Source: a virus (taxonomy: Duplodnaviria > Caudoviricetes). Taken from it: a DNA stretch of 64,000 nt. The notes below the pieces were generated by a model, which had not been told where the DNA came from, did not search any database, and saw nothing but the letters and a program-made list of their open reading frames with translations. Positions 1 to 64,000 of this stretch are shown here, one piece after another (within the stretch, counting starts at the first letter, position 1; the number at the start of each line of letters is the position of its first letter). The stretch lies in IMG/VR virus record IMGVR_UViG_2907408351_000001, positions 2,863 through 66,862 of that record; one strand, given 5' to 3'. Made by a program: the position numbers and the translations under genes.

Positions 1-258
1 TAAAAATCAAATGAGATTGTACCATTTATATATAAAAAAAGAAGCCTCAGAGAAGGCATAAAATAGAAATTGTGAATCGGCGAAAAATGTTAATATAAAG
101 AGGATTTCGGAATAGATCTTTTACAAAAAATCTAGAATCGAATACCGCAAAACCCTAGTGCCTTAAAATCTGTCGTTTAATGAACGAAATATTTAAAAGA
201 ACACAGTTCCAATTTACCTACAATCAAAGGCGAACAACGTAGAAAACAAGCCTTTAAA

Positions 259-570
259 TTGCAGAATTTACCAAATAGCATTGATTTTTATCGAGGCCAT
301 TTCTCTTTAGAAATTAATCATGAATTTTTTAATTTGGAGAAGGATGTGAACTGGAAAGAATTTCAAAACGAATCCCCGACAATAAAGTCAGGGGAACAGA
401 TTTTACTGCGCTCAATCTCGGGTGAATTTTTTGTAGGAGAGGTTACGGAAGACGGAATTATTAAGCGACCTGGAACAGGCTACAGATATTCCATTCGTGA
501 CGCCACTCTTTCACATTGGTGCGAAATTCTAAATCCAGGTATTTTTGAATTTTCAAAGAATCTCAATTAG
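259..570 (+). CDS. hypothetical protein
   Basis: 103-aa ORF converging on the replicon operon; start uncertain. Confidence 0.5.
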   Translation: MQNLPNSIDFYRGHFSLEINHEFFNLEKDVNWKEFQNESPTIKSGEQILLRSISGEFFVGEVTEDGIIKRPGTGYRYSIRDATLSHWCEILNPGIFEFSKNLN

Positions 571-680
571 TCCAAGTTATAGCGATACACCCTACGACAA
601 AACTACATTAAGTTTCTATTAAATTCATAGTTTGCTCTATTTTTATTCAAAATATCCCGTTTTAGAATATTTGATTTTCC

Positions 681-699
681 CCCTGTAGAACATACAGGG
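681..699. terminator. hairpin between convergent genes, possible terminator
   Basis: CCCTGTA-gaaca-TACAGGG inverted repeat. Confidence 0.4.
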
Positions 700-752
700 A
701 AGAGCAAACCACCCCGATTGAGGCGACTTTTTCTATCAATCGCTTCTTTGTA

Positions 753-1601
753 TTATGATTTTGATAATTTTTCACGATAATCTTTGCATTCAGAAAGTGA
801 AAGCTCTTTCGTCATTTCGCATAAACGAGAATATACTCTTCCTTCGGCTTGGCTTTTGAAAGTTAATAAAGGAAAGTTAGAAGTAATGATTGTTACTCGG
901 CTTTGTTCGTAACGAGCGTCGATCAAATCGTACAACTTCGAATTTGTCCAATCAGTATCTTTTTGGACTCCGAAATCATCTAAAACGAGTATTGGTACGC
1001 TTGCAAACTCCGTTTCGATTGATTTCTCCTTCCCATGTATATCGGATCCCTTTTGATATGAGTCTTTAATCCTATCAAAGAAATCTCTATTTATTTTAGC
1101 GTATTTGCAACTTTCCTGATGTCGAAATATCATCTCGTTAATTATCCCACATGCTAACAAAGTTTTTCCGGTGCCTGGATTCCCCCAAAGATACAATCCT
1201 TCATTTTCTATATTCGGATTGTTCCAATTTTTTACAAGTTCCGAACTCCAGTCGTGGGCTATCGTAAATTGGATTCCTATGCTTGAATCTTGGTCCATTT
1301 GATCGAATGTTCGAAATTTATATTTAGGCGGAACTCCCGACTTGTTAAACAAAGTTTCAAATTTTCCGAGTTCCATCCTTGCGCCGTGACAAACACAAGA
1401 TATCATCTTTCTCTGTGCTGAATCAAATACCATCCAAGGCTGTTTTCCATCGCAGGGACAATTTTCGGAAATGCACGTACAAAGTGTTAAAACACTAAAT
1501 GAATCTCTTGCTGTTTTTTCAGTTAAATAAAATCCGACTCCTCTACAAATGGGGCAGTCGGTTTTTCCTTCCCGTTTCGAAATAATTTTATCTAAAACCA
1601 T
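753..1601 (-). CDS. DnaC/IstB-like AAA+ ATPase (helicase loader) with N-terminal Zn-binding region
   Basis: CPICRG and further Cys pairs; Walker A GNPGTGKT; Walker B LVLDDFG; IDARY and TIITSN motifs; directly downstream of rep. Confidence 0.9.
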   Translation of the reverse strand: MVLDKIISKREGKTDCPICRGVGFYLTEKTARDSFSVLTLCTCISENCPCDGKQPWMVFDSAQRKMISCVCHGARMELGKFETLFNKSGVPPKYKFRTFDQMDQDSSIGIQFTIAHDWSSELVKNWNNPNIENEGLYLWGNPGTGKTLLACGIINEMIFRHQESCKYAKINRDFFDRIKDSYQKGSDIHGKEKSIETEFASVPILVLDDFGVQKDTDWTNSKLYDLIDARYEQSRVTIITSNFPLLTFKSQAEGRVYSRLCEMTKELSLSECKDYREKLSKS

Positions 1602-1726
1602 TTTCTTATCTCAAAAACATCTCTAAATGAAGCCTTGTAAATCCGACTCTTCTTATCGACCTCATGGTTCTTTAACCTTTGAAGGAGGCCTGAGAATGGT
1701 TCTCGTTCCCCGTTGATTCATTCACT

Positions 1727-2893
1727 CTATGCCGCTGTATGAAAATGGATTATATTTTCAACAAAGACTGGCACGATTACCGTTTTTGTTTTATTTAGAA
1801 AATAGTCTCTAATGTGATTTTTGAGTTTTCCGGGAATCGAATCAAAAAACGTGATCTTTTCCAAATCATACCATATCCTAACGTTTCTTAAAGTTTCCAG
1901 ATCTTGCTTTTCTAACTTTAAGTTCGAATAGTCTAAAAAGCCTCTGATTGCTTCGTCTCGGAATCGGATATTGTAGAAATATTCATGTTCCATTTTTATC
2001 TCCGAAATTGATTTCTGTGGAACAATTGTTGTAACAGAATTTTTCTTATCTTCGATTTGAGTATCAGGAACAGATGGCTGTTCTATTTTCTTTCCCAACT
2101 CAATATTGGAATCCACTTCCTCCCCTACCAAAGTATCCTGAGTTTGAATTTTAACCGTAAGATTTAGATTTACTTCCTGACTAAAATATTTCGTAATTAA
2201 ATTTAAAAGTGAACTTGAAACTTCTTTTGAAAGCGTAATTGTTTTACCGTCCGAGTTTACTTTTAACCCATGCAAGGCTTCTTTACTGCTTTTTGTTAGC
2301 CTTTCATCTGAATATGATAAGAAGTTTTTCCATATATCTCCATTTTCATCAAATGTAAGATGTACAGAAGTTGGTACAGAAGTCTCTAGGGAAGTACAAC
2401 GAGAAGGTGACTGGGTGTACGGGTCTGCTCCGTACGCTTTTCCGGGGGGGCGGTTAGCTTTTGAGCTAGGTGTGTTGGGCTGACTAGGATTTATGTACGA
2501 GCCGTTCTTTTTATTTGCCTGCTCTACTCTCCAGGCTTTTTCATCCATAAGTTTAGCATACAATTCATCCGAAATCCTCAGGATTCTATAATGCCCATGG
2601 AATTCAGTTTGAGTTACTAGGCCGTCTTTTTTAAACTCTCTGATATATTTTGAAACTGTCGTTTCAGCTAGTCTCACGTATATTCCGAGATCCCTGTTCT
2701 TAGTAATGCAACCGCCGTATTTTTGCCTTCCGTTGATATCCAACTCTGCAATTTTAGCGAGAAGGATTTGTTTGCTTCTCGCATACGGCATGTCGTCTAT
2801 TACCCCTGGACAAAATTTGCCAGGGTTCCTATTCAAAGGAGCTTCCATTGCTACGCTCTTTTTTACCGATGCGGACATACTTCGGGCTCGCAT
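1727..2893 (-). CDS. rep: plasmid replication initiator (HTH Rep)
   Basis: N-terminal wHTH-like segment (NRDLG..VRLAETTVSKYIREFKKDGLV), Pro/Ser linker, position between parAB and the helicase loader. Confidence 0.7.
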   Translation of the reverse strand: MRARSMSASVKKSVAMEAPLNRNPGKFCPGVIDDMPYARSKQILLAKIAELDINGRQKYGGCITKNRDLGIYVRLAETTVSKYIREFKKDGLVTQTEFHGHYRILRISDELYAKLMDEKAWRVEQANKKNGSYINPSQPNTPSSKANRPPGKAYGADPYTQSPSRCTSLETSVPTSVHLTFDENGDIWKNFLSYSDERLTKSSKEALHGLKVNSDGKTITLSKEVSSSLLNLITKYFSQEVNLNLTVKIQTQDTLVGEEVDSNIELGKKIEQPSVPDTQIEDKKNSVTTIVPQKSISEIKMEHEYFYNIRFRDEAIRGFLDYSNLKLEKQDLETLRNVRIWYDLEKITFFDSIPGKLKNHIRDYFLNKTKTVIVPVFVENIIHFHTAA

Positions 2894-2929
2894 GGTAAAT
2901 TGTATTACCCTACTCTATTCAAAACGGGG

Positions 2930-3187
2930 AGCATAGATTAGGCATGGAGCCTTTTGGATGGTCCTCGATTCGAGATCGTTTTCGGCCGTTAGTCAGAGGG
3001 GCCGTATCTTAGTTATGTCTCCTAAGATGGGTACAGATATAGATAAAGATTATGAAACCTGTCAAGCTATTTAAAGAGACATAGTAAAATTATTTGATAA
3101 AAACACAAGAAGAGTGGTAGAAAACCTTTGGGGCCTCTGACCTCCCCGCAGGTTATTGATCTCGAATCTCGGGTTAGGAGATATGCT
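2930..3187 (-). promoter_or_regulatory. structured rep leader (nested inverted repeats)
   Basis: 2967-2977 pairs with 3158-3168; 2992-2999 with 3134-3141; hairpin 3006-3028. Confidence 0.5.
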
Positions 3188-3287
3188 GGTACGATAATAT
3201 ACCCGTACGGTTTTTGGTACTACTTTTTTATTTAGAGCATTAAAAAATTTTGGGCAGTTAATATAAATGCCCAAAGAGAGCATAAAT

Positions 3288-4217
3288 CTACTTTTTGGGC
3301 ATTTTTTCAAGCTGGTCTTTTAACTCTTTTTTCTTCTTTTTAAGAGTAGAAATTTTTTTATCAATAACTTCGATTTCGGCCAGAATCTCTTCACTGTTAG
3401 CAAAAGAATGCTTCTTTTTCTCTATAAAGGCTTCCTTGGGCTTAAAGGTTTTTGCAAATTGACGTGCCTCGGATTGTTTGGGGAGATCTCCGCTTTCAAT
3501 TTTAGGTAGCAACCAATCAAAAACTTCTTTGCTGTTTGTCTTCAATACAGGAAGGATCTCCATAAGCAAGGAGGTAGGTATTTTTCCTAAAAGATTGGTC
3601 TCTTCAGGGGTTTCTGATTCAGTCAGATCATTGATAGCGGAAGCGTGCATTAATTTTTGCTTCACCCATGATAGTGATTTGTGAAATTTTTCGGCTAACT
3701 GCGCGGCTGATAGGTCATTTCTTATTTTTATAACTGTAATACTGAGGGCAATTTCAAGATCACTTAAGTCTTCTCGCTGAATGTTCTCAATAAGTTTATA
3801 TTCAGGAATCAATTCAGGATCGATCTGATTGACGTTTTTTACGATAGCTGTAATGTATTCTTCGCCATTAATTTTTACTGCGCGAAACCTTCTTTCGCCA
3901 GCGATAAGGTGATATTCGTTCCCTTTTTTTCGCACCGTAATTGGTTGAATTAGTCCATATTTCTTTATGCTTTCCGCTAATTCATTGAGTGATTTTTCGT
4001 CAAAATTGGTTCTTGGATTCCCTTCGCTAATAATTTGGCTTACTGGAATATTTTCCAGTCCCGAAGCGATTGCAGGTTGCCTCCCCCGAGCGGCAAGTTC
4101 TCGCAGAAGGGCGCTACTCTGATTGACTCCACCTGTTTCCATCTTGGGGGTAGTTGATGATTTTCCGAAAGAATCCTTTACGCTAAATAATTTTTTGGGA
4201 TTTGCCTTGGTGGACAT
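3288..4217 (-). CDS. parB: ParB/RepB/Spo0J partition protein
   Basis: NPRTNF, GLIQPITV, LIAGERRFRA, LIENIQREDL motifs followed by an HTH. Confidence 0.95.
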   Translation of the reverse strand: MSTKANPKKLFSVKDSFGKSSTTPKMETGGVNQSSALLRELAARGRQPAIASGLENIPVSQIISEGNPRTNFDEKSLNELAESIKKYGLIQPITVRKKGNEYHLIAGERRFRAVKINGEEYITAIVKNVNQIDPELIPEYKLIENIQREDLSDLEIALSITVIKIRNDLSAAQLAEKFHKSLSWVKQKLMHASAINDLTESETPEETNLLGKIPTSLLMEILPVLKTNSKEVFDWLLPKIESGDLPKQSEARQFAKTFKPKEAFIEKKKHSFANSEEILAEIEVIDKKISTLKKKKKELKDQLEKMPKK

Positions 4218-4272
4218 CGCTATTCCTTATATCTAATTATTACTAAACAAACAAATAGTTCAGTCAACTGAA

Positions 4273-5082
4273 CTATTTGTTTGTGATAACCGCTCCGGTT
4301 TTTTCAATTATAAGATCGGCTAATAAATCATACGCCAACCATCCTTCTGTCCCTTCTTTTAACGGCTCACCGAATTCGGTCCTGTCTCTAATTGTACTGG
4401 ATTGTGGAATGGGAGGAAGTATAATAGGGACGGGTACTTTCTCAAAACCAATCTCCGTTGACTGAAGGAACTTCAATAATTGCGGGATCTGTTGCAATTG
4501 GTCAAAAATTTGTTCGCTACGACCAGATTTCCCCCAGATTGTGGGAAGGATACTAACAGAGGTTAGATGAGAACCAGGGAAGTTGCAAGCTTCGTTAATT
4601 TTTCGAAAAACTTTCTTAATTGTTCGGACTGCCCATTTTGAAGGATTGACGGGAATGATAACAGCGTCTGTAGCTAAAAGCGCCGAAAGCATTTCTGAAG
4701 AGCCGGAGCCAGGGGTGTCTATTACAACGAAATCATATTCGGACTTTCTTAAGACTTCATTCAATCTTGTGACAAGTGATACATCCTTTCCAACGTAGTA
4801 TTGAAAATCCTCAAGCTCCAAGGCTGAAAGCAGAAGATCTACGCCGTATTTACTTTTAATTGCTTCTTTTAATGTGCTTTCGGATCTGATTACAGTAAAT
4901 GTATTAGCTTGGTCAAAAAATTCAGGGGATTCATCAGGGAAGAAGACATCTGACATATCTGCTTGGGGGTCATGATCAACACCAAGTGTCTTTCCTCGAC
5001 GAGCTAGCGCCATTGATAGATGGGAGGCGCTAGTAGATTTCGAAACCCCACCCTTTACGTTTGCAAAAGTGTAAACTTTCAT
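4273..5082 (-). CDS. parA: ParA partition ATPase
   Basis: Deviant Walker A KGGVSKST, DHDPQAD, YDFVVIDTPG. Confidence 0.95.
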   Translation of the reverse strand: MKVYTFANVKGGVSKSTSASHLSMALARRGKTLGVDHDPQADMSDVFFPDESPEFFDQANTFTVIRSESTLKEAIKSKYGVDLLLSALELEDFQYYVGKDVSLVTRLNEVLRKSEYDFVVIDTPGSGSSEMLSALLATDAVIIPVNPSKWAVRTIKKVFRKINEACNFPGSHLTSVSILPTIWGKSGRSEQIFDQLQQIPQLLKFLQSTEIGFEKVPVPIILPPIPQSSTIRDRTEFGEPLKEGTEGWLAYDLLADLIIEKTGAVITNK

Positions 5083-5708
5083 AATTCTTATTCTTTCAGT
5101 ATATTTTTTAAGGAAAGCCGATTTTAAACTTTCTATATATTTTTTGAATTTTTAGGTTAGAAAGAGCTATCCGAAAATAAACTGGATAATCGACAAGCTT
5201 GTTGACGAAAGTTCTTGTAGTTTTTGGAATGGTTTGCTTAACATATATATAGTTCTTAAATGAAAAAAACTAAAGGTTTTAAAATTGAAAACTTAACTTT
5301 CCTAAAAACTCCAAAATCCTCTCTTTTCCGATATTTCTCCCTGTGCTACCTACAGGAAGTCGATAGGGGGGAGGAGAAATTTCACTTTTTGCAAGTTCAT
5401 TAGTCCGATTGAAAATTTTGAATCAAAACAAATGTCGAAAAAATATTAACTCAGAGTTCTTTTTAAGAACTGTGATAAGAATTGAACCTTTAAATATACC
5501 TGGCTTTCGTTAAAATAAATTCGCATTATCATGTCTGATCCCTGAAACCGAAAGAATAGAATAAAGGTCGAATCGGGATGAGACGCGAAATTTGAGATTG
5601 CAAATCTCTCCTAGTCCTTAAGAAAATTTGGTTTTTTAAGCCATAAGGAAAATGCTGAATTGACTCTGTAGACCGATAGAATTTAAGACGGTTAAAAATG
5701 GGTGCAGT

Positions 5709-5960
5709 GTGAACGACGAAAATTTGAAGAATGAACTCGTGTTAGTATTGCGGAAAATGGTTGGAGCGATTAACAAGGGGGGGCCTTCTGATTTAGTCGC
5801 CCAAAATACAGCGAAAGAATTGCTCGCTACTTTTCATCGTCAGAAAGACGAGAGAGAAAAAAGCGAAGAAATTCTTGAAGAGTCGTCTTCTTTGATTTGG
5901 GAAGGTTCGCGGGTAAGGACTCAAGGTAAGTCAAAATTCCAAAGGACTCTAGCTTCTTAA
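5709..5960 (+). CDS. hypothetical protein, convergent with and overlapping the repressor 3' end
   Basis: 83-aa ORF only. Confidence 0.35.
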   Translation: MNDENLKNELVLVLRKMVGAINKGGPSDLVAQNTAKELLATFHRQKDEREKSEEILEESSSLIWEGSRVRTQGKSKFQRTLAS

Positions 5961-6210
5961 CTAATTTTATCTTTTTGTCTAATTCGCTAAATTCATTAGT
6001 GATATACTTCTCGCCTTTTCCTTCCTTAATCCATTCTCTGCGGACATTAAATTTAGATTCAATTTTGTCCAGCCTGTGTTCCGGAATTTCAAGCTCCCCC
6101 TTCTTGTAAGAATAATACTGCCTTCTAGACGATCCAATTTCATTTGCAAACTGGTCGTGTGTTAGGTCGTTTTCCTTTTCAATGCTCTCGAGGCGTTCTT
6201 TTATATTCAT
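5827..6210 (-). CDS. XRE-family HTH repressor (CI-like)
   Basis: MNIKERL..LTHDQFANEIGSSRRQYYSYKKG..WIKEGKGE; start moved to the ATG at 6210; divergent from the antirepressor. Confidence 0.8.
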   Translation of the reverse strand: MNIKERLESIEKENDLTHDQFANEIGSSRRQYYSYKKGELEIPEHRLDKIESKFNVRREWIKEGKGEKYITNEFSELDKKIKLVKKLESFGILTYLESLPANLPKSKKTTLQEFLRFFLSRLSDDEK

Positions 6211-6219
6211 ATTTAAAAA

Positions 6220-6272
6220 AGTGCATAACCCGCAATTTATTTTGTTTACAATGTGCGGCATCCGCACAGAAT
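6220..6272. promoter_or_regulatory. repressor operators and rightward early promoter
   Basis: Palindrome TGTGCGG-cat-CCGCACA at 6252-6268 between TTTACA (6245) and CAGAAT; degenerate copy at 6220-6236. Confidence 0.55.
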
Positions 6273-6332
6273 GAGACAAGCCATTTCGTTCCGATTAAAC
6301 GAATCTGGGGAGAAAATTTTTGGAGTTACTCC

Positions 6333-7097
6333 ATGACGATGGGACAAGCAGCCACTTTTCAGCCTTACCGCGATGCGGTTTGCACGGACAGCCGAATCAT
6401 TTCTCGTATTTTGGGCATGGATCATTTTAAAATTCTCAACCTACTACGCTCCCACCCTGAATTTAAAAACGTATGGTTCGAGGGAGAAAGACGGAAGGAC
6501 TCCGAATCCAATGTGAGTAACTCGGAATATAGTGAGATGTATGCGATGCTTACGATAAGGCAAGCATATATTTTAGCGGAACAAATACCTTTAAGGGAAA
6601 GGGATTTTAATTCCGTACATAGTTTTCTTGAAGAACTTAGATTGGAATTAGAAAAACAAGAGAACCTAAATCGGAAGCCTGAATATAATCCGGAAAGGAA
6701 TTTTAATCCCGCCTTTCAGTCGGAAATAAAACCAAACAATAAAGAATATGAAAGGTTACTTAAATCGGAAGGAGATCTCACCCTCCAAGAGGCATCCGCG
6801 ATTTTGGCGATTCCGAGGCTCGGAAGAAATAACCTTTTACGACTTTTGAGAGAAAGAGGAATTTTTGGAAAAAACAATATTCCCGGAAGGTATCATGTGG
6901 AAAGAGGAAGGTTTCGAGTCGTCCAGGTTCCGTATGAAACCACTCTCCATGGTAAACCTGTAAATCGTTATTATAAAGAGACGGTCGTAACTCAGAAAGG
7001 GATGAAATTTCTTCTTAAAGAACTCACCCAGTGTGATTTCGAAAACGACAAACTAATTCAAAATGAACAAAATCTTGAGGCCGATCGAGCAGTATAG
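6333..7097 (+). CDS. phage antirepressor (Rha-like N-terminus, KilA-C/ANT C-terminus)
   Basis: TDSRIISRILG..H N-terminus; LGRNNLLRLLRERG..P..YHVERGRF..TVVTQKG C-terminus; GGAG SD before ATG 6333. Confidence 0.85.
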   Translation: MTMGQAATFQPYRDAVCTDSRIISRILGMDHFKILNLLRSHPEFKNVWFEGERRKDSESNVSNSEYSEMYAMLTIRQAYILAEQIPLRERDFNSVHSFLEELRLELEKQENLNRKPEYNPERNFNPAFQSEIKPNNKEYERLLKSEGDLTLQEASAILAIPRLGRNNLLRLLRERGIFGKNNIPGRYHVERGRFRVVQVPYETTLHGKPVNRYYKETVVTQKGMKFLLKELTQCDFENDKLIQNEQNLEADRAV

Positions 7098-7275
7098 ATT
7101 TCGTGAAGTCGAGAACCAAGAAAATGGAATTATCTACTTTGAAGTATATGATCGATATACGGATGAAGTCGTATTTCAAGACGAATCCTTTGCTTGGTGT
7201 ATCCATTGGATTATCGAAGAAGAGGTCGGATATGAAACAAGACCGAACTCTAAAGATAAAGAACCTAAACTGTAA
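7063..7275 (+). CDS. hypothetical early protein
   Basis: 70-aa ORF overlapping the antirepressor end. Confidence 0.55.
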   Translation: MNKILRPIEQYRFREVENQENGIIYFEVYDRYTDEVVFQDESFAWCIHWIIEEEVGYETRPNSKDKEPKL

Positions 7276-7519
7276 TAAAAAACCTAATTTCTGGAATCTT
7301 CGTCTAAATCGAATTTCAGACCAAAATCAAAAAGGATTCGAGTCAAGGAGGTCTGGAAAATGGGAACAATCATAATTGTAGTTTGCGTTTTTCTTCTGAT
7401 CGCGGGGATAGGGGGCATTGTATTTCAATATCTACCCCGTAAGCGAACAGACGAAGACATTTTACGAAGCTTAAATAAGATATATTTCAAAAAATAGAAT
7501 CTCCACAAGGAATCAACAC

Positions 7520-7873
7520 TTGGAAAATTTCTTTTCTTTTTCTTCTTCCGCGTTGAGTGAAAACAAAAACACGGATTCTTCTCCCTTAGAAAATCTCCTA
7601 AACGAATATCGTTTTCTAAAAAGCCCACTTTCTCCATCCGTCTACAAATGTTCTTTTATTCCGGGACTTAGTGTGGAAGTAGGGGAGGTCGTATTATTTA
7701 AAGAGCGGGACTTGCTCTTTTACTTCACGGACTCTCTTGAGATTGTCGAGAAAGTTTTGGCGACTCTTTTAGACGCTTGGGAGAGGCGACTTGAATGCGA
7801 CAAACAAAGTCCTCTCTCTTGCTTTGATTCAGTCTCGGAAATGTTTCAAAACGAAAGGGAATTGGAAGTATGA
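7520..7873 (+). CDS. hypothetical protein
   Basis: 117-aa ORF coupled (ATGA) to the next gene. Confidence 0.55.
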   Translation: MENFFSFSSSALSENKNTDSSPLENLLNEYRFLKSPLSPSVYKCSFIPGLSVEVGEVVLFKERDLLFYFTDSLEIVEKVLATLLDAWERRLECDKQSPLSCFDSVSEMFQNERELEV

Positions 7874-9240
7874 TTCTGTTTTCCAAAGAACAAAGGATCT
7901 TCCACGCAGAAAGACCCGAACGAGATTTTACGATCGTAACAAACGTTTGGATACGGGATTCAAGGCTTAGCTGGAAGGCGCGGGGTATTTTGATATTTCT
8001 TTTACAACTTCCTCCGGATTGGGCGGTAAATAGTGAAGAATTGCAAACTCATGCTTCGGACAAAAAAGAAAGCACCATAGCAGGTCTACGGGAACTTGTC
8101 CATTTCGGATATGCGGAGCTTGTTCGCGAGAGAGATCCGGAAACCGGAAGGATCAAACAGGTTTGGAACTTTTTTGAGACCTCGAGAAAACCTTTTGTCA
8201 TGGCGGCAAAGGTAAGTAATAAAAAAGCTAAATCTCAAGACATACAACCAACCCTTTTTGATTCAATTTCTGGAGGAGTGGAGAATTCACCAGGACTGGA
8301 TTTTCCGGTCCCGGTGGATCCGGCCTCGGCTTCCCCGGAGCTGGAAATCCCGGCCCCGGTAAAAAAGCCTCTACTAAGTACTAAAGACAAAGTACGAATG
8401 GACCAATTCCTAAAAAACCAAATACTAAATACTTCTAGAGAGAAGGAGCCACCTGAACGCTCACCGAAAGAAAACCGGAACCGGGAAAACCAAAATTGGA
8501 ACTTTCCGGTTCTTTGGCTTGAATCCTTTCAAAAGGTGTATAACGAAGAGCACGGTATTGCAATGGGTAAGCCGCTTTCAGAACTGAAAAGTCTAGAATG
8601 GATATACAATACGACAAACGGAGATTGGAGCCAAGTTCATATTAAATTGCAGATTTTAATGCAATTGAGAAACGAAGATTCAAAGTTTTGGGGAAGGCAA
8701 GCGGTTAGCCCTGAAACTCTTTCAAAATTCTGGGCGCGTCTTTTCCCGCAAGACCGCACAAAGCAAATTTCAAAAGAGAAAATTCAGAATAAAGAAAAAA
8801 TTAGGAAAGAGAGCTTTAAAAAAGAAAATCAAACTTCTAATCCTCCGACCACAGTTTTTAAAACAAGTCGAACGCTTCCTAAAAGCCGACATGAATGTTT
8901 TTTGCTTTGGGCAAAGGAAAATAAACTTCATAGCGCATCAATCCAGTTCTATCAAGAAAACTTGGATCCTCAAACCTATACTGGCGGTAAAAAGATTCTT
9001 TATGAAAAATTCTTTAATGAAGTTGCGCCAACTCTATACGAAGATTTTGAGGATAGAGTAGAGGAGTTGTATCAGAAGGAAGATCCTCATTACGGCGCGG
9101 GTCGTAAAACGACATGTGTCGTTTTACATTCCAATAAAGATGCAAAAATTGAAAAATTTCCATTAAAGGATCGGTCTTACTCAAAATGCAATAATGAAAA
9201 CGGACTCGTTTTAGTGAAACAGCAAGAAGGTGTATCATGA
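7870..9240 (+). CDS. phage replication initiator (HTH, lambda-O/replisome-organiser-like)
   Basis: FTIVTN..IRDSRLSWKARGIL..LLQLP.DW N-terminus typical of phage initiators; internal 15-bp repeats. Confidence 0.75.
   Translation: MILFSKEQRIFHAERPERDFTIVTNVWIRDSRLSWKARGILIFLLQLPPDWAVNSEELQTHASDKKESTIAGLRELVHFGYAELVRERDPETGRIKQVWNFFETSRKPFVMAAKVSNKKAKSQDIQPTLFDSISGGVENSPGLDFPVPVDPASASPELEIPAPVKKPLLSTKDKVRMDQFLKNQILNTSREKEPPERSPKENRNRENQNWNFPVLWLESFQKVYNEEHGIAMGKPLSELKSLEWIYNTTNGDWSQVHIKLQILMQLRNEDSKFWGRQAVSPETLSKFWARLFPQDRTKQISKEKIQNKEKIRKESFKKENQTSNPPTTVFKTSRTLPKSRHECFLLWAKENKLHSASIQFYQENLDPQTYTGGKKILYEKFFNEVAPTLYEDFEDRVEELYQKEDPHYGAGRKTTCVVLHSNKDAKIEKFPLKDRSYSKCNNENGLVLVKQQEGVS
8290..8364 (+). 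repeat. five degenerate 15-bp tandem repeats (candidate iterons)
   Basis: ccaggactggatttt / ccggtcccggtggat / ccggcctcggcttcc / ccggagctggaaatc / ccggccccggtaaaa. Confidence 0.6.
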
Positions 9241-9500
9241 ACGGAATTTTGAAAGAAGAGTTTCATATTTACAAGCACTTACCTCCGACTTCTCAAACAC
9301 CCAGGCTTTGGGGTGCAATCGGGAAGTGGTTTGATGGACCTGAGGGTGCGAAAATTGCAATATCAACTGCCGCCTTACTGCAAACATCGGCTCCCGAAGG
9401 GGTGGAATATTCGGTTCAAAGATACGAATACGGAATCCATCGAAAAAATAGACCGAGCAAAACCATGATCTGGCGAAACGGAAGATTGATCGATGTATAA
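9237..9500 (+). CDS. hypothetical protein
   Basis: 87-aa ORF coupled to the initiator gene. Confidence 0.6.
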   Translation: MNGILKEEFHIYKHLPPTSQTPRLWGAIGKWFDGPEGAKIAISTAALLQTSAPEGVEYSVQRYEYGIHRKNRPSKTMIWRNGRLIDV

Positions 9501-9526
9501 GGTTCGAAACAAAAAGAGCAAATAAA

Positions 9527-10120
9527 ATGAAAGAAGGTCTTCGAATCGTTTTTTTGGATCTGGAGACAACGGGTCTGGATATTTCTCGGGACCGAATTGT
9601 TGAAATTGGGATGATTGTCCTTTTGTGGGACGGATGGGGCTTTAGAATTTCAAAAATCTTTACTTCACTTGTAAATCCAGAGATGCCGATCCCTCTTTCT
9701 GCTACAAAAATTCATGGAATTACTGACGTTATGGTCAAGAACGCTCCAAGGCTTTCAGATATTCAGGACAAAATTACAAATACAATTTCAGACTTACCAT
9801 TGAGCGGATATAATATTATCAAGTATGATATTCCACTTTTGAAAAACGAATTCGCTAGAATTGGAGCTTTGTGTCCTTTGTCTTCACAAGAGATCATCGA
9901 TCCGTACAGAATTTTCAAGAAACGTGAATCCGGAAAACACGATTTAAGTTCCGCGGTCCGGTTTTATGCGAGTACTAAGCCAAGAAAAGTTCATCGAGCC
10001 ATCTACGACTGTACTAGCGCGATTCGAGTATTTAAAGCCCAATTCCTTTTCTATGATGAATTTCATTTAGCCAAGGATCCGTTTCAAGCGATGGTAGAAG
10101 CGTCCGGAGTAGAATTTTAA
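9527..10120 (+). CDS. DEDDh 3'-5' exonuclease (DnaQ-like)
   Basis: FLDLETTGLD, IHGIT, YNIIKYD, HRAIYD motifs. Confidence 0.92.
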   Translation: MKEGLRIVFLDLETTGLDISRDRIVEIGMIVLLWDGWGFRISKIFTSLVNPEMPIPLSATKIHGITDVMVKNAPRLSDIQDKITNTISDLPLSGYNIIKYDIPLLKNEFARIGALCPLSSQEIIDPYRIFKKRESGKHDLSSAVRFYASTKPRKVHRAIYDCTSAIRVFKAQFLFYDEFHLAKDPFQAMVEASGVEF

Positions 10121-10122
10121 CC

Positions 10123-10431
10123 ATGTTTAGACCTTGGAGAGTGGAAAGACGGGGGAGGAGTCGCCTCCCGCGAGAATCTAAAGAAAAATTTGCAAAAGGA
10201 AACAAGAGTGAATTTGAAATCCTTGTTAAAAAACTCATCGAACAGTTTAGATTGTCTCAAGTTTCAGAGAGTTTTCCTGCGGATCACTGGGAAGAATACA
10301 ATATAGTAAAAGAGCAACTTCCGAATTTGCAGTTAAAACGTATGTGGAAGAGATTAGAAAACGACTTCTACTTTGCAGACCTTTTAAAATTTGAAGCAGA
10401 ATGGAAAAAATATAAAACCTTAAATTCTTAA
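10123..10431 (+). CDS. hypothetical protein
   Basis: 102-aa ORF in the early operon. Confidence 0.55.
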   Translation: MFRPWRVERRGRSRLPRESKEKFAKGNKSEFEILVKKLIEQFRLSQVSESFPADHWEEYNIVKEQLPNLQLKRMWKRLENDFYFADLLKFEAEWKKYKTLNS

Positions 10432-10502
10432 AAAATCGGCCTCTTTTCCGATACTTTAATCTTCGTTACATTCTTCCTTGCGTGATTTCGCAAGTTTAAA
10501 GA

Positions 10503-11507
10503 ATGGAAGAAAATCTAAGAAACAAGATTTTTATAGGGGATGCTTTAGAGCGTCTTCGAACATTCCCATCTGATTATTTCCATACAGTAATAAGCTCCCC
10601 GCCGTATTTTCGTCTTAGGGACTACGGACATCCCGGTCAAATTGGACTTGAAGATGCTCCAAAGGATTATATAAAACGAATCGTTGAGGTATTTCGGGAA
10701 GTCAGAAGAGTGATGCACCCGGAAGGGACGGCCTGGGTAAACATAGGAGACTCATATAATACCGGAGAAAGAAAAGAAAAAGAAAAAAAGAGGGAGGTTT
10801 CTAAACATAAGTCCTTACTTCAAACTGCTACGCGTGTCTGCGGCCTGAAAAAGAAAGATCTAATCGGTATTCCTTGGAAAGTGGCCTTTGCCTTACAAGA
10901 AGACGGATGGATTTTGAGACAGGATATTATTTGGAGTAAGCCAAATCCTATGCCTTCGGCTGTAAAAGATAGGTGTACTACTTCCCACGAGTATATCTTT
11001 CTATTAACTAAAAGTCCAAAATACTATTACGATTCCGATGCAATTTCAGAACCGGCGGTGAGCCTCATGCCGGGCCATCCGAGTTTTAGACCTCATTTGT
11101 TAGAAAGTTCAAATCAAACAAGGACAGAATCGCAGAGCAAAAGAGGTAAAACTTTTCAGGTCATAAAAGAAAAAAGAAACAAAAGGTCTGTTTGGACCGT
11201 GCCGACAGCGCCTTCGAAAACCTCACATACGGCGACTTTTCCCCGGGAATTAATCTCACTTTGTATTCAGGCAGGAACCAGTAAAATTGGAGCTTGTAGA
11301 ATTTGCGGGATGCAATATAGAAAAAAAATGGTCTCGGAATGTGATCATCCGTATGATCCGGTGCCTCCAAGGGTCTTTGATCCTTTTTTTGGATCAGGGA
11401 CTACAGGAGTTGTCTCTTTAGATTTGGGTTGTGAATATACGGGAATCGAAATTGTTCCTAAGTTTGCAGAAGAAGCAGAACGTCGAATCGGACTCAGGCT
11501 CTTCTAA
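10503..11507 (+). CDS. beta-class N4/N6 DNA methyltransferase
   Basis: SSPPY, DIIWSKPNPMP, FDPFFGSGTT. Confidence 0.93.
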   Translation: MEENLRNKIFIGDALERLRTFPSDYFHTVISSPPYFRLRDYGHPGQIGLEDAPKDYIKRIVEVFREVRRVMHPEGTAWVNIGDSYNTGERKEKEKKREVSKHKSLLQTATRVCGLKKKDLIGIPWKVAFALQEDGWILRQDIIWSKPNPMPSAVKDRCTTSHEYIFLLTKSPKYYYDSDAISEPAVSLMPGHPSFRPHLLESSNQTRTESQSKRGKTFQVIKEKRNKRSVWTVPTAPSKTSHTATFPRELISLCIQAGTSKIGACRICGMQYRKKMVSECDHPYDPVPPRVFDPFFGSGTTGVVSLDLGCEYTGIEIVPKFAEEAERRIGLRLF

Positions 11508-11580
11508 GTTATTTAATTGAGGTTTTGGAAGGAAAAATGACTTTACTAAACTTTATCCTTAAACAAAAAATATAGTCCGT

Positions 11581-12327
11581 ATGAAAATAGACTACTCAGA
11601 CTCTTTTAGAATCAATCAATCCGACCTAATAAAACATCCTAACTTAGTATCTCGAGATATTCCCAAAGAGGAAGAAGACGCATTTAATGAGAAAATTAAA
11701 AATATCGGAGTAACTGAAGCCGTAATCGTCGTTAAACACCCAACTCAAAATGGGAAATATTGGCTCTTAAACGGAGATCGTCGATCAAGAGGAAATAAAA
11801 AAGCTAAACACCCAACGATTTTGGCTAAAATGGTTGTTTCTGAGCTAACAGAAGAGGTCCGCCAGTATGTAATGTACTCAGTCAATAATGACGGTACTCC
11901 GATGGGCGATGAAGATACCGTAAAAGCAATCATCAAAGAGTTTGGAAAAGAGAGAATACTCAAAGAGTTTCGAGGAAATATTTCACCGGAAGAAAGAAAG
12001 AAGTTAGGGCCTCCTTTGTCCGAAGTGATTACAAAGACTTTTGGTAGATCTTTAAGGACGAATCAAAGATACCTAAAAGAAGCAAAAGCAATTCTTTCCG
12101 GAAATGAACCTACTCCGATTCAGCTCAAAGATCTTGATAAAAAGAAACTTACGACGATTCACAAGATTGTAAAACAAGTCCAAAGTATCGACACTCAAAC
12201 TAAAAAACTGCTAATCGAAAAAAGTAAATTGGCAAAACAGCTAAAGCCATTTGGGGGGTTAAGGCGCGCAATAGAACTTGATTTAGAAAATCAAAAAAAG
12301 CAAAAGAAACTAAAAACAAAAAAGTAG
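11581..12327 (+). CDS. ParB/Srx N-terminal domain protein
   Basis: IKHPNL..IKNIGVTEAVIV..WLLNGDRRSR. Confidence 0.7.
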   Translation: MKIDYSDSFRINQSDLIKHPNLVSRDIPKEEEDAFNEKIKNIGVTEAVIVVKHPTQNGKYWLLNGDRRSRGNKKAKHPTILAKMVVSELTEEVRQYVMYSVNNDGTPMGDEDTVKAIIKEFGKERILKEFRGNISPEERKKLGPPLSEVITKTFGRSLRTNQRYLKEAKAILSGNEPTPIQLKDLDKKKLTTIHKIVKQVQSIDTQTKKLLIEKSKLAKQLKPFGGLRRAIELDLENQKKQKKLKTKK

Positions 12328-12402
12328 ACAGTCCTTAATTTTTTCTAAAATGATTCGCTTCTCGAATGGACTCTTTCGGGGTAAAAAAGTTACGCATAGG
12401 GT

Positions 12403-13314
12403 GTGAAAAGCTCTGTCAAACTAAACCTAAATTTAAACGCGGGACGTGAAGACTCGCCTTCCATCTCACAAATTCCCTTGGATGGAATCCGATTCCATCC
12501 AAGAAACTCAGACCTTTTTAAAACAAAGTCTGAATCATACATTAAAAATCTTTCAAAAGACATTTCAAAGTTCGGTTTACACGAGCCGATATCCGTACGC
12601 TATATTGAGGATGAAAACATTTATCTTTGTTTGTCCGGGGAAAACAGGGTAAAAGCCGTTAAACTTCTTGGATGGACGACTATTTCAGGATACGTTGTTT
12701 CTCCAAAGAACGAACTCTCCTTTATGATTTCTCGAAATGTAAGGAGACGTCATTTCGGGCATCGAGATAGAATTCTAATTTTGCAAGTATATTGTCCTGA
12801 CTTTTTTACTGGGTCAAAAATAACAATTCGTAGACTCGAAACGATTTCAGATGAAACGGGAATCCCTACATCGACTCTGAAAGCTGATTTAAAAAAGATA
12901 CGAACTGGAAGTAGTAAAGAGGTCACACTAGAAGAACTAAGGAGTCTTTGGGAGAAAAAAAAGATACGCGGCCTAAGAGTGAGTATCTCAGACCTTTCGG
13001 ACGGAAATTTTCTACTTCAGGTGAACGGAAAAAATCTCAATTATGAATGGAAAGGCAAATTTAAAGACGTGATTCGAGATTCTGCCGAAGCGGCACGGTC
13101 AAAGTCATTTAATAAGAATTTTAAATTTGAGAATTCAGAATTAGCCTCACGAATTCGGGAACTGCGTAAGGATGCACGTATGACTCAGTTTGAGCTCGCG
13201 CAATTACTTGGATATTCTCAATCCTATATCGCGGAACTAGAGGGCGGTAAGTGGGAATGTTCGATTTCCCTGTTCGAAGAAATCGCGATACTTTGTGAGG
13301 AAAGAATAAAATGA
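12403..13314 (+). CDS. ParB N-terminal domain plus C-terminal XRE HTH protein
   Basis: HPRN..GLHEPISV..LSGENRVKA..NVRRRH; IRELRKDARMTQFELAQLLGYSQSYIAELEGG. Confidence 0.85.
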   Translation: MKSSVKLNLNLNAGREDSPSISQIPLDGIRFHPRNSDLFKTKSESYIKNLSKDISKFGLHEPISVRYIEDENIYLCLSGENRVKAVKLLGWTTISGYVVSPKNELSFMISRNVRRRHFGHRDRILILQVYCPDFFTGSKITIRRLETISDETGIPTSTLKADLKKIRTGSSKEVTLEELRSLWEKKKIRGLRVSISDLSDGNFLLQVNGKNLNYEWKGKFKDVIRDSAEAARSKSFNKNFKFENSELASRIRELRKDARMTQFELAQLLGYSQSYIAELEGGKWECSISLFEEIAILCEERIK

Positions 13315-14276
13315 ATTACAAAGTATCTATCGGAGCTTCGGACCGGATTCTAAAATGGTCATTTTCAAAAGAAAAACATGAAAATAGTATAGATTGTATC
13401 GTAACTTCTCCACCCTACTTCCAGAAACGAATCTATCTTCCAGAGGGCCATCCATATTCGAACTTAGAGATTGGTCGGGAAGCAAGTCCTTGGGAATATT
13501 ATTTCCATCTCAGTCAGGTTTTTCGAGAAGCAAAAAGAAGACTAAAAAAATCTGCAACCGTATTTGTAAATATTGGCGATTCATTTAGGCACGGATGCGC
13601 TCTTCGCATACCTTCCGGATTTATCGATATGATGCAAGAAGAAGGATATATTTTTGTTCAAGAGATTGTCTGGGCAAAGTCAATTTCGACGGATGATGGA
13701 AATATAGGATCTTGCAAACCCGAATCCGTAAGCCGAAGATTTACAAACTCTCACGAATATGTACTTCTGTTTGTTCTGGATATCGAGAATTACTATTTCG
13801 ATTCTCGGTCTGTTGCTGTGCCACTTGGAGGAATTCATAACCCAAAACCTACGCTACCAGCCATATTGAAGTCGATGGGGGCAAGCGAACACGGGCAGTA
13901 TGAAGGGACTGGGCTAAAAGATTATTCAGACCACAAGGCCGAAAATCCGTCTGAAATCAAAAAGCGAATTTTAAATAATAAAATTCGATCCAATGATTTT
14001 ACGGCAAGACGAAGATCCGTTTGGCAGATACCAACGCCTAATTCAAAAGGACGACATACAGCCGTCGGACCTGAAAGACTATTTGAAATCTGTGTTCTTG
14101 CAGGTTGTCCGGAGGGAGGAACAGTTTTGGATCCGTTTATGGGAGAGGGGACTGTAGGCAAGGTAGCATTAGAAAACAGTAGGAATTTCTATGGAATCGA
14201 ACTTAACGAAATCAGCGGTTTGGATGCTGATCTTCTCCTTTCAATAGTTCGATCTAAACCGAAGGAGGAGGTATAA
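13311..14276 (+). CDS. beta-class N4/N6 DNA methyltransferase
   Basis: VTSPPY, EIVWAK, VLDPFMGEGT. Confidence 0.92.
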   Translation: MNYKVSIGASDRILKWSFSKEKHENSIDCIVTSPPYFQKRIYLPEGHPYSNLEIGREASPWEYYFHLSQVFREAKRRLKKSATVFVNIGDSFRHGCALRIPSGFIDMMQEEGYIFVQEIVWAKSISTDDGNIGSCKPESVSRRFTNSHEYVLLFVLDIENYYFDSRSVAVPLGGIHNPKPTLPAILKSMGASEHGQYEGTGLKDYSDHKAENPSEIKKRILNNKIRSNDFTARRRSVWQIPTPNSKGRHTAVGPERLFEICVLAGCPEGGTVLDPFMGEGTVGKVALENSRNFYGIELNEISGLDADLLLSIVRSKPKEEV

Positions 14277-14330
14277 AAGAGTGCTTCAATTCGTGATTAT
14301 GATAAAACCTATTCTGTTATAGTACTACCA

Positions 14331-14966
14331 ATGGTAGCCAAAAAGAAAGTGATCACCCGAAGAAAATCAATGGGTGAGAAGGAGAAAGCTTTATCAACTC
14401 GCGCACCTACTAAAGAAAAACTTTCCAAAAAAGACCAACAAAAGATTCGATTTGCTTACTTACGGGGTTCTTCCAGAGAAGAGATTTGTCGAAAGTATAA
14501 AATCGATTACAAACAACTCGACAATCTGATTCACAGAAACGGTTGGAAGGATGATTTTGAGGAAATAGAAGGAAAAGTGAGGGAAAAAACGGCACTTTCC
14601 ATTATTTCAAACGCATCAACAACTCTTGCCCGTATGAATACCGAGGCGACCGAACTTCTCGATCTTATCAAAAAACGAATCTATGATCCTGAGATTTCCA
14701 ACGAGGATCTTTCTTACCTAATCAAATCGAGAAATACTCTACTTCGGGAACTTCTCCGATCCTTGGGTTTACCTGATACTATCCGAAACGAATCCGGATC
14801 TCCGGACGAAAAAAGCCAATTCAATCTTCAAATCATCACCGGAGTAGGAGAACTACCCGGATCGATCGAGAAGCTCATTGGCGGGAAAGCCATAGGTGTC
14901 GGCAAGGAAGAAACTTCTCACATTAGATCCAAGAAAAGTCAAAACGGAGACGATCCAAAGAAGTAA
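14331..14966 (+). CDS. terS: terminase small subunit (putative)
   Basis: HTH-like N-terminal region and helical body directly upstream of terL. Confidence 0.6.
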   Translation: MVAKKKVITRRKSMGEKEKALSTRAPTKEKLSKKDQQKIRFAYLRGSSREEICRKYKIDYKQLDNLIHRNGWKDDFEEIEGKVREKTALSIISNASTTLARMNTEATELLDLIKKRIYDPEISNEDLSYLIKSRNTLLRELLRSLGLPDTIRNESGSPDEKSQFNLQIITGVGELPGSIEKLIGGKAIGVGKEETSHIRSKKSQNGDDPKK

Positions 14967-16332
14967 GTATTTTTCTCCGAAACAATCCTTAGCTCTCGAT
15001 GAAGATTGGAGCGACCACTTTATACAAGAGATATGCTACGACGGCGGTGCACGTAGCGGAAAAACCTACCTAATCATAAAGGCAATTATATCCCGCGCTT
15101 GGATATCCGCCGGATCCAGACATTTAATAGCAAGATACAGACTCAATCATCTTCGAATGAGTGTTTGGAGACAAACCCTTCTTCCTTGCCTGAAGGAAAT
15201 GGGATTTGTAAAGGATCGAGATTATTCAATTAACGAAAGCGACCACGTAATCACGTTTACGAACGGAGCCGAGATCTATGGAGCTGGTCTTGATGATTCT
15301 GATCGTGTTGAGAAGATCATGGGGACTGAGTTCAATACCATATTTTTAAATGAATCGACTCAAGTCTCGTATCCCACATTTCAAAAAATTAAAACAAGAC
15401 TTTCGTATGTAAGAGAAGAACTCACAAACAAACTCATAGTCGATTGTAATCCGAGGAACCGGTTTCACTGGATATACAAATACTTTGTTCTTAGACAAGA
15501 CCCAGAAACGGGAGAAGCACTATCAACCAAAAGACAAAGTAGAATGTCCCGTCGTCACTGGACGCCTCTCGACAATCCTTTTATCACAGACGAATACAAA
15601 CAAATGCTTTCGGAACTTACGGGAGTCGAAAGAGACCGGTTGTATCTAGGGTTGTGGATAGACGTTGAAGGTCTTGTCTATCCTAAATTTGAATCGGCGA
15701 TCGTTGAGCCATTCAAAATTCCAGAATCCTGGGACTGTGCGGGTGCGGTAGATTTTGGATATACAAATCCGTTCGTCTTCCTGTGGCTTTATTTCGACAA
15801 AGCAAACGAAACCTGGTATTTAGCCGATGAACATTATCTTACCGAACATACTGTCAGAAGGCACTGCGAACTTATCAGTGATAGAAGAAAGCCGAATCTT
15901 TGGATAATAGCCGATCATGACGCAGAAGATCGCGCAACGATGGCTGAATGCGGATACGTTACATTTGCAGCTGATAAAGACGTCTCAACTGGAATTCAGG
16001 CATTAATTAAACTCCTTGAATCTACCCGGGGGCTAAAACTAAGAATTTTTCGAACTTGTGTTCATACAATTGAGGAATTTTCAATTTATTCTTGGGAACC
16101 TCAAAAGGATGGAAGAAATGCTAAAGAGATTCCAATCAAGAATCACGATCATGCGATGGATGCTCTACGTTATTGGGCGTTGAAAATAATCGGAGGTAAA
16201 AGAGATATAATAACGAGATCATATTCTAAGGTAAAAAAAGAATTAGAAAATAGACCAAAAACCGTATCAGATATTCGAAATAAAAGGTTGGAGCGGTTTG
16301 GGATAGATCCAAATAAATTTTCAAAAAGGTAG
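14896..16332 (+). CDS. terL: terminase large subunit (PBSX-like)
   Basis: GGARSGKT, IFLNES, DCNP, VDFGYTNP, DHAMDALRY. Confidence 0.95.
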   Translation: MSARKKLLTLDPRKVKTETIQRSKYFSPKQSLALDEDWSDHFIQEICYDGGARSGKTYLIIKAIISRAWISAGSRHLIARYRLNHLRMSVWRQTLLPCLKEMGFVKDRDYSINESDHVITFTNGAEIYGAGLDDSDRVEKIMGTEFNTIFLNESTQVSYPTFQKIKTRLSYVREELTNKLIVDCNPRNRFHWIYKYFVLRQDPETGEALSTKRQSRMSRRHWTPLDNPFITDEYKQMLSELTGVERDRLYLGLWIDVEGLVYPKFESAIVEPFKIPESWDCAGAVDFGYTNPFVFLWLYFDKANETWYLADEHYLTEHTVRRHCELISDRRKPNLWIIADHDAEDRATMAECGYVTFAADKDVSTGIQALIKLLESTRGLKLRIFRTCVHTIEEFSIYSWEPQKDGRNAKEIPIKNHDHAMDALRYWALKIIGGKRDIITRSYSKVKKELENRPKTVSDIRNKRLERFGIDPNKFSKR

Positions 16333-16402
16333 AGGAGAGAATTTTTTTAGTGCAATAAAAATAGTTCTCGCCAATTGTATTTGTCGCGACCGTCCTGCAA
16401 AT

Positions 16403-17020
16403 ATGAAACCGAGCCACGAAAACCCATATCCTTTGTATAAAGCGCAGTTGCTTGCATTGGACGTGTGTTTAGCTCGATCATCGAGTGAATTGCCGCGTAA
16501 TTCTTTGAATGAATTTAAAAGAAACAAAAAGACGGCTGAGTTAGTTCTTTGGTGGTCGATATTTCTCTCCCATCTGCGCAATTTTCTAGAAAATAGAAAT
16601 ACAAGGTCCGTTATTCCTTGGCTTTATCTTACCTCGTTTCTAACAGGAGCCTTACTCGGATTAATTCCAAGGCTAGACCTGAAAGGACTATTTCTCTATT
16701 TGCTGGGGATTTCAGTGGCCATTTTGGTCTGTGTTACCCTTGTTCTTTTTTTCTACGAACTAAATCGGATACAGTTTATGTATAGATTGAATACATTGGA
16801 AAAAGAAATCGCTCATTTAGGTTTCAGATTACATCCTGAAAGTTCTTCGATTAAAGCGTATGAAAAAATTATATTTGAACTTCTCTTTGATTCGGATCCC
16901 ATGCGAATGATTTCACGTTCACTGGAATACGCGAGTATGATCCAATTTTACGGATGGAAATCGCTTCACAAGGTGTCTTTTATTAAACGAATTGTTTTAA
17001 AAAAATCGGAAATTGCATAG
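16403..17020 (+). CDS. hypothetical membrane protein
   Basis: Two to three hydrophobic segments. Confidence 0.55.
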   Translation: MKPSHENPYPLYKAQLLALDVCLARSSSELPRNSLNEFKRNKKTAELVLWWSIFLSHLRNFLENRNTRSVIPWLYLTSFLTGALLGLIPRLDLKGLFLYLLGISVAILVCVTLVLFFYELNRIQFMYRLNTLEKEIAHLGFRLHPESSSIKAYEKIIFELLFDSDPMRMISRSLEYASMIQFYGWKSLHKVSFIKRIVLKKSEIA

Positions 17021-17375
17021 GCTTAAAAGTAATGAGTTACGAACACATATATCAAATTTTGGCCCTTCCGTCATTTCGTATTATAATTGGAAGAATTAAT
17101 ACGAAATAGGGAAATGCCGTATATTCCGAATTAGGTTATCTAAAAGTACTCCAATATTATAATACGTTTGTGTTTTCTGCAAAAGCCATAGTTTTCTTAC
17201 TCCTCACATTAAATCAGAAATTTATATTCTTTTATGAAATAAATAGTGGACACAAGTCAAATAACGTTCAAAGGTTTTAAGGAAGATGGATTCACATTTA
17301 AGAATATAGAGAATCGTTTATCAATTTCGTATTGTTATAAATGTAGAATCCGTTAAAAAACATATAGGAACGGAT

Positions 17376-17843
17376 ATGATTTTTGACGACTATGACTTTA
17401 GCAAACGGGCGCGAATCATTGCTGGCCTTATCAAAGATATTGAAGATCGGAAGGCAGAATTTGCAACTCTATCTAGCGAAAAAAAAGAGGATTTAATAGA
17501 AGACATTTCCGAACTTTTGAACAGGAAAATAAACTTCAAAATCGGTGATAAAGTAAGGCTTATCGAGTCTTTACGAGGGGGATATGAATATCCAAGGGAA
17601 GGCGAATACGGAATTATCCAAGAAATCTATCGTAAACCAAAGAAAAATTCTGCGGGTCCTTTTGGCGGAATGCCTATTGAAACCGATTCGGGCGTGATTC
17701 TTGTCTTATCAAGTATAGGAACGCCTTTAGAATTTCCAGTCGACTTGAGGCGATTTGAAATCGCGAATCGAATAAATAATTATTCTGTATTGGAAACAAT
17801 ACGAAAAACAATGCGTTTGCGATTTTTTAAAAAAACCGGCTAA
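17376..17843 (+). CDS. hypothetical protein (SH3-like middle region)
   Basis: FKIGDKVRL..YP...GII pattern; AGGA SD. Confidence 0.65.
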   Translation: MIFDDYDFSKRARIIAGLIKDIEDRKAEFATLSSEKKEDLIEDISELLNRKINFKIGDKVRLIESLRGGYEYPREGEYGIIQEIYRKPKKNSAGPFGGMPIETDSGVILVLSSIGTPLEFPVDLRRFEIANRINNYSVLETIRKTMRLRFFKKTG

Positions 17844-18025
17844 GCTATATTTTGAGCATTTCTTCCAAGCGGACTGAAATAGGATCGAAATTGATTAAAG
17901 CCTGTTTGGAAGAATTAAATTCATCTTAAAATTAGAAAAAATCATTAAAATCAGATCGATTCTTTTCCCGATACATCGCGGGAGCACGTAGAATTTGGAA
18001 AAATTCAAAATAAGGAATCGATTCC

Positions 18026-18559
18026 ATGTCTACAAATGAAGCTGTCGAAAACGAAATTCCCGAAAGTCTGATTGAAAGTAAAGAAGAGATAAACCTTTCA
18101 GAAGACGAAACCCCTTCGGAAAATGTTTCTGCAATTCTTCCGCCGGAAATTCATCCCATATCCGAGGAACTTGAACGAACTGAAATAAAACAAGCCGATA
18201 AGGCAGAAGACGAGGACGTGATTCTTGCAAATTTGGTCCTTGAATTGAGTGAGACAGATCGGCAAAACCTCTTTGACAGTCTTTACTCTTCGGTAGTCAA
18301 TCAGCAATCCCGAGACACCGTTCTCCATATACTTTTTTGGAAAGGATTTCGGTTACTGAACGCATCCGGTTTGATTTCAGGAACGCCTGAGAGCGAAACG
18401 GAATTCGCCGAGAAAGTTGGTAAGTTATCGTCTCAGGACAGACAAGTTCTCTACGATAGCGTTTGTTCCTCAATTGAAAATCAAAGAGGAAGAGATACCG
18501 TGCTTCACGTCCTATTCTGGAAGGCTTGTAAGCTCATCAGGGAAGCTGGGATCGAATAA
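18026..18559 (+). CDS. acidic protein with an internal ~40-aa duplication
   Basis: LSETDRQNLFDS..RDTVLHILFWK and LSSQDRQVLYDS..RDTVLHVLFWK. Confidence 0.75.
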   Translation: MSTNEAVENEIPESLIESKEEINLSEDETPSENVSAILPPEIHPISEELERTEIKQADKAEDEDVILANLVLELSETDRQNLFDSLYSSVVNQQSRDTVLHILFWKGFRLLNASGLISGTPESETEFAEKVGKLSSQDRQVLYDSVCSSIENQRGRDTVLHVLFWKACKLIREAGIE

Positions 18560-18597
18560 ATAGATTAAACCTCTCTGCCAAAAGAGAGGTTTGCCTA

Positions 18598-19575
18598 ATG
18601 AAACGAGAATCTCCTCTTTCTGAGTATAGAGTTTTGCGGGAACTCACCTACGCCTGGCTCTACTATTTTATATCCTTACAGTATGCTTTTTTAGGAGATC
18701 CAAAAAAAGGAATTCATTTCGAAATTCAAAAATCCCTTTGGTCCGATGCGATGGGGATTCTTCGAAAGAAATTTTTTGGGGAACTCCTAGTCCGTCCTAC
18801 CTTTTATCCAAGAACGATCAATGTAACGCCTGATCCTTCAAAAGATTATTCCAAACTGCCCCGCCAAACAGGAAGAATCATTTTCCCGGAAGGTGTCATA
18901 TCTCGGGACGAGTTAGAAGAAGCCGATCAAGGAATCTTTGATTTTTTAGCTCAAGACTGGAATCGAATTTATTTAGAAGAAAGAAACAAAGCTACAGTTC
19001 TCGGATACATCGCACAGTATATGATCGGAGAGGGTGAAGACCCGGACGAACTTAAAGAAATGACAATCCCTGAATTTTCAGAGCGAGCTATCATCTACAA
19101 CCTACCGGAACTTGCTGACATCGATGTTCTCATGGAGGAAACAGGATTAACCAGAGAACAAACCTACTCCCTAATCTATGGACAAGCAAAAGGGGCGGAA
19201 TGGCTCGCAGTATATGACAAGAACGGAGAAAGATCGGGAAAGTCATACGAATTAATCACAAAAATGTACAGACGCCAAATTGCGGAGGCTCTTGCAAGAA
19301 ACGCGACTGAAGAAGAAATCAGGTCTCTCATGATCTCTCCCGATGATACTGAAATAAAGGAAGCATTGGGATTATTCGAAGATGGAATATCGGACTTAAC
19401 ACGAGCTCGCCGGGAAAAGAAATACGAAAAGCTTCTAACCGATCACCTTAATCGGGACATGACTCGATTTGCATATACGGAAGCTTCAATCAATTTTAAT
19501 AACGGAAAACTCCTTTTGCTTTCTAATGAAAAACAAAGCGTCCAGTATGTTCAATTTGGTGGTGGTTCGTATTAG
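18598..19575 (+). CDS. minor head (MuF/SPP1 gp7-like) protein, N-terminal part
   Basis: RDMTRFAYTEASINFNNG resembles the R.ARTE..A.N.G motif. Confidence 0.55.
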   Translation: MKRESPLSEYRVLRELTYAWLYYFISLQYAFLGDPKKGIHFEIQKSLWSDAMGILRKKFFGELLVRPTFYPRTINVTPDPSKDYSKLPRQTGRIIFPEGVISRDELEEADQGIFDFLAQDWNRIYLEERNKATVLGYIAQYMIGEGEDPDELKEMTIPEFSERAIIYNLPELADIDVLMEETGLTREQTYSLIYGQAKGAEWLAVYDKNGERSGKSYELITKMYRRQIAEALARNATEEEIRSLMISPDDTEIKEALGLFEDGISDLTRARREKKYEKLLTDHLNRDMTRFAYTEASINFNNGKLLLLSNEKQSVQYVQFGGGSY

Positions 19576-20129
19576 TGACCGACTTGAATCCAAATCCGAT
19601 CGTTTGCGATAAGTGTAAGGAGTTCCTCGGACAGATCGCACGGGTGTTTCCATCCTTGGAAAACCTCCAAGATGAAAAATACATGAAGTCCTTAGACCTC
19701 AAGTATTTGGGAGGGGATAAGTTCTCCGGCGATCCGATCACGTCTATTGCAGTTTGGCCTGGAAAAAGTAATGCTCTTCTTCACTTAAATGAGTATCAAT
19801 TCTGCTGTCCGATGCACCCGAATTGTTCCCATGAATACGAATACGTGAGCGTTGAAGGCATTGATGGAATAGATTTAAGTGAAATTGAGGAAATCTTCAG
19901 ACAGGGAAAAATCAGGGACGCAAAGGAAAGAATCAGGATCGACGACCGATACGCGGAAAACGTAGAAGCCAATGAGGAAAGAATCCGACTTGAAAGAAAA
20001 TTTGGTCCGATATGGAAAGCCGATCTATATTCAATCGGGATCTGGGAGGAACCGACGTGTTGCTACGAACCTGAATCTGATTTGTGGCTCGCTGAATATA
20101 TCGATTGGAAACTTACAAACACACTTTAA
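19575..20129 (+). CDS. minor head (MuF-like) protein, C-terminal part
   Basis: VCDKC and PMHPNCSH motifs. Confidence 0.55.
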   Translation: MTDLNPNPIVCDKCKEFLGQIARVFPSLENLQDEKYMKSLDLKYLGGDKFSGDPITSIAVWPGKSNALLHLNEYQFCCPMHPNCSHEYEYVSVEGIDGIDLSEIEEIFRQGKIRDAKERIRIDDRYAENVEANEERIRLERKFGPIWKADLYSIGIWEEPTCCYEPESDLWLAEYIDWKLTNTL

Positions 20130-20356
20130 CTGGAAACGTACGAAAATACATTCCTTGGAATCGCGATACGAATCGCGGAGGTTACGGCTTTATCACCGGG
20201 AATGACGGAATAGAATATTTCTTTAACGCAAAGTATTCTTTTCTCCCCGAAACGGAAATCAAGGAAGGAAAAGAAGTTAAATTCTCACTTCGCAAAGGAT
20301 TCGACAAAAAGCGTGGAGAGTTCGTTTTGCAAGCAACGAAAGTTTCCAAACCGTGA
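20105..20356 (+). CDS. cold-shock (OB-fold) domain protein
   Basis: GNVRKY..RGGYGFI..G.EYFF....GKEVKF..QATKV. Confidence 0.8.
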   Translation: METYKHTLTGNVRKYIPWNRDTNRGGYGFITGNDGIEYFFNAKYSFLPETEIKEGKEVKFSLRKGFDKKRGEFVLQATKVSKP

Positions 20357-21471
20357 GGAAATCCGGCCAAGGTGGAGTAACACCTTTTTCAATCACAACC
20401 AAACCCAATATTCTTACTCCCTTAACGAATGAAGATCTCTTAGAGAGAAGAGGGGAGTCTGCTCTTTGGTACAGACTTTCACCTTGCCCCTGTCCGGCGG
20501 AAGAAAGAATTCCGAATTGCAAGTTTTGTTTAGAGGGACTCGTTCGCACATTCCAGGAAGACCTACTAATACAGGAGGAAACGGCTTGGAAAATAGTCGG
20601 TAATAAAGTTTTCACTCGCTTTGCCCCAATTACGAAAATTGAAAGTGCAGTTCTATTTTCGAGAGAAACTCAAAAACCGCTCACGGTCAAACGAATACAC
20701 GAAGAATTCTTTGAAGTCGAGGAGAATCTAAAATATTGGAATTCAGTTTTATTAAAATACAAAGTCTCTCTCGTTGAAGAATTGTATGTGGAAGCAGAGG
20801 GAAAAAACGAATACGTTCTTTTCCCAAAAATTCCTTTCGGCGCGATCATTGGAGTCGCTCAAGTTTTTAAAATTCCGGATTCCGAAAAAGAAGAACCCAT
20901 TTCAGTAGAATTTAGCGGATTTACTCTTAACTCCGTAATTTTTCCGAGAAGAGTCAATGGAAAACACAGACTCAAAGTTTTATTATACAATCCGGTAAAG
21001 ATCGGATACAAAACGTATCGAGTAGATCCGGATTCGAGGAAAATTTTTGACCGTAGTCAGATCACCTTCCAGGAAGGGGAGCTTATGGGAGTTCTTGGAG
21101 GTGGTTACAATATGGGAGAAGGTGATATTATCACACTTCTTATTTCAACACTCAGGCATTCCGAATTTATTTCCTATCAAAACAAAGTTTTTGATGTCGT
21201 TTCCTATTCTCCAATCGCCTCCGTTGATCGAATTATCTCTAAAGGAAAGAATGGTTTCGTAACTTACAAAGAGGGGGAAGACTTTTTAATCTTTGGGGAC
21301 TCAAAAATCCAGTGGTTGTCCGATAAACCAAAAAACGGCTACACTATTATTTACGATTATCATCCAACATTTCGAGTCACAGGCTTTATCGAAGGCGGTA
21401 GCGGAGAGGATCGGGACAAACCCAAACTTTTCAAAATGAAGCCTCTCGCAAACTTCAACGGAAGACAGTGA
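20353..21471 (+). CDS. virion neck/head-closure-type protein (putative)
   Basis: W..SPCPC..PNCKFC motif, beta-rich, within the morphogenesis region. Confidence 0.45.
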   Translation: MRKSGQGGVTPFSITTKPNILTPLTNEDLLERRGESALWYRLSPCPCPAEERIPNCKFCLEGLVRTFQEDLLIQEETAWKIVGNKVFTRFAPITKIESAVLFSRETQKPLTVKRIHEEFFEVEENLKYWNSVLLKYKVSLVEELYVEAEGKNEYVLFPKIPFGAIIGVAQVFKIPDSEKEEPISVEFSGFTLNSVIFPRRVNGKHRLKVLLYNPVKIGYKTYRVDPDSRKIFDRSQITFQEGELMGVLGGGYNMGEGDIITLLISTLRHSEFISYQNKVFDVVSYSPIASVDRIISKGKNGFVTYKEGEDFLIFGDSKIQWLSDKPKNGYTIIYDYHPTFRVTGFIEGGSGEDRDKPKLFKMKPLANFNGRQ

Positions 21472-21484
21472 ATGAAAATAAGCG

Positions 21485-22000
21485 ATGAAAAAAGGAAGTA
21501 ATATGGAATCTATTTCGAATATCTTTAGTTGGTTGTCTTCTTCGTTTAGAACGAACCCTTTGACAAAAAAAATAAACGAGTTTCTTTTCTATTTTGAAAG
21601 AACGGACCGTTACAAAATTCTTTCATATCGTGCGTCCGTCCTGATTCAGATTATAAAACTCCATCTTGTCCTTTTTAAGTATTTGTTAGGTATGCTTTCC
21701 TTGGCTTGGTTCACTTGGAAAAACAAAGTTAAATTTAGAACGGAGCCTGTCGGGCAAATTATTGTATTACACTACAATTCAGAAACTCACAAACCCGAAG
21801 ACTTCGTATCCAAACTGGAAAGAAACGTAGCAATTCCATTTAAAACCTTACACGGATACATTCCAGTCATTCTGATTTTACCTTTCGGAGCAACGATTCA
21901 AGCCGGAAGCTGGGACGGTTTTGTAAAATCACTCGACAGGGACCAAAGAAGAGAAAATCAAGAGGCCCTTTATAAATACCGAGAGGATTATAAAATGTAA
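21485..22000 (+). CDS. hypothetical protein
   Basis: 171-aa ORF. Confidence 0.55.
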   Translation: MKKGSNMESISNIFSWLSSSFRTNPLTKKINEFLFYFERTDRYKILSYRASVLIQIIKLHLVLFKYLLGMLSLAWFTWKNKVKFRTEPVGQIIVLHYNSETHKPEDFVSKLERNVAIPFKTLHGYIPVILILPFGATIQAGSWDGFVKSLDRDQRRENQEALYKYREDYKM

Positions 22001-22029
22001 AAAAACGTTACGAAGAGGAACTTTTCAAA

Positions 22030-24741
22030 ATGGAGATTCTGACCTCAGAGGATATCACACCTGAAATCGCAGAAACGATCTTAGACAAGATTCATCTGTC
22101 GATGACGAAAGCAAATCCTCATTGGCAAGAATGGGTGATGGGAGAGGAGGAACCCTGGTATGAAGGTGAAATAAACTCACTTTCCAGAAAAGGACTAATA
22201 ACGGTTCTTCGCTCTTCCGAAAAAGAACTCTCTCGTGATGCAATGATTGCTCTTTCAAAAGAGTTTAAGTCCCTTGGAGTTACATTTCTTTCTTCTTACT
22301 TAAAAAACCGCGCAGAAATTGTCGAAGTATCCGATCCTTCGGGTCCTGAAGAGAAGGAAGTCGATGAAACTCAAAAATCAAGTCTCGAATTACGAACTTC
22401 TAACATTTTAAAATCAGAACCCACCCCGTCACAAATCAAAGCAGGGAACTATAAAAAAACTCACGTAAGGATTCAAGGGATCGAGATATCAATTGAGAAC
22501 CGGAAAGGTTCCTACAGGTCCGGGGTTGATGAAAATGGAAAGCCTTGGAGAAACCAAATCAAGTTTGATTACGGTTATATCAAAAGAACACAAGGGGCGG
22601 ACGGGGATCATGTAGACGTATTCATCGGCCCGGACCCGGATTCACAAATTGTATTTGTCGTGAATCAAAAAAACAAGGATGGGTCTTTCGACGAACATAA
22701 AGTAATGCTTGGTTTTCACGACGAAAAGTCTGCAAAACAAGGGTATCTTGTAAATTATAAAACGAGCTGGTATGGATTTGGTTCGATCGTCGCTTTAACC
22801 CTACCTCAATTTAAGGAGTGGCTTTCAACAAAGGCTACGAAAAAGGAATTAAAAAGTCCGAAGCTTGAATTCTTAAAATCAAAACTTGCAGGGATGCAAA
22901 AGCCGAGGGAAGAATTTTCAACACTATCCCAAAAAGCAAATCAGTTACGAACAGTTTTAGTCGGCGGTTCCTTTTTGGAAGAAAAGGGTCTTCATTTTAT
23001 CCAAAAATCGGGAAATGCGGCCGAGTTAATAAAGAAGCGAATTGTAGTTCATGGAAAACACGGAAACTATGTTTCGACGAGGCGTGTAAGACCGGAAGGA
23101 ATTTCGGATAATGAATTCAGTTTAAAACAAGAATCGGCGGCAAGATTTAGACCAAAAAAATACTCCGATCGCCCAATTTACAAACTCACGCCCGATGACA
23201 GAGATCATGGAAAATTAATCGATCATATAAAGAAAACACTCCTGAGTCAAGGTCTGGATTCGAGGGCTAAAGAATTTGTTGACCTTGCCTATATTTCAGA
23301 CACCCACCAAGATATTTTAGACATCGCTTCGGATTTCGTGGATCTTCGAGGGGAGTTAAAGGAATCAAAGTTATCCGAAGACGAACAAGGCTTGTTCAAA
23401 ACAATGCTTCTTTCGGTTCAAGAACCGCTTGAAAAGTTAATATTCATTTTAAAAGGAAGGGGCCGTCCTCCGGCACAGTTAGGAACTAAGGCGGTTTGGA
23501 AAGATGGTATCACCCGCGAAAAAACTTCTAATGGTTGGAAGCCTGTAAAAAAAGAAAAGCAAGAGAAAGAAGAGGTCACAACTAAGAAAAGGCGAATCAG
23601 GATAACAAATCCTTCTAAAGATAGAGGTTCGGCGCAAAACGGATCACTACCAACAAAACTTCCATTCAACCAAATCCGCACGATTGAACAATACACTGCG
23701 AAAAAAGATTTCGATCGAAATCAAATCAATTCTTTAAAACAGAAAATCAAAGACGGCGGTTATGATCCTGGATTTCCCATTATCGTCGATATACAAGACG
23801 GGAAATGGACGGTAGTAGCAGGTCATCATAGATACGAAGCCGTAAAAGAACTGATTGAAGAGGGACAGCTTTCTTCCAATTTTGAAATACCGGTTGTTCC
23901 TAAAGAGTTTGCATCCAGTAACGATCGTCTTGCTTCACAACTCTCCGAGAATCAAAGAAGAAGCGTATTGCCGACCGATGAAGCCAAAGCCTACGGGAAG
24001 ATGGTAGAGGACGGCTGGGATGCGAAGAAAATTTCTGAAAAATTAGGAATCACGATCGGAGAAGTAAACAAAAGATTGGCACTGAATAATCTTTCTCCGG
24101 ATCTTTTTGCACTCGTTCACAAAAAAGACAGATCTCTTCCGTTGGGAGTCGCAGAAGTCATCGGACTTTTTGCAAAGGATGTAAACGACAAGCCGAACGC
24201 AACGATGCAAATCAGGGCATACAAATGGTTTGTAGAAAACCGTTCAAAGTATCCAGGTCGAGGACCGTCTGTCGTTCAAAACTACATAAAAGAATTACAA
24301 TCCGGTCAGTTTGATAATTTTGATTTCGATTCCGTAGCTACGGATATTCAAAGGGAAGCTCTTCGAACTGTCTCTATGGAAACAGCGGCGACAAACCGTA
24401 AGATGTTGGAAGTGATGATGGATTCTTTATCCAAAACCTATCAGCGTGTCCTAGGTGACAACGTGACTTCCTTATCTCCTCAAACAATCAAAGAGTTTGC
24501 GGCGTCTATCGCTGTTTCGGCGGACAAGGGGGTCGGTTCTTCTTCCGTAATCGGAAGACTGAACGTAATTATTCAAGATTTATCCATCATTAAAGATTCT
24601 CTTCAATTAAAACTGAAAGAGATCGAGGACGACTCAAGTATGCCGATGATGTTTGCAAAATCGTTTCTTTTGGATATGGACGAGGCAATTTCTAAGGCAA
24701 TTCAAATCAAAGAAGCCTACTCTAAAGAGGTGTTGAAATAA
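22030..24741 (+). CDS. polyvalent protein: inorganic-pyrophosphatase-like domain plus ParB domain
   Basis: PTPSQIKAGNYKK..IEN.KGS.RSG..DYGYI..T.GADGDHVDVF..FDEHKVMLGF; VVAGHHRYEA..SENQRR. Confidence 0.8.
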   Translation: MEILTSEDITPEIAETILDKIHLSMTKANPHWQEWVMGEEEPWYEGEINSLSRKGLITVLRSSEKELSRDAMIALSKEFKSLGVTFLSSYLKNRAEIVEVSDPSGPEEKEVDETQKSSLELRTSNILKSEPTPSQIKAGNYKKTHVRIQGIEISIENRKGSYRSGVDENGKPWRNQIKFDYGYIKRTQGADGDHVDVFIGPDPDSQIVFVVNQKNKDGSFDEHKVMLGFHDEKSAKQGYLVNYKTSWYGFGSIVALTLPQFKEWLSTKATKKELKSPKLEFLKSKLAGMQKPREEFSTLSQKANQLRTVLVGGSFLEEKGLHFIQKSGNAAELIKKRIVVHGKHGNYVSTRRVRPEGISDNEFSLKQESAARFRPKKYSDRPIYKLTPDDRDHGKLIDHIKKTLLSQGLDSRAKEFVDLAYISDTHQDILDIASDFVDLRGELKESKLSEDEQGLFKTMLLSVQEPLEKLIFILKGRGRPPAQLGTKAVWKDGITREKTSNGWKPVKKEKQEKEEVTTKKRRIRITNPSKDRGSAQNGSLPTKLPFNQIRTIEQYTAKKDFDRNQINSLKQKIKDGGYDPGFPIIVDIQDGKWTVVAGHHRYEAVKELIEEGQLSSNFEIPVVPKEFASSNDRLASQLSENQRRSVLPTDEAKAYGKMVEDGWDAKKISEKLGITIGEVNKRLALNNLSPDLFALVHKKDRSLPLGVAEVIGLFAKDVNDKPNATMQIRAYKWFVENRSKYPGRGPSVVQNYIKELQSGQFDNFDFDSVATDIQREALRTVSMETAATNRKMLEVMMDSLSKTYQRVLGDNVTSLSPQTIKEFAASIAVSADKGVGSSSVIGRLNVIIQDLSIIKDSLQLKLKEIEDDSSMPMMFAKSFLLDMDEAISKAIQIKEAYSKEVLK

Positions 24742-24757
24742 AATATGGAAGGTAATT

Positions 24758-24982
24758 TTGAAAAATCAAGAACCGTTTAGACATCATCCGGAAGTGCTCC
24801 AATTTCGAGCATTGATAACAGAAGGTCTATTTTTTCATGCGCTGTCACAGCGATCCTTTGATGAGATCATGACCGCAATTGACAAGGTGTATGTCGATCG
24901 GGATAGTCTAGTACGCTTTTTACAAAAGCGAGAATTGGTCGGTGATTTTGAAAGAGAAATCCAATTCGGGGATCTGGATTAA
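24758..24982 (+). CDS. hypothetical protein
   Basis: 74-aa ORF with GGAAGG SD. Confidence 0.55.
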   Translation: MKNQEPFRHHPEVLQFRALITEGLFFHALSQRSFDEIMTAIDKVYVDRDSLVRFLQKRELVGDFEREIQFGDLD

Positions 24983-25113
24983 GAATTGGGCTTTAGATCA
25001 TATTTTGTATCTCTTAATCCCAAAAACGCATATATAAACGAGAAGAGCCAAAATCGCGAAGACCACCCAACCGGAAACGGTTCCAATTACAGTATAAATC
25101 AAGATCAGAAATA

Positions 25114-25404
25114 TCAGGTCTGTTTCCAAACTTTCTTACCTTGGGAACCAATTGAAGATTTGGAGTAAATAAACAATACAAATACAAACCCAATGAAACC
25201 GGCGTTTAGAACCAAAACAGATCCATTGCCGGTTCCTCTTTCAAAAGAAAGAGCAAAGAATGGGAATCCGTTAAACCAGTGCGACCAATGATTTCGAATC
25301 ACAAGCCGCCAACCTTCGTTATCAATCAAAGTCTTTGAAGAAAATCGCGAAGCCTTAATTCGCCAAAAAAAGAGGTCTATTCGATTTCGGATTCTAGATT
25401 TCAT
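25114..25404 (-). CDS. hypothetical protein
   Basis: 96-aa ORF closing the minus-strand operon. Confidence 0.45.
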   Translation of the reverse strand: MKSRIRNRIDLFFWRIKASRFSSKTLIDNEGWRLVIRNHWSHWFNGFPFFALSFERGTGNGSVLVLNAGFIGFVFVLFIYSKSSIGSQGKKVWKQT

Positions 25405-25409
25405 TTTCT

Positions 25410-25745
25410 TTAGCCTGTGAGTTGACTTTCCAGAGCCTTAGCTTTTGACAGAAGGTCGGCAACGATATTCGATACGATCTCCACAACTTTTGGAATATCT
25501 GATTCAACACTGAATTTTCCATACGCGTATTGAGTGAGTTGGTGAAAGATCAATTCCTTGTTACTTTCCGGAAAGTTTTTCGCCATTTCATTTGATTTTA
25601 CAAGCAATGCCTTAATCAAAATATTTGCTTCGTTTGCCGCTTCGCTTGGCTCTTTCCCTTTGTTTATACCTAAGCCAGTGAGTTGGCTCAATTGTTGAAA
25701 AATAAGTTGTTGGTTCATACTGCTTCCTCCGCAACATCCAGACAT
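25410..25745 (-). CDS. hypothetical helical protein with N-terminal GCCGG
   Basis: 111-aa ORF; internal repeat QLIFQQLSQ / ELIFHQLTQ. Confidence 0.65.
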   Translation of the reverse strand: MSGCCGGSSMNQQLIFQQLSQLTGLGINKGKEPSEAANEANILIKALLVKSNEMAKNFPESNKELIFHQLTQYAYGKFSVESDIPKVVEIVSNIVADLLSKAKALESQLTG

Positions 25746-25753
25746 TTTTTAAT

Positions 25754-25921
25754 TTACCATTTTCCGACAGGACATGATTCCCGTTTTAACTTCGTTTTCA
25801 GCCTAACAAAACAATGACATACTGAGCATCGTTCTCCAAAAAATTCTTTTAACAATAAGGGACACGTAAGACAGGTTCCCATTCTTTTTTCTGAAAAATC
25901 AGCATTTTTCTTCTCAACCAT
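25754..25921 (-). CDS. 55-aa Cys-rich (Zn-binding-like) protein, absent from the ORF track
   Basis: Hand translation MVEKKNADFSEKRMGTCLTCPLLLKEFFGERCSVCHCFVRLKTKLKRESCPVGKW; fills the gap between neighbours. Confidence 0.75.
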   Translation of the reverse strand: MVEKKNADFSEKRMGTCLTCPLLLKEFFGERCSVCHCFVRLKTKLKRESCPVGKW

Positions 25922-25927
25922 AATTGA

Positions 25928-26374
25928 CTAACTCCAGAATCTTCCGTGAACGGTATATTGAGATACCAAGGTCCAAGTAAAGAATTCATATTTATAAATT
26001 TTATAACGAGTAAACCAATTCGAAATATGACAAGTGTTGCAAGTATTGATACAGCATGTACTCGTACAGCACGGTTTAAAAACGCTTCCACCAACCCAAC
26101 ATAGCCCTATTGCATTGCTTTGAGAATATCCTGCCGGACACTTAGGACAATCAAACCAGGGTCCAAGATTGTAACAGCTATTGTTCCCACCGCATTGACC
26201 GCAATCGGTAACGTTTCCACCTTGATCGATATGTGCATCTACTACGTGCCAAACGTCGCCGATCGAATAGGAACCTTTTGGAAAAACATCGTAACGATCC
26301 TGTCCTAAATTCCCCACCCAGTGACCACCAGCTCCAGAAACGGGAGAAGATGGGCCACTGGGTGGGGTTATGCG
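25928..26374 (-). CDS. Cys-rich domain, probably translated as a -1 frameshift extension of the upstream gene
   Basis: Frame is open back through the slippery site; 12 Cys; the annotated GTG start is buried in a hairpin. Confidence 0.7.
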   Translation of the reverse strand, partial: RITPPSGPSSPVSGAGGHWVGNLGQDRYDVFPKGSYSIGDVWHVVDAHIDQGGNVTDCGQCGGNNSCYNLGPWFDCPKCPAGYSQSNAIGLCWVGGSVFKPCCTSTCCINTCNTCHISNWFTRYKIYKYEFFTWTLVSQYTVHGRFWS

Positions 26375-26397
26375 AAAGGGAGCCAGGTACCTCCTCC
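26312..26397 (-). promoter_or_regulatory. -1 programmed ribosomal frameshift signal
   Basis: GGAGGAGG, 9 nt, C_CCT_TTC, 6 nt, then a 15-bp GC-rich stem. Confidence 0.8.
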
Positions 26398-27153
26398 ATC
26401 CTTACTCCAATAGGCAAAGTTTCCTTGCGTCCTGACTTGAAACTTTGCGTTGTCAAATCCAGGTGAGGAAGTAGTCCTTAAAAAATCTTTCGATTCTAAA
26501 TGTTGAAATAGCCAATTGATTGCATCGGCAAGGGAGGTTCGGTCTCCAATGCCGGGATCTAACTGAACTTCCACTCCAATTAAACCGGGATCATAGACCG
26601 GTAAAATCCGGTTGAGGTTTGTAATGGGTTCTCCGATGCTATTTTTCTTAAAAGATAAAAGTCCGATTCTTCCCGTGGTCGGAGTCGGAAGTCCTTGAGT
26701 ATTTACCCACTGTTCAAAGAGACTAGTTCGGTATGTTTTACGAGTCGGTCTTACTTGTGGTTGAAATCTTTGAGTCGTTGTATTCCAAAGAGGAACAGCC
26801 GAAGAATCGGTAAGAGCTTCTTCGAGTTCGATTTCATAAATTCCTTCTAAAGAACCGGAATTAGGGGTTAAGGTTACGGGCGGAAAGATATAGACTGCGT
26901 GGGGTCGAATGTAAAGACCGCTTCCAACCTGAATCGTTTGATTATCAAGTGTAGAAACTGAAAAACCAATCGCGGTATCTGAATTTCTTCCGATAGTCGC
27001 AAGTATCGCACTTAAAACGGCTGGAATTGCAGAATGTTCTGATTCGGCCCCCGAAAGTCGATTGAAATCGTTTGCCGTAACTTTTTGAAGTAAACTCTGA
27101 TAATATACTTTTACTTCGTTATCCGTTAAAGGAATTTTTAATTCGTTAGCCAT
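26368..27153 (-). CDS. baseplate-associated/tail fibre attachment protein
   Basis: Follows the J-like and I-like wedge genes; start at MANELK. Confidence 0.55.
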   Translation of the reverse strand: MANELKIPLTDNEVKVYYQSLLQKVTANDFNRLSGAESEHSAIPAVLSAILATIGRNSDTAIGFSVSTLDNQTIQVGSGLYIRPHAVYIFPPVTLTPNSGSLEGIYEIELEEALTDSSAVPLWNTTTQRFQPQVRPTRKTYRTSLFEQWVNTQGLPTPTTGRIGLLSFKKNSIGEPITNLNRILPVYDPGLIGVEVQLDPGIGDRTSLADAINWLFQHLESKDFLRTTSSPGFDNAKFQVRTQGNFAYWSKDGGGTWLPFA

Positions 27154-27745
27154 CTGTTTCCCCTGCAAACGCGGCAACGCCCGCCGCAAGAATTCGATTG
27201 AGTTCGGTGAGTTGTAAGTCGGATAACTTGCTTATATCATTGGTGAGAACGTACGTCGCGCCCCTGTCCGGCGTGACAATTGATGAAACGGCTTTGGTAT
27301 CGGGTCCGGGAAGAATGAGGCCGAGATCGCTTGCGGATACATCGGTTGCAAAACCTAACTCATCTGGGCGAAGAATTGAAAAATCCGGTTTGGGAAATAT
27401 CTCTGCAATTTTTGGAATTGTAGGTTCATTTGAAAGAACGTAACCGATGATATATCCGACAAATTCGGAATCATCCATTCCCGCAGGTCGTGGAATTCCA
27501 AGTAACGCAGACCACTTTTCTAAAAAGTGTTGTTCGGCTCCTGAAAGAACGGCGCTCTTGACTGCAAGATCTTGAAACCTAAGATGCCACTCTACTGAAT
27601 TGTAAATTGCTCCGACATTGATATCGTTTATATTCGAAACGGGACTTAGTTCAGGTCTGGAAGGATCTCCGAACAATTCTTTAAAGATTGGATCGGTTTC
27701 ATTAAATTGAGGGAGTCCATCCAGTAATTTGTTTTCATGTGGCAT
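27146..27745 (-). CDS. baseplate wedge protein (gpI-like)
   Basis: FLEKWSALLGIPR..MDDSEF motif; follows the J-like gene. Confidence 0.65.
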   Translation of the reverse strand: MPHENKLLDGLPQFNETDPIFKELFGDPSRPELSPVSNINDINVGAIYNSVEWHLRFQDLAVKSAVLSGAEQHFLEKWSALLGIPRPAGMDDSEFVGYIIGYVLSNEPTIPKIAEIFPKPDFSILRPDELGFATDVSASDLGLILPGPDTKAVSSIVTPDRGATYVLTNDISKLSDLQLTELNRILAAGVAAFAGETDG

Positions 27746-27746
27746 A

Positions 27747-28943
27747 CTAAGACGGCTCCACACGAGTCACGGTCCCTGAAGTGATTCCTCCGGAAGATCC
27801 TCCGGTTCTTGGAAGATCAATGGAAGGAACGGAAATATCACTTGGAGTGGGAAGTGGGAAAGGAACTGGATCGGATGCGAGTTTCCCATAAAACTCGATT
27901 ATGCTTACTTTGTAAAAGTCCGGATGCGCTTTTAGAATTGTTCCTTCTACTTGTTTTAGTAAAACATCAAATCCTACGGGTAAGGTGTTTAAGTAAAGGG
28001 TGAGTTGATTCTTCGCTATATCTAAGGCTTGTTCGTTCGAAAGTTGGGATCCGTTTTGAATTTGAAGATCGAATTTAACTGTAATTCCGAGAACTGGAAT
28101 TCTAAATACTGCAACAAAGGTACCTGCGGCCGCAAATCCAGGAAAGTTTTCAGGATCGTTTAAATCTCCTTCAATGGTCTTTTGAACAAGATTAAGAAGG
28201 CTCTCTGGAGGATTTGATGTACCATCTGAGATATACAGATTGATCCAACCGATTTCAAAAGCACCGGAATACGGATTCACGTTAGTCGTTAATTGAATTC
28301 CTGCAACACCTGGGATAGAAGTTGCGGCGGTATAGATCCCAAGAGGAGTAGAGCGACCTAGAGAAACGATAAAGTTACGAAAACGACGAAGCCTATTTTC
28401 TTCGCTTTCAATGTTTGTTCCACCTGCGAAATCACTCGGATTCCAGATCCTTGTATTCGGTGGAACTTGAACATTTAAAGTACCAAGACCTTCTTGGGTA
28501 TCAATGGAAAGCCTCGTTATGTTATAATCTTTTCCGGGGTTCTTTGCTCTGATTTCGATTTCAACGGAAGTTTCACCAACGGGAAGCGTAACGGGTGCGA
28601 TTGACTCATAAAGAAGACCAAAGAGATCGAGTGTAAAGACTGGGATCGTTACGGGAGTTGTGTGACCCGAATGTTCGATTCGAAGAACTCCGATTGATTT
28701 TAGGCCGGGTAACCTCGTAAAACCAAAGGCGTTATAGACCCCTTCTCTGATTGAGTATTCAAATCCGTTAAGAGTTCTTAAATCTCCCTCTGCAAGAACG
28801 GAAGCAATCGTCGCTATCCAGGTTGAGATCCTGGATCCGGGACTAAAGTTTGAAAGTCTAGAACCGCTAGCAAGTAAGCTATTTTGTTGAGCTGTCTTGT
28901 ATTCGAGTGCCGTTTTTGGAATGTAAGGAGCGGGAGAACCCAT
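27747..28943 (-). CDS. baseplate J/gp47-like protein
   Basis: NFSPGS, FGFTR, GGTNIESEENRLRRF..SLGRST. Confidence 0.88.
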   Translation of the reverse strand: MGSPAPYIPKTALEYKTAQQNSLLASGSRLSNFSPGSRISTWIATIASVLAEGDLRTLNGFEYSIREGVYNAFGFTRLPGLKSIGVLRIEHSGHTTPVTIPVFTLDLFGLLYESIAPVTLPVGETSVEIEIRAKNPGKDYNITRLSIDTQEGLGTLNVQVPPNTRIWNPSDFAGGTNIESEENRLRRFRNFIVSLGRSTPLGIYTAATSIPGVAGIQLTTNVNPYSGAFEIGWINLYISDGTSNPPESLLNLVQKTIEGDLNDPENFPGFAAAGTFVAVFRIPVLGITVKFDLQIQNGSQLSNEQALDIAKNQLTLYLNTLPVGFDVLLKQVEGTILKAHPDFYKVSIIEFYGKLASDPVPFPLPTPSDISVPSIDLPRTGGSSGGITSGTVTRVEPS

Positions 28944-29012
28944 TCCTGAAAACGTAACTCGAATTCAAAAATCGGAAATCCGATAGGCTGAAAGATTCTA
29001 TTATCTCAATCG
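28944..29012. promoter_or_regulatory. back-to-back divergent CCGAT-N14-TAnnnT late promoters
   Basis: ATCGGaaatCCGAT at 28971-28984; TACGTT 7 nt before ATG 28943 (-) and TATTAT 8 nt before ATG 29013 (+). Confidence 0.7.
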
Positions 29013-30962
29013 ATGGGAGTGATAGATTCGATTTCTGGCTTTGGCGGGAGCGTTGTAGACGGTGCGAAATCAGCGTTTAATTCAGTTACAGGAGGATCAT
29101 TTTCCGGAAGTTTAGCTCCAACTTACCAACCGCAGAACGTATTCTCTCTTTCCTTCTATGAAAAGAAAAACAACGGTTCCTACAATCTGGCCGGTGCAAA
29201 CGTTGATTCGAATGAATACTTTTTTGTAAATGGTCCGCTCCAATACACAGAGAATTTTAAATACCGCGTCGGAATTGAAAAAACTTTTGGTGGAGTTGTG
29301 GTTGTTGATTATGGACCCGATAATCATGAAATAAAATTAGAAGGTGAATTCCATATCTACCATTTAGGTTTACCTGCAAAGCCGAAGTCTGCAATTCCGG
29401 GTGATACAGGCGCAGGTTTTATCCAATCCGCGTTCTCGGCCGCAAAGAGCATTGTTTCAAATTCTGTAAGTAGCTACTATGATAAAATCAGAAGTAGTTA
29501 TCTAAGTTTTGGAGGAGGGGAATTTAGGTCGGGACTCCAAGAATTCCAGGATTTTATGTTTATCCTTCACTATTCGAGAAGTCTTGATCCGGTCCAATAT
29601 ACCTCTAACGATCCTCAAGGATCTAAGATTGCAAAACTTTTCAGAGAAAGACGTCTCACTTGGAAGAGTCACGCAATGGTTTTTCGGGACTATGACAGAA
29701 ACCGAACCGTAGAGGTAGTCATTCCGTCCAGTGGTTTTGCGATAACTCGTTCCGTATCTGACACGAATACTTACAAATATTCTTTGAATCTGGTTGTTGT
29801 ACGCGAACTTGATTCTTCCATAACGAGCCAACTCATACGAAGTAACTTTAATCCGTTTCGAACCATTTCAGGACTCATGAATGAATTAGAAAATATCATA
29901 AATCTTCCCTTGCAGTTATCAGGTGCGCTTCTTGGAGTCGCGAGAGGGGTTCAAGTATTTGCTAGTTCTACTAAGAGACTTCTTTCCTCCTGGGATCGAA
30001 TGAAGGACCAATTCAATGCTCAAGGGAAATTAGCGAGAAAAACTTTTGAGAGTGCTAAAGCTGATCTTGGAATCAAATCAAAGAAACGGGGATTTAATGC
30101 GGAAGAAATCTCGCAGAGAATTGACGATGCTTATCGAAAATCGAGATCGAACGAGGCAGATTTTAGACAAAATTTAGAAAAAGCCTCCTCGGATTGTAGT
30201 GCCTTAATTTTACTTATTGCTCAATTTACGATTCCGGTTCAAACGGGGGGATCGTATGAATCTATGTCTCTCCTACCGAACGCCGATTTGAGTGCTTGGA
30301 TTGATAACGACGTTTACCAGTTTGCTTTGACTGCAAATCAGATTCTTTTAGAAACTCAAAGCGCAATTAACGAAGCGGCTGTTGATAATGAATATTCCAT
30401 TCATTATGTGTCGTCTGGGGATACCTGGGAGTCGATTGCAGAAAAAAAATTAGGGGATGTGAATTTAGGACAAGCACTAGCGCTGTATAACGGACAACAT
30501 GAGACTACCATTCTTGCAAGACGCGCAATTAAAATCCCTTACGGAACTAAAACAAATGTTTTTACGGTTTTGCCGGACAATCCAACTCCAAAGGATTTAG
30601 AAATCGGTCTTTTAGGCTGTGATATAAAACTCACTGAAAACCGAGGGATTGCGATTTCGCCAACTGGCGATTTGGAAATTGTGGAGGGTGATGAGGCTCT
30701 CGTAAATGAAAAGCTGGATCATATTGATATAGTGATCGGATCGATTCCGGGAAGTCCGGATATTGGGAATCCGATTGCTTGGGGAGAAACCCCGGATGAG
30801 ATTTACAGTAAGGGATATATTAAGGAATTATTACGACAATTCAAGTCCGATCCAAGAGTAAATGACGCTCGTTTTCTTGGAGTGATTCAAGACGGGGATA
30901 AGATTCTATTTCGCTTTTATTTGGAATCGATTTCAGGCGGGAGTAATATCATTTCGATATGA
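29013..30962 (+). CDS. baseplate protein with LysM and C-terminal gp25-like region
   Basis: HYVSSGDTWESIAEKKLGD..LALYN (LysM); GCDIKL..GDLEIVEG..DPRV. Confidence 0.7.
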   Translation: MGVIDSISGFGGSVVDGAKSAFNSVTGGSFSGSLAPTYQPQNVFSLSFYEKKNNGSYNLAGANVDSNEYFFVNGPLQYTENFKYRVGIEKTFGGVVVVDYGPDNHEIKLEGEFHIYHLGLPAKPKSAIPGDTGAGFIQSAFSAAKSIVSNSVSSYYDKIRSSYLSFGGGEFRSGLQEFQDFMFILHYSRSLDPVQYTSNDPQGSKIAKLFRERRLTWKSHAMVFRDYDRNRTVEVVIPSSGFAITRSVSDTNTYKYSLNLVVVRELDSSITSQLIRSNFNPFRTISGLMNELENIINLPLQLSGALLGVARGVQVFASSTKRLLSSWDRMKDQFNAQGKLARKTFESAKADLGIKSKKRGFNAEEISQRIDDAYRKSRSNEADFRQNLEKASSDCSALILLIAQFTIPVQTGGSYESMSLLPNADLSAWIDNDVYQFALTANQILLETQSAINEAAVDNEYSIHYVSSGDTWESIAEKKLGDVNLGQALALYNGQHETTILARRAIKIPYGTKTNVFTVLPDNPTPKDLEIGLLGCDIKLTENRGIAISPTGDLEIVEGDEALVNEKLDHIDIVIGSIPGSPDIGNPIAWGETPDEIYSKGYIKELLRQFKSDPRVNDARFLGVIQDGDKILFRFYLESISGGSNIISI

Positions 30963-31678
30963 GAGGGTCATTTTCGAACGATCCTTTTGATTGGCAGGAA
31001 AAACCGCAGTCCCCGGATGCGAGATTGACTCCTGTGATGATCGCGACCGTTACTGAAGTTCTTCCCCGTTTCCGCGCAAATGTTCTGACAACTTTTGGGG
31101 AACCATTTCAAAAGGTCAGGTATTTTGGACCTTTTTTAAAACAAGGAGGCGATGCTCACGGTCGAGCGTTTGGTCTTAAAAAAGATCAACTTGTATTACT
31201 TGAGTTTATAGGAGGTTCTTTTCGCGCTCCTCTCATTACTCAAGTTTTTCCATTTTCAACAAAGGATTCCGATTTATCAAACATTCAAGACTTCTGGAAT
31301 AAATTTTCTTTTATCGACCCGGAGACCGACATCATTGATTTTCACGAGTCAGGCTACGCGGTTCGTCAAACGACGAATAAAATTGAGGTATATAACGAAT
31401 CGCAAGAAGTCGTTTTGAAACTTGATTTTACAGTCAAAAAAGCAACCCTCACGTTTGAAAATGTTGAGATAAATTCTAAAGTTCAAATAAACGGCGATAC
31501 GAAAATCGTAGGGAAAACGACCTTCGAGGGAGATTTGGACATCACCGGAAAAATTGAAGCAACAGAAAAAATCATATCCGATGTCGATGTAATCGCGGCG
31601 GGAACTTCTTTAAAAGAACACGACCATCTTTATAACCCAGGACCATTGCCCCCCACAAAGACAAGTCCTCCGATATGA
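30959..31678 (+). CDS. baseplate central spike (gpV-like)
   Basis: OB-fold N-terminus, beta-helix repeats, terminal SLKEHDH. Confidence 0.8.
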   Translation: MRGSFSNDPFDWQEKPQSPDARLTPVMIATVTEVLPRFRANVLTTFGEPFQKVRYFGPFLKQGGDAHGRAFGLKKDQLVLLEFIGGSFRAPLITQVFPFSTKDSDLSNIQDFWNKFSFIDPETDIIDFHESGYAVRQTTNKIEVYNESQEVVLKLDFTVKKATLTFENVEINSKVQINGDTKIVGKTTFEGDLDITGKIEATEKIISDVDVIAAGTSLKEHDHLYNPGPLPPTKTSPPI

Positions 31679-31701
31679 CCTAATCCTTTAAAATTTGCTT
31701 T

Positions 31702-33270
31702 GTGCCGAATCCGCAATCCGATTCTGACAAAGTAGAAAAAAAAAGAGAGCGAATAGACATTGGACTTCCACCAAAGTCGTTTGCGATCGAGGTCCATTTA
31801 CCAGGATCGTCCAGTAATATTTTCTTTCCGGTAGAATACGTAACAACGATCAAATCTCATCGTTCCATTTCCGCGCAAAGAGGAGGAATCTCTCTAACAA
31901 TTCCGTACCAAGAAAGTTACTTCGTACAACGTAATACTGAAACTCCGCTTCCTTTGTCTCAAATTAAAGAAGGAGAATTTTTAAGATTCAGAGATATATT
32001 TCCGGTCCGAAGTATCGTTTTTATTTATTATGATAATGGATCAGGCAATTCAAAGGAAAGTAGCTTTAACAAATTAAATGTCGGAAAGGTAAAATCTACG
32101 TCCAGAGAATATTCAGCAGAGGGAAAAAGTTTTGTAAGCGTGACCATTTCACCAATTGAAACCCTTCTTTCGGATACCGATTTTTTTATCGATTATCAAA
32201 GAACGGAAGGAGTGCCACCTACACGAACCCAAGAATCTTACGCAGGCGTCATCACAAAAGCTACGAAAGTATTTTTGCAGGGACAGCTATCCGATTTAAT
32301 TAAAAATTTTTGGGATGAATTTTTTTGTTCACTTATGAACGTTTCAAGATACGCAGATCATCCAGTACTTTCACCGACTTCACAAAACGATCCAGATTCT
32401 ATTTTAACGATCCTTCTTCCCAAAAAAGCATACACGGAATTTTTCACTTACGAATCACAAGTATTGTCTAGCTTTTCGATCGGCTCTTATGTTAATTTTT
32501 GGGAGATTCTAAGATCGTATGTTTCTGAACCCCTCTATGAATTGTTCGTGGATCCACTTCAATCGTTTCAAATCGACGGATTATTTGGGAAAGGAGTTTC
32601 ATTAGGAGAGATTGGATCGAATGTGATCGAGGAATACGAGGTAGGAAGAAAGGAGGCAAAGGTCGTTTTTCGGCCAACTCCGTTTTACATGTTCGGAAAG
32701 GATGGAAAATACAGGGATTTAAAAACCTCAAATATCGACGCTTGTTATTATTTTGCCTTTGATGACCTCAAGAATTACCGTATCGAGGATTCGGAAGATT
32801 CTGTAATTGCCGGAGTTCACGTAATTCAAAGCACATTTCAACAATTTGGCACCGTCCTCTCCGAACCGAAATACGAAGACAAACTCCGTTCTATTTTTGG
32901 CCCTAAATTACTTCACGTAAAAATGGCGGGACTCGTTTTTAAAGAAGAAAATCTAAACGAAAAAAACAAAGAAAACTACAAAAGCGAACTCGCAAAAATT
33001 CGAGATAGGCTCTTTAGTATTTTCTGCGATATAGAAGAATTAAAAATTGCCAGTGGCTCATTTGATCTACCCTTTATCCCTTTACGTCCGGGAATACCAT
33101 ATCGAATCGAAATGGACTCTTCTAAAAAATATCCGATGCCGGATGACGAGATCAGTGAGTTTGGATATATCACAGACGTAATCGATGAATTCTCTCCCGG
33201 TCAAGCGAAAGCAAATACAACCATTTCTTTTAAATGGAGTCCTACGTCTTCAAGAGCCTATACAGATTAA
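31702..33270 (+). CDS. baseplate hub (gpD/gp44-like, putative)
   Basis: Position after the spike; LRPG...GYITDV..F C-terminus. Confidence 0.55.
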   Translation: MPNPQSDSDKVEKKRERIDIGLPPKSFAIEVHLPGSSSNIFFPVEYVTTIKSHRSISAQRGGISLTIPYQESYFVQRNTETPLPLSQIKEGEFLRFRDIFPVRSIVFIYYDNGSGNSKESSFNKLNVGKVKSTSREYSAEGKSFVSVTISPIETLLSDTDFFIDYQRTEGVPPTRTQESYAGVITKATKVFLQGQLSDLIKNFWDEFFCSLMNVSRYADHPVLSPTSQNDPDSILTILLPKKAYTEFFTYESQVLSSFSIGSYVNFWEILRSYVSEPLYELFVDPLQSFQIDGLFGKGVSLGEIGSNVIEEYEVGRKEAKVVFRPTPFYMFGKDGKYRDLKTSNIDACYYFAFDDLKNYRIEDSEDSVIAGVHVIQSTFQQFGTVLSEPKYEDKLRSIFGPKLLHVKMAGLVFKEENLNEKNKENYKSELAKIRDRLFSIFCDIEELKIASGSFDLPFIPLRPGIPYRIEMDSSKKYPMPDDEISEFGYITDVIDEFSPGQAKANTTISFKWSPTSSRAYTD

Positions 33271-33351
33271 AGAAAAATCGGTCCGTTTCGAATTCTCTGT
33301 CTTTAAAAAACAAACTCCGATAGACGCTTTTGTTTTATTTTTTCGGGCAGA

Positions 33352-35775
33352 ATGTCTTCTATCCGTGAAGTCGTAAAATCCACTTTACTAATTCTAAAAT
33401 CGAATGAAAAGCCGGTAGGCTGGCCTTCAACTCATGCTGACGGCTCTGTTTGGCGAAAGGTAAAACCTTCCGGTGAGAAGGGAGCTTGGGCTATGATTAA
33501 AGCTCCCTCGAGATCTCGCGCATCCAAACTAATTGCAGATACGGTAAAAAACACCGAATTTAATTCAAAATCTTCGAATAAAGATAAGGAATCCCCTCTA
33601 ACTGAAGAAAAGAAATTCAACCGAAGTTCTGAAAGTAAACAAAAACGCGAAAAACAACTAAGTCCATCAGAGCCGAGTCTTTTCGATATTGCGCCTAAGA
33701 CAGTAAAAAAATTCGCAAATCAAAATTACAAACCCAGCTACTTCCCTGTATCGATTCGAAGTTTAGAGGATTTCATTTTACAGGTAAAAAATTCCCTCAT
33801 AGATGCGGGACTTAATAACCGTGCAATTGAGTTCGAGGAATTTGCTAATAGGGAAGGGAATAATCTAAATAGCCTCTTAAACATTTCCTACAAGTTTGTT
33901 AGCATCACTTCGGAAAACGTAAATAAAATTATTCGTTCTCTGATTACAGCAAAAGTCCATGAGTCAAAACGATCTCTCTCCGAGGCCATGCTTGGAAATG
34001 ATAATGCCGCAGGGAAACATGACGTAGAGACAACTTCAAATTCAATTCTAACCGCGAACACTTTGTCCGGAGTGGTAAGCCATTTACAAGATTCGAATTT
34101 AACGATAGAGGAAAGTCGATTTGTAGAGCGCCTAAAAGAATCGGTAGATAAAAAACAAATCGCCCCATCCATATCGGTAAAAATCAATGACGCACTTTCC
34201 AAACTGGTTCAAAAAGAACCGTCCATCGTTTTAAAAATTATTCGTAACTATATTTCAGAATCCTTACTCAAATATAACGAAAAAAACAATCCTAAACCGA
34301 TCGAAGATGATACTCCGATTAAACGAGCGGTAGTTTCTGCAAAATTTAGAAACCTTGCCGATGCTATGGAAGAATCGATTCGTAACAAAGAAAGTCCTCC
34401 TATATCAAAACAAAACCCAACCTATCGCAGAGCAAGAATCGCGGATTCAATGTATGAAGATGCAAAGAAGATGCGGGACATTCAATCTGCTCTACGAGGA
34501 ATAGCAGAGGAAGTGGACTTAGGGGCATTCCCTGAAAATCTCAAAAGAATAAAAAGTAAAAAAGACATTGAAGAAATTCTCAATGTTTCTAGGTCCCTAA
34601 ACAATAACAGAACCCAGCAACACTCACAAGATCAAAAAACCCTGACTGAAAAAATATCAATATGGTTTCGAAAACTTGATTCTCGGTTCATTTCAGAGAA
34701 ATCATCGGATCGTATTTCGGTTTCAGGTAGTAATAAAATATACGGTCATAACCTTACTTGGGCTTATGAAAACGGACTGATTACAAAGTCAGAATTGGAA
34801 GGAGCAAGTAAGCTCCAAAAAACGATTCCTTCCCGTGAAGCAGAATTTATCGATACTTCAAATCTTGATGAGGCTGAATCTTTGAAACGCCTCATGGATA
34901 AGTTTAATAAAATCGAGCAGTGTTTATACGCGCGTCCAGCTAAACCTGATACTAAAAAACCAGTAATCATAGAAGGAAAGCCTTATGAATTATATTTCAG
35001 AGGAAATCCCTATCCAAACTACAACGAAAGGACTTTGGCAGTTTTACGACTTGGACTTAGCACATTTGAACAAGTCCATGAAGCTGGTCAGTATCTTCGC
35101 ACACTCATTGCAAAAAGCAAGAGCGCCGGACTCGATCCGAAAAAAGTAGAAATTCGAAATCTGGAACGAGATTTGATTGGGAATAAAATTCCAGGGTTTT
35201 TCCCAACTCCAAAACCCTTGGCTCAAAGACTTATCCTGGAAGCGGATATAAAACCTGGAATGGACGTTCTCGAACCTTCCGCCGGAAAAGGGGATTTAGC
35301 CGAAACGATTTCGGAAGAAACAGGGATTCATCCGGATACAATCGAACCAGTGTATTCATTAAAAAACATATTGCAAGCCAAAGGATATACGGTAGTCGCA
35401 GATGATTTTTTAGATTTTGTTGATAAGAGGTATGACCGAATTCTTATGAATCCTCCTTTTGAGAATGGCAACGATATCCGCCATGTCAGGCACGCATATT
35501 CACTTCTAAAACCCGGTGGTAAACTAGTTGCGATCATGTCTGAAGGTTCATTCTTTCGCCAGGATCATAGATCGCAGGAATTTCGTAAATGGCTTACAGA
35601 AAAAGGAGGAGTTTCCGAAAAGTTACCCGAGGGATCTTTTAAAGGTAAAGATTCTTTCAGACAAACCGGAGTTTCTACGAGATTAGTCACTCTAACAAAA
35701 CAGTCAGACGATATTCGTTATGAAAAAAAGATGGAAGAGGGAATTTCACGTAACTTACTATTAGCGACATTGTGA
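33352..35775 (+). CDS. large protein with C-terminal gamma-class N6-adenine methyltransferase
   Basis: FFPTP, VLEPSAGKG, LMNPPF, LKPGGKLVAI. Confidence 0.85.
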   Translation: MSSIREVVKSTLLILKSNEKPVGWPSTHADGSVWRKVKPSGEKGAWAMIKAPSRSRASKLIADTVKNTEFNSKSSNKDKESPLTEEKKFNRSSESKQKREKQLSPSEPSLFDIAPKTVKKFANQNYKPSYFPVSIRSLEDFILQVKNSLIDAGLNNRAIEFEEFANREGNNLNSLLNISYKFVSITSENVNKIIRSLITAKVHESKRSLSEAMLGNDNAAGKHDVETTSNSILTANTLSGVVSHLQDSNLTIEESRFVERLKESVDKKQIAPSISVKINDALSKLVQKEPSIVLKIIRNYISESLLKYNEKNNPKPIEDDTPIKRAVVSAKFRNLADAMEESIRNKESPPISKQNPTYRRARIADSMYEDAKKMRDIQSALRGIAEEVDLGAFPENLKRIKSKKDIEEILNVSRSLNNNRTQQHSQDQKTLTEKISIWFRKLDSRFISEKSSDRISVSGSNKIYGHNLTWAYENGLITKSELEGASKLQKTIPSREAEFIDTSNLDEAESLKRLMDKFNKIEQCLYARPAKPDTKKPVIIEGKPYELYFRGNPYPNYNERTLAVLRLGLSTFEQVHEAGQYLRTLIAKSKSAGLDPKKVEIRNLERDLIGNKIPGFFPTPKPLAQRLILEADIKPGMDVLEPSAGKGDLAETISEETGIHPDTIEPVYSLKNILQAKGYTVVADDFLDFVDKRYDRILMNPPFENGNDIRHVRHAYSLLKPGGKLVAIMSEGSFFRQDHRSQEFRKWLTEKGGVSEKLPEGSFKGKDSFRQTGVSTRLVTLTKQSDDIRYEKKMEEGISRNLLLATL

Positions 35776-35855
35776 AAAAGGTTAAGAAATGAAGTGATAT
35801 GACCAGAAATAAAAATCCCCTTCTCCGATTCACACAGGCATAATAATTTATTTCA

Positions 35856-36245
35856 ATGCCAACTTTCCTTGGTCCATTTACTTTTGACGATTTTCCGGAG
35901 GATAACCGATTGAAAAAGTTGAACGTAGCAGAAGCTGAAATCGATTTTTCAAACGCGGCCGGCACAATTAACTTAGGAGATATTTTACAGGTTAATTCCA
36001 TCGTTGTTCAAGTATTTGTAAGAGTTTTAATCCCTTTTAACGGCTCACCAAACTTAACTGTAGGAGATACAATTCTTGCAGACAAGTGGCTCGATCCTGG
36101 GGGCACGGATTTAACCGTTCCAGGAATATTTTTAGGACTTGCATTTGATACAATTACTGCACTTACGCAGGCCCGAGTCTATTGGAATCCCAACGGTTCT
36201 TCTGTGGGAAAATTGAGAGTCTATCTTTTAGTCTCGGATCCATAA
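35856..36245 (+). CDS. beta-rich virion protein (head decoration-like, putative)
   Basis: 129-aa beta-sandwich-like ORF with the late promoter motif. Confidence 0.5.
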   Translation: MPTFLGPFTFDDFPEDNRLKKLNVAEAEIDFSNAAGTINLGDILQVNSIVVQVFVRVLIPFNGSPNLTVGDTILADKWLDPGGTDLTVPGIFLGLAFDTITALTQARVYWNPNGSSVGKLRVYLLVSDP

Positions 36246-36344
36246 GTTATGATAATTAAAAGATTTCGTTCGGGATATTCAGAAAATACAAACTTGACAA
36301 TATTAGAAAAATGAAAAATCTATACCACCTGAATAGGTGCAAAA

Positions 36345-36560
36345 TTGAATTCAGATAAAGAAATCAAAAAGCTTTTTTATATGGGGTTCCCGATGTACGG
36401 TTGGCAAGAGAACGGAGAATGGTTTGTGACGGGATTTTTTCGATATATTCCTATCCTTTTTCCCGTAAGCGAGGAAGGTTGGCTTTTTATTGAATATAAG
36501 TGTTGCTACTTACGGGTTCTTTATAAATTTTTGCGTGGTGATTTCGTAAAAAATAAGTAA
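36345..36560 (+). CDS. hypothetical protein
   Basis: 71-aa ORF with TTGACA and AGGTG upstream. Confidence 0.45.
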   Translation: MNSDKEIKKLFYMGFPMYGWQENGEWFVTGFFRYIPILFPVSEEGWLFIEYKCCYLRVLYKFLRGDFVKNK

Positions 36561-37457
36561 TCAATGTCTCGATGTACATATCTTACAATTGCATGTTTGA
36601 GAAGTAAAATGTCTAACGCCGACAACGGCATTATTTATTCTGTCCGCTCTTTGAAAAATTATATTAAAAAGAGTGTCTTCAGAATTTTCTAGATATCTTC
36701 TTAATGAATAAGAACATAAATCAGCAATTTGAATCATGCTAGTAAGTTTAGAATCAACAAAGAGCGGAGTTTCAATAATCTTTGTTATATTGCCCCAAAA
36801 TGTACCATGATTATGAAAATGACGCATCAAATCCGTATGTCTTTTTTCTACAGTATCATTATTATCATGAATTAATAAACCATAGCTTTCAGGTACTTGT
36901 GCAGATCTATCCATGATTTCTAAATATTTATGAAATCGATTTACAATTTGCTCAAGAGCATGCTCATCTAAAGGCCTTGCAGAAATAGTCGGGTTGAAAT
37001 GAAGTTTATCAATACATTCAGCGAATAGTCTGGCGTAGCTCCAATTTGCAATTGTATGTGCTAATTCAGTAATAAAGTTAAGACGTTCCGAATGTGTGAG
37101 GTGGATATATGGGGTGGTTTCTCTATAATTTTTTTTTGTTTGCTTTAATCTTTTAGAATTACCTAATCTTTGAAGTCTGTGTATTTCCGATATTCGGAGT
37201 TTTTCCACTTCTTGCCTACGACTTATATAATTCAAAGATTCAAAATTCGGAATATTCTGTTGTTCAATATACGATCTTAAAATCCAACCGGTATGAATTT
37301 CGGACCCTTCAAGATTAAATTTTCGTTTAATTATATCGATTTGTCGTTCACTATTGCTCCAATATTTTACAGGTATTGATATTCCTGCCAAAACGTAATG
37401 ACTAGTATTTCCAGGAATACTTGGAGTTCCGGATTCATCCAGATAGCAAAGATACAT
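36561..37457 (-). CDS. DUF3800-type (RNase H-like fold) protein
   Basis: MYLCYLDESG..YVLAG..EIH..FVDSK...IQIADLCSY; AT-rich gene opposite to the late genes. Confidence 0.8.
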   Translation of the reverse strand: MYLCYLDESGTPSIPGNTSHYVLAGISIPVKYWSNSERQIDIIKRKFNLEGSEIHTGWILRSYIEQQNIPNFESLNYISRRQEVEKLRISEIHRLQRLGNSKRLKQTKKNYRETTPYIHLTHSERLNFITELAHTIANWSYARLFAECIDKLHFNPTISARPLDEHALEQIVNRFHKYLEIMDRSAQVPESYGLLIHDNNDTVEKRHTDLMRHFHNHGTFWGNITKIIETPLFVDSKLTSMIQIADLCSYSLRRYLENSEDTLFNIIFQRADRINNAVVGVRHFTSQTCNCKICTSRH

Positions 37458-37466
37458 AAATTTTAT

Positions 37467-37546
37467 GAGGACGGCGACTGGCGATGGGGCTGAAAGCCCC
37501 TCGTTGAGACGCTAGGCGACTCATTCCAGACGCATTTGGAAGGCTA
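37467..37546 (-). ncRNA. candidate DUF3800-associated structured RNA
   Basis: GC-rich 80-nt island 10 nt upstream of the ATG with two hairpins and repeated short motifs. Confidence 0.55.
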
Positions 37547-37791
37547 CATTAAATAGACTAATTACACAAGCGATTTTCTTTATTAATTTTTCACTTTTTT
37601 TCATTATAATAATCGGTTTTTTATAATAAAAACATTATTCATCTTTTGCTTGTTCTGAGCGTTCTACATTAAAAATTTGCAAGATTCTTTAATCAAACAT
37701 TTGATATTCTAATCTAAGATAATTTCAAAGATAGAGTCAGTAATCGAATCTACCCACTTCCGATTTTTAATTTTCAAATACAAGGGTCTCT

Positions 37792-38679
37792 ATGTCAGAG
37801 ACTCAATTTCTTCATCCATTCCAAATAATGAAAGCCACTCCGGAGGATCGGACTGGCGCAATCAAGATTCTTGTCAAAGCGTCTTCGGAACGAGAAGACA
37901 GACAAGGGGAAGTCATCCTTAAATCTGCTTACGCGGATCCTTCGATGCGTTCGGAGTTTACTTCCCAAGGATACTTCGACTTTAACCATCTAACCGATCA
38001 TATCGATAAAGAGATTCGAGATCTAAAAAACGAGGGGAAGCTAACCGGATCTCTCCTCGTCGATTTACAAAAATCAAAAGCGGAAGCGATCATCGGCGCC
38101 CCTGAACAAATCGGGTTAAAAGAAGATTTTCCGACTCACTACGGAATCAAAGACGACGGACTATATATCCTAGGGAGACTTTTTCCAGGAAACAAATTCG
38201 CAGAGGAAATTCGAAAAGGGTTACAAGCCGGGTTCCAAGGTTGGGGAGCTTCCGTTTCCGGATTCGCCCGACCACAAGACTATCAAGGAAAGACGATTCG
38301 CAAAATTCTTCTTCGTAAATGCGCGATCGCTCCACTCCAAGAAGTAATCAATCCAGATACCTCGGTTCAATTGATAAAGGGTGCGATTTTTCTTCGAGAT
38401 ATCGAGAAGAGTATTTTAGACGGATCTGACGAATTAGAACGCCTCTTACGAATCGAACGTAAACTCAACTTCTTAACAAAACTCTTTCAATCGGATCCCG
38501 AAGCGCAAGACCGCTTTGTCGAACTCATCATCTCCGATATTTCAGATCGTGTTAGAAATCAGGGAATGGAACTTCGGTCCGCCCTGATTCGCTCGGTTCT
38601 CCAGACAGAATACAGCATCGAAGGCGAGGATTTAGAAAATCTCACCGACGCGATATTCCTAAAACTGAGTGGAGAATAA
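37792..38679 (+). CDS. prohead protease (putative)
   Basis: ASSEREDRQGEVI, FDFNH, GASVSG, AIAP..INPDT; upstream of scaffold and capsid. Confidence 0.75.
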   Translation: MSETQFLHPFQIMKATPEDRTGAIKILVKASSEREDRQGEVILKSAYADPSMRSEFTSQGYFDFNHLTDHIDKEIRDLKNEGKLTGSLLVDLQKSKAEAIIGAPEQIGLKEDFPTHYGIKDDGLYILGRLFPGNKFAEEIRKGLQAGFQGWGASVSGFARPQDYQGKTIRKILLRKCAIAPLQEVINPDTSVQLIKGAIFLRDIEKSILDGSDELERLLRIERKLNFLTKLFQSDPEAQDRFVELIISDISDRVRNQGMELRSALIRSVLQTEYSIEGEDLENLTDAIFLKLSGE

Positions 38680-38682
38680 TCG

Positions 38683-39474
38683 ATGATACAAGATGCGATC
38701 AATCGTCTGAAGGAGCGTGTAAAATCAAAACCCGTAAAAAAATCAGACGGACCAACCGGAGAAGACGCTCCTGATTTACAAACCTTAGCCTCGCAGGTAA
38801 CGACGTTACTTGATTCGGGAAGTGTGGTCCCTGAAACGGATAAAGTAAAGGAGTGGGCGATTGCTCAAGGGATTTCGGAAGGAGAAGCTGCCTCCTTTGC
38901 AGACGATGTGATCGATGCGTATTTTGACGACAATGACGGAAACGAAATTGCAAAGTCCGAACTCACGGAATCCGAAAAGAAGAGCAAAGAAGGAGAAGCA
39001 GAGAAAGAAGAAAAGGACAAGAAAAAGAAAAAAAGCGAAGAAGAATCCGAGAAAGAAAAAGAGGTCGAGAAAGCTCGCCTTGAATTTATCTCAGAAATTC
39101 AAAACACCTTAGAAGTTTTAAAAAGCGGACAAGAAACATTAGCGGCCGCAATCGAGCATCTCTTAGATACTGCGGAAGATAATTCACAGCTTTCTAAAGA
39201 AGTTCAAACTCTAAAATCCGAAATCGGTGCGCTTGCAAATCGTCCAGCGAACGAGAAAACCCCAGTCACTTCTAAAATTCAAAAAACAAACGATCCCATA
39301 AAGGGAGGGGGGTTAGTCACGGGTAAGGACCGAGATCATATCGGAAATCTTATCATCAAAGGAATCGAAGCAGGTCATTGCCAGTTAGAAGATATCGCGT
39401 ACTTCGAGTCTACCTGGAAACTTTCCGACCGAGCTCAAGCATTCATAAACGAATACAAAGAGGTTCAAAAATAA
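38683..39474 (+). CDS. head scaffolding protein
   Basis: Glu/Lys-rich coiled coil between protease and capsid. Confidence 0.7.
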   Translation: MIQDAINRLKERVKSKPVKKSDGPTGEDAPDLQTLASQVTTLLDSGSVVPETDKVKEWAIAQGISEGEAASFADDVIDAYFDDNDGNEIAKSELTESEKKSKEGEAEKEEKDKKKKKSEEESEKEKEVEKARLEFISEIQNTLEVLKSGQETLAAAIEHLLDTAEDNSQLSKEVQTLKSEIGALANRPANEKTPVTSKIQKTNDPIKGGGLVTGKDRDHIGNLIIKGIEAGHCQLEDIAYFESTWKLSDRAQAFINEYKEVQK

Positions 39475-40926
39475 ATGACCGGTCCTCACACGCTCGATCA
39501 ATTGATCGAAATTAAAAAAGCGTTCGAAGCAAACACGGCGTTAAACGGCGCAACTCCTTTTGTGGATATCAACTCCTCGGGTGCTGTTTTGTCTATGCAG
39601 TCACTTGACAAAGTGTTTGTCGCAACCGTTTCGACTGACAAAGATTTTAAGTTTTTAAAAGAAGTTCCGAGAAGAACCACAAACCAGGTGATCGTGGAAT
39701 ACAACCGAAATCGTTCTCACGGTGGAGGATGGTATAATTCTTCCTATATCGGACAGTCCGATGAACCTTCTTTTAGAGATCCTCAACTCGATCGTTTGTA
39801 TAACGAGATCAACTACATTGCGGAAGGATATTCTTTTAACAAAGTTGTCGATACCGTAAACAACTCACAAGATCCCGAACTTACACAATCCAATGCCGCA
39901 CTTAGGCGCGGTATGGAAAACCAAATGAGAAAAATTTGGTTTGGAAAAAAGGATTTAAACAAACTCGAACAAGACGGATTTGAAACGCAAGTTAAATCAT
40001 TAGGTAAGAATTTCTATACCGATTGTCGCGGCGCGTTACCCGCAGTCGATGAAATGAAATACTATAGTTCTCAAGTGAGAACCAAACAGTTCGGTCAGGT
40101 GAACTATGCAAAAATGCACCCGGCGACAAAAGCACTCTACGACCAAAATTATGACAGAGTAGGCGGAGCTATTGTAATTCAAAATAACAATCAGTCCCCT
40201 GGAAATACTTCTCTCAGCAATATCGTTCACGGCGTCGCGGATTCAAACGCCAAAGACAACATTATCCTTTTTGACGACGATATCTGGCTCGATCGCCATG
40301 AATGGGGAGTCCCGATGAAACACGACCAAGTTGGGACTTGGGTGGAAGGGGCAACAAGCGATACAGATGCACCCGCGACTCCTTCGTTTTCTATCGCGTC
40401 CTTACCGTCTGTTCCAGGTTCACTTTTTACCGGATCGTATGTAGGAACCTACAAATACAGGATCTCTGCCGGAGACTTTAGACATTGGTCCAAAGCGTGT
40501 AACGAACAAAGTATTGCGATTCCAAACGGAGGAGCCGCAGAACTTACGATCACTCCGGGAACTGGTGGAGTTCCTGAAACCAGATATGTGATCTTTCGTG
40601 AAACGGGACCGAATTCTTCTCTCATCCGTTACATGAGAGAGGTAAAGAAAAACACTGCGGGTCCGACTACAATCGTACAGGATTTAAACGAAGATTTACC
40701 CGGAACCACGATCATGGTGATGGGAGATTTTAATTCTAAGTCGGCGAGTGACGATACAAGAACTCTCGTCTTGACGGAACTTTTGGGATATACGAAAACG
40801 CTTTTTCCTTACGGAGCTGGTGGAGCTTTACGTTCCCGTTTAGGAATCGTTGAAAACTATAGCGTTCTTCAAATTCTCGCGGAAGACAAGTTCCGTGTCT
40901 TTACGAATGTTCCAGTAAGACTCTAA
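39475..40926 (+). CDS. major capsid protein (phage K/A511 Cps-like)
   Basis: GAVLSMQSLD..VPRR..VEYN..HG..DP..VNNSQDP..IWFG..DG..DLNEDLPGT..ELL pattern; strong terminator downstream. Confidence 0.85.
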   Translation: MTGPHTLDQLIEIKKAFEANTALNGATPFVDINSSGAVLSMQSLDKVFVATVSTDKDFKFLKEVPRRTTNQVIVEYNRNRSHGGGWYNSSYIGQSDEPSFRDPQLDRLYNEINYIAEGYSFNKVVDTVNNSQDPELTQSNAALRRGMENQMRKIWFGKKDLNKLEQDGFETQVKSLGKNFYTDCRGALPAVDEMKYYSSQVRTKQFGQVNYAKMHPATKALYDQNYDRVGGAIVIQNNNQSPGNTSLSNIVHGVADSNAKDNIILFDDDIWLDRHEWGVPMKHDQVGTWVEGATSDTDAPATPSFSIASLPSVPGSLFTGSYVGTYKYRISAGDFRHWSKACNEQSIAIPNGGAAELTITPGTGGVPETRYVIFRETGPNSSLIRYMREVKKNTAGPTTIVQDLNEDLPGTTIMVMGDFNSKSASDDTRTLVLTELLGYTKTLFPYGAGGALRSRLGIVENYSVLQILAEDKFRVFTNVPVRL

Positions 40927-40956
40927 AGTCACCCCGAAAAACGTTTAGAAACATTC

Positions 40957-40985
40957 AAAGGGGTAGAGTTTTCTACCCCTTTTTT
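40957..40985 (+). terminator. intrinsic terminator after the capsid gene
   Basis: AGGGGTAGA-gttt-TCTACCCCT followed by a T run. Confidence 0.85.
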
Positions 40986-40987
40986 GT

Positions 40988-41731
40988 ATGAACTACGAAC
41001 AACTCTTTGAACAAGGAAAATTTCCAAAAACCAGATTCGTTCTAAATCGAATCGCAAAAGCGACTCAAGAGGCGTGGACGAACAATACACTCGCCGCAAA
41101 ACCTAGCTGGTGGGGAAGAATGGCAATGTCCAATCGTCCCGGAGGAGGGGGAGGAATTTTAATACGTCCTATTCCGGGAGGATTTCAAGTATATCATCCG
41201 AATAAGGGAAAGTATAATTACATGGCGGTCATCGAACGAGGTAGAGGACGTTACGATATGCGTCCCTCACTTCTTGGTGGAAGTCGAGCGAGAATGGGTG
41301 AGAACGGTCCTTATGTAATCGTTCCGATAACTAAAAATGAAAATGGAACTCGTGTTAGTCCAAAAAACAATTCAATCAATTCTGTGATCATTAAAACCGG
41401 AACTTTCAAAGAGGAGAATGCTCACGGACAAATGGTAACAAGAAACCGTTACAAATACAGGCAAGATCCTGGCATGACTGGTAAAGGAAACGTATTTGCA
41501 AGAGAACAAAAGTACAAAAATGGAACCGTTCAAAGATCCTTCGTAAAATTCGTCGTTGTTACCGAAAAAAGTCGCGACTTCTTTCAACCGGCGATTCCAG
41601 CTCAAAAAATTCTAGCAGGAATCAAAGAGGATGTGAAATCAGCGTTAAAATCTAAAACTCTAAAGCAAGCAGTCGCTTTAGATGCCAAAAATCTGATTTT
41701 AGACTTACTCAGTAAAAAAAAGAACCGATAA
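40988..41731 (+). CDS. basic neck/tail-completion protein (putative)
   Basis: IERG..YDMRPSLL..G.NGPYVIVP motif; position. Confidence 0.55.
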   Translation: MNYEQLFEQGKFPKTRFVLNRIAKATQEAWTNNTLAAKPSWWGRMAMSNRPGGGGGILIRPIPGGFQVYHPNKGKYNYMAVIERGRGRYDMRPSLLGGSRARMGENGPYVIVPITKNENGTRVSPKNNSINSVIIKTGTFKEENAHGQMVTRNRYKYRQDPGMTGKGNVFAREQKYKNGTVQRSFVKFVVVTEKSRDFFQPAIPAQKILAGIKEDVKSALKSKTLKQAVALDAKNLILDLLSKKKNR

Positions 41732-41757
41732 TCCGTTTCCGTTTAAGATCCGGATGA

Positions 41758-42534
41758 ATGGATATAAGTCTTCGGGAAGAAGAAGCTAGACAACAAGACG
41801 GACGCGATCGGGGGGCTATCCTAATCACGTATCCAGCTCCTCCGGAAGATACGGTTGTAGAATATTTTCGTAATTCCTTACCACTCACAGGCCTTGCACT
41901 ACGAAACATTGATGTTCCTATCGAACACGGTCATCCGCTCTATCAAGAAGGAGTTTCGACGACTGGACCGAATACAAAATTTCCAAAGATTGGAATCGAA
42001 TGCACAACGGATCGAAATACTCAATTTTTAGGATTAAACGAACATCACTTTAAGAATTCAGAATCTTTCCGAAAATATTTAACTAAGATTTCAGAACTAC
42101 CTGAAAGCCAACGCCTTCCGACAAAGGCTTTCTTAGATGAATTTAGTCGAAAGAAAAATTTCCAACAACTTCAATACACCGTTGAATCAGAGGTAGTCAT
42201 TTGCGGGTTCGCGACAGGTAACGCCGGTCGAAACACAAATAAATGGATCTATGACGCCGCTCTTGCCGTGACAATGCTCATGGCTAATGATCTTCCCGTC
42301 CTTTATCCAGGACTAACTGTTTTTCTTCCCGAAGACACAGAACCTAATTTAAGCACCGCCGATTTCTCTGAACCTTTCTGGGGGTTTGAAATCAGAGTAA
42401 AACTCATTCAAACAAAATCAATTTTTCGAACCAAACCTTCATTCCTTTTTCCCGATATTAGCTCCTTCGATGTATTTTTATCGGGAAGCAAAACCCGACT
42501 GGAAGGCAACTTCGGGTTAGAGGATAATCCTTAA
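41758..42534 (+). CDS. tail terminator-like protein (putative)
   Basis: FPKIGI motif; upstream of the sheath gene. Confidence 0.45.
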   Translation: MDISLREEEARQQDGRDRGAILITYPAPPEDTVVEYFRNSLPLTGLALRNIDVPIEHGHPLYQEGVSTTGPNTKFPKIGIECTTDRNTQFLGLNEHHFKNSESFRKYLTKISELPESQRLPTKAFLDEFSRKKNFQQLQYTVESEVVICGFATGNAGRNTNKWIYDAALAVTMLMANDLPVLYPGLTVFLPEDTEPNLSTADFSEPFWGFEIRVKLIQTKSIFRTKPSFLFPDISSFDVFLSGSKTRLEGNFGLEDNP

Positions 42535-42752
42535 TGGAAGAAGACGTAAATTTGCAAAGGGGAAAAGTTGATTCAAAAGTTTTAACTAAACCCAAAACAA
42601 ATCAAACACCCCAAGAGTTTCTTCTCTTTAAAGAAAGAGAACTTGGAAGAACGATTACTCCCCGTTTCCGTGAATACTTTTTTCGTGAATTAAAAGCAAA
42701 GGGTAACAACTCCTTCGAGGAAATTTGGAGGGCTGTGAATCATGGGAACTAG
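42534..42752 (+). CDS. small hypothetical tail-region protein
   Basis: 72-aa ORF with GAGG SD, immediately before the sheath gene. Confidence 0.6.
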   Translation: MEEDVNLQRGKVDSKVLTKPKTNQTPQEFLLFKERELGRTITPRFREYFFRELKAKGNNSFEEIWRAVNHGN

Positions 42753-44550
42753 GGATGTAGAATTCTTAGGTCGCGGATACATCCAGCCAGGAGCGCGCGG
42801 AGCTTTCCGAGTTAAAGCTCAAAGTACAGGCATTTCTCCAGATCTAAATACTCTCGTACTAATTGGATCCGCAGACAACGGCTACGACGCAGGGGACACA
42901 AGTCTCGAAATATCGAAACGAGTTTTAGAATTTAGCGGTGCCGACGAAGCGAAGTCGGTATTTTTTTCCGGCGATTTAGCAGACGCAGTTTCAAACGCAT
43001 TCTCTCCTTCCAAAGATTCTCGTTTTACAGCTGGTCCCCAGCTTATCAAAGCTCTGAACATAAACCCAAACGTTTCTGCAAGTGCTACCGCCTCATCGAT
43101 CGTTGCAACGGTTACGAATACCGTAAAAGCAATCGTTCCCGGTCCGAGAGGAAATCAAATTCGGTTTCGGGTAACGAACGGGGGAACGATTATTCAAATC
43201 GGAGATAGTGACGGAATCGGAACTTCTTCTCCCTTAGAATCAAACGAATTACAAATTCAATATGTAGGCGACGGACAAAACGCAATCCTATCTTTCGACG
43301 GGACTATACTCCGAGTAACCCTTTCGGGAACTGCTCCAACGGATGGGTCCGGAAACCTAACCGTTCCAATCAAAGACTATTCAACACTTGGAGAACTCGT
43401 CGGATATGTTTCGAGTCGTGTCGGTTATCAGATTATTCTTCTTTCGCAACCCGACCGGAAAACTGCAAACCTAGACTATCTTTCCCTTGCCGATGCTGTG
43501 GATGTAAAAACCGTTCCGGTCACGATGAAGTCGCTTCTTTTCCAGCAAGAGAGATTCTTCTTAGGAAACGGGCTTGCTCAAATTGTCGCAACTCCGGAAA
43601 GAAAACCACTCGCAGACATGGCGTCTTTTACCTATCTAAACGGTGGTTCAACGGGGATTGCAACCGCACAGGACTATATCGACGCAATCGATTTTGTTTT
43701 TGATACGGAAGTTTCCAAAGGTTTTTACGTCAACGTCTGCACTTCGATCCAATCAGTCGTGCTCTATCTTGCTGATAAACTAGCATTCGGAAATTCACCC
43801 GACGGAGCCGATGAAAGATTTGGTGGGGCAGGACTCGACTTAACGAAATCAGTCGATGCAAGAATCGAAGACATCAAGTCTGCCAATTCCGAATACATGG
43901 TTTTGGGGTTTTCTCCAATCACTCGTTACGCGGCGGACAAGATAACTTTAAAAACGTACCCCGGCTGGATGCTTGCGGTTTTGCATAACGCAATCAAAGC
44001 ATCCGGTAACGTAAGAGAAACCGCGACCTACAAAGACCTAAATATCGTAGACGCACCCGAAAAATTATCTAAGAACCAAATCAAAAAAATACTAAGAGCG
44101 GGTGGACTTGTCGTTACGAGAAAGCCAAATAACGGTGCGTTCAAGATCGAAATGAGTCTGACCTCATATCAGGCTCAAAACCTGATTAAAAATCAAGCCT
44201 CGACCGTTTGCACAGCTCTTGCTCTCGTAAAGGACTTTAGAGAGTGGCTCGACGTAACCTTTATCGGCGAAGTACCTACAGATCCCGACGCACTTGGAAC
44301 AAATCTTACTGACGCGGACATTCGGACCGCAGTAACACAACGTTTTCGTAATGTGTACATTACACAATACGGCTGGCTTACAAGAAACATCTACACAGGG
44401 GAACCCGCATTCGACGAGAAGTTCGATATTCGTCGTGATGGTGACGCCGTGTATTTCGTATTCCCTGACGGCAAGATAGTAAGTCCGATCAACTACATGT
44501 TCTTTCTAGTCAATTTGGACGTTATTCGCGGAACGAATAACGGAGGTTAA
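42742..44550 (+). CDS. tail sheath protein
   Basis: 602 aa; IQPG N-terminus, LVLIGSA..G, PGPRGN, LNGGSTG; followed by the tube gene. Confidence 0.9.
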   Translation: MGTRDVEFLGRGYIQPGARGAFRVKAQSTGISPDLNTLVLIGSADNGYDAGDTSLEISKRVLEFSGADEAKSVFFSGDLADAVSNAFSPSKDSRFTAGPQLIKALNINPNVSASATASSIVATVTNTVKAIVPGPRGNQIRFRVTNGGTIIQIGDSDGIGTSSPLESNELQIQYVGDGQNAILSFDGTILRVTLSGTAPTDGSGNLTVPIKDYSTLGELVGYVSSRVGYQIILLSQPDRKTANLDYLSLADAVDVKTVPVTMKSLLFQQERFFLGNGLAQIVATPERKPLADMASFTYLNGGSTGIATAQDYIDAIDFVFDTEVSKGFYVNVCTSIQSVVLYLADKLAFGNSPDGADERFGGAGLDLTKSVDARIEDIKSANSEYMVLGFSPITRYAADKITLKTYPGWMLAVLHNAIKASGNVRETATYKDLNIVDAPEKLSKNQIKKILRAGGLVVTRKPNNGAFKIEMSLTSYQAQNLIKNQASTVCTALALVKDFREWLDVTFIGEVPTDPDALGTNLTDADIRTAVTQRFRNVYITQYGWLTRNIYTGEPAFDEKFDIRRDGDAVYFVFPDGKIVSPINYMFFLVNLDVIRGTNNGG

Positions 44551-44552
44551 AA

Positions 44553-44984
44553 ATGGCTAAGAGCGCACGGCCGAATCCGGCTGTTCTCACGGGTAACGAC
44601 GCAATCGTTAAAATTAACGGTCAAGCAGTCGGTTTTATGAAATCGTTACGAGTGAACGTAAACAATAACGTTGAAAGAATTCAAGCACTCGGATACAGAA
44701 AACCAAGAGGTTTAAAGTCTCTTGCATGGCAAGGAACAGCATCGGGTGAGTTTCATATTCTGAGAACTCCTGTTGAAGGAGTCGTCGTAATTGATACGAA
44801 TAGCGATGAACACGCCGACGATCTCTATGATATTTTAGTCATAGACAAAACTACCGGAAAACGTGTTGGTCTTCTCACAGGAGCCGTGAATACCGACGGT
44901 TTCGGATTAAATAATAACGAATTCTCCGGAAGAGAGATCGAATTCGAGTTAATGGATTGGGAGCCTATGGAAGCATTCAATTGA
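44553..44984 (+). CDS. tail tube protein
   Basis: TGNDAIVKINGQAVG..ALG pattern; 143 aa after the sheath. Confidence 0.85.
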   Translation: MAKSARPNPAVLTGNDAIVKINGQAVGFMKSLRVNVNNNVERIQALGYRKPRGLKSLAWQGTASGEFHILRTPVEGVVVIDTNSDEHADDLYDILVIDKTTGKRVGLLTGAVNTDGFGLNNNEFSGREIEFELMDWEPMEAFN

Positions 44985-45024
44985 AAGAATTTTAAATGGT
45001 TCCCATAGTCTGCGATAATATGCT

Positions 45025-46389
45025 TCAGAGATGACAAATCCCGAACAGGAAACAGAGCAATATCCAATCCAAATCAGAAATTGGACCCGGTTCAACCCTA
45101 CCTGTGTTCTCACCACCATTATCAGTTGGAGGAGGTGGCGGCGGCGTTACTGGTGGATTTTTTGGAAGGTGCCAACCTAAGCTTTTGATTTTTGATGAAA
45201 CGTGATAACCCCAAACAGTTAATCCAATCGCATTTGGATGAACAAGATCTCCCATCAGTGCGTCATTTGCGACCCATGGTTCTAATGTAGAAGGGTTTAC
45301 AAAAGCTTCCCAAAGACGAAGGTATTCCAATGTTAATCCTTGAGCTTGAAAATAAGGATTTCTACGAGCTTGAATTTCGGAATATGCACCTTCCTGAATA
45401 CCCATTAGAAACGAAGGCAATGTGCCTGCGGCGGCTTGATTTGCCGCAATCCAACAAAAATAGGCGGGAATTTGTCCATTGGCTGGAATTTTTGATCCAA
45501 AGCATGTGCCGCTTTGTTCTGGATTTAAAAGATAACCCGCCCCTGCTAAAGCGGCACCAGACATCATATCGGAAAGTGCAACAACCCCTCCATAGGCAAT
45601 CAACGCATTACTAAGAATCGGTTTCATTTCTGTTAGGGAATTTTTAAATTCTTGCTGACTTGATATTGAAAATCCTTGAAGGATTGCTTGATATTTATAA
45701 TTTACGCCGTCAAAAGCGTATCCATTTTTTCCTGGCAAACCTCTTTGAGCTGACCATCCAACAGCCGGGTAATTACCAATGATTAAAACATTTTTCCTAA
45801 CTTGATATAGCTTGGTAATTGCCTTTTCAATATTATTCAATGCTCGATTTATGTATTCTTGTGAATGCCATGGCATCATAACTAACATTAGAAAATTTTG
45901 AAGATAATCATTACCACCAATTTCAAAAGCTACGTTAGGAGCTATTTTGTAATTTGGTTTGTTGGTTAGGCATGTCGTGATTTGACTTAGCATAGCCTCG
46001 GAATTATCACCACCGTGTCCAAAGTTTTGGATGTCCCAAGAGGAGTCTGTTCCTAAGTAAAAATCCAAACTCGAAACTCCATAGAAAAGTCCTGGTGAAA
46101 ATGATTTACCTGGATAATCGTTATTATGCATGATCGGTGCATAAAAAGCGGCCGCATTGATATCTTTAGGTACCGCATTGGCAAAGTCAATTCGACTGTC
46201 GCCATAGAAGGTGACCGTTGTTTTCGAATAATAAAGCGGGTTCGAAGGATCTGGTGTTGTTTGAATCGGATCATCAAATTTCCCCACTGTATTACAATCA
46301 GGTACGTCTGGAATACCAAAAAAAGGTTGAGCCATTAAAGAAGAAGATATTAAGAACGTAAATATGGAAATCGCGTTTAGTAATTTCAT
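45025..46389 (-). CDS. secreted SGNH/GDSL hydrolase with Pro-rich linker and hydrophobic C-terminal tail
   Basis: Signal peptide; FYGDS, GHGG, EIGGND and DLVHP blocks. Confidence 0.85.
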   Translation of the reverse strand: MKLLNAISIFTFLISSSLMAQPFFGIPDVPDCNTVGKFDDPIQTTPDPSNPLYYSKTTVTFYGDSRIDFANAVPKDINAAAFYAPIMHNNDYPGKSFSPGLFYGVSSLDFYLGTDSSWDIQNFGHGGDNSEAMLSQITTCLTNKPNYKIAPNVAFEIGGNDYLQNFLMLVMMPWHSQEYINRALNNIEKAITKLYQVRKNVLIIGNYPAVGWSAQRGLPGKNGYAFDGVNYKYQAILQGFSISSQQEFKNSLTEMKPILSNALIAYGGVVALSDMMSGAALAGAGYLLNPEQSGTCFGSKIPANGQIPAYFCWIAANQAAAGTLPSFLMGIQEGAYSEIQARRNPYFQAQGLTLEYLRLWEAFVNPSTLEPWVANDALMGDLVHPNAIGLTVWGYHVSSKIKSLGWHLPKNPPVTPPPPPPTDNGGENTGRVEPGPISDLDWILLCFLFGICHL

Positions 46390-46910
46390 GGAAGAGCCTC
46401 AAAAGTAATCGTCGCACAGGAAATATTCGGATACTGATCTGAATTCGGTTCTATTAGAATTAATACCTGTTGATTTGCAAAAGAAGGAATTGTGCAAGTT
46501 TGAGTTCCGCCTGAAACGTAATTCGAATATGTACCTTGGTTGCAAGAAACTAATGAATCAGTAGCACGAATATTTGGCCTTAGACAGTTTTTAATTATCA
46601 AATTAACTCCACAGGCAGGATAATCTGCTGACAAAGTAAAAGAATACTTCAGTCCATTCGGACCGGTCGTCATACGATATCTTTTACTATTTCCAGTGAT
46701 TGAGACAGGTGCGCTGAGTGGTAGAATAGATGATTCGCTTGGATTTTGGCAGGCGGAATCATACGGCCCAGAGGAACCTAGAATTGTTTCAGACCAAATT
46801 ACTAGTAAGCCCTCATTAATCCCTCCCTTATTTTCTTCCTGACAGGAGACAAATCCGAAAATAAGAATTGAAATACAAAAACTGATAATAATTTTTTTGA
46901 ACTTTTTCAT
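46386..46910 (-). CDS. lipoprotein (Cys-containing)
   Basis: MKKFKK, hydrophobic stretch, FVSC lipobox. Confidence 0.75.
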   Translation of the reverse strand: MKKFKKIIISFCISILIFGFVSCQEENKGGINEGLLVIWSETILGSSGPYDSACQNPSESSILPLSAPVSITGNSKRYRMTTGPNGLKYSFTLSADYPACGVNLIIKNCLRPNIRATDSLVSCNQGTYSNYVSGGTQTCTIPSFANQQVLILIEPNSDQYPNISCATITFEALP

Positions 46911-46912
46911 TT

Positions 46913-47614
46913 TTAAAGACCCCTTTTCGCCATTTCGTCGATCGCCGCTTTTCTAAGAGAAACTAGCCAAGCCAAATTCTTTTCTAAGATTTGTTTTTCC
47001 TGGTCCGGAAGCTCTGTTATATAATCTTGAAGATAAGAATAGGCAAAGATTCCTATAAAAGAATTTGATCTTAAATTAGTGAGTTGTAAAGTCGAAAGCT
47101 TTGGGACTTCTGTTAAAGCACTTCCATAATAAGAATTCATTTGGTTCAGTTTGGATTCATATCTTGCTTGTTGTTCTTCCGGCGTAAGAGTTTTAGGAGG
47201 AAGGGGAGTCCCATTTTTCCAAGCCTGAGCCTCTGCATCGATCTCGCCTGGAGAAAGTACAACGTATTGATTCAGTGAAGAAAAATCGGATGTTGTCTTT
47301 TGAAGAGCTTCCGGCGTTAAAAGTTCTTGAGATTCTAAATTCTTTTCCAATTCCAATGTAGAATGAATTTCTTCATCACTTGGGAGATATTTTGCATTTG
47401 GATCGTAAGAATTTGAGTTAGAGGGAGAATTCTGATTTGAAGAATCTGGATTTCGGATCCCTAAGAGAAGAGGAGTTATTTTTTGAGTGAGTTGTTTTTT
47501 ACGCAAACGGGGGTCTGGTGCAGTAAAGTCACCGCAATTCATTTGAAAGAGAAATAACGTTAAAAGAAAACTAGCTGACTTAGTAGAAATGCGCATTCTG
47601 TCCCTATATTTCAA
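46913..47614 (-). CDS. lipoprotein
   Basis: Hydrophobic stretch then FQMNC spirochaetal-type lipobox; start may be an internal ATG. Confidence 0.65.
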   Translation of the reverse strand: MKYRDRMRISTKSASFLLTLFLFQMNCGDFTAPDPRLRKKQLTQKITPLLLGIRNPDSSNQNSPSNSNSYDPNAKYLPSDEEIHSTLELEKNLESQELLTPEALQKTTSDFSSLNQYVVLSPGEIDAEAQAWKNGTPLPPKTLTPEEQQARYESKLNQMNSYYGSALTEVPKLSTLQLTNLRSNSFIGIFAYSYLQDYITELPDQEKQILEKNLAWLVSLRKAAIDEMAKRGL

Positions 47615-47898
47615 AAATATATCCCAAAGTCGGGCTTTGTGCGCTTTATGTCAAATTAATTGTCTTTAAAAAGTAGCCATATTTTTTTTGTTTCAAATAC
47701 GAAAAAATAATCACTGACCTATCTATCGATTTCTCAGCGAATTTGATAGGGCCTATTTCATATTGCTTTATAATTTGATTGGCTCTTGTTTAGATTTTAT
47801 TTTTGTTTAAGCAATATGAACTCATAATTCTAATCCGTTCACTTTTTGCGGATCAAAGTAATCTTCTCCGATATCGAACTAACTTAGATGATTGATGA

Positions 47899-48546
47899 AT
47901 GAGAATTCTGGAACCTAATAAGAGAGTTACTTTAAATGCAAAATACGAAAGCGACTCTTACAAATTCGAAGCGGAAATTGCTGACCCTAGTACGGAACTT
48001 GACATTGAAATTGCGGTTGCAAAAAGACTAAACGGCGCATCGCTTGAATCGATTCCAAATACGACCTACGGATATATCTACGCAATCGCTACTTTAAATC
48101 ACGTCATCAAAGAAATCCCTGAAGATTTTCCGATTCCAGACATCCAGACCTTTGAACAGATAAGAGACAAAGAGTTTGTCATCAGACTCTTTAAAGAATA
48201 TGAGAAAAAGGAAAACTGGTTTAAATCAGAGTTAAAAAAAAATCGGGACGCTCGACGCACTGAACGACGAAGAGAATCTTCTCGACCTCTTTCTAATGAA
48301 CCAGATGAAAATACTTCCGAGAGGAGTCACGCATCTGGGAAATCTATTTCTCGAACAAAAGAGATTCATCCTCGAAGCAACAGCAAGACTGGACATTCCG
48401 AATCTTCTCATGAGAGCGAAACTGAAGTCTCAGAAACGCCAAGTAATGAAGATGAAATCGATGGAATTCCTAGAGAATATAAGCCCGACAATGGCCAGTA
48501 TCCTGGAGGCAGAGGCCGGGTATTCACAAGACATGCTCATGAGTGA
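47899..48546 (+). CDS. tail assembly chaperone
   Basis: Between tube and tape measure; A9 run at 48234-48242. Confidence 0.7.
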   Translation: MRILEPNKRVTLNAKYESDSYKFEAEIADPSTELDIEIAVAKRLNGASLESIPNTTYGYIYAIATLNHVIKEIPEDFPIPDIQTFEQIRDKEFVIRLFKEYEKKENWFKSELKKNRDARRTERRRESSRPLSNEPDENTSERSHASGKSISRTKEIHPRSNSKTGHSESSHESETEVSETPSNEDEIDGIPREYKPDNGQYPGGRGRVFTRHAHE

Positions 48547-48610
48547 AGGAGAATTAAAGCGTAAAGAACTCTTAGAAAGAATCGATAACGAATTAAAATT
48601 CTATGGCTGA
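48236..48610 (+). CDS. tail chaperone frameshift extension (+1/-2 frame)
   Basis: Frame opens right after TAA 48233-48235 at the A9 run and overlaps the tape-measure start. Confidence 0.65.
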   Translation, partial: KKIGTLDALNDEENLLDLFLMNQMKILPRGVTHLGNLFLEQKRFILEATARLDIPNLLMRAKLKSQKRQVMKMKSMEFLENISPTMASILEAEAGYSQDMLMSEGELKRKELLERIDNELKFYG

Positions 48611-50309
48611 AGAATCTTTAAACATAAAAGTCAAGGCAACGCCCGATTTTAAATCAGTAGACAAAGAATACGACCGAATTGCTAAAAAGGGAAAGAAAGG
48701 GATTCCCGTTTCAGGTCGAGGGAAGGTTCCCGAGAAAAAAGGATCATCCAGTGGAAGCGGAGGAGGGAGTTCCGAAAAAAAGAAACTCGAGGCCGCGTCC
48801 AGGTATGCGGGTGGAAGTGCAATGGCTTCGAAAGTCGGAGCTGATGGATCGGATTTAGACGAGACTCAAAGCGGCGGATTTTTTAATACTCTTGATAAGA
48901 AATTTTCAGCCGCTCGCGATCTATTTCGAAAAAAGAAAAAGAAGAAAGACGGAGAGGAAGAAGAATCATCCGCAAGTTCAAGCGGAATTGGACTCACCTC
49001 TGCAAAACAGCTTCAACTTCAAAAAGCTGAAATCAAAATTCAACACGCAAATTTTGATAAAGGTGGTCTTTCCGGACTTCAGGGATCCGGAGGAGGGGGA
49101 GGATCGGGAGGCGACGGTGGATCCGTTAGAGGAAATAATTTTTCAATGATGGGAGCCGCGATTCCGATCGCTGGCGCCGCTTTCGCTATTGCTGGAGGAG
49201 TTTTAAAAACAATATCCGCAATCGGAGAACAATATCACGCGGCTATGCAAAGTCAGTCCGGAACGATTGGCGCGACCGGCGATTACGTTGGCGGTGGTAA
49301 AGGATATTTCGCAAACTCAGAACTCGCACAGGCAAACGTAGCGAAAGGTCGAGTAACGGGTGAAAACATATTTGGAAAAGGAAACCAGATAGATGAAACG
49401 ACAATGCTCTTCGCCGCCTCTCAAGGAAAAGGAATCGCTGAGGTAGTTAAAGAGTTAGAAACGATTCGAAAAGATTCGAAAAATGCAGACGTTGGTTTTC
49501 TTCGTGGTGGAGCTTCCGCCTCTGGGTTTCAGGGTTTAAGACAATCCGAATATATCTCAAAACTCGCGACCATTTCTGAAAATTTAAGAGGGAAAGGATA
49601 TTCAGGAGATATAAACGACTACGCGAAATTTTCAGCCGGTTTGCAAAGAACGGACGGGATCAATATGGATCCCTCAAGAAGAATGGCTCTTTCGGAACAG
49701 CTATCAGATCAAGGAAGAAACGGCGCATTTGGCGGAGGAGTATTTGGTTCTCTTTCTATGGCGGAAGCTTTAAAAGCGAACGGTGGAGACGTGATAAAAG
49801 CCATCAGAGAATCCGAATTAAATCCTGGGAAATATATGTCTTCGGCAATGGGGGGAATAGATGCAACAACACGCGGTCTTTTAAATAAAATGCAGGGAGG
49901 AAGTTTTTCGGAAATGGCTGGAATGAAGTTTGGATATAACGACATCAAGTCAGATAACTCAACAATTAACGCTGGCTATAACAAAGGACTAAACCTCGAC
50001 AACGCAAAAAAAGAAACCTTTGCCACGGACGTAGGCGCTCAAGCCGCTCAAATTGGATATGACATGAATAAAGCTATGATTGATTTATTCAATGAAAACA
50101 AAGGAGCTATGAAAAGCCTTGCATCGACCGTTTCCAATATTGAAAAATCCGTAATTCCCGTTATTTCAGGACAGATTACCTCCCTCGTTGGAACGATAGA
50201 AAAACTTGCAAAGGGTGACTTTGGTGGCGCGCTCGGAGACATGATGGGTGGTCTCGGAAAACTTGCGACACTGGCAAACCCCGCCGGTCTTTTGGTTCGA
50301 TCGAAATAA
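48603..50309 (+). CDS. tape measure protein
   Basis: Gly/Ala-rich helical 568-aa protein after the chaperone pair. Confidence 0.75.
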   Translation: MAEESLNIKVKATPDFKSVDKEYDRIAKKGKKGIPVSGRGKVPEKKGSSSGSGGGSSEKKKLEAASRYAGGSAMASKVGADGSDLDETQSGGFFNTLDKKFSAARDLFRKKKKKKDGEEEESSASSSGIGLTSAKQLQLQKAEIKIQHANFDKGGLSGLQGSGGGGGSGGDGGSVRGNNFSMMGAAIPIAGAAFAIAGGVLKTISAIGEQYHAAMQSQSGTIGATGDYVGGGKGYFANSELAQANVAKGRVTGENIFGKGNQIDETTMLFAASQGKGIAEVVKELETIRKDSKNADVGFLRGGASASGFQGLRQSEYISKLATISENLRGKGYSGDINDYAKFSAGLQRTDGINMDPSRRMALSEQLSDQGRNGAFGGGVFGSLSMAEALKANGGDVIKAIRESELNPGKYMSSAMGGIDATTRGLLNKMQGGSFSEMAGMKFGYNDIKSDNSTINAGYNKGLNLDNAKKETFATDVGAQAAQIGYDMNKAMIDLFNENKGAMKSLASTVSNIEKSVIPVISGQITSLVGTIEKLAKGDFGGALGDMMGGLGKLATLANPAGLLVRSK

Positions 50310-50352
50310 CAATTCTAAATTCCGATTTTTCATTCCAATGCAAACTACCGGA

Positions 50353-50742
50353 ATGGAAATACACCGTATTCTTTTTCAATTATTCAATCGAACCGGCGTT
50401 GCGATCGAAAGAGAGGTTGAAGAATTCGCTCAAGAGTTTCAAGTTCAACAACCTCAAAAACTTACCAAAGCCTTTAAACAATCAGACAATTTGGTAACCA
50501 TCCCCATTCCAACTGGGATTCAGTTTAAATATGTTCTGATTCTTGGAACTTATCTCGCAGACGACACAGCAATTGGAGTTAAAAAAGACGACCCCGCACC
50601 GATTGTAGTCCGTATTAATGAATCTGCAACCGATCATCCTTTACCTCAAGGATTTATGGCATGGTCTGGAGGTCTTACTTCTTTGAGAGTTGCGACAACT
50701 TATGATACGAATCAAGTCTTAGTAGAAGTTTACTTGGGATAA
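50353..50742 (+). CDS. virion protein (hypothetical)
   Basis: Start moved to MEIHR because the late promoter motif ends 6 nt upstream. Confidence 0.65.
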   Translation: MEIHRILFQLFNRTGVAIEREVEEFAQEFQVQQPQKLTKAFKQSDNLVTIPIPTGIQFKYVLILGTYLADDTAIGVKKDDPAPIVVRINESATDHPLPQGFMAWSGGLTSLRVATTYDTNQVLVEVYLG

Positions 50743-52254
50743 ATGAATCCTGTATTTGATTTCTTACTTAGAGGAATTGGATCACAAGTCCGAATCGGCA
50801 AGGGTGGTCCGCAAATCAAGGGATCATCTTCAGGTTTGGATATACGTCTTCCAGACGATTCTGATTTTGGAAGACTTCGAGTTGGCAATCCACAGTCAGG
50901 AAATGACGCAGTCAATCTAGATTGGATCAAAGAACAAGTTCTTTCAAATTGGAACGTTCCCGTTCAATCTTTATCCGACCTCAGAGCAATTCCGGCTTTT
51001 GATCGTAAAGATAAACAAATTCGAGAAGTTGAAAACGAACTAGCATTCTACCAATTCGATTCAGAATCAACTGCCACAGTTCCCGATCCACAGGATGTAA
51101 CCAGATGCGTCGTTCCTAACGATATAGCTCTTCCAAATCCAGGAAGGTGGTTAAAAACTACGGCAAGGGTCCAACAACATTCACAACTCTTAGGTTTAGC
51201 GTCTTCAGACGATCACCCTCAGTATCAATTGAGGACTGAGAAAAATTCGGTAAATGGTTTTCCTGGTCTTTCCAATGATTCCGGAAATCCTGGAATTGAA
51301 TTGATTTCAAATGGTTCGATCGTCAGTGTCATTCGATCCCTTGCAACCGCGGCAAAATCTTTCTTTCTACCTGATAAGAATGGAACGCTTGCTTTGGATG
51401 ATCCATTCATCGGAGCAACGGATACGACTAACGGGATAAAGGGTCTTGTTCCTTTTCCTCTCATCCTTGACAGAGAGAAATTCTTGTCAGGAGACGGAAC
51501 ATGGAAAACTAATTTCGGATCTTTAAAAAACTCCCCTCTCCAAAATAGCGCATATACCGCTTCAAAATATGAACGAATTTTGTGTGACGTCTCCGGAGGA
51601 GGGATCTCAATCACACTTCCTCTAAATCCCGAAGACAATACAGTTGTCGGAATTTTAGATGTTTCGAATGTCGCAGGAACGAATCCAATTACGGTTTTAA
51701 GGAATGGTCAATTGATTGAAGATCAAACTGAAGATTGGCAATTGGATTTAGACGGAGGATATTGGGAGCTCGCATTTTCATCTCAAAGAGAAAGTTGGTA
51801 TTTCCTTTCTCTTCCTGCCTACAATAACGTATCACCCTCCGCCGGTTTTATTTCGGATAATCCTCTCTTTACTGAAACCTCACTCGCGCCTTCTGCAAGA
51901 GCCGTAAAACAATACGCGGACACTCAAGACTTGACAGTTCTTCAAAATGTCGCGTTAGTCGGCACTTTTCAAGAAGGTTCGGGAAACGCAGTAGTGGGTA
52001 CACTCATAAAAAACGCATGGTTTGAGGGAATTACGAATTCAACCGGTCTTTGTAGCGTTGCAACAGGATTAGGAAATAATATCCTTACCGTGATTGCTTT
52101 TATTAGCGACGGAAGTGGGAAATGGTTTTCGGCTTCGACTTCAGCAGGTTCAAACACTATTTACTATGACGATTCCGGCAATATATCGATTCAGTTTAGT
52201 GGGAATGTTCTTTTTCAAACGCGCTCTGTAAGATTCAAGGTAGAATACAAATGA
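50743..52254 (+). CDS. fibre protein
   Basis: DAVNLDWI, DDHPQY, KGLVP..KFLSGDGTW and a T4 gp34-like CDVSGGGISITLP..P..VGILD unit. Confidence 0.7.
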   Translation: MNPVFDFLLRGIGSQVRIGKGGPQIKGSSSGLDIRLPDDSDFGRLRVGNPQSGNDAVNLDWIKEQVLSNWNVPVQSLSDLRAIPAFDRKDKQIREVENELAFYQFDSESTATVPDPQDVTRCVVPNDIALPNPGRWLKTTARVQQHSQLLGLASSDDHPQYQLRTEKNSVNGFPGLSNDSGNPGIELISNGSIVSVIRSLATAAKSFFLPDKNGTLALDDPFIGATDTTNGIKGLVPFPLILDREKFLSGDGTWKTNFGSLKNSPLQNSAYTASKYERILCDVSGGGISITLPLNPEDNTVVGILDVSNVAGTNPITVLRNGQLIEDQTEDWQLDLDGGYWELAFSSQRESWYFLSLPAYNNVSPSAGFISDNPLFTETSLAPSARAVKQYADTQDLTVLQNVALVGTFQEGSGNAVVGTLIKNAWFEGITNSTGLCSVATGLGNNILTVIAFISDGSGKWFSASTSAGSNTIYYDDSGNISIQFSGNVLFQTRSVRFKVEYK

Positions 52255-53615
52255 AATCTTTTAAGAACGACTACTTAAAAGATAACGCTATCAGAGCCTA
52301 CGCGGACAATCTAGTTTCTGCCGAAGCAAGTGCGAGAATCGATTCTTTCTCAAATTTACAAACATCGTTAAATTCGAAAATAAATACTTCTTCAAAGGCC
52401 ATTCCAAACGGGATCGCGACTCTCGATACGGACGGCCTTTTAACAGGGAGTCAACGTCCGCCGGTCGTCGCAAGCGGAAACGTTTATATCTTTCGACCGG
52501 GTGAAACTTCACCAATCGGAAACGTATATAACGATTGGGCAACGATGATAGTCGCGACTCAAAGTAAGCAGGGTTTAAAATACATTCAATTTGATGATTC
52601 ACTTCAAGGAATTGCAGTTCCCGTTGATAACGTAAACTTTTCAGAATTTATACTTCTTCCACGATACAAAAAAGCGAACTATATCGACGTGACTTTTACA
52701 TCCGGTTTTTTACTCAGCACTTGGCCTATTGAGATAAGAGGATTAAATCTTAAATTCTCATCCCACTTTAACGATAATTCCGGAACAAACGCATTTACAA
52801 TGATCGATGCAAGTATCCAGTACAGTGGAACCTCGTCAAACGGAGTCGATTTCATTACGGGTTCCCTAACGATCTTTATGCGAAATTCCCAAATTGTCGG
52901 ACCTGGAAATTCTTTATTCTCTCTTGCAAATCGCACACTTCAAATTTTTGCCGTATCCGGCTTTTGCAACGTGGATCCAAACCTTATTAAAAGTAATTCT
53001 TTAGGAAATTTAAACGTTACAAATTACGGAGCTTCGAGTCCTTCGATTGGTAACGTTGTTCAATCACAACCCTCATTTTTAGGAACCCGATCAGATATCG
53101 ACTTTGAACATACCTTAGAAAGAACGATTCTATCTAAAGGTCAATTGATTACAAAAAACGATTCGGGAAGCTTCGTTGCCTTTCCAGTTGGTGCCGACAA
53201 CGAATTACTTGCTTTCGATTCAAGCACAGCAACAGGTCTAAAATCTATCCCTCAACCGGGAGCTTTGAATACTCCCGGAATGAAAACGATCACAGACTAT
53301 GTAAGACAATCGTCTCCTGTAACATCTCTTCTTCCAGCTGGTAATAAAACGATCGATTGCGCAACGGCGAATCTCTTTAGAATTACAGGAGGAACCGCAA
53401 CGATAACAATTTCTAATTTAACCGAAAACGAAGTTGTAAACGTAGTCTTTGAATCCACGGGTTCAGCATATACGATAACTTGGACGGGAGGAACGTTTTT
53501 GTGGCCAGGTGCGACCGTCCCAACGCCGTCTTCAACTGCTTCTCGAAAAGACATCTATACATTCATAAAAATCAACGGCGTTATTTTTGGATCCGCTGTT
53601 CTCAGTATGGGTTAA
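52251..53615 (+). CDS. fibre protein
   Basis: NGIATLD..G, KGQLI..PVGAD..L..DS..TG, C-terminal ITW..WPG..P..DIYTF adaptor-like domain. Confidence 0.7.
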   Translation: MKSFKNDYLKDNAIRAYADNLVSAEASARIDSFSNLQTSLNSKINTSSKAIPNGIATLDTDGLLTGSQRPPVVASGNVYIFRPGETSPIGNVYNDWATMIVATQSKQGLKYIQFDDSLQGIAVPVDNVNFSEFILLPRYKKANYIDVTFTSGFLLSTWPIEIRGLNLKFSSHFNDNSGTNAFTMIDASIQYSGTSSNGVDFITGSLTIFMRNSQIVGPGNSLFSLANRTLQIFAVSGFCNVDPNLIKSNSLGNLNVTNYGASSPSIGNVVQSQPSFLGTRSDIDFEHTLERTILSKGQLITKNDSGSFVAFPVGADNELLAFDSSTATGLKSIPQPGALNTPGMKTITDYVRQSSPVTSLLPAGNKTIDCATANLFRITGGTATITISNLTENEVVNVVFESTGSAYTITWTGGTFLWPGATVPTPSSTASRKDIYTFIKINGVIFGSAVLSMG

Positions 53616-53619
53616 ACGA

Positions 53620-54720
53620 ATGTTTCTTCCATTTGGATTTTTTAAAAATCAAGTTCCAAAACCGACTTTAGATCCAGCTTATCCAACAGGAGGAGTTGGG
53701 AATTATATCAAAGCAATGGTTCAATCCGGGAATACGATCTTTGTAGGCGGACTCTTTACTTCGATCGGAGGACAAACTCGAAACCGTATAGCCGCAATCG
53801 ATGCAACAACCGGAGCCGTTCTTTCTTGGTATCCGACAGGCGGCGCAAACTCTGACATCTATGGATTGGCATTAAGCGGTAACACTCTCTTTGTTGCAGG
53901 TAGTTTTACTAACATCGGCGGAACTACTCGTAACGGAATCGCCGCGTTAGACGCAACAACCGGAGCGGTCTTGCCTTGGTATCCGACGGGCGGGCTTGGT
54001 GGAACTACGTTTGGAAAATGTTTAGTTCTTTCAGGGTCCACTCTTTACATTGGTGGATCATTCTCCTCAATAGGAGGTGTTGCGCGTACAAATATCGGAG
54101 CCGTTGATGCAAATACCGGTGCAACACTTTCTTGGTATCCTTCGGGTGGAGTAAATTTTAACTTAAACGTTTTGTATCTAAATAGTGGGGTCCTATACTT
54201 AGGTGGAGGATTTACGTCCGTCGGAGGCCAATCTCGCACGCTTTTGGCCGCTGTGGATCCATCGACTGCGAGTGTACTTTCTTGGAATCCAACAAATGGG
54301 GGAGGGAACAACTACGTTGAAACTATAGTAAGAAATGGCAATATAGTATATATAGGAGGGTCGTTTTCTTCGTTAAACAGCACTCTTCGGTTTGGAATCG
54401 CCGCGATCGATGCGACAACTGGATCTTTACTTTCCTGGTTGCCTGATTTAAACGGAGGTCAGCTCACTGGGCTTGTATTGAACGGAACTTCCTTGTATCT
54501 AATAGGAAACTTTTCTACAGTAAACGGGACCGCAAGGAGCCGAATTGCATCTGTGAGTACCATAACCGCAGGAACCCTTTCTTGGTATCCTACGGGTGGA
54601 GTTGACGCGACAGTAGATACATCCTACGCTTTGGATGGGAATACTTTGTGGATTGCAGGCGGTTTCAGTAACGTAGGCGGACAGTCTCGCGTGAGAATTG
54701 CAAAGTTAAATCTTTCCTAA
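53620..54720 (+). CDS. seven-repeat beta-propeller protein (candidate receptor-binding tip)
   Basis: Seven ~50-aa repeats YPTGG..LYIGGSF..IGG..R..IAAIDATTG..LSW; start at MFLPFGFF. Confidence 0.8.
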   Translation: MFLPFGFFKNQVPKPTLDPAYPTGGVGNYIKAMVQSGNTIFVGGLFTSIGGQTRNRIAAIDATTGAVLSWYPTGGANSDIYGLALSGNTLFVAGSFTNIGGTTRNGIAALDATTGAVLPWYPTGGLGGTTFGKCLVLSGSTLYIGGSFSSIGGVARTNIGAVDANTGATLSWYPSGGVNFNLNVLYLNSGVLYLGGGFTSVGGQSRTLLAAVDPSTASVLSWNPTNGGGNNYVETIVRNGNIVYIGGSFSSLNSTLRFGIAAIDATTGSLLSWLPDLNGGQLTGLVLNGTSLYLIGNFSTVNGTARSRIASVSTITAGTLSWYPTGGVDATVDTSYALDGNTLWIAGGFSNVGGQSRVRIAKLNLS

Positions 54721-54733
54721 AGAAAGTATTTAA

Positions 54734-56359
54734 TTAAAATACTAGATCCTTGTCCGGTTCAAATTCTTCTTCCTCGTCGAGACGAAATTTCGAATCTTCG
54801 GGATTATCGCCCTGTTCGCCGTTTTCTTCATATCCCATTTCAGAATAATCCTGTCCTTGCATTGCACCCATTGCATTTTGTTGGATTTGCATCATATTTT
54901 GTTGAAAAATTGGATTTAAAATAAGAGCTCCGGCCATTTTGTAATCTTCGACTGGAACGCCGTAAAGGTCTGCGAGAGTTTCCCCGATTGTCGGGTTATC
55001 TTGTGCAATTCGAATTTCGTCCACAAGTTTCCAGTTTGAAACTTCATCTTTTTGTTTTTGAACTTTATCTTTTTCGTCTTCCGGATCTTTTCCACTAAAT
55101 TCACAAACAATTCCGCCGAAATCATCCTCACGGAAGTTTTTGAGTTTTGTAAAAGCAGATTCGAAGTAGGTAAGTAAACTGAGTTTTGCGCGAGTCATAC
55201 TATGTTTACTTTTTTCAGTTTGATTGGCTTCTGATAATGATTGAGAGCCGATGAGTCGAAGTCCCAACTCTGCTTGGTCCATTCCATGCCCCATAAGGAC
55301 GAGTGAAACACACCACTGCATTAAATCTTTAAATACCATTTCATTTGGAATATTGAGTGGGGTCCATTTTACTTCTCCCGCAGAAGTTCCGAGGATCGGG
55401 ATTCGATGAGAATCATCAAGACCAGAGATCATCTCTTGCCATTGAAGTTGAAGAGAATCTAACGCCTCTTGGCTAATATCACCTTGGAACGAAAGATAAC
55501 CGTAAGGATGTTGTCTTGAAAATGTATCTCGATTAAATTTGAGTGAATTGATGACTCCGACAAGATCGAGCATACACGCTTCCAAAGGAGAGAATCCAAA
55601 TCCCCTCATGGATACATCAGAAAGATGATTTTTGTGGAGCCAAAGGATTTCGTTTGCCCCGAACGTTTCGACTACATTGTCATCGATGATTTGGACAAAT
55701 GCAACGGAATGGTCCCCCCTGTATCCTTTTGTGGGATCGACTGGAAATATGGATGCGGGATCCAAATATCTGATTTCTATTAACTTACCGAAGGAATTAA
55801 AAATTAAAAAGAATGCTATTGAATCGATGGTGAGAGTATCTCTCGTCATCATTTCAAAAACGGAACCTAAATGATCGCGGTTTGCCCAACCAGCTGTCAA
55901 ATCACCCATTTTATCAAACCACTTTCCGCATCGTTTCATCCGCACGGTGATTTCATCCGTGACTTCTTCGTCCTCGTCTTCCATTCGAAACCAAAGACCG
56001 GTTTTGGAACTGATCCGCGCAAACTTACTCAAGTCTTCTACGCGAACCGTATGAATTGCCGAGATTAAAGATGTACCGTAGCTAGCACTTCGAAGATGGG
56101 GAATTGGAATTCTCCAAGTTGGTCGCAACTGGATCCCGTCCCTGATTTGTTGCATCTGATCGAAGCTATATACGGGATTTCGACCGGCGACTTCCGGAGT
56201 GTTTACTTGTCCAAACCAGGACTTTGCTAAGTGTAAAAGACGTTCATTGATTTTTTCAGTTTTAAGTCCGACCTCTTTGGAACGTTCTAGTCTTATTCTT
56301 TTTTCTAAATTCTTTTCGTAATCATTTCCACGCGGCCGGCCTTTCCCCTGTTTCACCAT
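54734..56359 (-). CDS. portal protein
   Basis: RDTLTID, LDPASI, GFSPLE, P.GYL, WTPL..EM.F..M motifs of SPO1/Twort-type portals. Confidence 0.88.
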   Translation of the reverse strand: MVKQGKGRPRGNDYEKNLEKRIRLERSKEVGLKTEKINERLLHLAKSWFGQVNTPEVAGRNPVYSFDQMQQIRDGIQLRPTWRIPIPHLRSASYGTSLISAIHTVRVEDLSKFARISSKTGLWFRMEDEDEEVTDEITVRMKRCGKWFDKMGDLTAGWANRDHLGSVFEMMTRDTLTIDSIAFFLIFNSFGKLIEIRYLDPASIFPVDPTKGYRGDHSVAFVQIIDDNVVETFGANEILWLHKNHLSDVSMRGFGFSPLEACMLDLVGVINSLKFNRDTFSRQHPYGYLSFQGDISQEALDSLQLQWQEMISGLDDSHRIPILGTSAGEVKWTPLNIPNEMVFKDLMQWCVSLVLMGHGMDQAELGLRLIGSQSLSEANQTEKSKHSMTRAKLSLLTYFESAFTKLKNFREDDFGGIVCEFSGKDPEDEKDKVQKQKDEVSNWKLVDEIRIAQDNPTIGETLADLYGVPVEDYKMAGALILNPIFQQNMMQIQQNAMGAMQGQDYSEMGYEENGEQGDNPEDSKFRLDEEEEFEPDKDLVF

Positions 56360-56504
56360 GCGGTTGAGATTATGAAAAAAAGGATTATCGGATTATTTTT
56401 TCCGATTTTTTCCGGCGGGAAAAATAGGTTTTGTCGCAAATCGCTATCGGCTAAGAGTACACATATCTTTTTCCGATATTGATTTTCTGATTAATATAAA
56501 GAGC

Positions 56505-56810
56505 ATGAGTCGAAAATCAATCACCCTGCAAGACATAGGGCGTATTCAATACCAGAATCAATTCACCGTTCCAGGTTCAGAAGTCCTAAATGATCCCGGA
56601 AGACTTTACTACATTACCAACATACACGCGATAGGCGGCTGGACAATTTCCGCAAAAGGAAACAACGCTGATCAAAAACTTACGAACTATTCCCGGTCTG
56701 GAACAGGAGACTTTCAATTTTTTCTTCCGCTCTGCGTATCCGAAGCTTCCTTTTCAGGAGTGACCGAGGTTTCTGGTTTTTGGGTGAACGCGTCACCAAT
56801 GTCTCATTGA
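56505..56810 (+). CDS. hypothetical virion protein
   Basis: 101-aa ORF with the late promoter motif. Confidence 0.6.
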   Translation: MSRKSITLQDIGRIQYQNQFTVPGSEVLNDPGRLYYITNIHAIGGWTISAKGNNADQKLTNYSRSGTGDFQFFLPLCVSEASFSGVTEVSGFWVNASPMSH

Positions 56811-56811
56811 A

Positions 56812-57273
56812 ATGATTTCAAGTACGAACTTAGTAAAGAAAAAGGTTCTCGTACACGGTAAAGGAGGCGATTACATGGCCTTCCGAAATACGAAAACCGG
56901 AAATGATGTTTTAACTCCAAGAGAAAAGAAAGTTGAATTTGCAAAACATCAAAGAAGTAGAATTCAACATACTTCCGTCCATAGCGAAAAAGAACAAGCT
57001 CTCATAAAAGAAATGACCGCTCGCCACAAGGCTTTTGAAACCGAAGCGCGAGAACAAAGAAAAACGTATGGAGCCGGTCCTAAACTTCCAAAACCCGGTA
57101 TGATAATGCGAGTTTACGCAAAAGGGAAAGCAAATGTCGGAGGGATGCTTGCGAAAGTGAAACAAGTGGCGGAGGACGGTAAAACTGTGATTTGCGAACT
57201 CACCTCCGGAAAAACGTATTCTCTCCCGATCGATCACCTTGAATTCGCAAAGTCGCAGATCTTCTCCGATTAA
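56812..57273 (+). CDS. basic protein sharing a module with the 903-aa protein; SH3/KOW-like C-terminus
   Basis: LVKKKVLVHGKGGDY; terminal FAKS. Confidence 0.7.
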   Translation: MISSTNLVKKKVLVHGKGGDYMAFRNTKTGNDVLTPREKKVEFAKHQRSRIQHTSVHSEKEQALIKEMTARHKAFETEAREQRKTYGAGPKLPKPGMIMRVYAKGKANVGGMLAKVKQVAEDGKTVICELTSGKTYSLPIDHLEFAKSQIFSD

Positions 57274-57356
57274 TACAATCACTCCTATATTTGATGGGTG
57301 AATTTCAAATCAGTAAGCTACTCTAACATTTTAAGAAATCGCAATCGAGAGTTTCG

Positions 57357-58298
57357 ATGAGTCACGGATACGATGGCGACTTAAACAAACAAGCCGAGGA
57401 CTACGAATACCACGATCTGTCCGAGCGAATTTACCCTGAGTTTCATACAAGCGTTCAGTCTCTACCCAGTTGGGGAACATTGATCCATCCAGACGAGCTT
57501 CGCCGAATCATGTTTTTTGGTAACGAACCTCTGATGACAACTCGCGGAACTCAACTCGAAGATTTCCAATTAAAAAACTGGGTCGATCAAACGGTGCGCG
57601 CGTTTGCAAACGAAATAGATTGGGATATTTATCCAAGACTTTGGAGGAGCAGACCTCTTCCCGGACAAAATGGAAGATATGATTTAGAACCTCGTTTTGG
57701 TAAAATCGAAGATTTTGCAGAATGGGATGATGTTTATGATTATGATTCTTCCAAAGGAATGAATTTTTTTCTAAAACTAAGAAGGAAGAATCTTTGTCGT
57801 CTTCACAGGTGGGTTCTTACATACCCCTTTAACGGATCTACTTTTATTGATCTCACTCAAAAAGCTACGATCCAATACAAAACCGGAATTCTAAGGGCGG
57901 TATATACGAGAGCGCCTTGGGGAAATATGCCGATGCCAACGATGGGAATTCAAGCCTGGCGCGGAATTACGAGTTCCAATGGAACCTTACCGGGTGCATA
58001 CCAAGTGGATTATTCATCTGGTTACGATCATGCTTCGCGAGTGCCAAGAGACTTAAAAGATCAAATTCTTAAATACTTTGCAATATGCCTTCTTTCTTCT
58101 TACGGAGAAGGAATCATCGGCGGTGTTGCCAACTATTCAACTTCGGTCGGCGTAATCAGTGAGAGTATTGGGACAACCATGTCGGCAGAAAACGCATTCT
58201 ATGGAGCGAGAATCAAACAACTGAGTAATGAGCTAAAAGATTGGTGGAAAACAGGTAAACTCAGATACACCGGAATCAGTTTTGGTGCGCTCGGATAG
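57357..58298 (+). CDS. head-tail adaptor/neck protein (putative)
   Basis: YQVDYSSG..VP.DL..I..GGVANYS.S...SESI.TT.SAENAFYGARI. Confidence 0.65.
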   Translation: MSHGYDGDLNKQAEDYEYHDLSERIYPEFHTSVQSLPSWGTLIHPDELRRIMFFGNEPLMTTRGTQLEDFQLKNWVDQTVRAFANEIDWDIYPRLWRSRPLPGQNGRYDLEPRFGKIEDFAEWDDVYDYDSSKGMNFFLKLRRKNLCRLHRWVLTYPFNGSTFIDLTQKATIQYKTGILRAVYTRAPWGNMPMPTMGIQAWRGITSSNGTLPGAYQVDYSSGYDHASRVPRDLKDQILKYFAICLLSSYGEGIIGGVANYSTSVGVISESIGTTMSAENAFYGARIKQLSNELKDWWKTGKLRYTGISFGALG

Positions 58299-58299
58299 T

Positions 58300-58857
58300 A
58301 TGGGAGAATTTAATAAATTGTCGGAAGTAGAAGACAAGGATATGCAAAATTACTTGGGACTCATCGGAACGATTGCTATGATTTTAACTCAAATCCTAAG
58401 ATGGGGACTAAAAAAATTCAAAGAAAAAAGAAAACTAAGAAGTTTAAAAAATCTCGAACCGTATCCCGTTACAAGTCCGTATTTTAGATCGATCAGGGAA
58501 GTAACGAGGCTCGATATTTATTTTGATCGAAACCTTACTACAAAGTCTTCGGACACGTTATGCCAAGATCTCATTTCTCTTTATACAAAAGCAAAAGAGA
58601 ACCGTTTAGAATCTATCAAGATTGAATTTGCTCACTATGGCTCGATCAGTTCGGCCGGCAGTTCTGCTTTACAAAAATTCACAGATTACGTTTCCGAATT
58701 TAACGGAATTCGGTTGGTGATAAAGTTTCCGACGGATTCTCCGGACGCTGTAAAATTATATTTAGATTTGCAAAGGCACAGAGCAGGTTTCGATTCCGGA
58801 CGAATCGAATTGTATTTGAACGATTATACAGAATACGTTAAGAATCACGAACTCTAA
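58300..58857 (+). CDS. single-pass membrane protein with STAS-like domain
   Basis: N-terminal TM; IKIEFAHYGSISSAGSSAL..NGIRLVI. Confidence 0.55.
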   Translation: MGEFNKLSEVEDKDMQNYLGLIGTIAMILTQILRWGLKKFKEKRKLRSLKNLEPYPVTSPYFRSIREVTRLDIYFDRNLTTKSSDTLCQDLISLYTKAKENRLESIKIEFAHYGSISSAGSSALQKFTDYVSEFNGIRLVIKFPTDSPDAVKLYLDLQRHRAGFDSGRIELYLNDYTEYVKNHEL

Positions 58858-58896
58858 GATCTTCCCCGATATACATTTCTCGCAAATGATCGAGAA

Positions 58897-59577
58897 ATGG
58901 AATACGAACATTTTATCCCCGCTCTAATCGAAGAAACTAAACACCGCTATCAGTTTTCTCAAGAAAGAAAGAACTGGCCGCAATTAGATTTCGAAAACAA
59001 TCACGTATTAATTGGAGTTCGAGGGATTTCGATTGAAAACAACCAAGTTTTTTTGAACGACGATAGTTTCGATCGATTCAACGACGTTCTTTTCAATATC
59101 CTTCCCGGAGGGAAATCCTGGGGGAGTCGTGTAGTTACGATGGATCCCGGTAAGGTTTCCAAACAAACTCTTCTAAAATACGGAGTTACCGAAGGAGAAG
59201 CGAGAGTAGAGGAGGGTTTGTATTTGGTTAAGATCGGGCTTCATCACGGACATATTGCTTTTAATCAAGCCTCTCAATTTTCTTTCAGACGAGACGCAAA
59301 CGGCGATCATGTTTGGAACAACTTAGATCCTCTCTTCAAAGGTTTTATCGGAATCAATATTCACGCGCAAGGTATGGAGAAGGATTACGTTGGCGTGAGT
59401 TCACTTGGATGTACCGTTACTCGTGCCTATTGGAATCACCCCGAATGGCTATCTCTTATTTCCGTCTTTCAAGGAGCAGAACTAAAAGCGCGTCAAACGG
59501 ACCCGAAATTTCCAGGTTTTTGTTATGCACTATTTAATCAAGATTCAGCGAAGAAAATCTTAGATTCTAATATGTGA
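58897..59577 (+). CDS. endolysin (L,D-transpeptidase-like fold, putative)
   Basis: LIGVRG..FND..RD.N.D..GINIH..SLGC. Confidence 0.7.
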   Translation: MEYEHFIPALIEETKHRYQFSQERKNWPQLDFENNHVLIGVRGISIENNQVFLNDDSFDRFNDVLFNILPGGKSWGSRVVTMDPGKVSKQTLLKYGVTEGEARVEEGLYLVKIGLHHGHIAFNQASQFSFRRDANGDHVWNNLDPLFKGFIGINIHAQGMEKDYVGVSSLGCTVTRAYWNHPEWLSLISVFQGAELKARQTDPKFPGFCYALFNQDSAKKILDSNM

Positions 59578-59618
59578 ACTACCAGTTCCGATTTTTAGGA
59601 TCATGCTACTTTTTATGA

Positions 59619-59957
59619 ATGAATCAACCGCTAAATGCCAAAGAGGTTCTAAACATTCAACCGGACTCGCAAGAAGCTCGTGAATTAGAATCAAAACTCA
59701 AACATTCTATAATAGTAAACAAGAACGTGTTTAGAAGAAGTAACCAATCCTTTTGGCTTGGTCTATTTTTCGTTCTGGTTGGCCTTTATATTCTCTATAC
59801 AACTCCGGAACAAAAAATATCCGAAGGTTATGGGGGGGTCAGTGTTCACGGACTTTTTCTTACTTCCGGAATTGTTCTCATGTCTTGGTTTAAGACCGGT
59901 GAAATTCTAAATGCCGTCGGTGAGTTTATCTCAAAAGCGAGGGGAGGGAATCCATGA
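59619..59957 (+). CDS. holin (putative)
   Basis: 112 aa, two TM segments, after the endolysin. Confidence 0.6.
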   Translation: MNQPLNAKEVLNIQPDSQEARELESKLKHSIIVNKNVFRRSNQSFWLGLFFVLVGLYILYTTPEQKISEGYGGVSVHGLFLTSGIVLMSWFKTGEILNAVGEFISKARGGNP

Positions 59958-60391
59958 AGTTGGCTTTTCTTTTAATCGCTCTCACCTTTTTCTATACAGG
60001 ATGTTTCTCACCTCCGGTAGAACCGGCGTTTGATTTCAAAAAAGAAACTCAAAAAATGAAAGAGAATCAAACAAGTCGGAAAAAGACATCGGATCCATCG
60101 GAACTAGAACAGATTTGTAACGACAACGAATCCGGTCGAGCGCGAGCTCTCGACGCTTTTCTAAAGCAAAAAGAGGTTTCAGATTATTGGAAGAAGGTTG
60201 CGGAAGACAGAAAATCGGACGCCGAATTCGGGCGCTCAATTAAAAACTGGATTTCGGTTTTTTTGATCGGGGGAGCGATCTCTTTATTTACCGGAATTTT
60301 TTTGTATGTCTCCGGATTCGGATCTAAGGCAATCGGTGGAATTTCTAAAATCCTCTCTCTAATTCCCACTAAGAGTTCTCCTCCAGAGTAA
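59954..60391 (+). CDS. lipoprotein with C-terminal TM (u-spanin-like)
   Basis: FFYTGC lipobox; WISVFLIGGAISLFTGIFLYV. Confidence 0.6.
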   Translation: MKLAFLLIALTFFYTGCFSPPVEPAFDFKKETQKMKENQTSRKKTSDPSELEQICNDNESGRARALDAFLKQKEVSDYWKKVAEDRKSDAEFGRSIKNWISVFLIGGAISLFTGIFLYVSGFGSKAIGGISKILSLIPTKSSPPE

Positions 60392-60422
60392 TCATTTCTT
60401 TCCTTTCCAACTTACTCGCTCT

Positions 60423-60445
60423 GACCCCGAAAGGGGTCTTTTTTT
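60423..60445 (+). terminator. intrinsic terminator after the lysis cassette
   Basis: GACCCC-GAAA-GGGGTC followed by T7. Confidence 0.9.
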
Positions 60446-60511
60446 ATTGACTATTTATCTTTGAATATACGTTATTCTTGAAATACCAGTTAGGCGAAAT
60501 GTTGCAAGAAA

Positions 60512-61408
60512 ATGAATAAGCAACCAAAAAGGCATCACTGGGTTCCTCAATTCTATTTAGAGTATTTTTCATTACCTGAAACTATAGGTACGAAAACTCC
60601 AGAAATTTGGTGTTTTCAGAAAGGCAATACCGATCAGATTGAATTTACCACCGGAATTCATAATGTCGCTGTAAAAAAGGATTTATACTCAATACTCTCA
60701 GAGGAAGGTAAGGATACTAAACTGGAGTCTGAATTCTCAGATATAGAAGGTTTAATGAGTCAAATATGGAAAACCTTAGCGTACGGGAATTCTGATTTCA
60801 GTAAATCCAGTTCTTACAAAAAAGGGTTTTCTCTATTTTTAGCATTGATGCTAACTCGCCATCCCAATCGATTATTGGAATGGGATTCAATTCACAAAAA
60901 TATAATTAATTTAGTGGCGGATGCTCATAAAACTTCAAGTGAAGATAAATTAGAAATACGCAACATAGAATATGAATTTGATATCAAAGATTATGACTTA
61001 TTTAAAAATCAAGATCAAAAGGACTTAAAGAATAGTTACCTAACACAAATAAAATCGCATACCATGGATCTTACTCAAGAATTGCTCAAAAAACGATGGT
61101 CAATACTTATTAGTGAGGCTCCATTGTTTGTTACAAGTGATAATCCGGTCCTTATCATTAACGATAGAAATATAGGTATAAATAGACCAGACACTCAGAT
61201 TATTTTCCCTATTTCTCCAGCAAGAGCCTTTTTACTTGATAATCTAATCAGTGAACCTCACTGGCAATATTATCCTGTAACTGAAAACCAAGTTAAAGAA
61301 CTCAATTACCTTCAATGGGTTTCAGATATTAAATTTCTATTATCTCCGCGTCCAATCATTGAAGTATTAAAAGAAATTCTAATTATTAGCAATAATAAAC
61401 GTGAATAA
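60512..61408 (+). CDS. DUF4238-type protein
   Basis: HHWVPQFYL, FVTSDNPV, FPISP. Confidence 0.8.
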   Translation: MNKQPKRHHWVPQFYLEYFSLPETIGTKTPEIWCFQKGNTDQIEFTTGIHNVAVKKDLYSILSEEGKDTKLESEFSDIEGLMSQIWKTLAYGNSDFSKSSSYKKGFSLFLALMLTRHPNRLLEWDSIHKNIINLVADAHKTSSEDKLEIRNIEYEFDIKDYDLFKNQDQKDLKNSYLTQIKSHTMDLTQELLKKRWSILISEAPLFVTSDNPVLIINDRNIGINRPDTQIIFPISPARAFLLDNLISEPHWQYYPVTENQVKELNYLQWVSDIKFLLSPRPIIEVLKEILIISNNKRE

Positions 61409-61418
61409 GCAACACTGC

Positions 61419-61448
61419 GTCTAACTGCGTCTCCTCGCTTCGTTAGGC
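61419..61448 (+). other. truncated attC-like site
   Basis: GTCTAAC (RYYYAAC) after the stop and GTTAGGC at 61442; GTTAGGC also at 60489 before the gene. Confidence 0.5.
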
Positions 61449-61495
61449 TCTATTACATACATATTAATTCATAATTTATGTTCTTGAAAATCAAG

Positions 61496-61867
61496 CTATT
61501 CAGTAAAAAGAAAAATTTCAACGGGTTTTTTAAATATTCGCGAAAGCTGTTTTGCCAAATCTTTTGGAATTGATCTCTTCCCAAGCTCCATAGCCGAGAG
61601 ATTTTGTCTCGGGATTCCGCCCAACTTTATCCCGAGTTCAGAAAGACTTAATCCAGCTTTCTTTCTGTAGTATTTCATTTTAGAACCTGGCTGAAGAAAT
61701 TCTTTATTTTCTTTGAAAAATTCAGTCTCCTTCCAAGAAATTGATTCCTCTGACTTTTCAATACGAAGCTTCTTACCAAATTCTTTTTTAAGAGCTTTCA
61801 AAAGAGAGGAGGAAATTTCACCTTTAATTGTAACTTCAGTAAGGGGCGTTTTCACCACTGCCTGCAT
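61496..61867 (-). CDS. XRE HTH antitoxin (orphan)
   Basis: MQAVVKTP N-terminus; YRKKAGLSLSELG..GIPRQNLSAMELGKRSI. Confidence 0.8.
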   Translation of the reverse strand: MQAVVKTPLTEVTIKGEISSSLLKALKKEFGKKLRIEKSEESISWKETEFFKENKEFLQPGSKMKYYRKKAGLSLSELGIKLGGIPRQNLSAMELGKRSIPKDLAKQLSRIFKKPVEIFLFTE

Positions 61868-61903
61868 AGAGTATACCTCGATTAATAATCAAATTCTTTT
61901 TAT

Positions 61904-62455
61904 CTAAGTGATTCTTAATAACTTTTCGAACATTTCAAATGCTTCCTTTCCCAATGGACCTTCTTGAAAACACCATTCTTTGACCATTCTCATCTCAAAA
62001 CGTTGGCTTCTTGCTACTAAAAGAGCCTGATCAAGACATTCTCGTGCATTGAAATGTATATAAGAAGACAGTCTATCCTTTATACAATCAGTCGGTGAAA
62101 ATATTTTTAATATTTTACCTTCAATTTCTTTTTCATCTGGAATGATCTTATAATCATCACCAATTGAGACCGGAGCAGAAAGAAATTCAATAAAAAGATG
62201 ATTGCATTTTGGGTGAACATAATGACGACTCCTTTTATAAAACCCTAATCCTTCCATTACAGATTTTATTTCTGTCGCTTTGGAAATAAGCGGTTCAACT
62301 AAATCTATATCTCCGGATCGATAAGCACCTCTTGAATAGATTGAAACGACAGCACCGCCGACTAAAACAGATTGAATTCCTTTATTAGCCAAATGCCATC
62401 CTACAAATTGCCAAAGTCCTTCCTCGTTTACATGAGTCCAGTCAGGTTCATCCAT
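61904..62455 (-). CDS. nucleotidyltransferase-fold protein (type IV TA toxin-like)
   Basis: VLVGGAVV..Y...YRSGDIDLV; start at MDEPDW overlapping the upstream stop. Confidence 0.7.
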   Translation of the reverse strand: MDEPDWTHVNEEGLWQFVGWHLANKGIQSVLVGGAVVSIYSRGAYRSGDIDLVEPLISKATEIKSVMEGLGFYKRSRHYVHPKCNHLFIEFLSAPVSIGDDYKIIPDEKEIEGKILKIFSPTDCIKDRLSSYIHFNARECLDQALLVARSQRFEMRMVKEWCFQEGPLGKEAFEMFEKLLRIT

Positions 62456-62792
62456 AGACAGGCTTTCCCTTTTGTCTTGGTCTTCTTCGAGTTGAAAAGA
62501 TAGATTCTTTTTCTTCAAGAGATAAGGAATTGTAAAAAATAGCCAAAATATCTTTGATTGGTTTAACGAAAGGGGACTTTGGATTAAAAGCGAAAACTCG
62601 CGATCGGCCTACATTTTTTGCGACCAGTATTCCAGATCTCTCAAATCGCTCAAGCTGAAGTCGTATTGGTGTGACGGCAGTACCGTAGTCATTTGCGATC
62701 GCAGATGAGTGAATTTCGTTATAGTGGTAAACGTGTAATAGAACTCTTGAAGCCGTCCCATTCCCAAAAATTCCATCAAGGATCATTTTCAA
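62448..62792 (-). CDS. winged-helix regulator/antitoxin
   Basis: IFG..ASRVLL..IA..G...TPIRLQLERFERSGIL..VGRSRVF.FN. Confidence 0.75.
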   Translation of the reverse strand: MKMILDGIFGNGTASRVLLHVYHYNEIHSSAIANDYGTAVTPIRLQLERFERSGILVAKNVGRSRVFAFNPKSPFVKPIKDILAIFYNSLSLEEKESIFSTRRRPRQKGKPVYG

Positions 62793-63014
62793 AACTTAAT
62801 ACATTCTCTTTTTCTTATCAACTAAAATATAGTCCATATTTGCTAATTTTTAGTCAATGCAAAAAGAACCCTAAAGCGATGATTCTTTCAAGAATTAAGG
62901 CGGGTAAAAATAGGGTGGCCGGGAAAGTATTTTCATTTTTAAATACATCACAGATATTTGCTTAACTTCCGATAATACATAATTTCTTCTCATTCATTAA
63001 GAGACATAATTCTA

Positions 63015-63042
63015 ACGGGACATAATAGATATTATCGGTAGT
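63015..63042 (-). other. dif-like (Xer-type) recombination site
   Basis: Reverse complement ACTACCGATAA-TATCTA-TTATGTCCCGT, 11-6-11 layout. Confidence 0.6.
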
Positions 63043-63143
63043 CATATAGTAAGCAAACATTTATTTAGCATTCTGACCCCGATCGCCCTTTCAAGCTGAA
63101 TTATCGTTTTTCACTTTATTTAACTTTTTATAACCTTTCAGGT

Positions 63144-63176
63144 TTGACAAAGCAGGTGTAACATTATATTGTTACA
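63144..63176 (+). promoter_or_regulatory. sigma70 promoter with overlapping operator of the TA operon
   Basis: TTGACA-N17-TATTGT; palindrome TGTAACA-N6-TGTTACA at 63157-63176. Confidence 0.75.
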
Positions 63177-63575
63177 GTGAAAATGAAGGAGACCTCAGAG
63201 TATCTCGTCTATAAAGGTCCGGCTTTTTCGATCGAGTGGTACTTTGATAAAAACTCAAAGTCCATATCTATGGAATTCTTTGAGAGCCTTACAATCGACG
63301 AGCAAGATGACTTTCTTGTACTCGTTAAGAAAATGGGAGATTCCGGAAAGATATTTAACGAACAAAAGTTCCGAAATGAAGGTGATAAGATTTTCGCCTT
63401 TAAGCCGAAACCGAATAGATTCCTTTGTTTTTTCGCTGTGGGTAAGAAGATAATAGTCACGAATGGATTTCCAAAGAGACAAGATAAATTACCCGCAAAT
63501 GAGAAAGATAGAGCGAAAGCGTTACGGAAAGATTATTTAGAAAGGATTGATGCAGGAACATATTATGAAAAGTAA
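63177..63575 (+). CDS. RelE/ParE-family (HigB-like) toxin
   Basis: S..EFF..L..KIFAFK...RFLCFF...KIIVTNGFPKRQDKLP..E..RA. Confidence 0.88.
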   Translation: MKMKETSEYLVYKGPAFSIEWYFDKNSKSISMEFFESLTIDEQDDFLVLVKKMGDSGKIFNEQKFRNEGDKIFAFKPKPNRFLCFFAVGKKIIVTNGFPKRQDKLPANEKDRAKALRKDYLERIDAGTYYEK

Positions 63576-63873
63576 ATCTACTTTCGACAGAATTATGCAA
63601 GACCCTCAAAGGCGAAAATCTTTTGAAAAGAAGTATAACGAGTTTTATCTTTCTGAAATGATAAGCGAACTAATGGAACAAGAGCATATTTCCGTTCGAG
63701 AACTTGCTGAAAAAACTAATCTTTCCCCGACCGTAATTCAAGACATTAAATCAGGAAAAAGAGACAACCCTACTTTCAATAGCTTGATAAGTGTAATTGA
63801 AGCGCTCGGGGCCGAAATAGTATTCAAGAAAGGCAATAAAGAACTCTACCATGTTCCGAAAGTTCATGCTTAG
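63565..63873 (+). CDS. XRE HTH antitoxin (HigA-like)
   Basis: ISVRELAEKTNLSPTVIQDIKSG..NPTFNSL. Confidence 0.88.
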   Translation: MKSKSTFDRIMQDPQRRKSFEKKYNEFYLSEMISELMEQEHISVRELAEKTNLSPTVIQDIKSGKRDNPTFNSLISVIEALGAEIVFKKGNKELYHVPKVHA

Positions 63874-63878
63874 TTTCA

Positions 63879-63906
63879 ACTTCCGTGAATGCACCTTATG
63901 TCTCAT
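63879..63906 (+). other. dif-like (Xer-type) recombination site
   Basis: ACTTCCGTGAA-TGCACC-TTATGTCTCAT. Confidence 0.55.
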
Positions 63907-63923
63907 CTGAGCGGTCCGTACCT

Positions 63924-64000
63924 TGTATGTTCTGGCACATCGGTAACACTATAGACCGGAGACATGGGTTACACTTTATTCGTTGTAGTTGTACACAGGT
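63924..64000. mobile_element. probable IS end (IS481-like), truncated by the window edge
   Basis: TGT terminus with tandem subterminal repeats CACATCGGTAACACT / GACATGGGTTACACT. Confidence 0.4.

Follow-up and report, generated by a model that had tools for sequence, protein, structure and literature searches.

The window, by which we mean the whole 64,000-nt stretch of viral DNA that was analysed, is, judging from its gene content, an LE1-like Leptospira phage-plasmid. Such leptophages and phage-plasmids have virion genes and partition genes in common, and the window has both: it encodes the plasmid partition genes ParA and ParB, the element being kept as a plasmid-prophage. It is 84% identical in DNA sequence to an L. 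weilii plasmid, and its portal is 76%, 68%, 56% and 34% identical to those of KF114876, KF114877, KF114879 and LE1, respectively. A distant resemblance to the portals of Staphylococcus, Bacillus, Listeria and Enterococcus phages is also seen.

Many genes in the window, among them most of the virion genes, are preceded by a promoter-like unit in which a CCGAT box is followed, typically after 14 nt, by a -10-like hexamer and then by a start codon. All 17 sites listed in a preliminary description of this DNA are present in the sequence, and their coordinates, spacings and gaps all agree. Two of the units form a back-to-back divergent pair. On the minus strand (28941-28975), the unit of the baseplate J operon consists of CCGAT (28975-28971), N14, TACGTT, 7 nt and ATG 28943, the gene being identified by its Baseplate_J Pfam match (E=3.9e-13). 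Its partner on the plus strand (28980-29015: CCGAT, N14, TATTAT, 8 nt, ATG 29013) precedes a gene whose 649-aa product has a tail-tube-initiator-like region. The 69-bp intergenic region is filled exactly by these two back-to-back units (ATCGG-N4-CCGAT), and the two boxes lie 4-8 nt apart in relatives. Among orthologues in box-bearing lineages, the box is kept in 4/6 for baseplate J and in 6/6 for its partner, starts being called naively in this and the other orthologue comparisons, as the first ATG, GTG or TTG of the ORF.

Further units follow on the plus strand, each with CCGAT and N14. Those at 31670-31704 (TAAAAT, 7 nt, GTG 31702), 33317-33354 (TATTTT, 10 nt, ATG 33352) and 35825-35858 (TAATTT, 6 nt, ATG 35856) precede a 522-aa gene, whose box is kept in 4/6 orthologues with a diverged spacer, an 807-aa gene with methyltransferase domains and a 129-aa gene, respectively. 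The unit at 37760-37794 (TACAAG, 7 nt, ATG 37792) heads the operon 37792-40926, the last gene of which (39475-40926) is capsid-like, matching the major head protein region of LE1 gp24 at 31% identity across 489 aa; this box is kept in 6/6 box-lineage orthologues, in the form CCGTT in the L. broomii phage. The tube/sheath operon (41758-44984), whose products include one of 602 aa and a tube-like one of 143 aa, has its unit at 41725-41760 (TAAGAT, 8 nt, ATG 41758). A 215-aa gene is preceded by the unit at 47868-47901 (GATGAT, 6 nt, ATG 47899), and the PHROG profile match of its product begins at residue 1. Similarly, a PHROG profile covers residues 1-129 of the 129-aa product of the gene behind 50322-50355 (CAAACT, 6 nt, ATG 50353), and the pLiSL3 orthologue has CCGAT 28 nt before its annotated ATG. 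The portal unit lies on the minus strand (56357-56391: CCGAT at 56391-56387, N14, TAATCT, 7 nt, ATG 56359) and is kept in 3/3 box-lineage orthologues, while plus-strand units precede 101-aa (56473-56507: TAATAT, 7 nt, ATG 56505), 226-aa (58866-58899: AATGAT, 6 nt, ATG 58897) and 112-aa (59588-59621: TACTTT, 6 nt, ATG 59619) genes.

Four plus-strand sites are variants. Two are leadered: the head-gene operon at 17968-18028 (CCGAT, N16, TAGAAT, 31-nt leader with AAGGAA, ATG 18026) and a DNA methylase at 10448-10505 (CCGAT, N14, TACATT, 30-nt leader, ATG 10503), the first gene of a unit running to terS/terL. A third, at 57266-57291 (CCGAT, N15, TATATT), lies upstream of a tail-fibre-like gene, the next long ORF starting at 57357; the box of its pLiSL3 counterpart is 34 nt before the annotated ATG. 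The weakest member is the degenerate terS unit at 14299-14333 (ATGAT, N14, TATAGT, 7 nt, ATG 14331). As for the genes served, which had been given as head, tail and lysis genes, the assignment to virion and packaging operons (portal, capsid, baseplate J, tube/sheath and tail-fibre-like genes) stands, whereas none was identified as a lysis gene.

The motif is far more frequent than at random positions. The full pattern CCGAT-N14-16-TAnnnT-N5-10-RTG has 12 matches (11 sites) in the window, against 0.98 +/- 1.02 expected (largest 4). The strict CCGAT-N14-TAnnnT occurs 11 times, compared with 2.84 +/- 1.80 (at most 8) when the dinucleotides were shuffled 100 times; ten of the 11 are listed sites and the remaining one (20007) is intragenic. 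The box is also fixed in position: for ORFs of 60 aa or more, 23 CCGAT lie in the 60 nt upstream of the first start codon, and 14 of these sit 26-30 nt before it. When the letters of the pentamer are permuted, the 59 other orders average 0.73 in the same count, and the largest (10) belongs to TCCGA, which overlaps CCGAT. Across 45 boxes from six related genomes, which are hence not independent, CCGAT is invariant by selection, the next base is A in 33/45 and the one after is mixed (A12 C12 G6 T15). The column profile of the sites reveals no conserved upstream element other than CCGAT(W).

In its pattern of conservation, the hexamer looks like a sigma70-type -10 (TAnnnT, with A2 and T6 most conserved): at 16 window sites, the fixed positions are T in 11/16, A in 14/16 and T in 14/16, and the middle is free. 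The listed hexamers that depart from TAnnnT (TACAAG, GATGAT, CAAACT and AATGAT) keep A2 in 4/4 and T6 in 3/4. TAnnnT is found at N13-16 after 38/57 start-proximal boxes, against 66/766 (8.6%) for CCGAT in coding sequence and 21/112 in other non-coding sequence. These four departures count against a promoter, and so does the finding that TAnnnT at N13-16 is present in only 32/45 sites from the six genomes. A TTGACA-like -35, 16-18 nt upstream of the -10, is absent at the box sites, and sigma70-consensus promoters in 25001-45000 show no enrichment (33 against 37.9 expected), none coinciding with a box.

The position of the box is conserved in relatives. When orthologues were scanned for CCG(A/T)T 24-32 nt before the start, 40/54 orthologues of box genes had it, compared with 3/78 orthologues of 19 non-box genes used as controls. 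By genome, these are 9/12 and 0/18 in G004, 8/12 and 0/17 in pLiSL3, 8/12 and 3/16 in the L. broomii phage, 5/6 and 0/7 in L013, 5/6 and 0/9 in L014, and 5/6 and 0/11 in L018. Spacer sequences between the conserved parts differ among relatives while the box distance stays. The leadered unit of the head operon (box, N15/16, TAnnnT, then a 28-32-nt leader with a Shine-Dalgarno [SD] sequence) recurs in G004 (54454), pLiSL3 (6381, 88452) and the L. broomii phage (16803). The spacers there are unrelated in sequence, yet box and hexamer stay together before the head operon in four lineages, with the ATG 49-57 nt away and an SD present. In contrast, the motif is at chance level in the host chromosome, which bears out the view that it belongs to the phage. 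The 4.8-Mb L. adleri genome has 31 pattern matches, of which 7 lie in two phage contigs and the remainder approximates chance by a composition estimate; likewise, CCGAT occurs 26-30 nt before 6/508 ORFs in 400 kb of host DNA, against 10/60 in the window. The box-plus-hexamer architecture is most likely a phage-specific promoter type. The claim that it is undescribed holds within the literature searched, to which the LE1 genome paper did not belong: no earlier description was found.

Most box genes lack an SD, as had been claimed. An SD-like 4-mer at -4 to -12 precedes 1/13 box genes against 20/54 others, a weak contrast (Fisher p = 0.049) drawn from a hand-made gene list. Start codons at the 45 box sites are ATG (34) or GTG (11) and never TTG, which starts 9/54 non-box window genes. 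Box genes therefore combine an AUG or GUG start with a missing SD, as leaderless mRNAs do, and their mRNAs are inferred to be leaderless or nearly so. The hexamer ends 6-9 nt before the start codon in 28/32 sites, which would place the transcription start on the codon or up to ~3 nt before it. Two points count against a strictly leaderless reading: gaps of 9-10 nt (10/32 sites) imply a leader of 2-4 nt instead of none, and GTG, used at 11/45 sites, works poorly as a leaderless start in E. coli. In Leptospira itself, leaderless mRNAs are common according to an excerpt of PMC5243855, in which ~440 genes of L. interrogans have a UTR under 10 nt and transcription starts on the start codon in 184 genes at 30 deg C and 170 at 37 deg C. 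The -10-to-ATG distance of the phage units fits such starts, which fall at the first codon or less than 10 nt from it; the difference is that sigma54 was the sole promoter motif found in that study, as far as the excerpt goes, whereas the phage units have a defined upstream box.

On balance, we think it probable that these units are phage-specific bipartite late promoters of virion genes, giving leaderless or near-leaderless mRNAs. The first part would be the asymmetric box CCGAT(A/T), and the second a sigma70-type -10 (TAnnnT) 14-16 nt downstream. With the hexamer at -12 to -7, the box would fall at about -33 to -27, the usual place of a -35, no TTGACA-like -35 being there. The -10 would be read by host RNA polymerase with its primary sigma, the box by a phage-encoded factor, either an activator or a sigma-appropriating pair, and transcription would start on the start codon or at most ~3 nt before it, which fits the missing SD sequences. 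A bipartite promoter is favoured by the SD-less ATG/GTG starts together with the retention of the box-hexamer unit in the leadered head-operon promoter.

An unlikely alternative, although a serious rival that the preliminary description itself raised and that has a precedent among spirochaetes, is that CCGATA(A/T) is itself a sigma28-type (FliA-like) -10, recognised by the flagellar sigma of the host or by another group-3 sigma like it. Transcription would then start 7-9 nt after the box, and TAnnnT would lie within an SD-less leader of 15-20 nt. The excerpt of PMC9481697 reports for the T. denticola flaB2 promoter, with its start mapped by RLM-RACE, a -35 TTAA and a -10 CCGATAA identical to our core CCGATA(A), and L. 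interrogans has one sigma28 according to an excerpt of PMC12655853. Such a reading would also dispense with a phage sigma factor, in agreement with none being found in the record or its relatives. Beside the sigma28 -10 element GCCGATAA, the boxes have A after CCGAT in 33/45, which favours this reading, and a mixed base after that. Against it, G precedes CCGAT in 1/45. TAAA or TTAA at N14-17 upstream occurs at 4/45 boxes and 38/557 other CCGAT, hence no enrichment of a sigma28 -35, and at the divergent pair each -35 would fall on the partner's start region. The extra conserved TAnnnT, 14-16 nt downstream and itself ahead of a start codon, has no counterpart in sigma28 promoters; an A2/T6-dominated hexamer at fixed spacing, its retention in the leadered head-operon promoter and the exclusive use of ATG and GTG would all go unexplained. 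A less decisive point is that, in the host, CCGAT(A/T) is found within 300 nt upstream of 0/4 flaB genes and 0/1 fifth flagellin-family gene, and TCGATT lies at 73-80 nt in 2/4 flaB.

We give still less credence to the box being an operator, at which a phage repressor or other DNA-binding protein would silence late promoters that run on the -10 alone. A plasmid-prophage with ParA/ParB must hold its late genes off, and some promoters have additional CCGAT copies in inverted orientation nearby (10435-, 56402+ and 56446-). However, a single asymmetric 5-6-bp box in constant phase with a -10 is typical of a polymerase-contacting element rather than of a dimeric operator, it would be unusual for upwards of 15 late promoters each to be repressed separately, and a promoter with neither a -35 nor an extended -10 TG is as a rule so weak that repression is unnecessary. 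Least credible is that the motif acts in RNA, as a processing or ribosome-recruiting signal creating or marking SD-less starts in long late transcripts: the constant distance to the start codon and the several boxes lying within or at the end of a preceding gene (e.g. 31670 and 41725) would suit it, but it is at odds with the divergent pairs (28975-/28980+ and 56391-/56473+), where transcripts must originate and no other conserved elements are seen, with the box-hexamer unit retained 49-57 nt from the head-operon ATG, and with a hexamer profile that is that of a -10 element.

If the hexamer is a -10, the bipartite promoters that we favour are similar in geometry to T4 middle promoters, as had been proposed (box about -31 to -27, or -33 to -27 over spacers of 14-16). 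The box sequence is unlike that of T4, in which the MotA box is TGCTT-like, and we know of no systematic leaderlessness among T4 middle transcripts. The likeness lies in the layout described in an excerpt of PMC7403470, in which a phage box near -30 replaces the -35 under AsiA/MotA sigma appropriation and the sigma70-type -10 is kept. MotCF (PF09158) and AsiA (PF09010) have no match at E<=1 in any of the four records searched (that of the window, G004, pLiSL3 and the L. broomii phage). P1, also a phage-plasmid, has late promoters made of a -10 and, upstream of it, a conserved element to which a phage activator (Lpa) responds, much as is supposed for the CCGAT units. In SPO1, late promoters (gp33/gp34) have a -35 CGTTAGA; the CCGAT box is spaced more closely to its -10. 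The L. broomii phage has a variant box, CCGTTAGA, which this SPO1 -35 resembles. A difference from both P1 and SPO1 is that no sigma-like protein was found here: as noted earlier for the window, no sigma factor is recognisable, with 0 Sigma70_r2 matches in the 66.9-kb record and none in five relatives.

Among the regulators that the preliminary description had put forward, the gene at 12403-13314 (plus strand) stays the best candidate for the box-reading factor. Its 303-aa product is predicted to combine ParB_N (E=2e-6) with a C-terminal XRE-type HTH (Pfam HTH_31, E=4.1e-9), and copies are present in all three whole box-bearing relatives (51% identity in G004, 51% in pLiSL3 and 45% in the L. 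broomii phage), while no homologue was detected in LE1. The second, 10123-10431, is an unlikely regulator because it is missing from box-bearing relatives, being absent from G004, pLiSL3 and the L. broomii phage; it is absent from LE1 as well. As for the cold-shock-domain protein, the CSD match in 20105-20356 is sub-threshold (17.2 bits against a cut-off of 27), and the gene is itself part of the late head operon. No box-reading factor emerged when the proteins examined were scanned with Pfam, PHROGs and NCBIfam, nor from Atlas and PDB sequence searches or from two folds with two fold searches.

Phage LE1 (Saintgironsvirus LE1) offers a parallel. At orthologous places, including the divergent baseplate junction, it has its own motif, a canonical TTGACA-like -35, N17, nnTTGT, ~8 nt and ATG, with eight clear sites and 14 pattern matches against a shuffle mean of 2.4. 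The hexamer is (C/A)(C/T)TTGT, then a C-rich CaCTTCC(C) runs up to the ATG. LE1 is of the same family (portal 34% identical) and resembles the window in lacking an SD and in a motif that abuts the ATG; it differs in that the CCGAT box is found in 0/6 orthologues and that its specificity element seemingly lies at -14 to -1, not near -30. That the LE1 motif likewise abuts the ATG is a separate line of evidence suggesting that the late genes of this family are leaderless.

A wider and more tentative possibility is that LE1-like leptophages express their whole virion-gene programme from leaderless transcripts through lineage-specific boxes, which would be CCGATA in phages of pathogenic-clade hosts, CCGATA and CCGTTAGA in the L. 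broomii phage, and TTGAC...CCTTGTCACTTCCC in LE1. Each would be read by an as yet unrecognisable phage factor, among the candidates for which are a ParB-fold/HTH protein and a small protein outside known families. No sigma70-family protein would be needed for this factor to redirect the polymerase of the host, and box and factor may have co-evolved or been swapped between lineages.

The CCGAT box and its downstream hexamer (TAnnnT, 14 to 16 nt away) recur in the window well beyond expectation, and every site listed in the preliminary description was found as described. The pattern CCGAT-N14-TAnnnT has 11 matches, as against 2.84 ± 1.80 expected from shuffles, and once a start codon is included there are 12 matches, corresponding to 11 sites, as against 0.98 ± 1.02. 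Equal frequency at random positions, which the preliminary description had singled out as telling against the motif, is thus not what was found. Within the 60 nt upstream of ORF starts, 14 of 23 CCGAT copies lie 26 to 30 nt from the start, as against a mean of 0.73 for the 59 remaining orderings of the same five letters. Chance or base composition as the source of the motif is rejected by this enrichment and the fixed distance to starts. When 16 window sites are aligned, the informative columns on the box side are a T before the box (13/16), CCGAT itself and an A or T after it (16/16), and those of the hexamer are T (11/16), A (14/16) and T (14/16), with no further informative column. Additional copies of CCGAT are also seen. 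The portal/56505 divergent region (56360-56504) contains four whose orientation alternates (56391-, 56402+, 56446-, 56473+); of these, only the outer pair (56391-, 56473+) points to a gene start. An inverted copy at 10435 (-) is also found 8 nt upstream of that at 10448. The surplus copies (56402+, 56446-, 10435-) may be extra binding sites.

Seven lines of evidence, among them the start codons and the LE1 motif described further below, favor a bipartite promoter in which the hexamer is the predicted -10 element. The hexamer shows a -10 profile and is present after 38 of 57 start-proximal boxes, compared with 66 of 766 CCGAT copies in coding sequences. At the head operon, where 49 to 57 nt separate the box from the ATG and an AGGAA-type SD occurs, the arrangement box-N15/16-TAnnnT is retained in the window (17968 (+), ATG 18026), the related genome G004, the Leptospira interrogans plasmid pLiSL3 and the L. 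broomii phage (KF114879), with unrelated spacers. The divergent baseplate junction (28975 (-)/28980 (+)), 69 bp long, consists of exactly two back-to-back units (7+6+14+5+4+5+14+6+8). Since the spacing of its two boxes ranges between 4 and 8 nt across relatives, each box holds register with its own gene. Box genes also differ from other genes at their starts, an SD-like sequence preceding 1 of 13 versus 20 of 54, which agrees with the earlier remark that most sites lack one. The gap between hexamer and start is 6 to 9 nt in 28 of 32 sites (mode, 7), so a normal sigma70 transcription start would be predicted to fall on the start codon or 1 to 3 nt before it. In L. interrogans, transcripts that lack a leader are a common feature (PMC5243855). 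A search for RNA runs with locus L020, which is 99.5% identical to pLiSL3, returned one RNA run with 5% of the words; the reads that were mapped covered only a few stretches, with the promoters outside them.

The box could instead be read as the core of a sigma28 -10 element, CCGATA(A/T), the main rival reading, which we regard as less likely. It draws on Treponema denticola PflaB2, which has CCGATAA with a mapped start (PMC9481697). CCGAT units do have this core in common with sigma28 -10 elements, but they failed the test for a sigma28 -35, in which a suitably spaced TAAA or TTAA showed no enrichment (4 of 45 boxes versus 38 of 557 other CCGAT copies), and a G precedes the core in only 1 of 45. 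The sequences upstream of the host flaB genes point clearly to neither reading. Moreover, a sigma28 element would leave unexplained why the -10-like hexamer is enriched after start-proximal boxes, why the box-hexamer unit is retained in the leadered head operon, and why the start codons at 45 sites of six related genomes are ATG (34) or GTG (11), a count that left out ORFs shorter than 70 aa and three TTG rows (two short antisense ORFs and one with an ATG 3 nt later).

The phage-versus-host comparison that the preliminary description had suggested shows that the pattern is enriched in phage DNA and not in host DNA. The 4.8-Mb L. adleri genome has 31 matches to CCGAT-N14-15-TAnnnT-N5-9-ATG, of which seven fall in its two phage contigs. 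The matches outside the phage contigs are at chance level by our own composition estimate (about 30 to 45 matches), with which a reversed-pattern control that gave 0, and was not relied on, disagrees. CCGAT lies 26 to 30 nt before the first start of 6 of 508 host ORFs (≥120 aa, 400 kb), versus 10 of 60 in the window. Together, the chance-level occurrence and the 6/508 count reject the box as a general host promoter element. When first starts in 400 kb of host DNA were scanned roughly for a leaderless signature, the result was too noisy (194 of 508 starts were TTG) for a -10 peak to stand out.

The window comes from a 66.9-kb IMG/VR virus record (its bases 2863-66862) with a completeness rating of 76%. 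One 649-aa protein is 100% identical to a protein of an L. adleri contig and 96% identical to one of an L. ainlahdjerensis contig, an L. weilii plasmid shows 84% identity across 20 kb of the window, and 97 Leptospira plasmid records match a related locus. Its portal is 76%, 68%, 56% and 34% identical to those of KF114876, KF114877, KF114879 and LE1, respectively. Genes for terS, terL and baseplate, portal and tail-fiber-like proteins are accompanied by those for ParA, ParB, an IstB-like ATPase, a second replication-initiator-like protein and three DNA methyltransferase-domain proteins. Because leptophage-like proteins occur together with partition genes and a plasmid match, the window is, judged by gene content, an LE1-like phage-plasmid. 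Three stretches (16001-18000, 36001-38000 and 60001-64000) have a G+C content of 0.35 to 0.36, versus about 0.40 to 0.44 for most of the window, and carry genes without homologues in relatives (16403-17843, a DUF3800 gene at 36561-37457 and a DUF4238 gene at 60512-61408); they are likely accessory insertions without boxes. Conversely, pLiSL3 carries at 44000-82000 (L071) cargo missing from the window, namely a Hachiman defense pair, umuD with a Y-family polymerase, an RHS-repeat protein, LRR proteins and a second early-module copy. Its phage module is partly duplicated, with boxes at 6381 and 88452.

Conservation was assessed in fifteen related viral loci (63 to 93% protein identity) and the whole records of four relatives, orthologues being located by tblastn and the start taken as the first start of the ORF; rows without a match, with an unaligned N terminus or at a locus edge are omitted from the denominators. 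Among orthologues of the 13 box genes, 40 of 54 in six box-bearing lineages have CCG[AT]T 24 to 32 nt before the start, compared with 0 of 6 in LE1. The same test on 19 non-box genes gave 3 of 78 in those six lineages (LE1, 0 of 8), all three being CCGTT boxes of the L. broomii phage. Since an upstream TTG taken as the start explains some of the misses, these counts are lower bounds. The sequence separating box and hexamer shows no conservation among relatives. In pLiSL3, with PGAP starts, 13 of 52 listed genes have a box 26 to 31 nt upstream of the annotated start. The L. broomii phage (L036) has a second box type, AACCGTTAGA, 26 to 30 nt before the starts of CDS 1355, 8070, 17037 and 9213, which coexists with CCGATA boxes in an identical N14-hexamer-N6-8 layout. 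It resembles the SPO1 late -35.

LE1 has a motif of its own, TTGAcw-N17-(C/A)(C/T)TTGTC(a/c)CTTCC(c), directly followed by an ATG (hexamer-to-ATG, about 8 nt) and without an SD. There are eight clear sites in NC_048892 (5218, 8167, 13099, 28571, 32716, 43502 and 48011 (+), and 47990 (-)), and 14 pattern matches versus a mean of 2.4 in block shuffles. The motif precedes the portal gene, a large methylase gene and a ParB_N gene, and occurs at the divergent baseplate junction orthologous to that of the window. With its canonical -35 and canonical spacing to a hexamer 8 nt before the ATG, it again points to putatively leaderless late genes in this phage family. Among viral contigs scanned for LE1-type boxes, the matches listed are mostly single and probably due to chance. 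One 79.6-kb IMG/VR contig (loci L082, L131 and L139) has at least four exact boxes (CTTGTCnCTTCCnATG) and is probably another LE1-type phage.

Other gene starts have different upstream sequences. TTGACA-N15-TATATT-N6-GTG at 63140-63180, before a Gp49-like (DUF891) gene (63177-63575), looks like a host-type promoter with a predicted leaderless start. In the L. broomii phage (L036, about 22554, -), a toxin-antitoxin toxin gene has a comparable TTGACT-N17-TATACT-N8-ATG in front of it. Behind the capsid-like gene, at 40957-40990, there is a strong terminator hairpin (11 pairs and a T run), and immediately after it comes the ATG of a conserved gene (247 aa) without SD or box. The same hairpin-then-ATG arrangement is found in pLiSL3 and the L. 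broomii phage, and in LE1 before gp25 with 11 nt between.

As for the factor reading the box, no Sigma70_r2 (PF04542) match was found in the window record or five relatives, including a record rated 100% complete, the complete plasmid pLiSL3 and LE1, which bears out the earlier statement that no sigma factor is recognizable. A recognizable phage sigma factor is rejected for these records, the only matches being weak, region-4-like HTHs, all below cut-off and mainly in large late ParB_N proteins. Profiles for MotCF and AsiA had no match in the phage records searched. The window, G004 and pLiSL3 have in common the non-structural proteins 7520-7873, 7870-9240, 9237-9500 and 12403-13314, a methylase, terS and terL; of these, the L. 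broomii phage has detectable copies of only 7870-9240 and 12403-13314, and LE1 of neither. Because 12403-13314 combines a ParB_N domain with an XRE-type HTH, is kept in relatives and lies just upstream of the packaging genes, we infer that it is the best candidate for the box reader. It was one of three regulators proposed in the preliminary description; the other two fared less well, 10123-10431 not being conserved in relatives and the cold-shock-domain protein having a subthreshold CSD-like match and a gene inside a late operon. Two of the shared early proteins, the small 7520-7873 and 9237-9500, yielded no lead in Atlas or PDB sequence searches, and their single-sequence folds (pLDDT 60.7 and 78.1) had 0 Foldseek matches each against the PDB at E ≤ 0.001. 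An NCBIfam scan of 10 candidate proteins yielded ParB and XRE-HTH domain matches only. The phage encodes four ParB_N proteins (3288-4217, 11581-12327, 12403-13314 and 22030-24741), one of them a 903-aa late protein in which ParB_N is joined by an inorganic-pyrophosphatase-like domain (E = 7.8e-56) and a weak sigma-region-4-like HTH. A block, GGACTCTTT(C/T)GG(G/A)TA(A/G)AAAAA, is common to window 12340-12402 and pLiSL3 at about 2500-2552, upstream of the ParB_N and HTH gene, and could be an operator or else a promoter of another ("middle") type.

The bipartite unit would work like a T4 middle promoter, in which a box near -30 replaces the -35 and a phage factor acts as its reader (PMC7403470); the MotA-box-like geometry noted in the preliminary description is thus upheld, with the hexamer taken as the -10. 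However, box sequence and proteins are different, and it is therefore not a member of the T4 system. CCGAT units would combine a box with the Leptospira host's habit of leaderless expression. The only genome-wide Leptospira start-site map identified no motif other than sigma54 (PMC5243855). The LE3/LE4 phage paper has no mention of promoter or motif, and Fouts 2016 none of CCGAT. The papers listed for Leptospira and CCGAT look like work on primers or diagnostics. The architecture had been called undescribed, and within the literature searched (Leptospira prophage promoters, leptophage LE1 and start-site maps, the LE1 genome paper not being covered) we found no description of a CCGAT late-promoter motif.

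Leptospira promoters are poorly defined and genetic tools are few. A phylogenetically supported unit of about 35 bp, present 13 to 17 times per phage, would supply expression tools with a set of defined and probably inducible promoters and would offer a clean system to study leaderless expression in spirochetes. The box is also a simple signature by which late operons and the starts of genes can be annotated in the many LE1-like plasmids that pathogenic Leptospira carry. The main significance lies in Leptospira genetics and in the hunt for a new factor that redirects polymerase, toward which the unit would be a handle.
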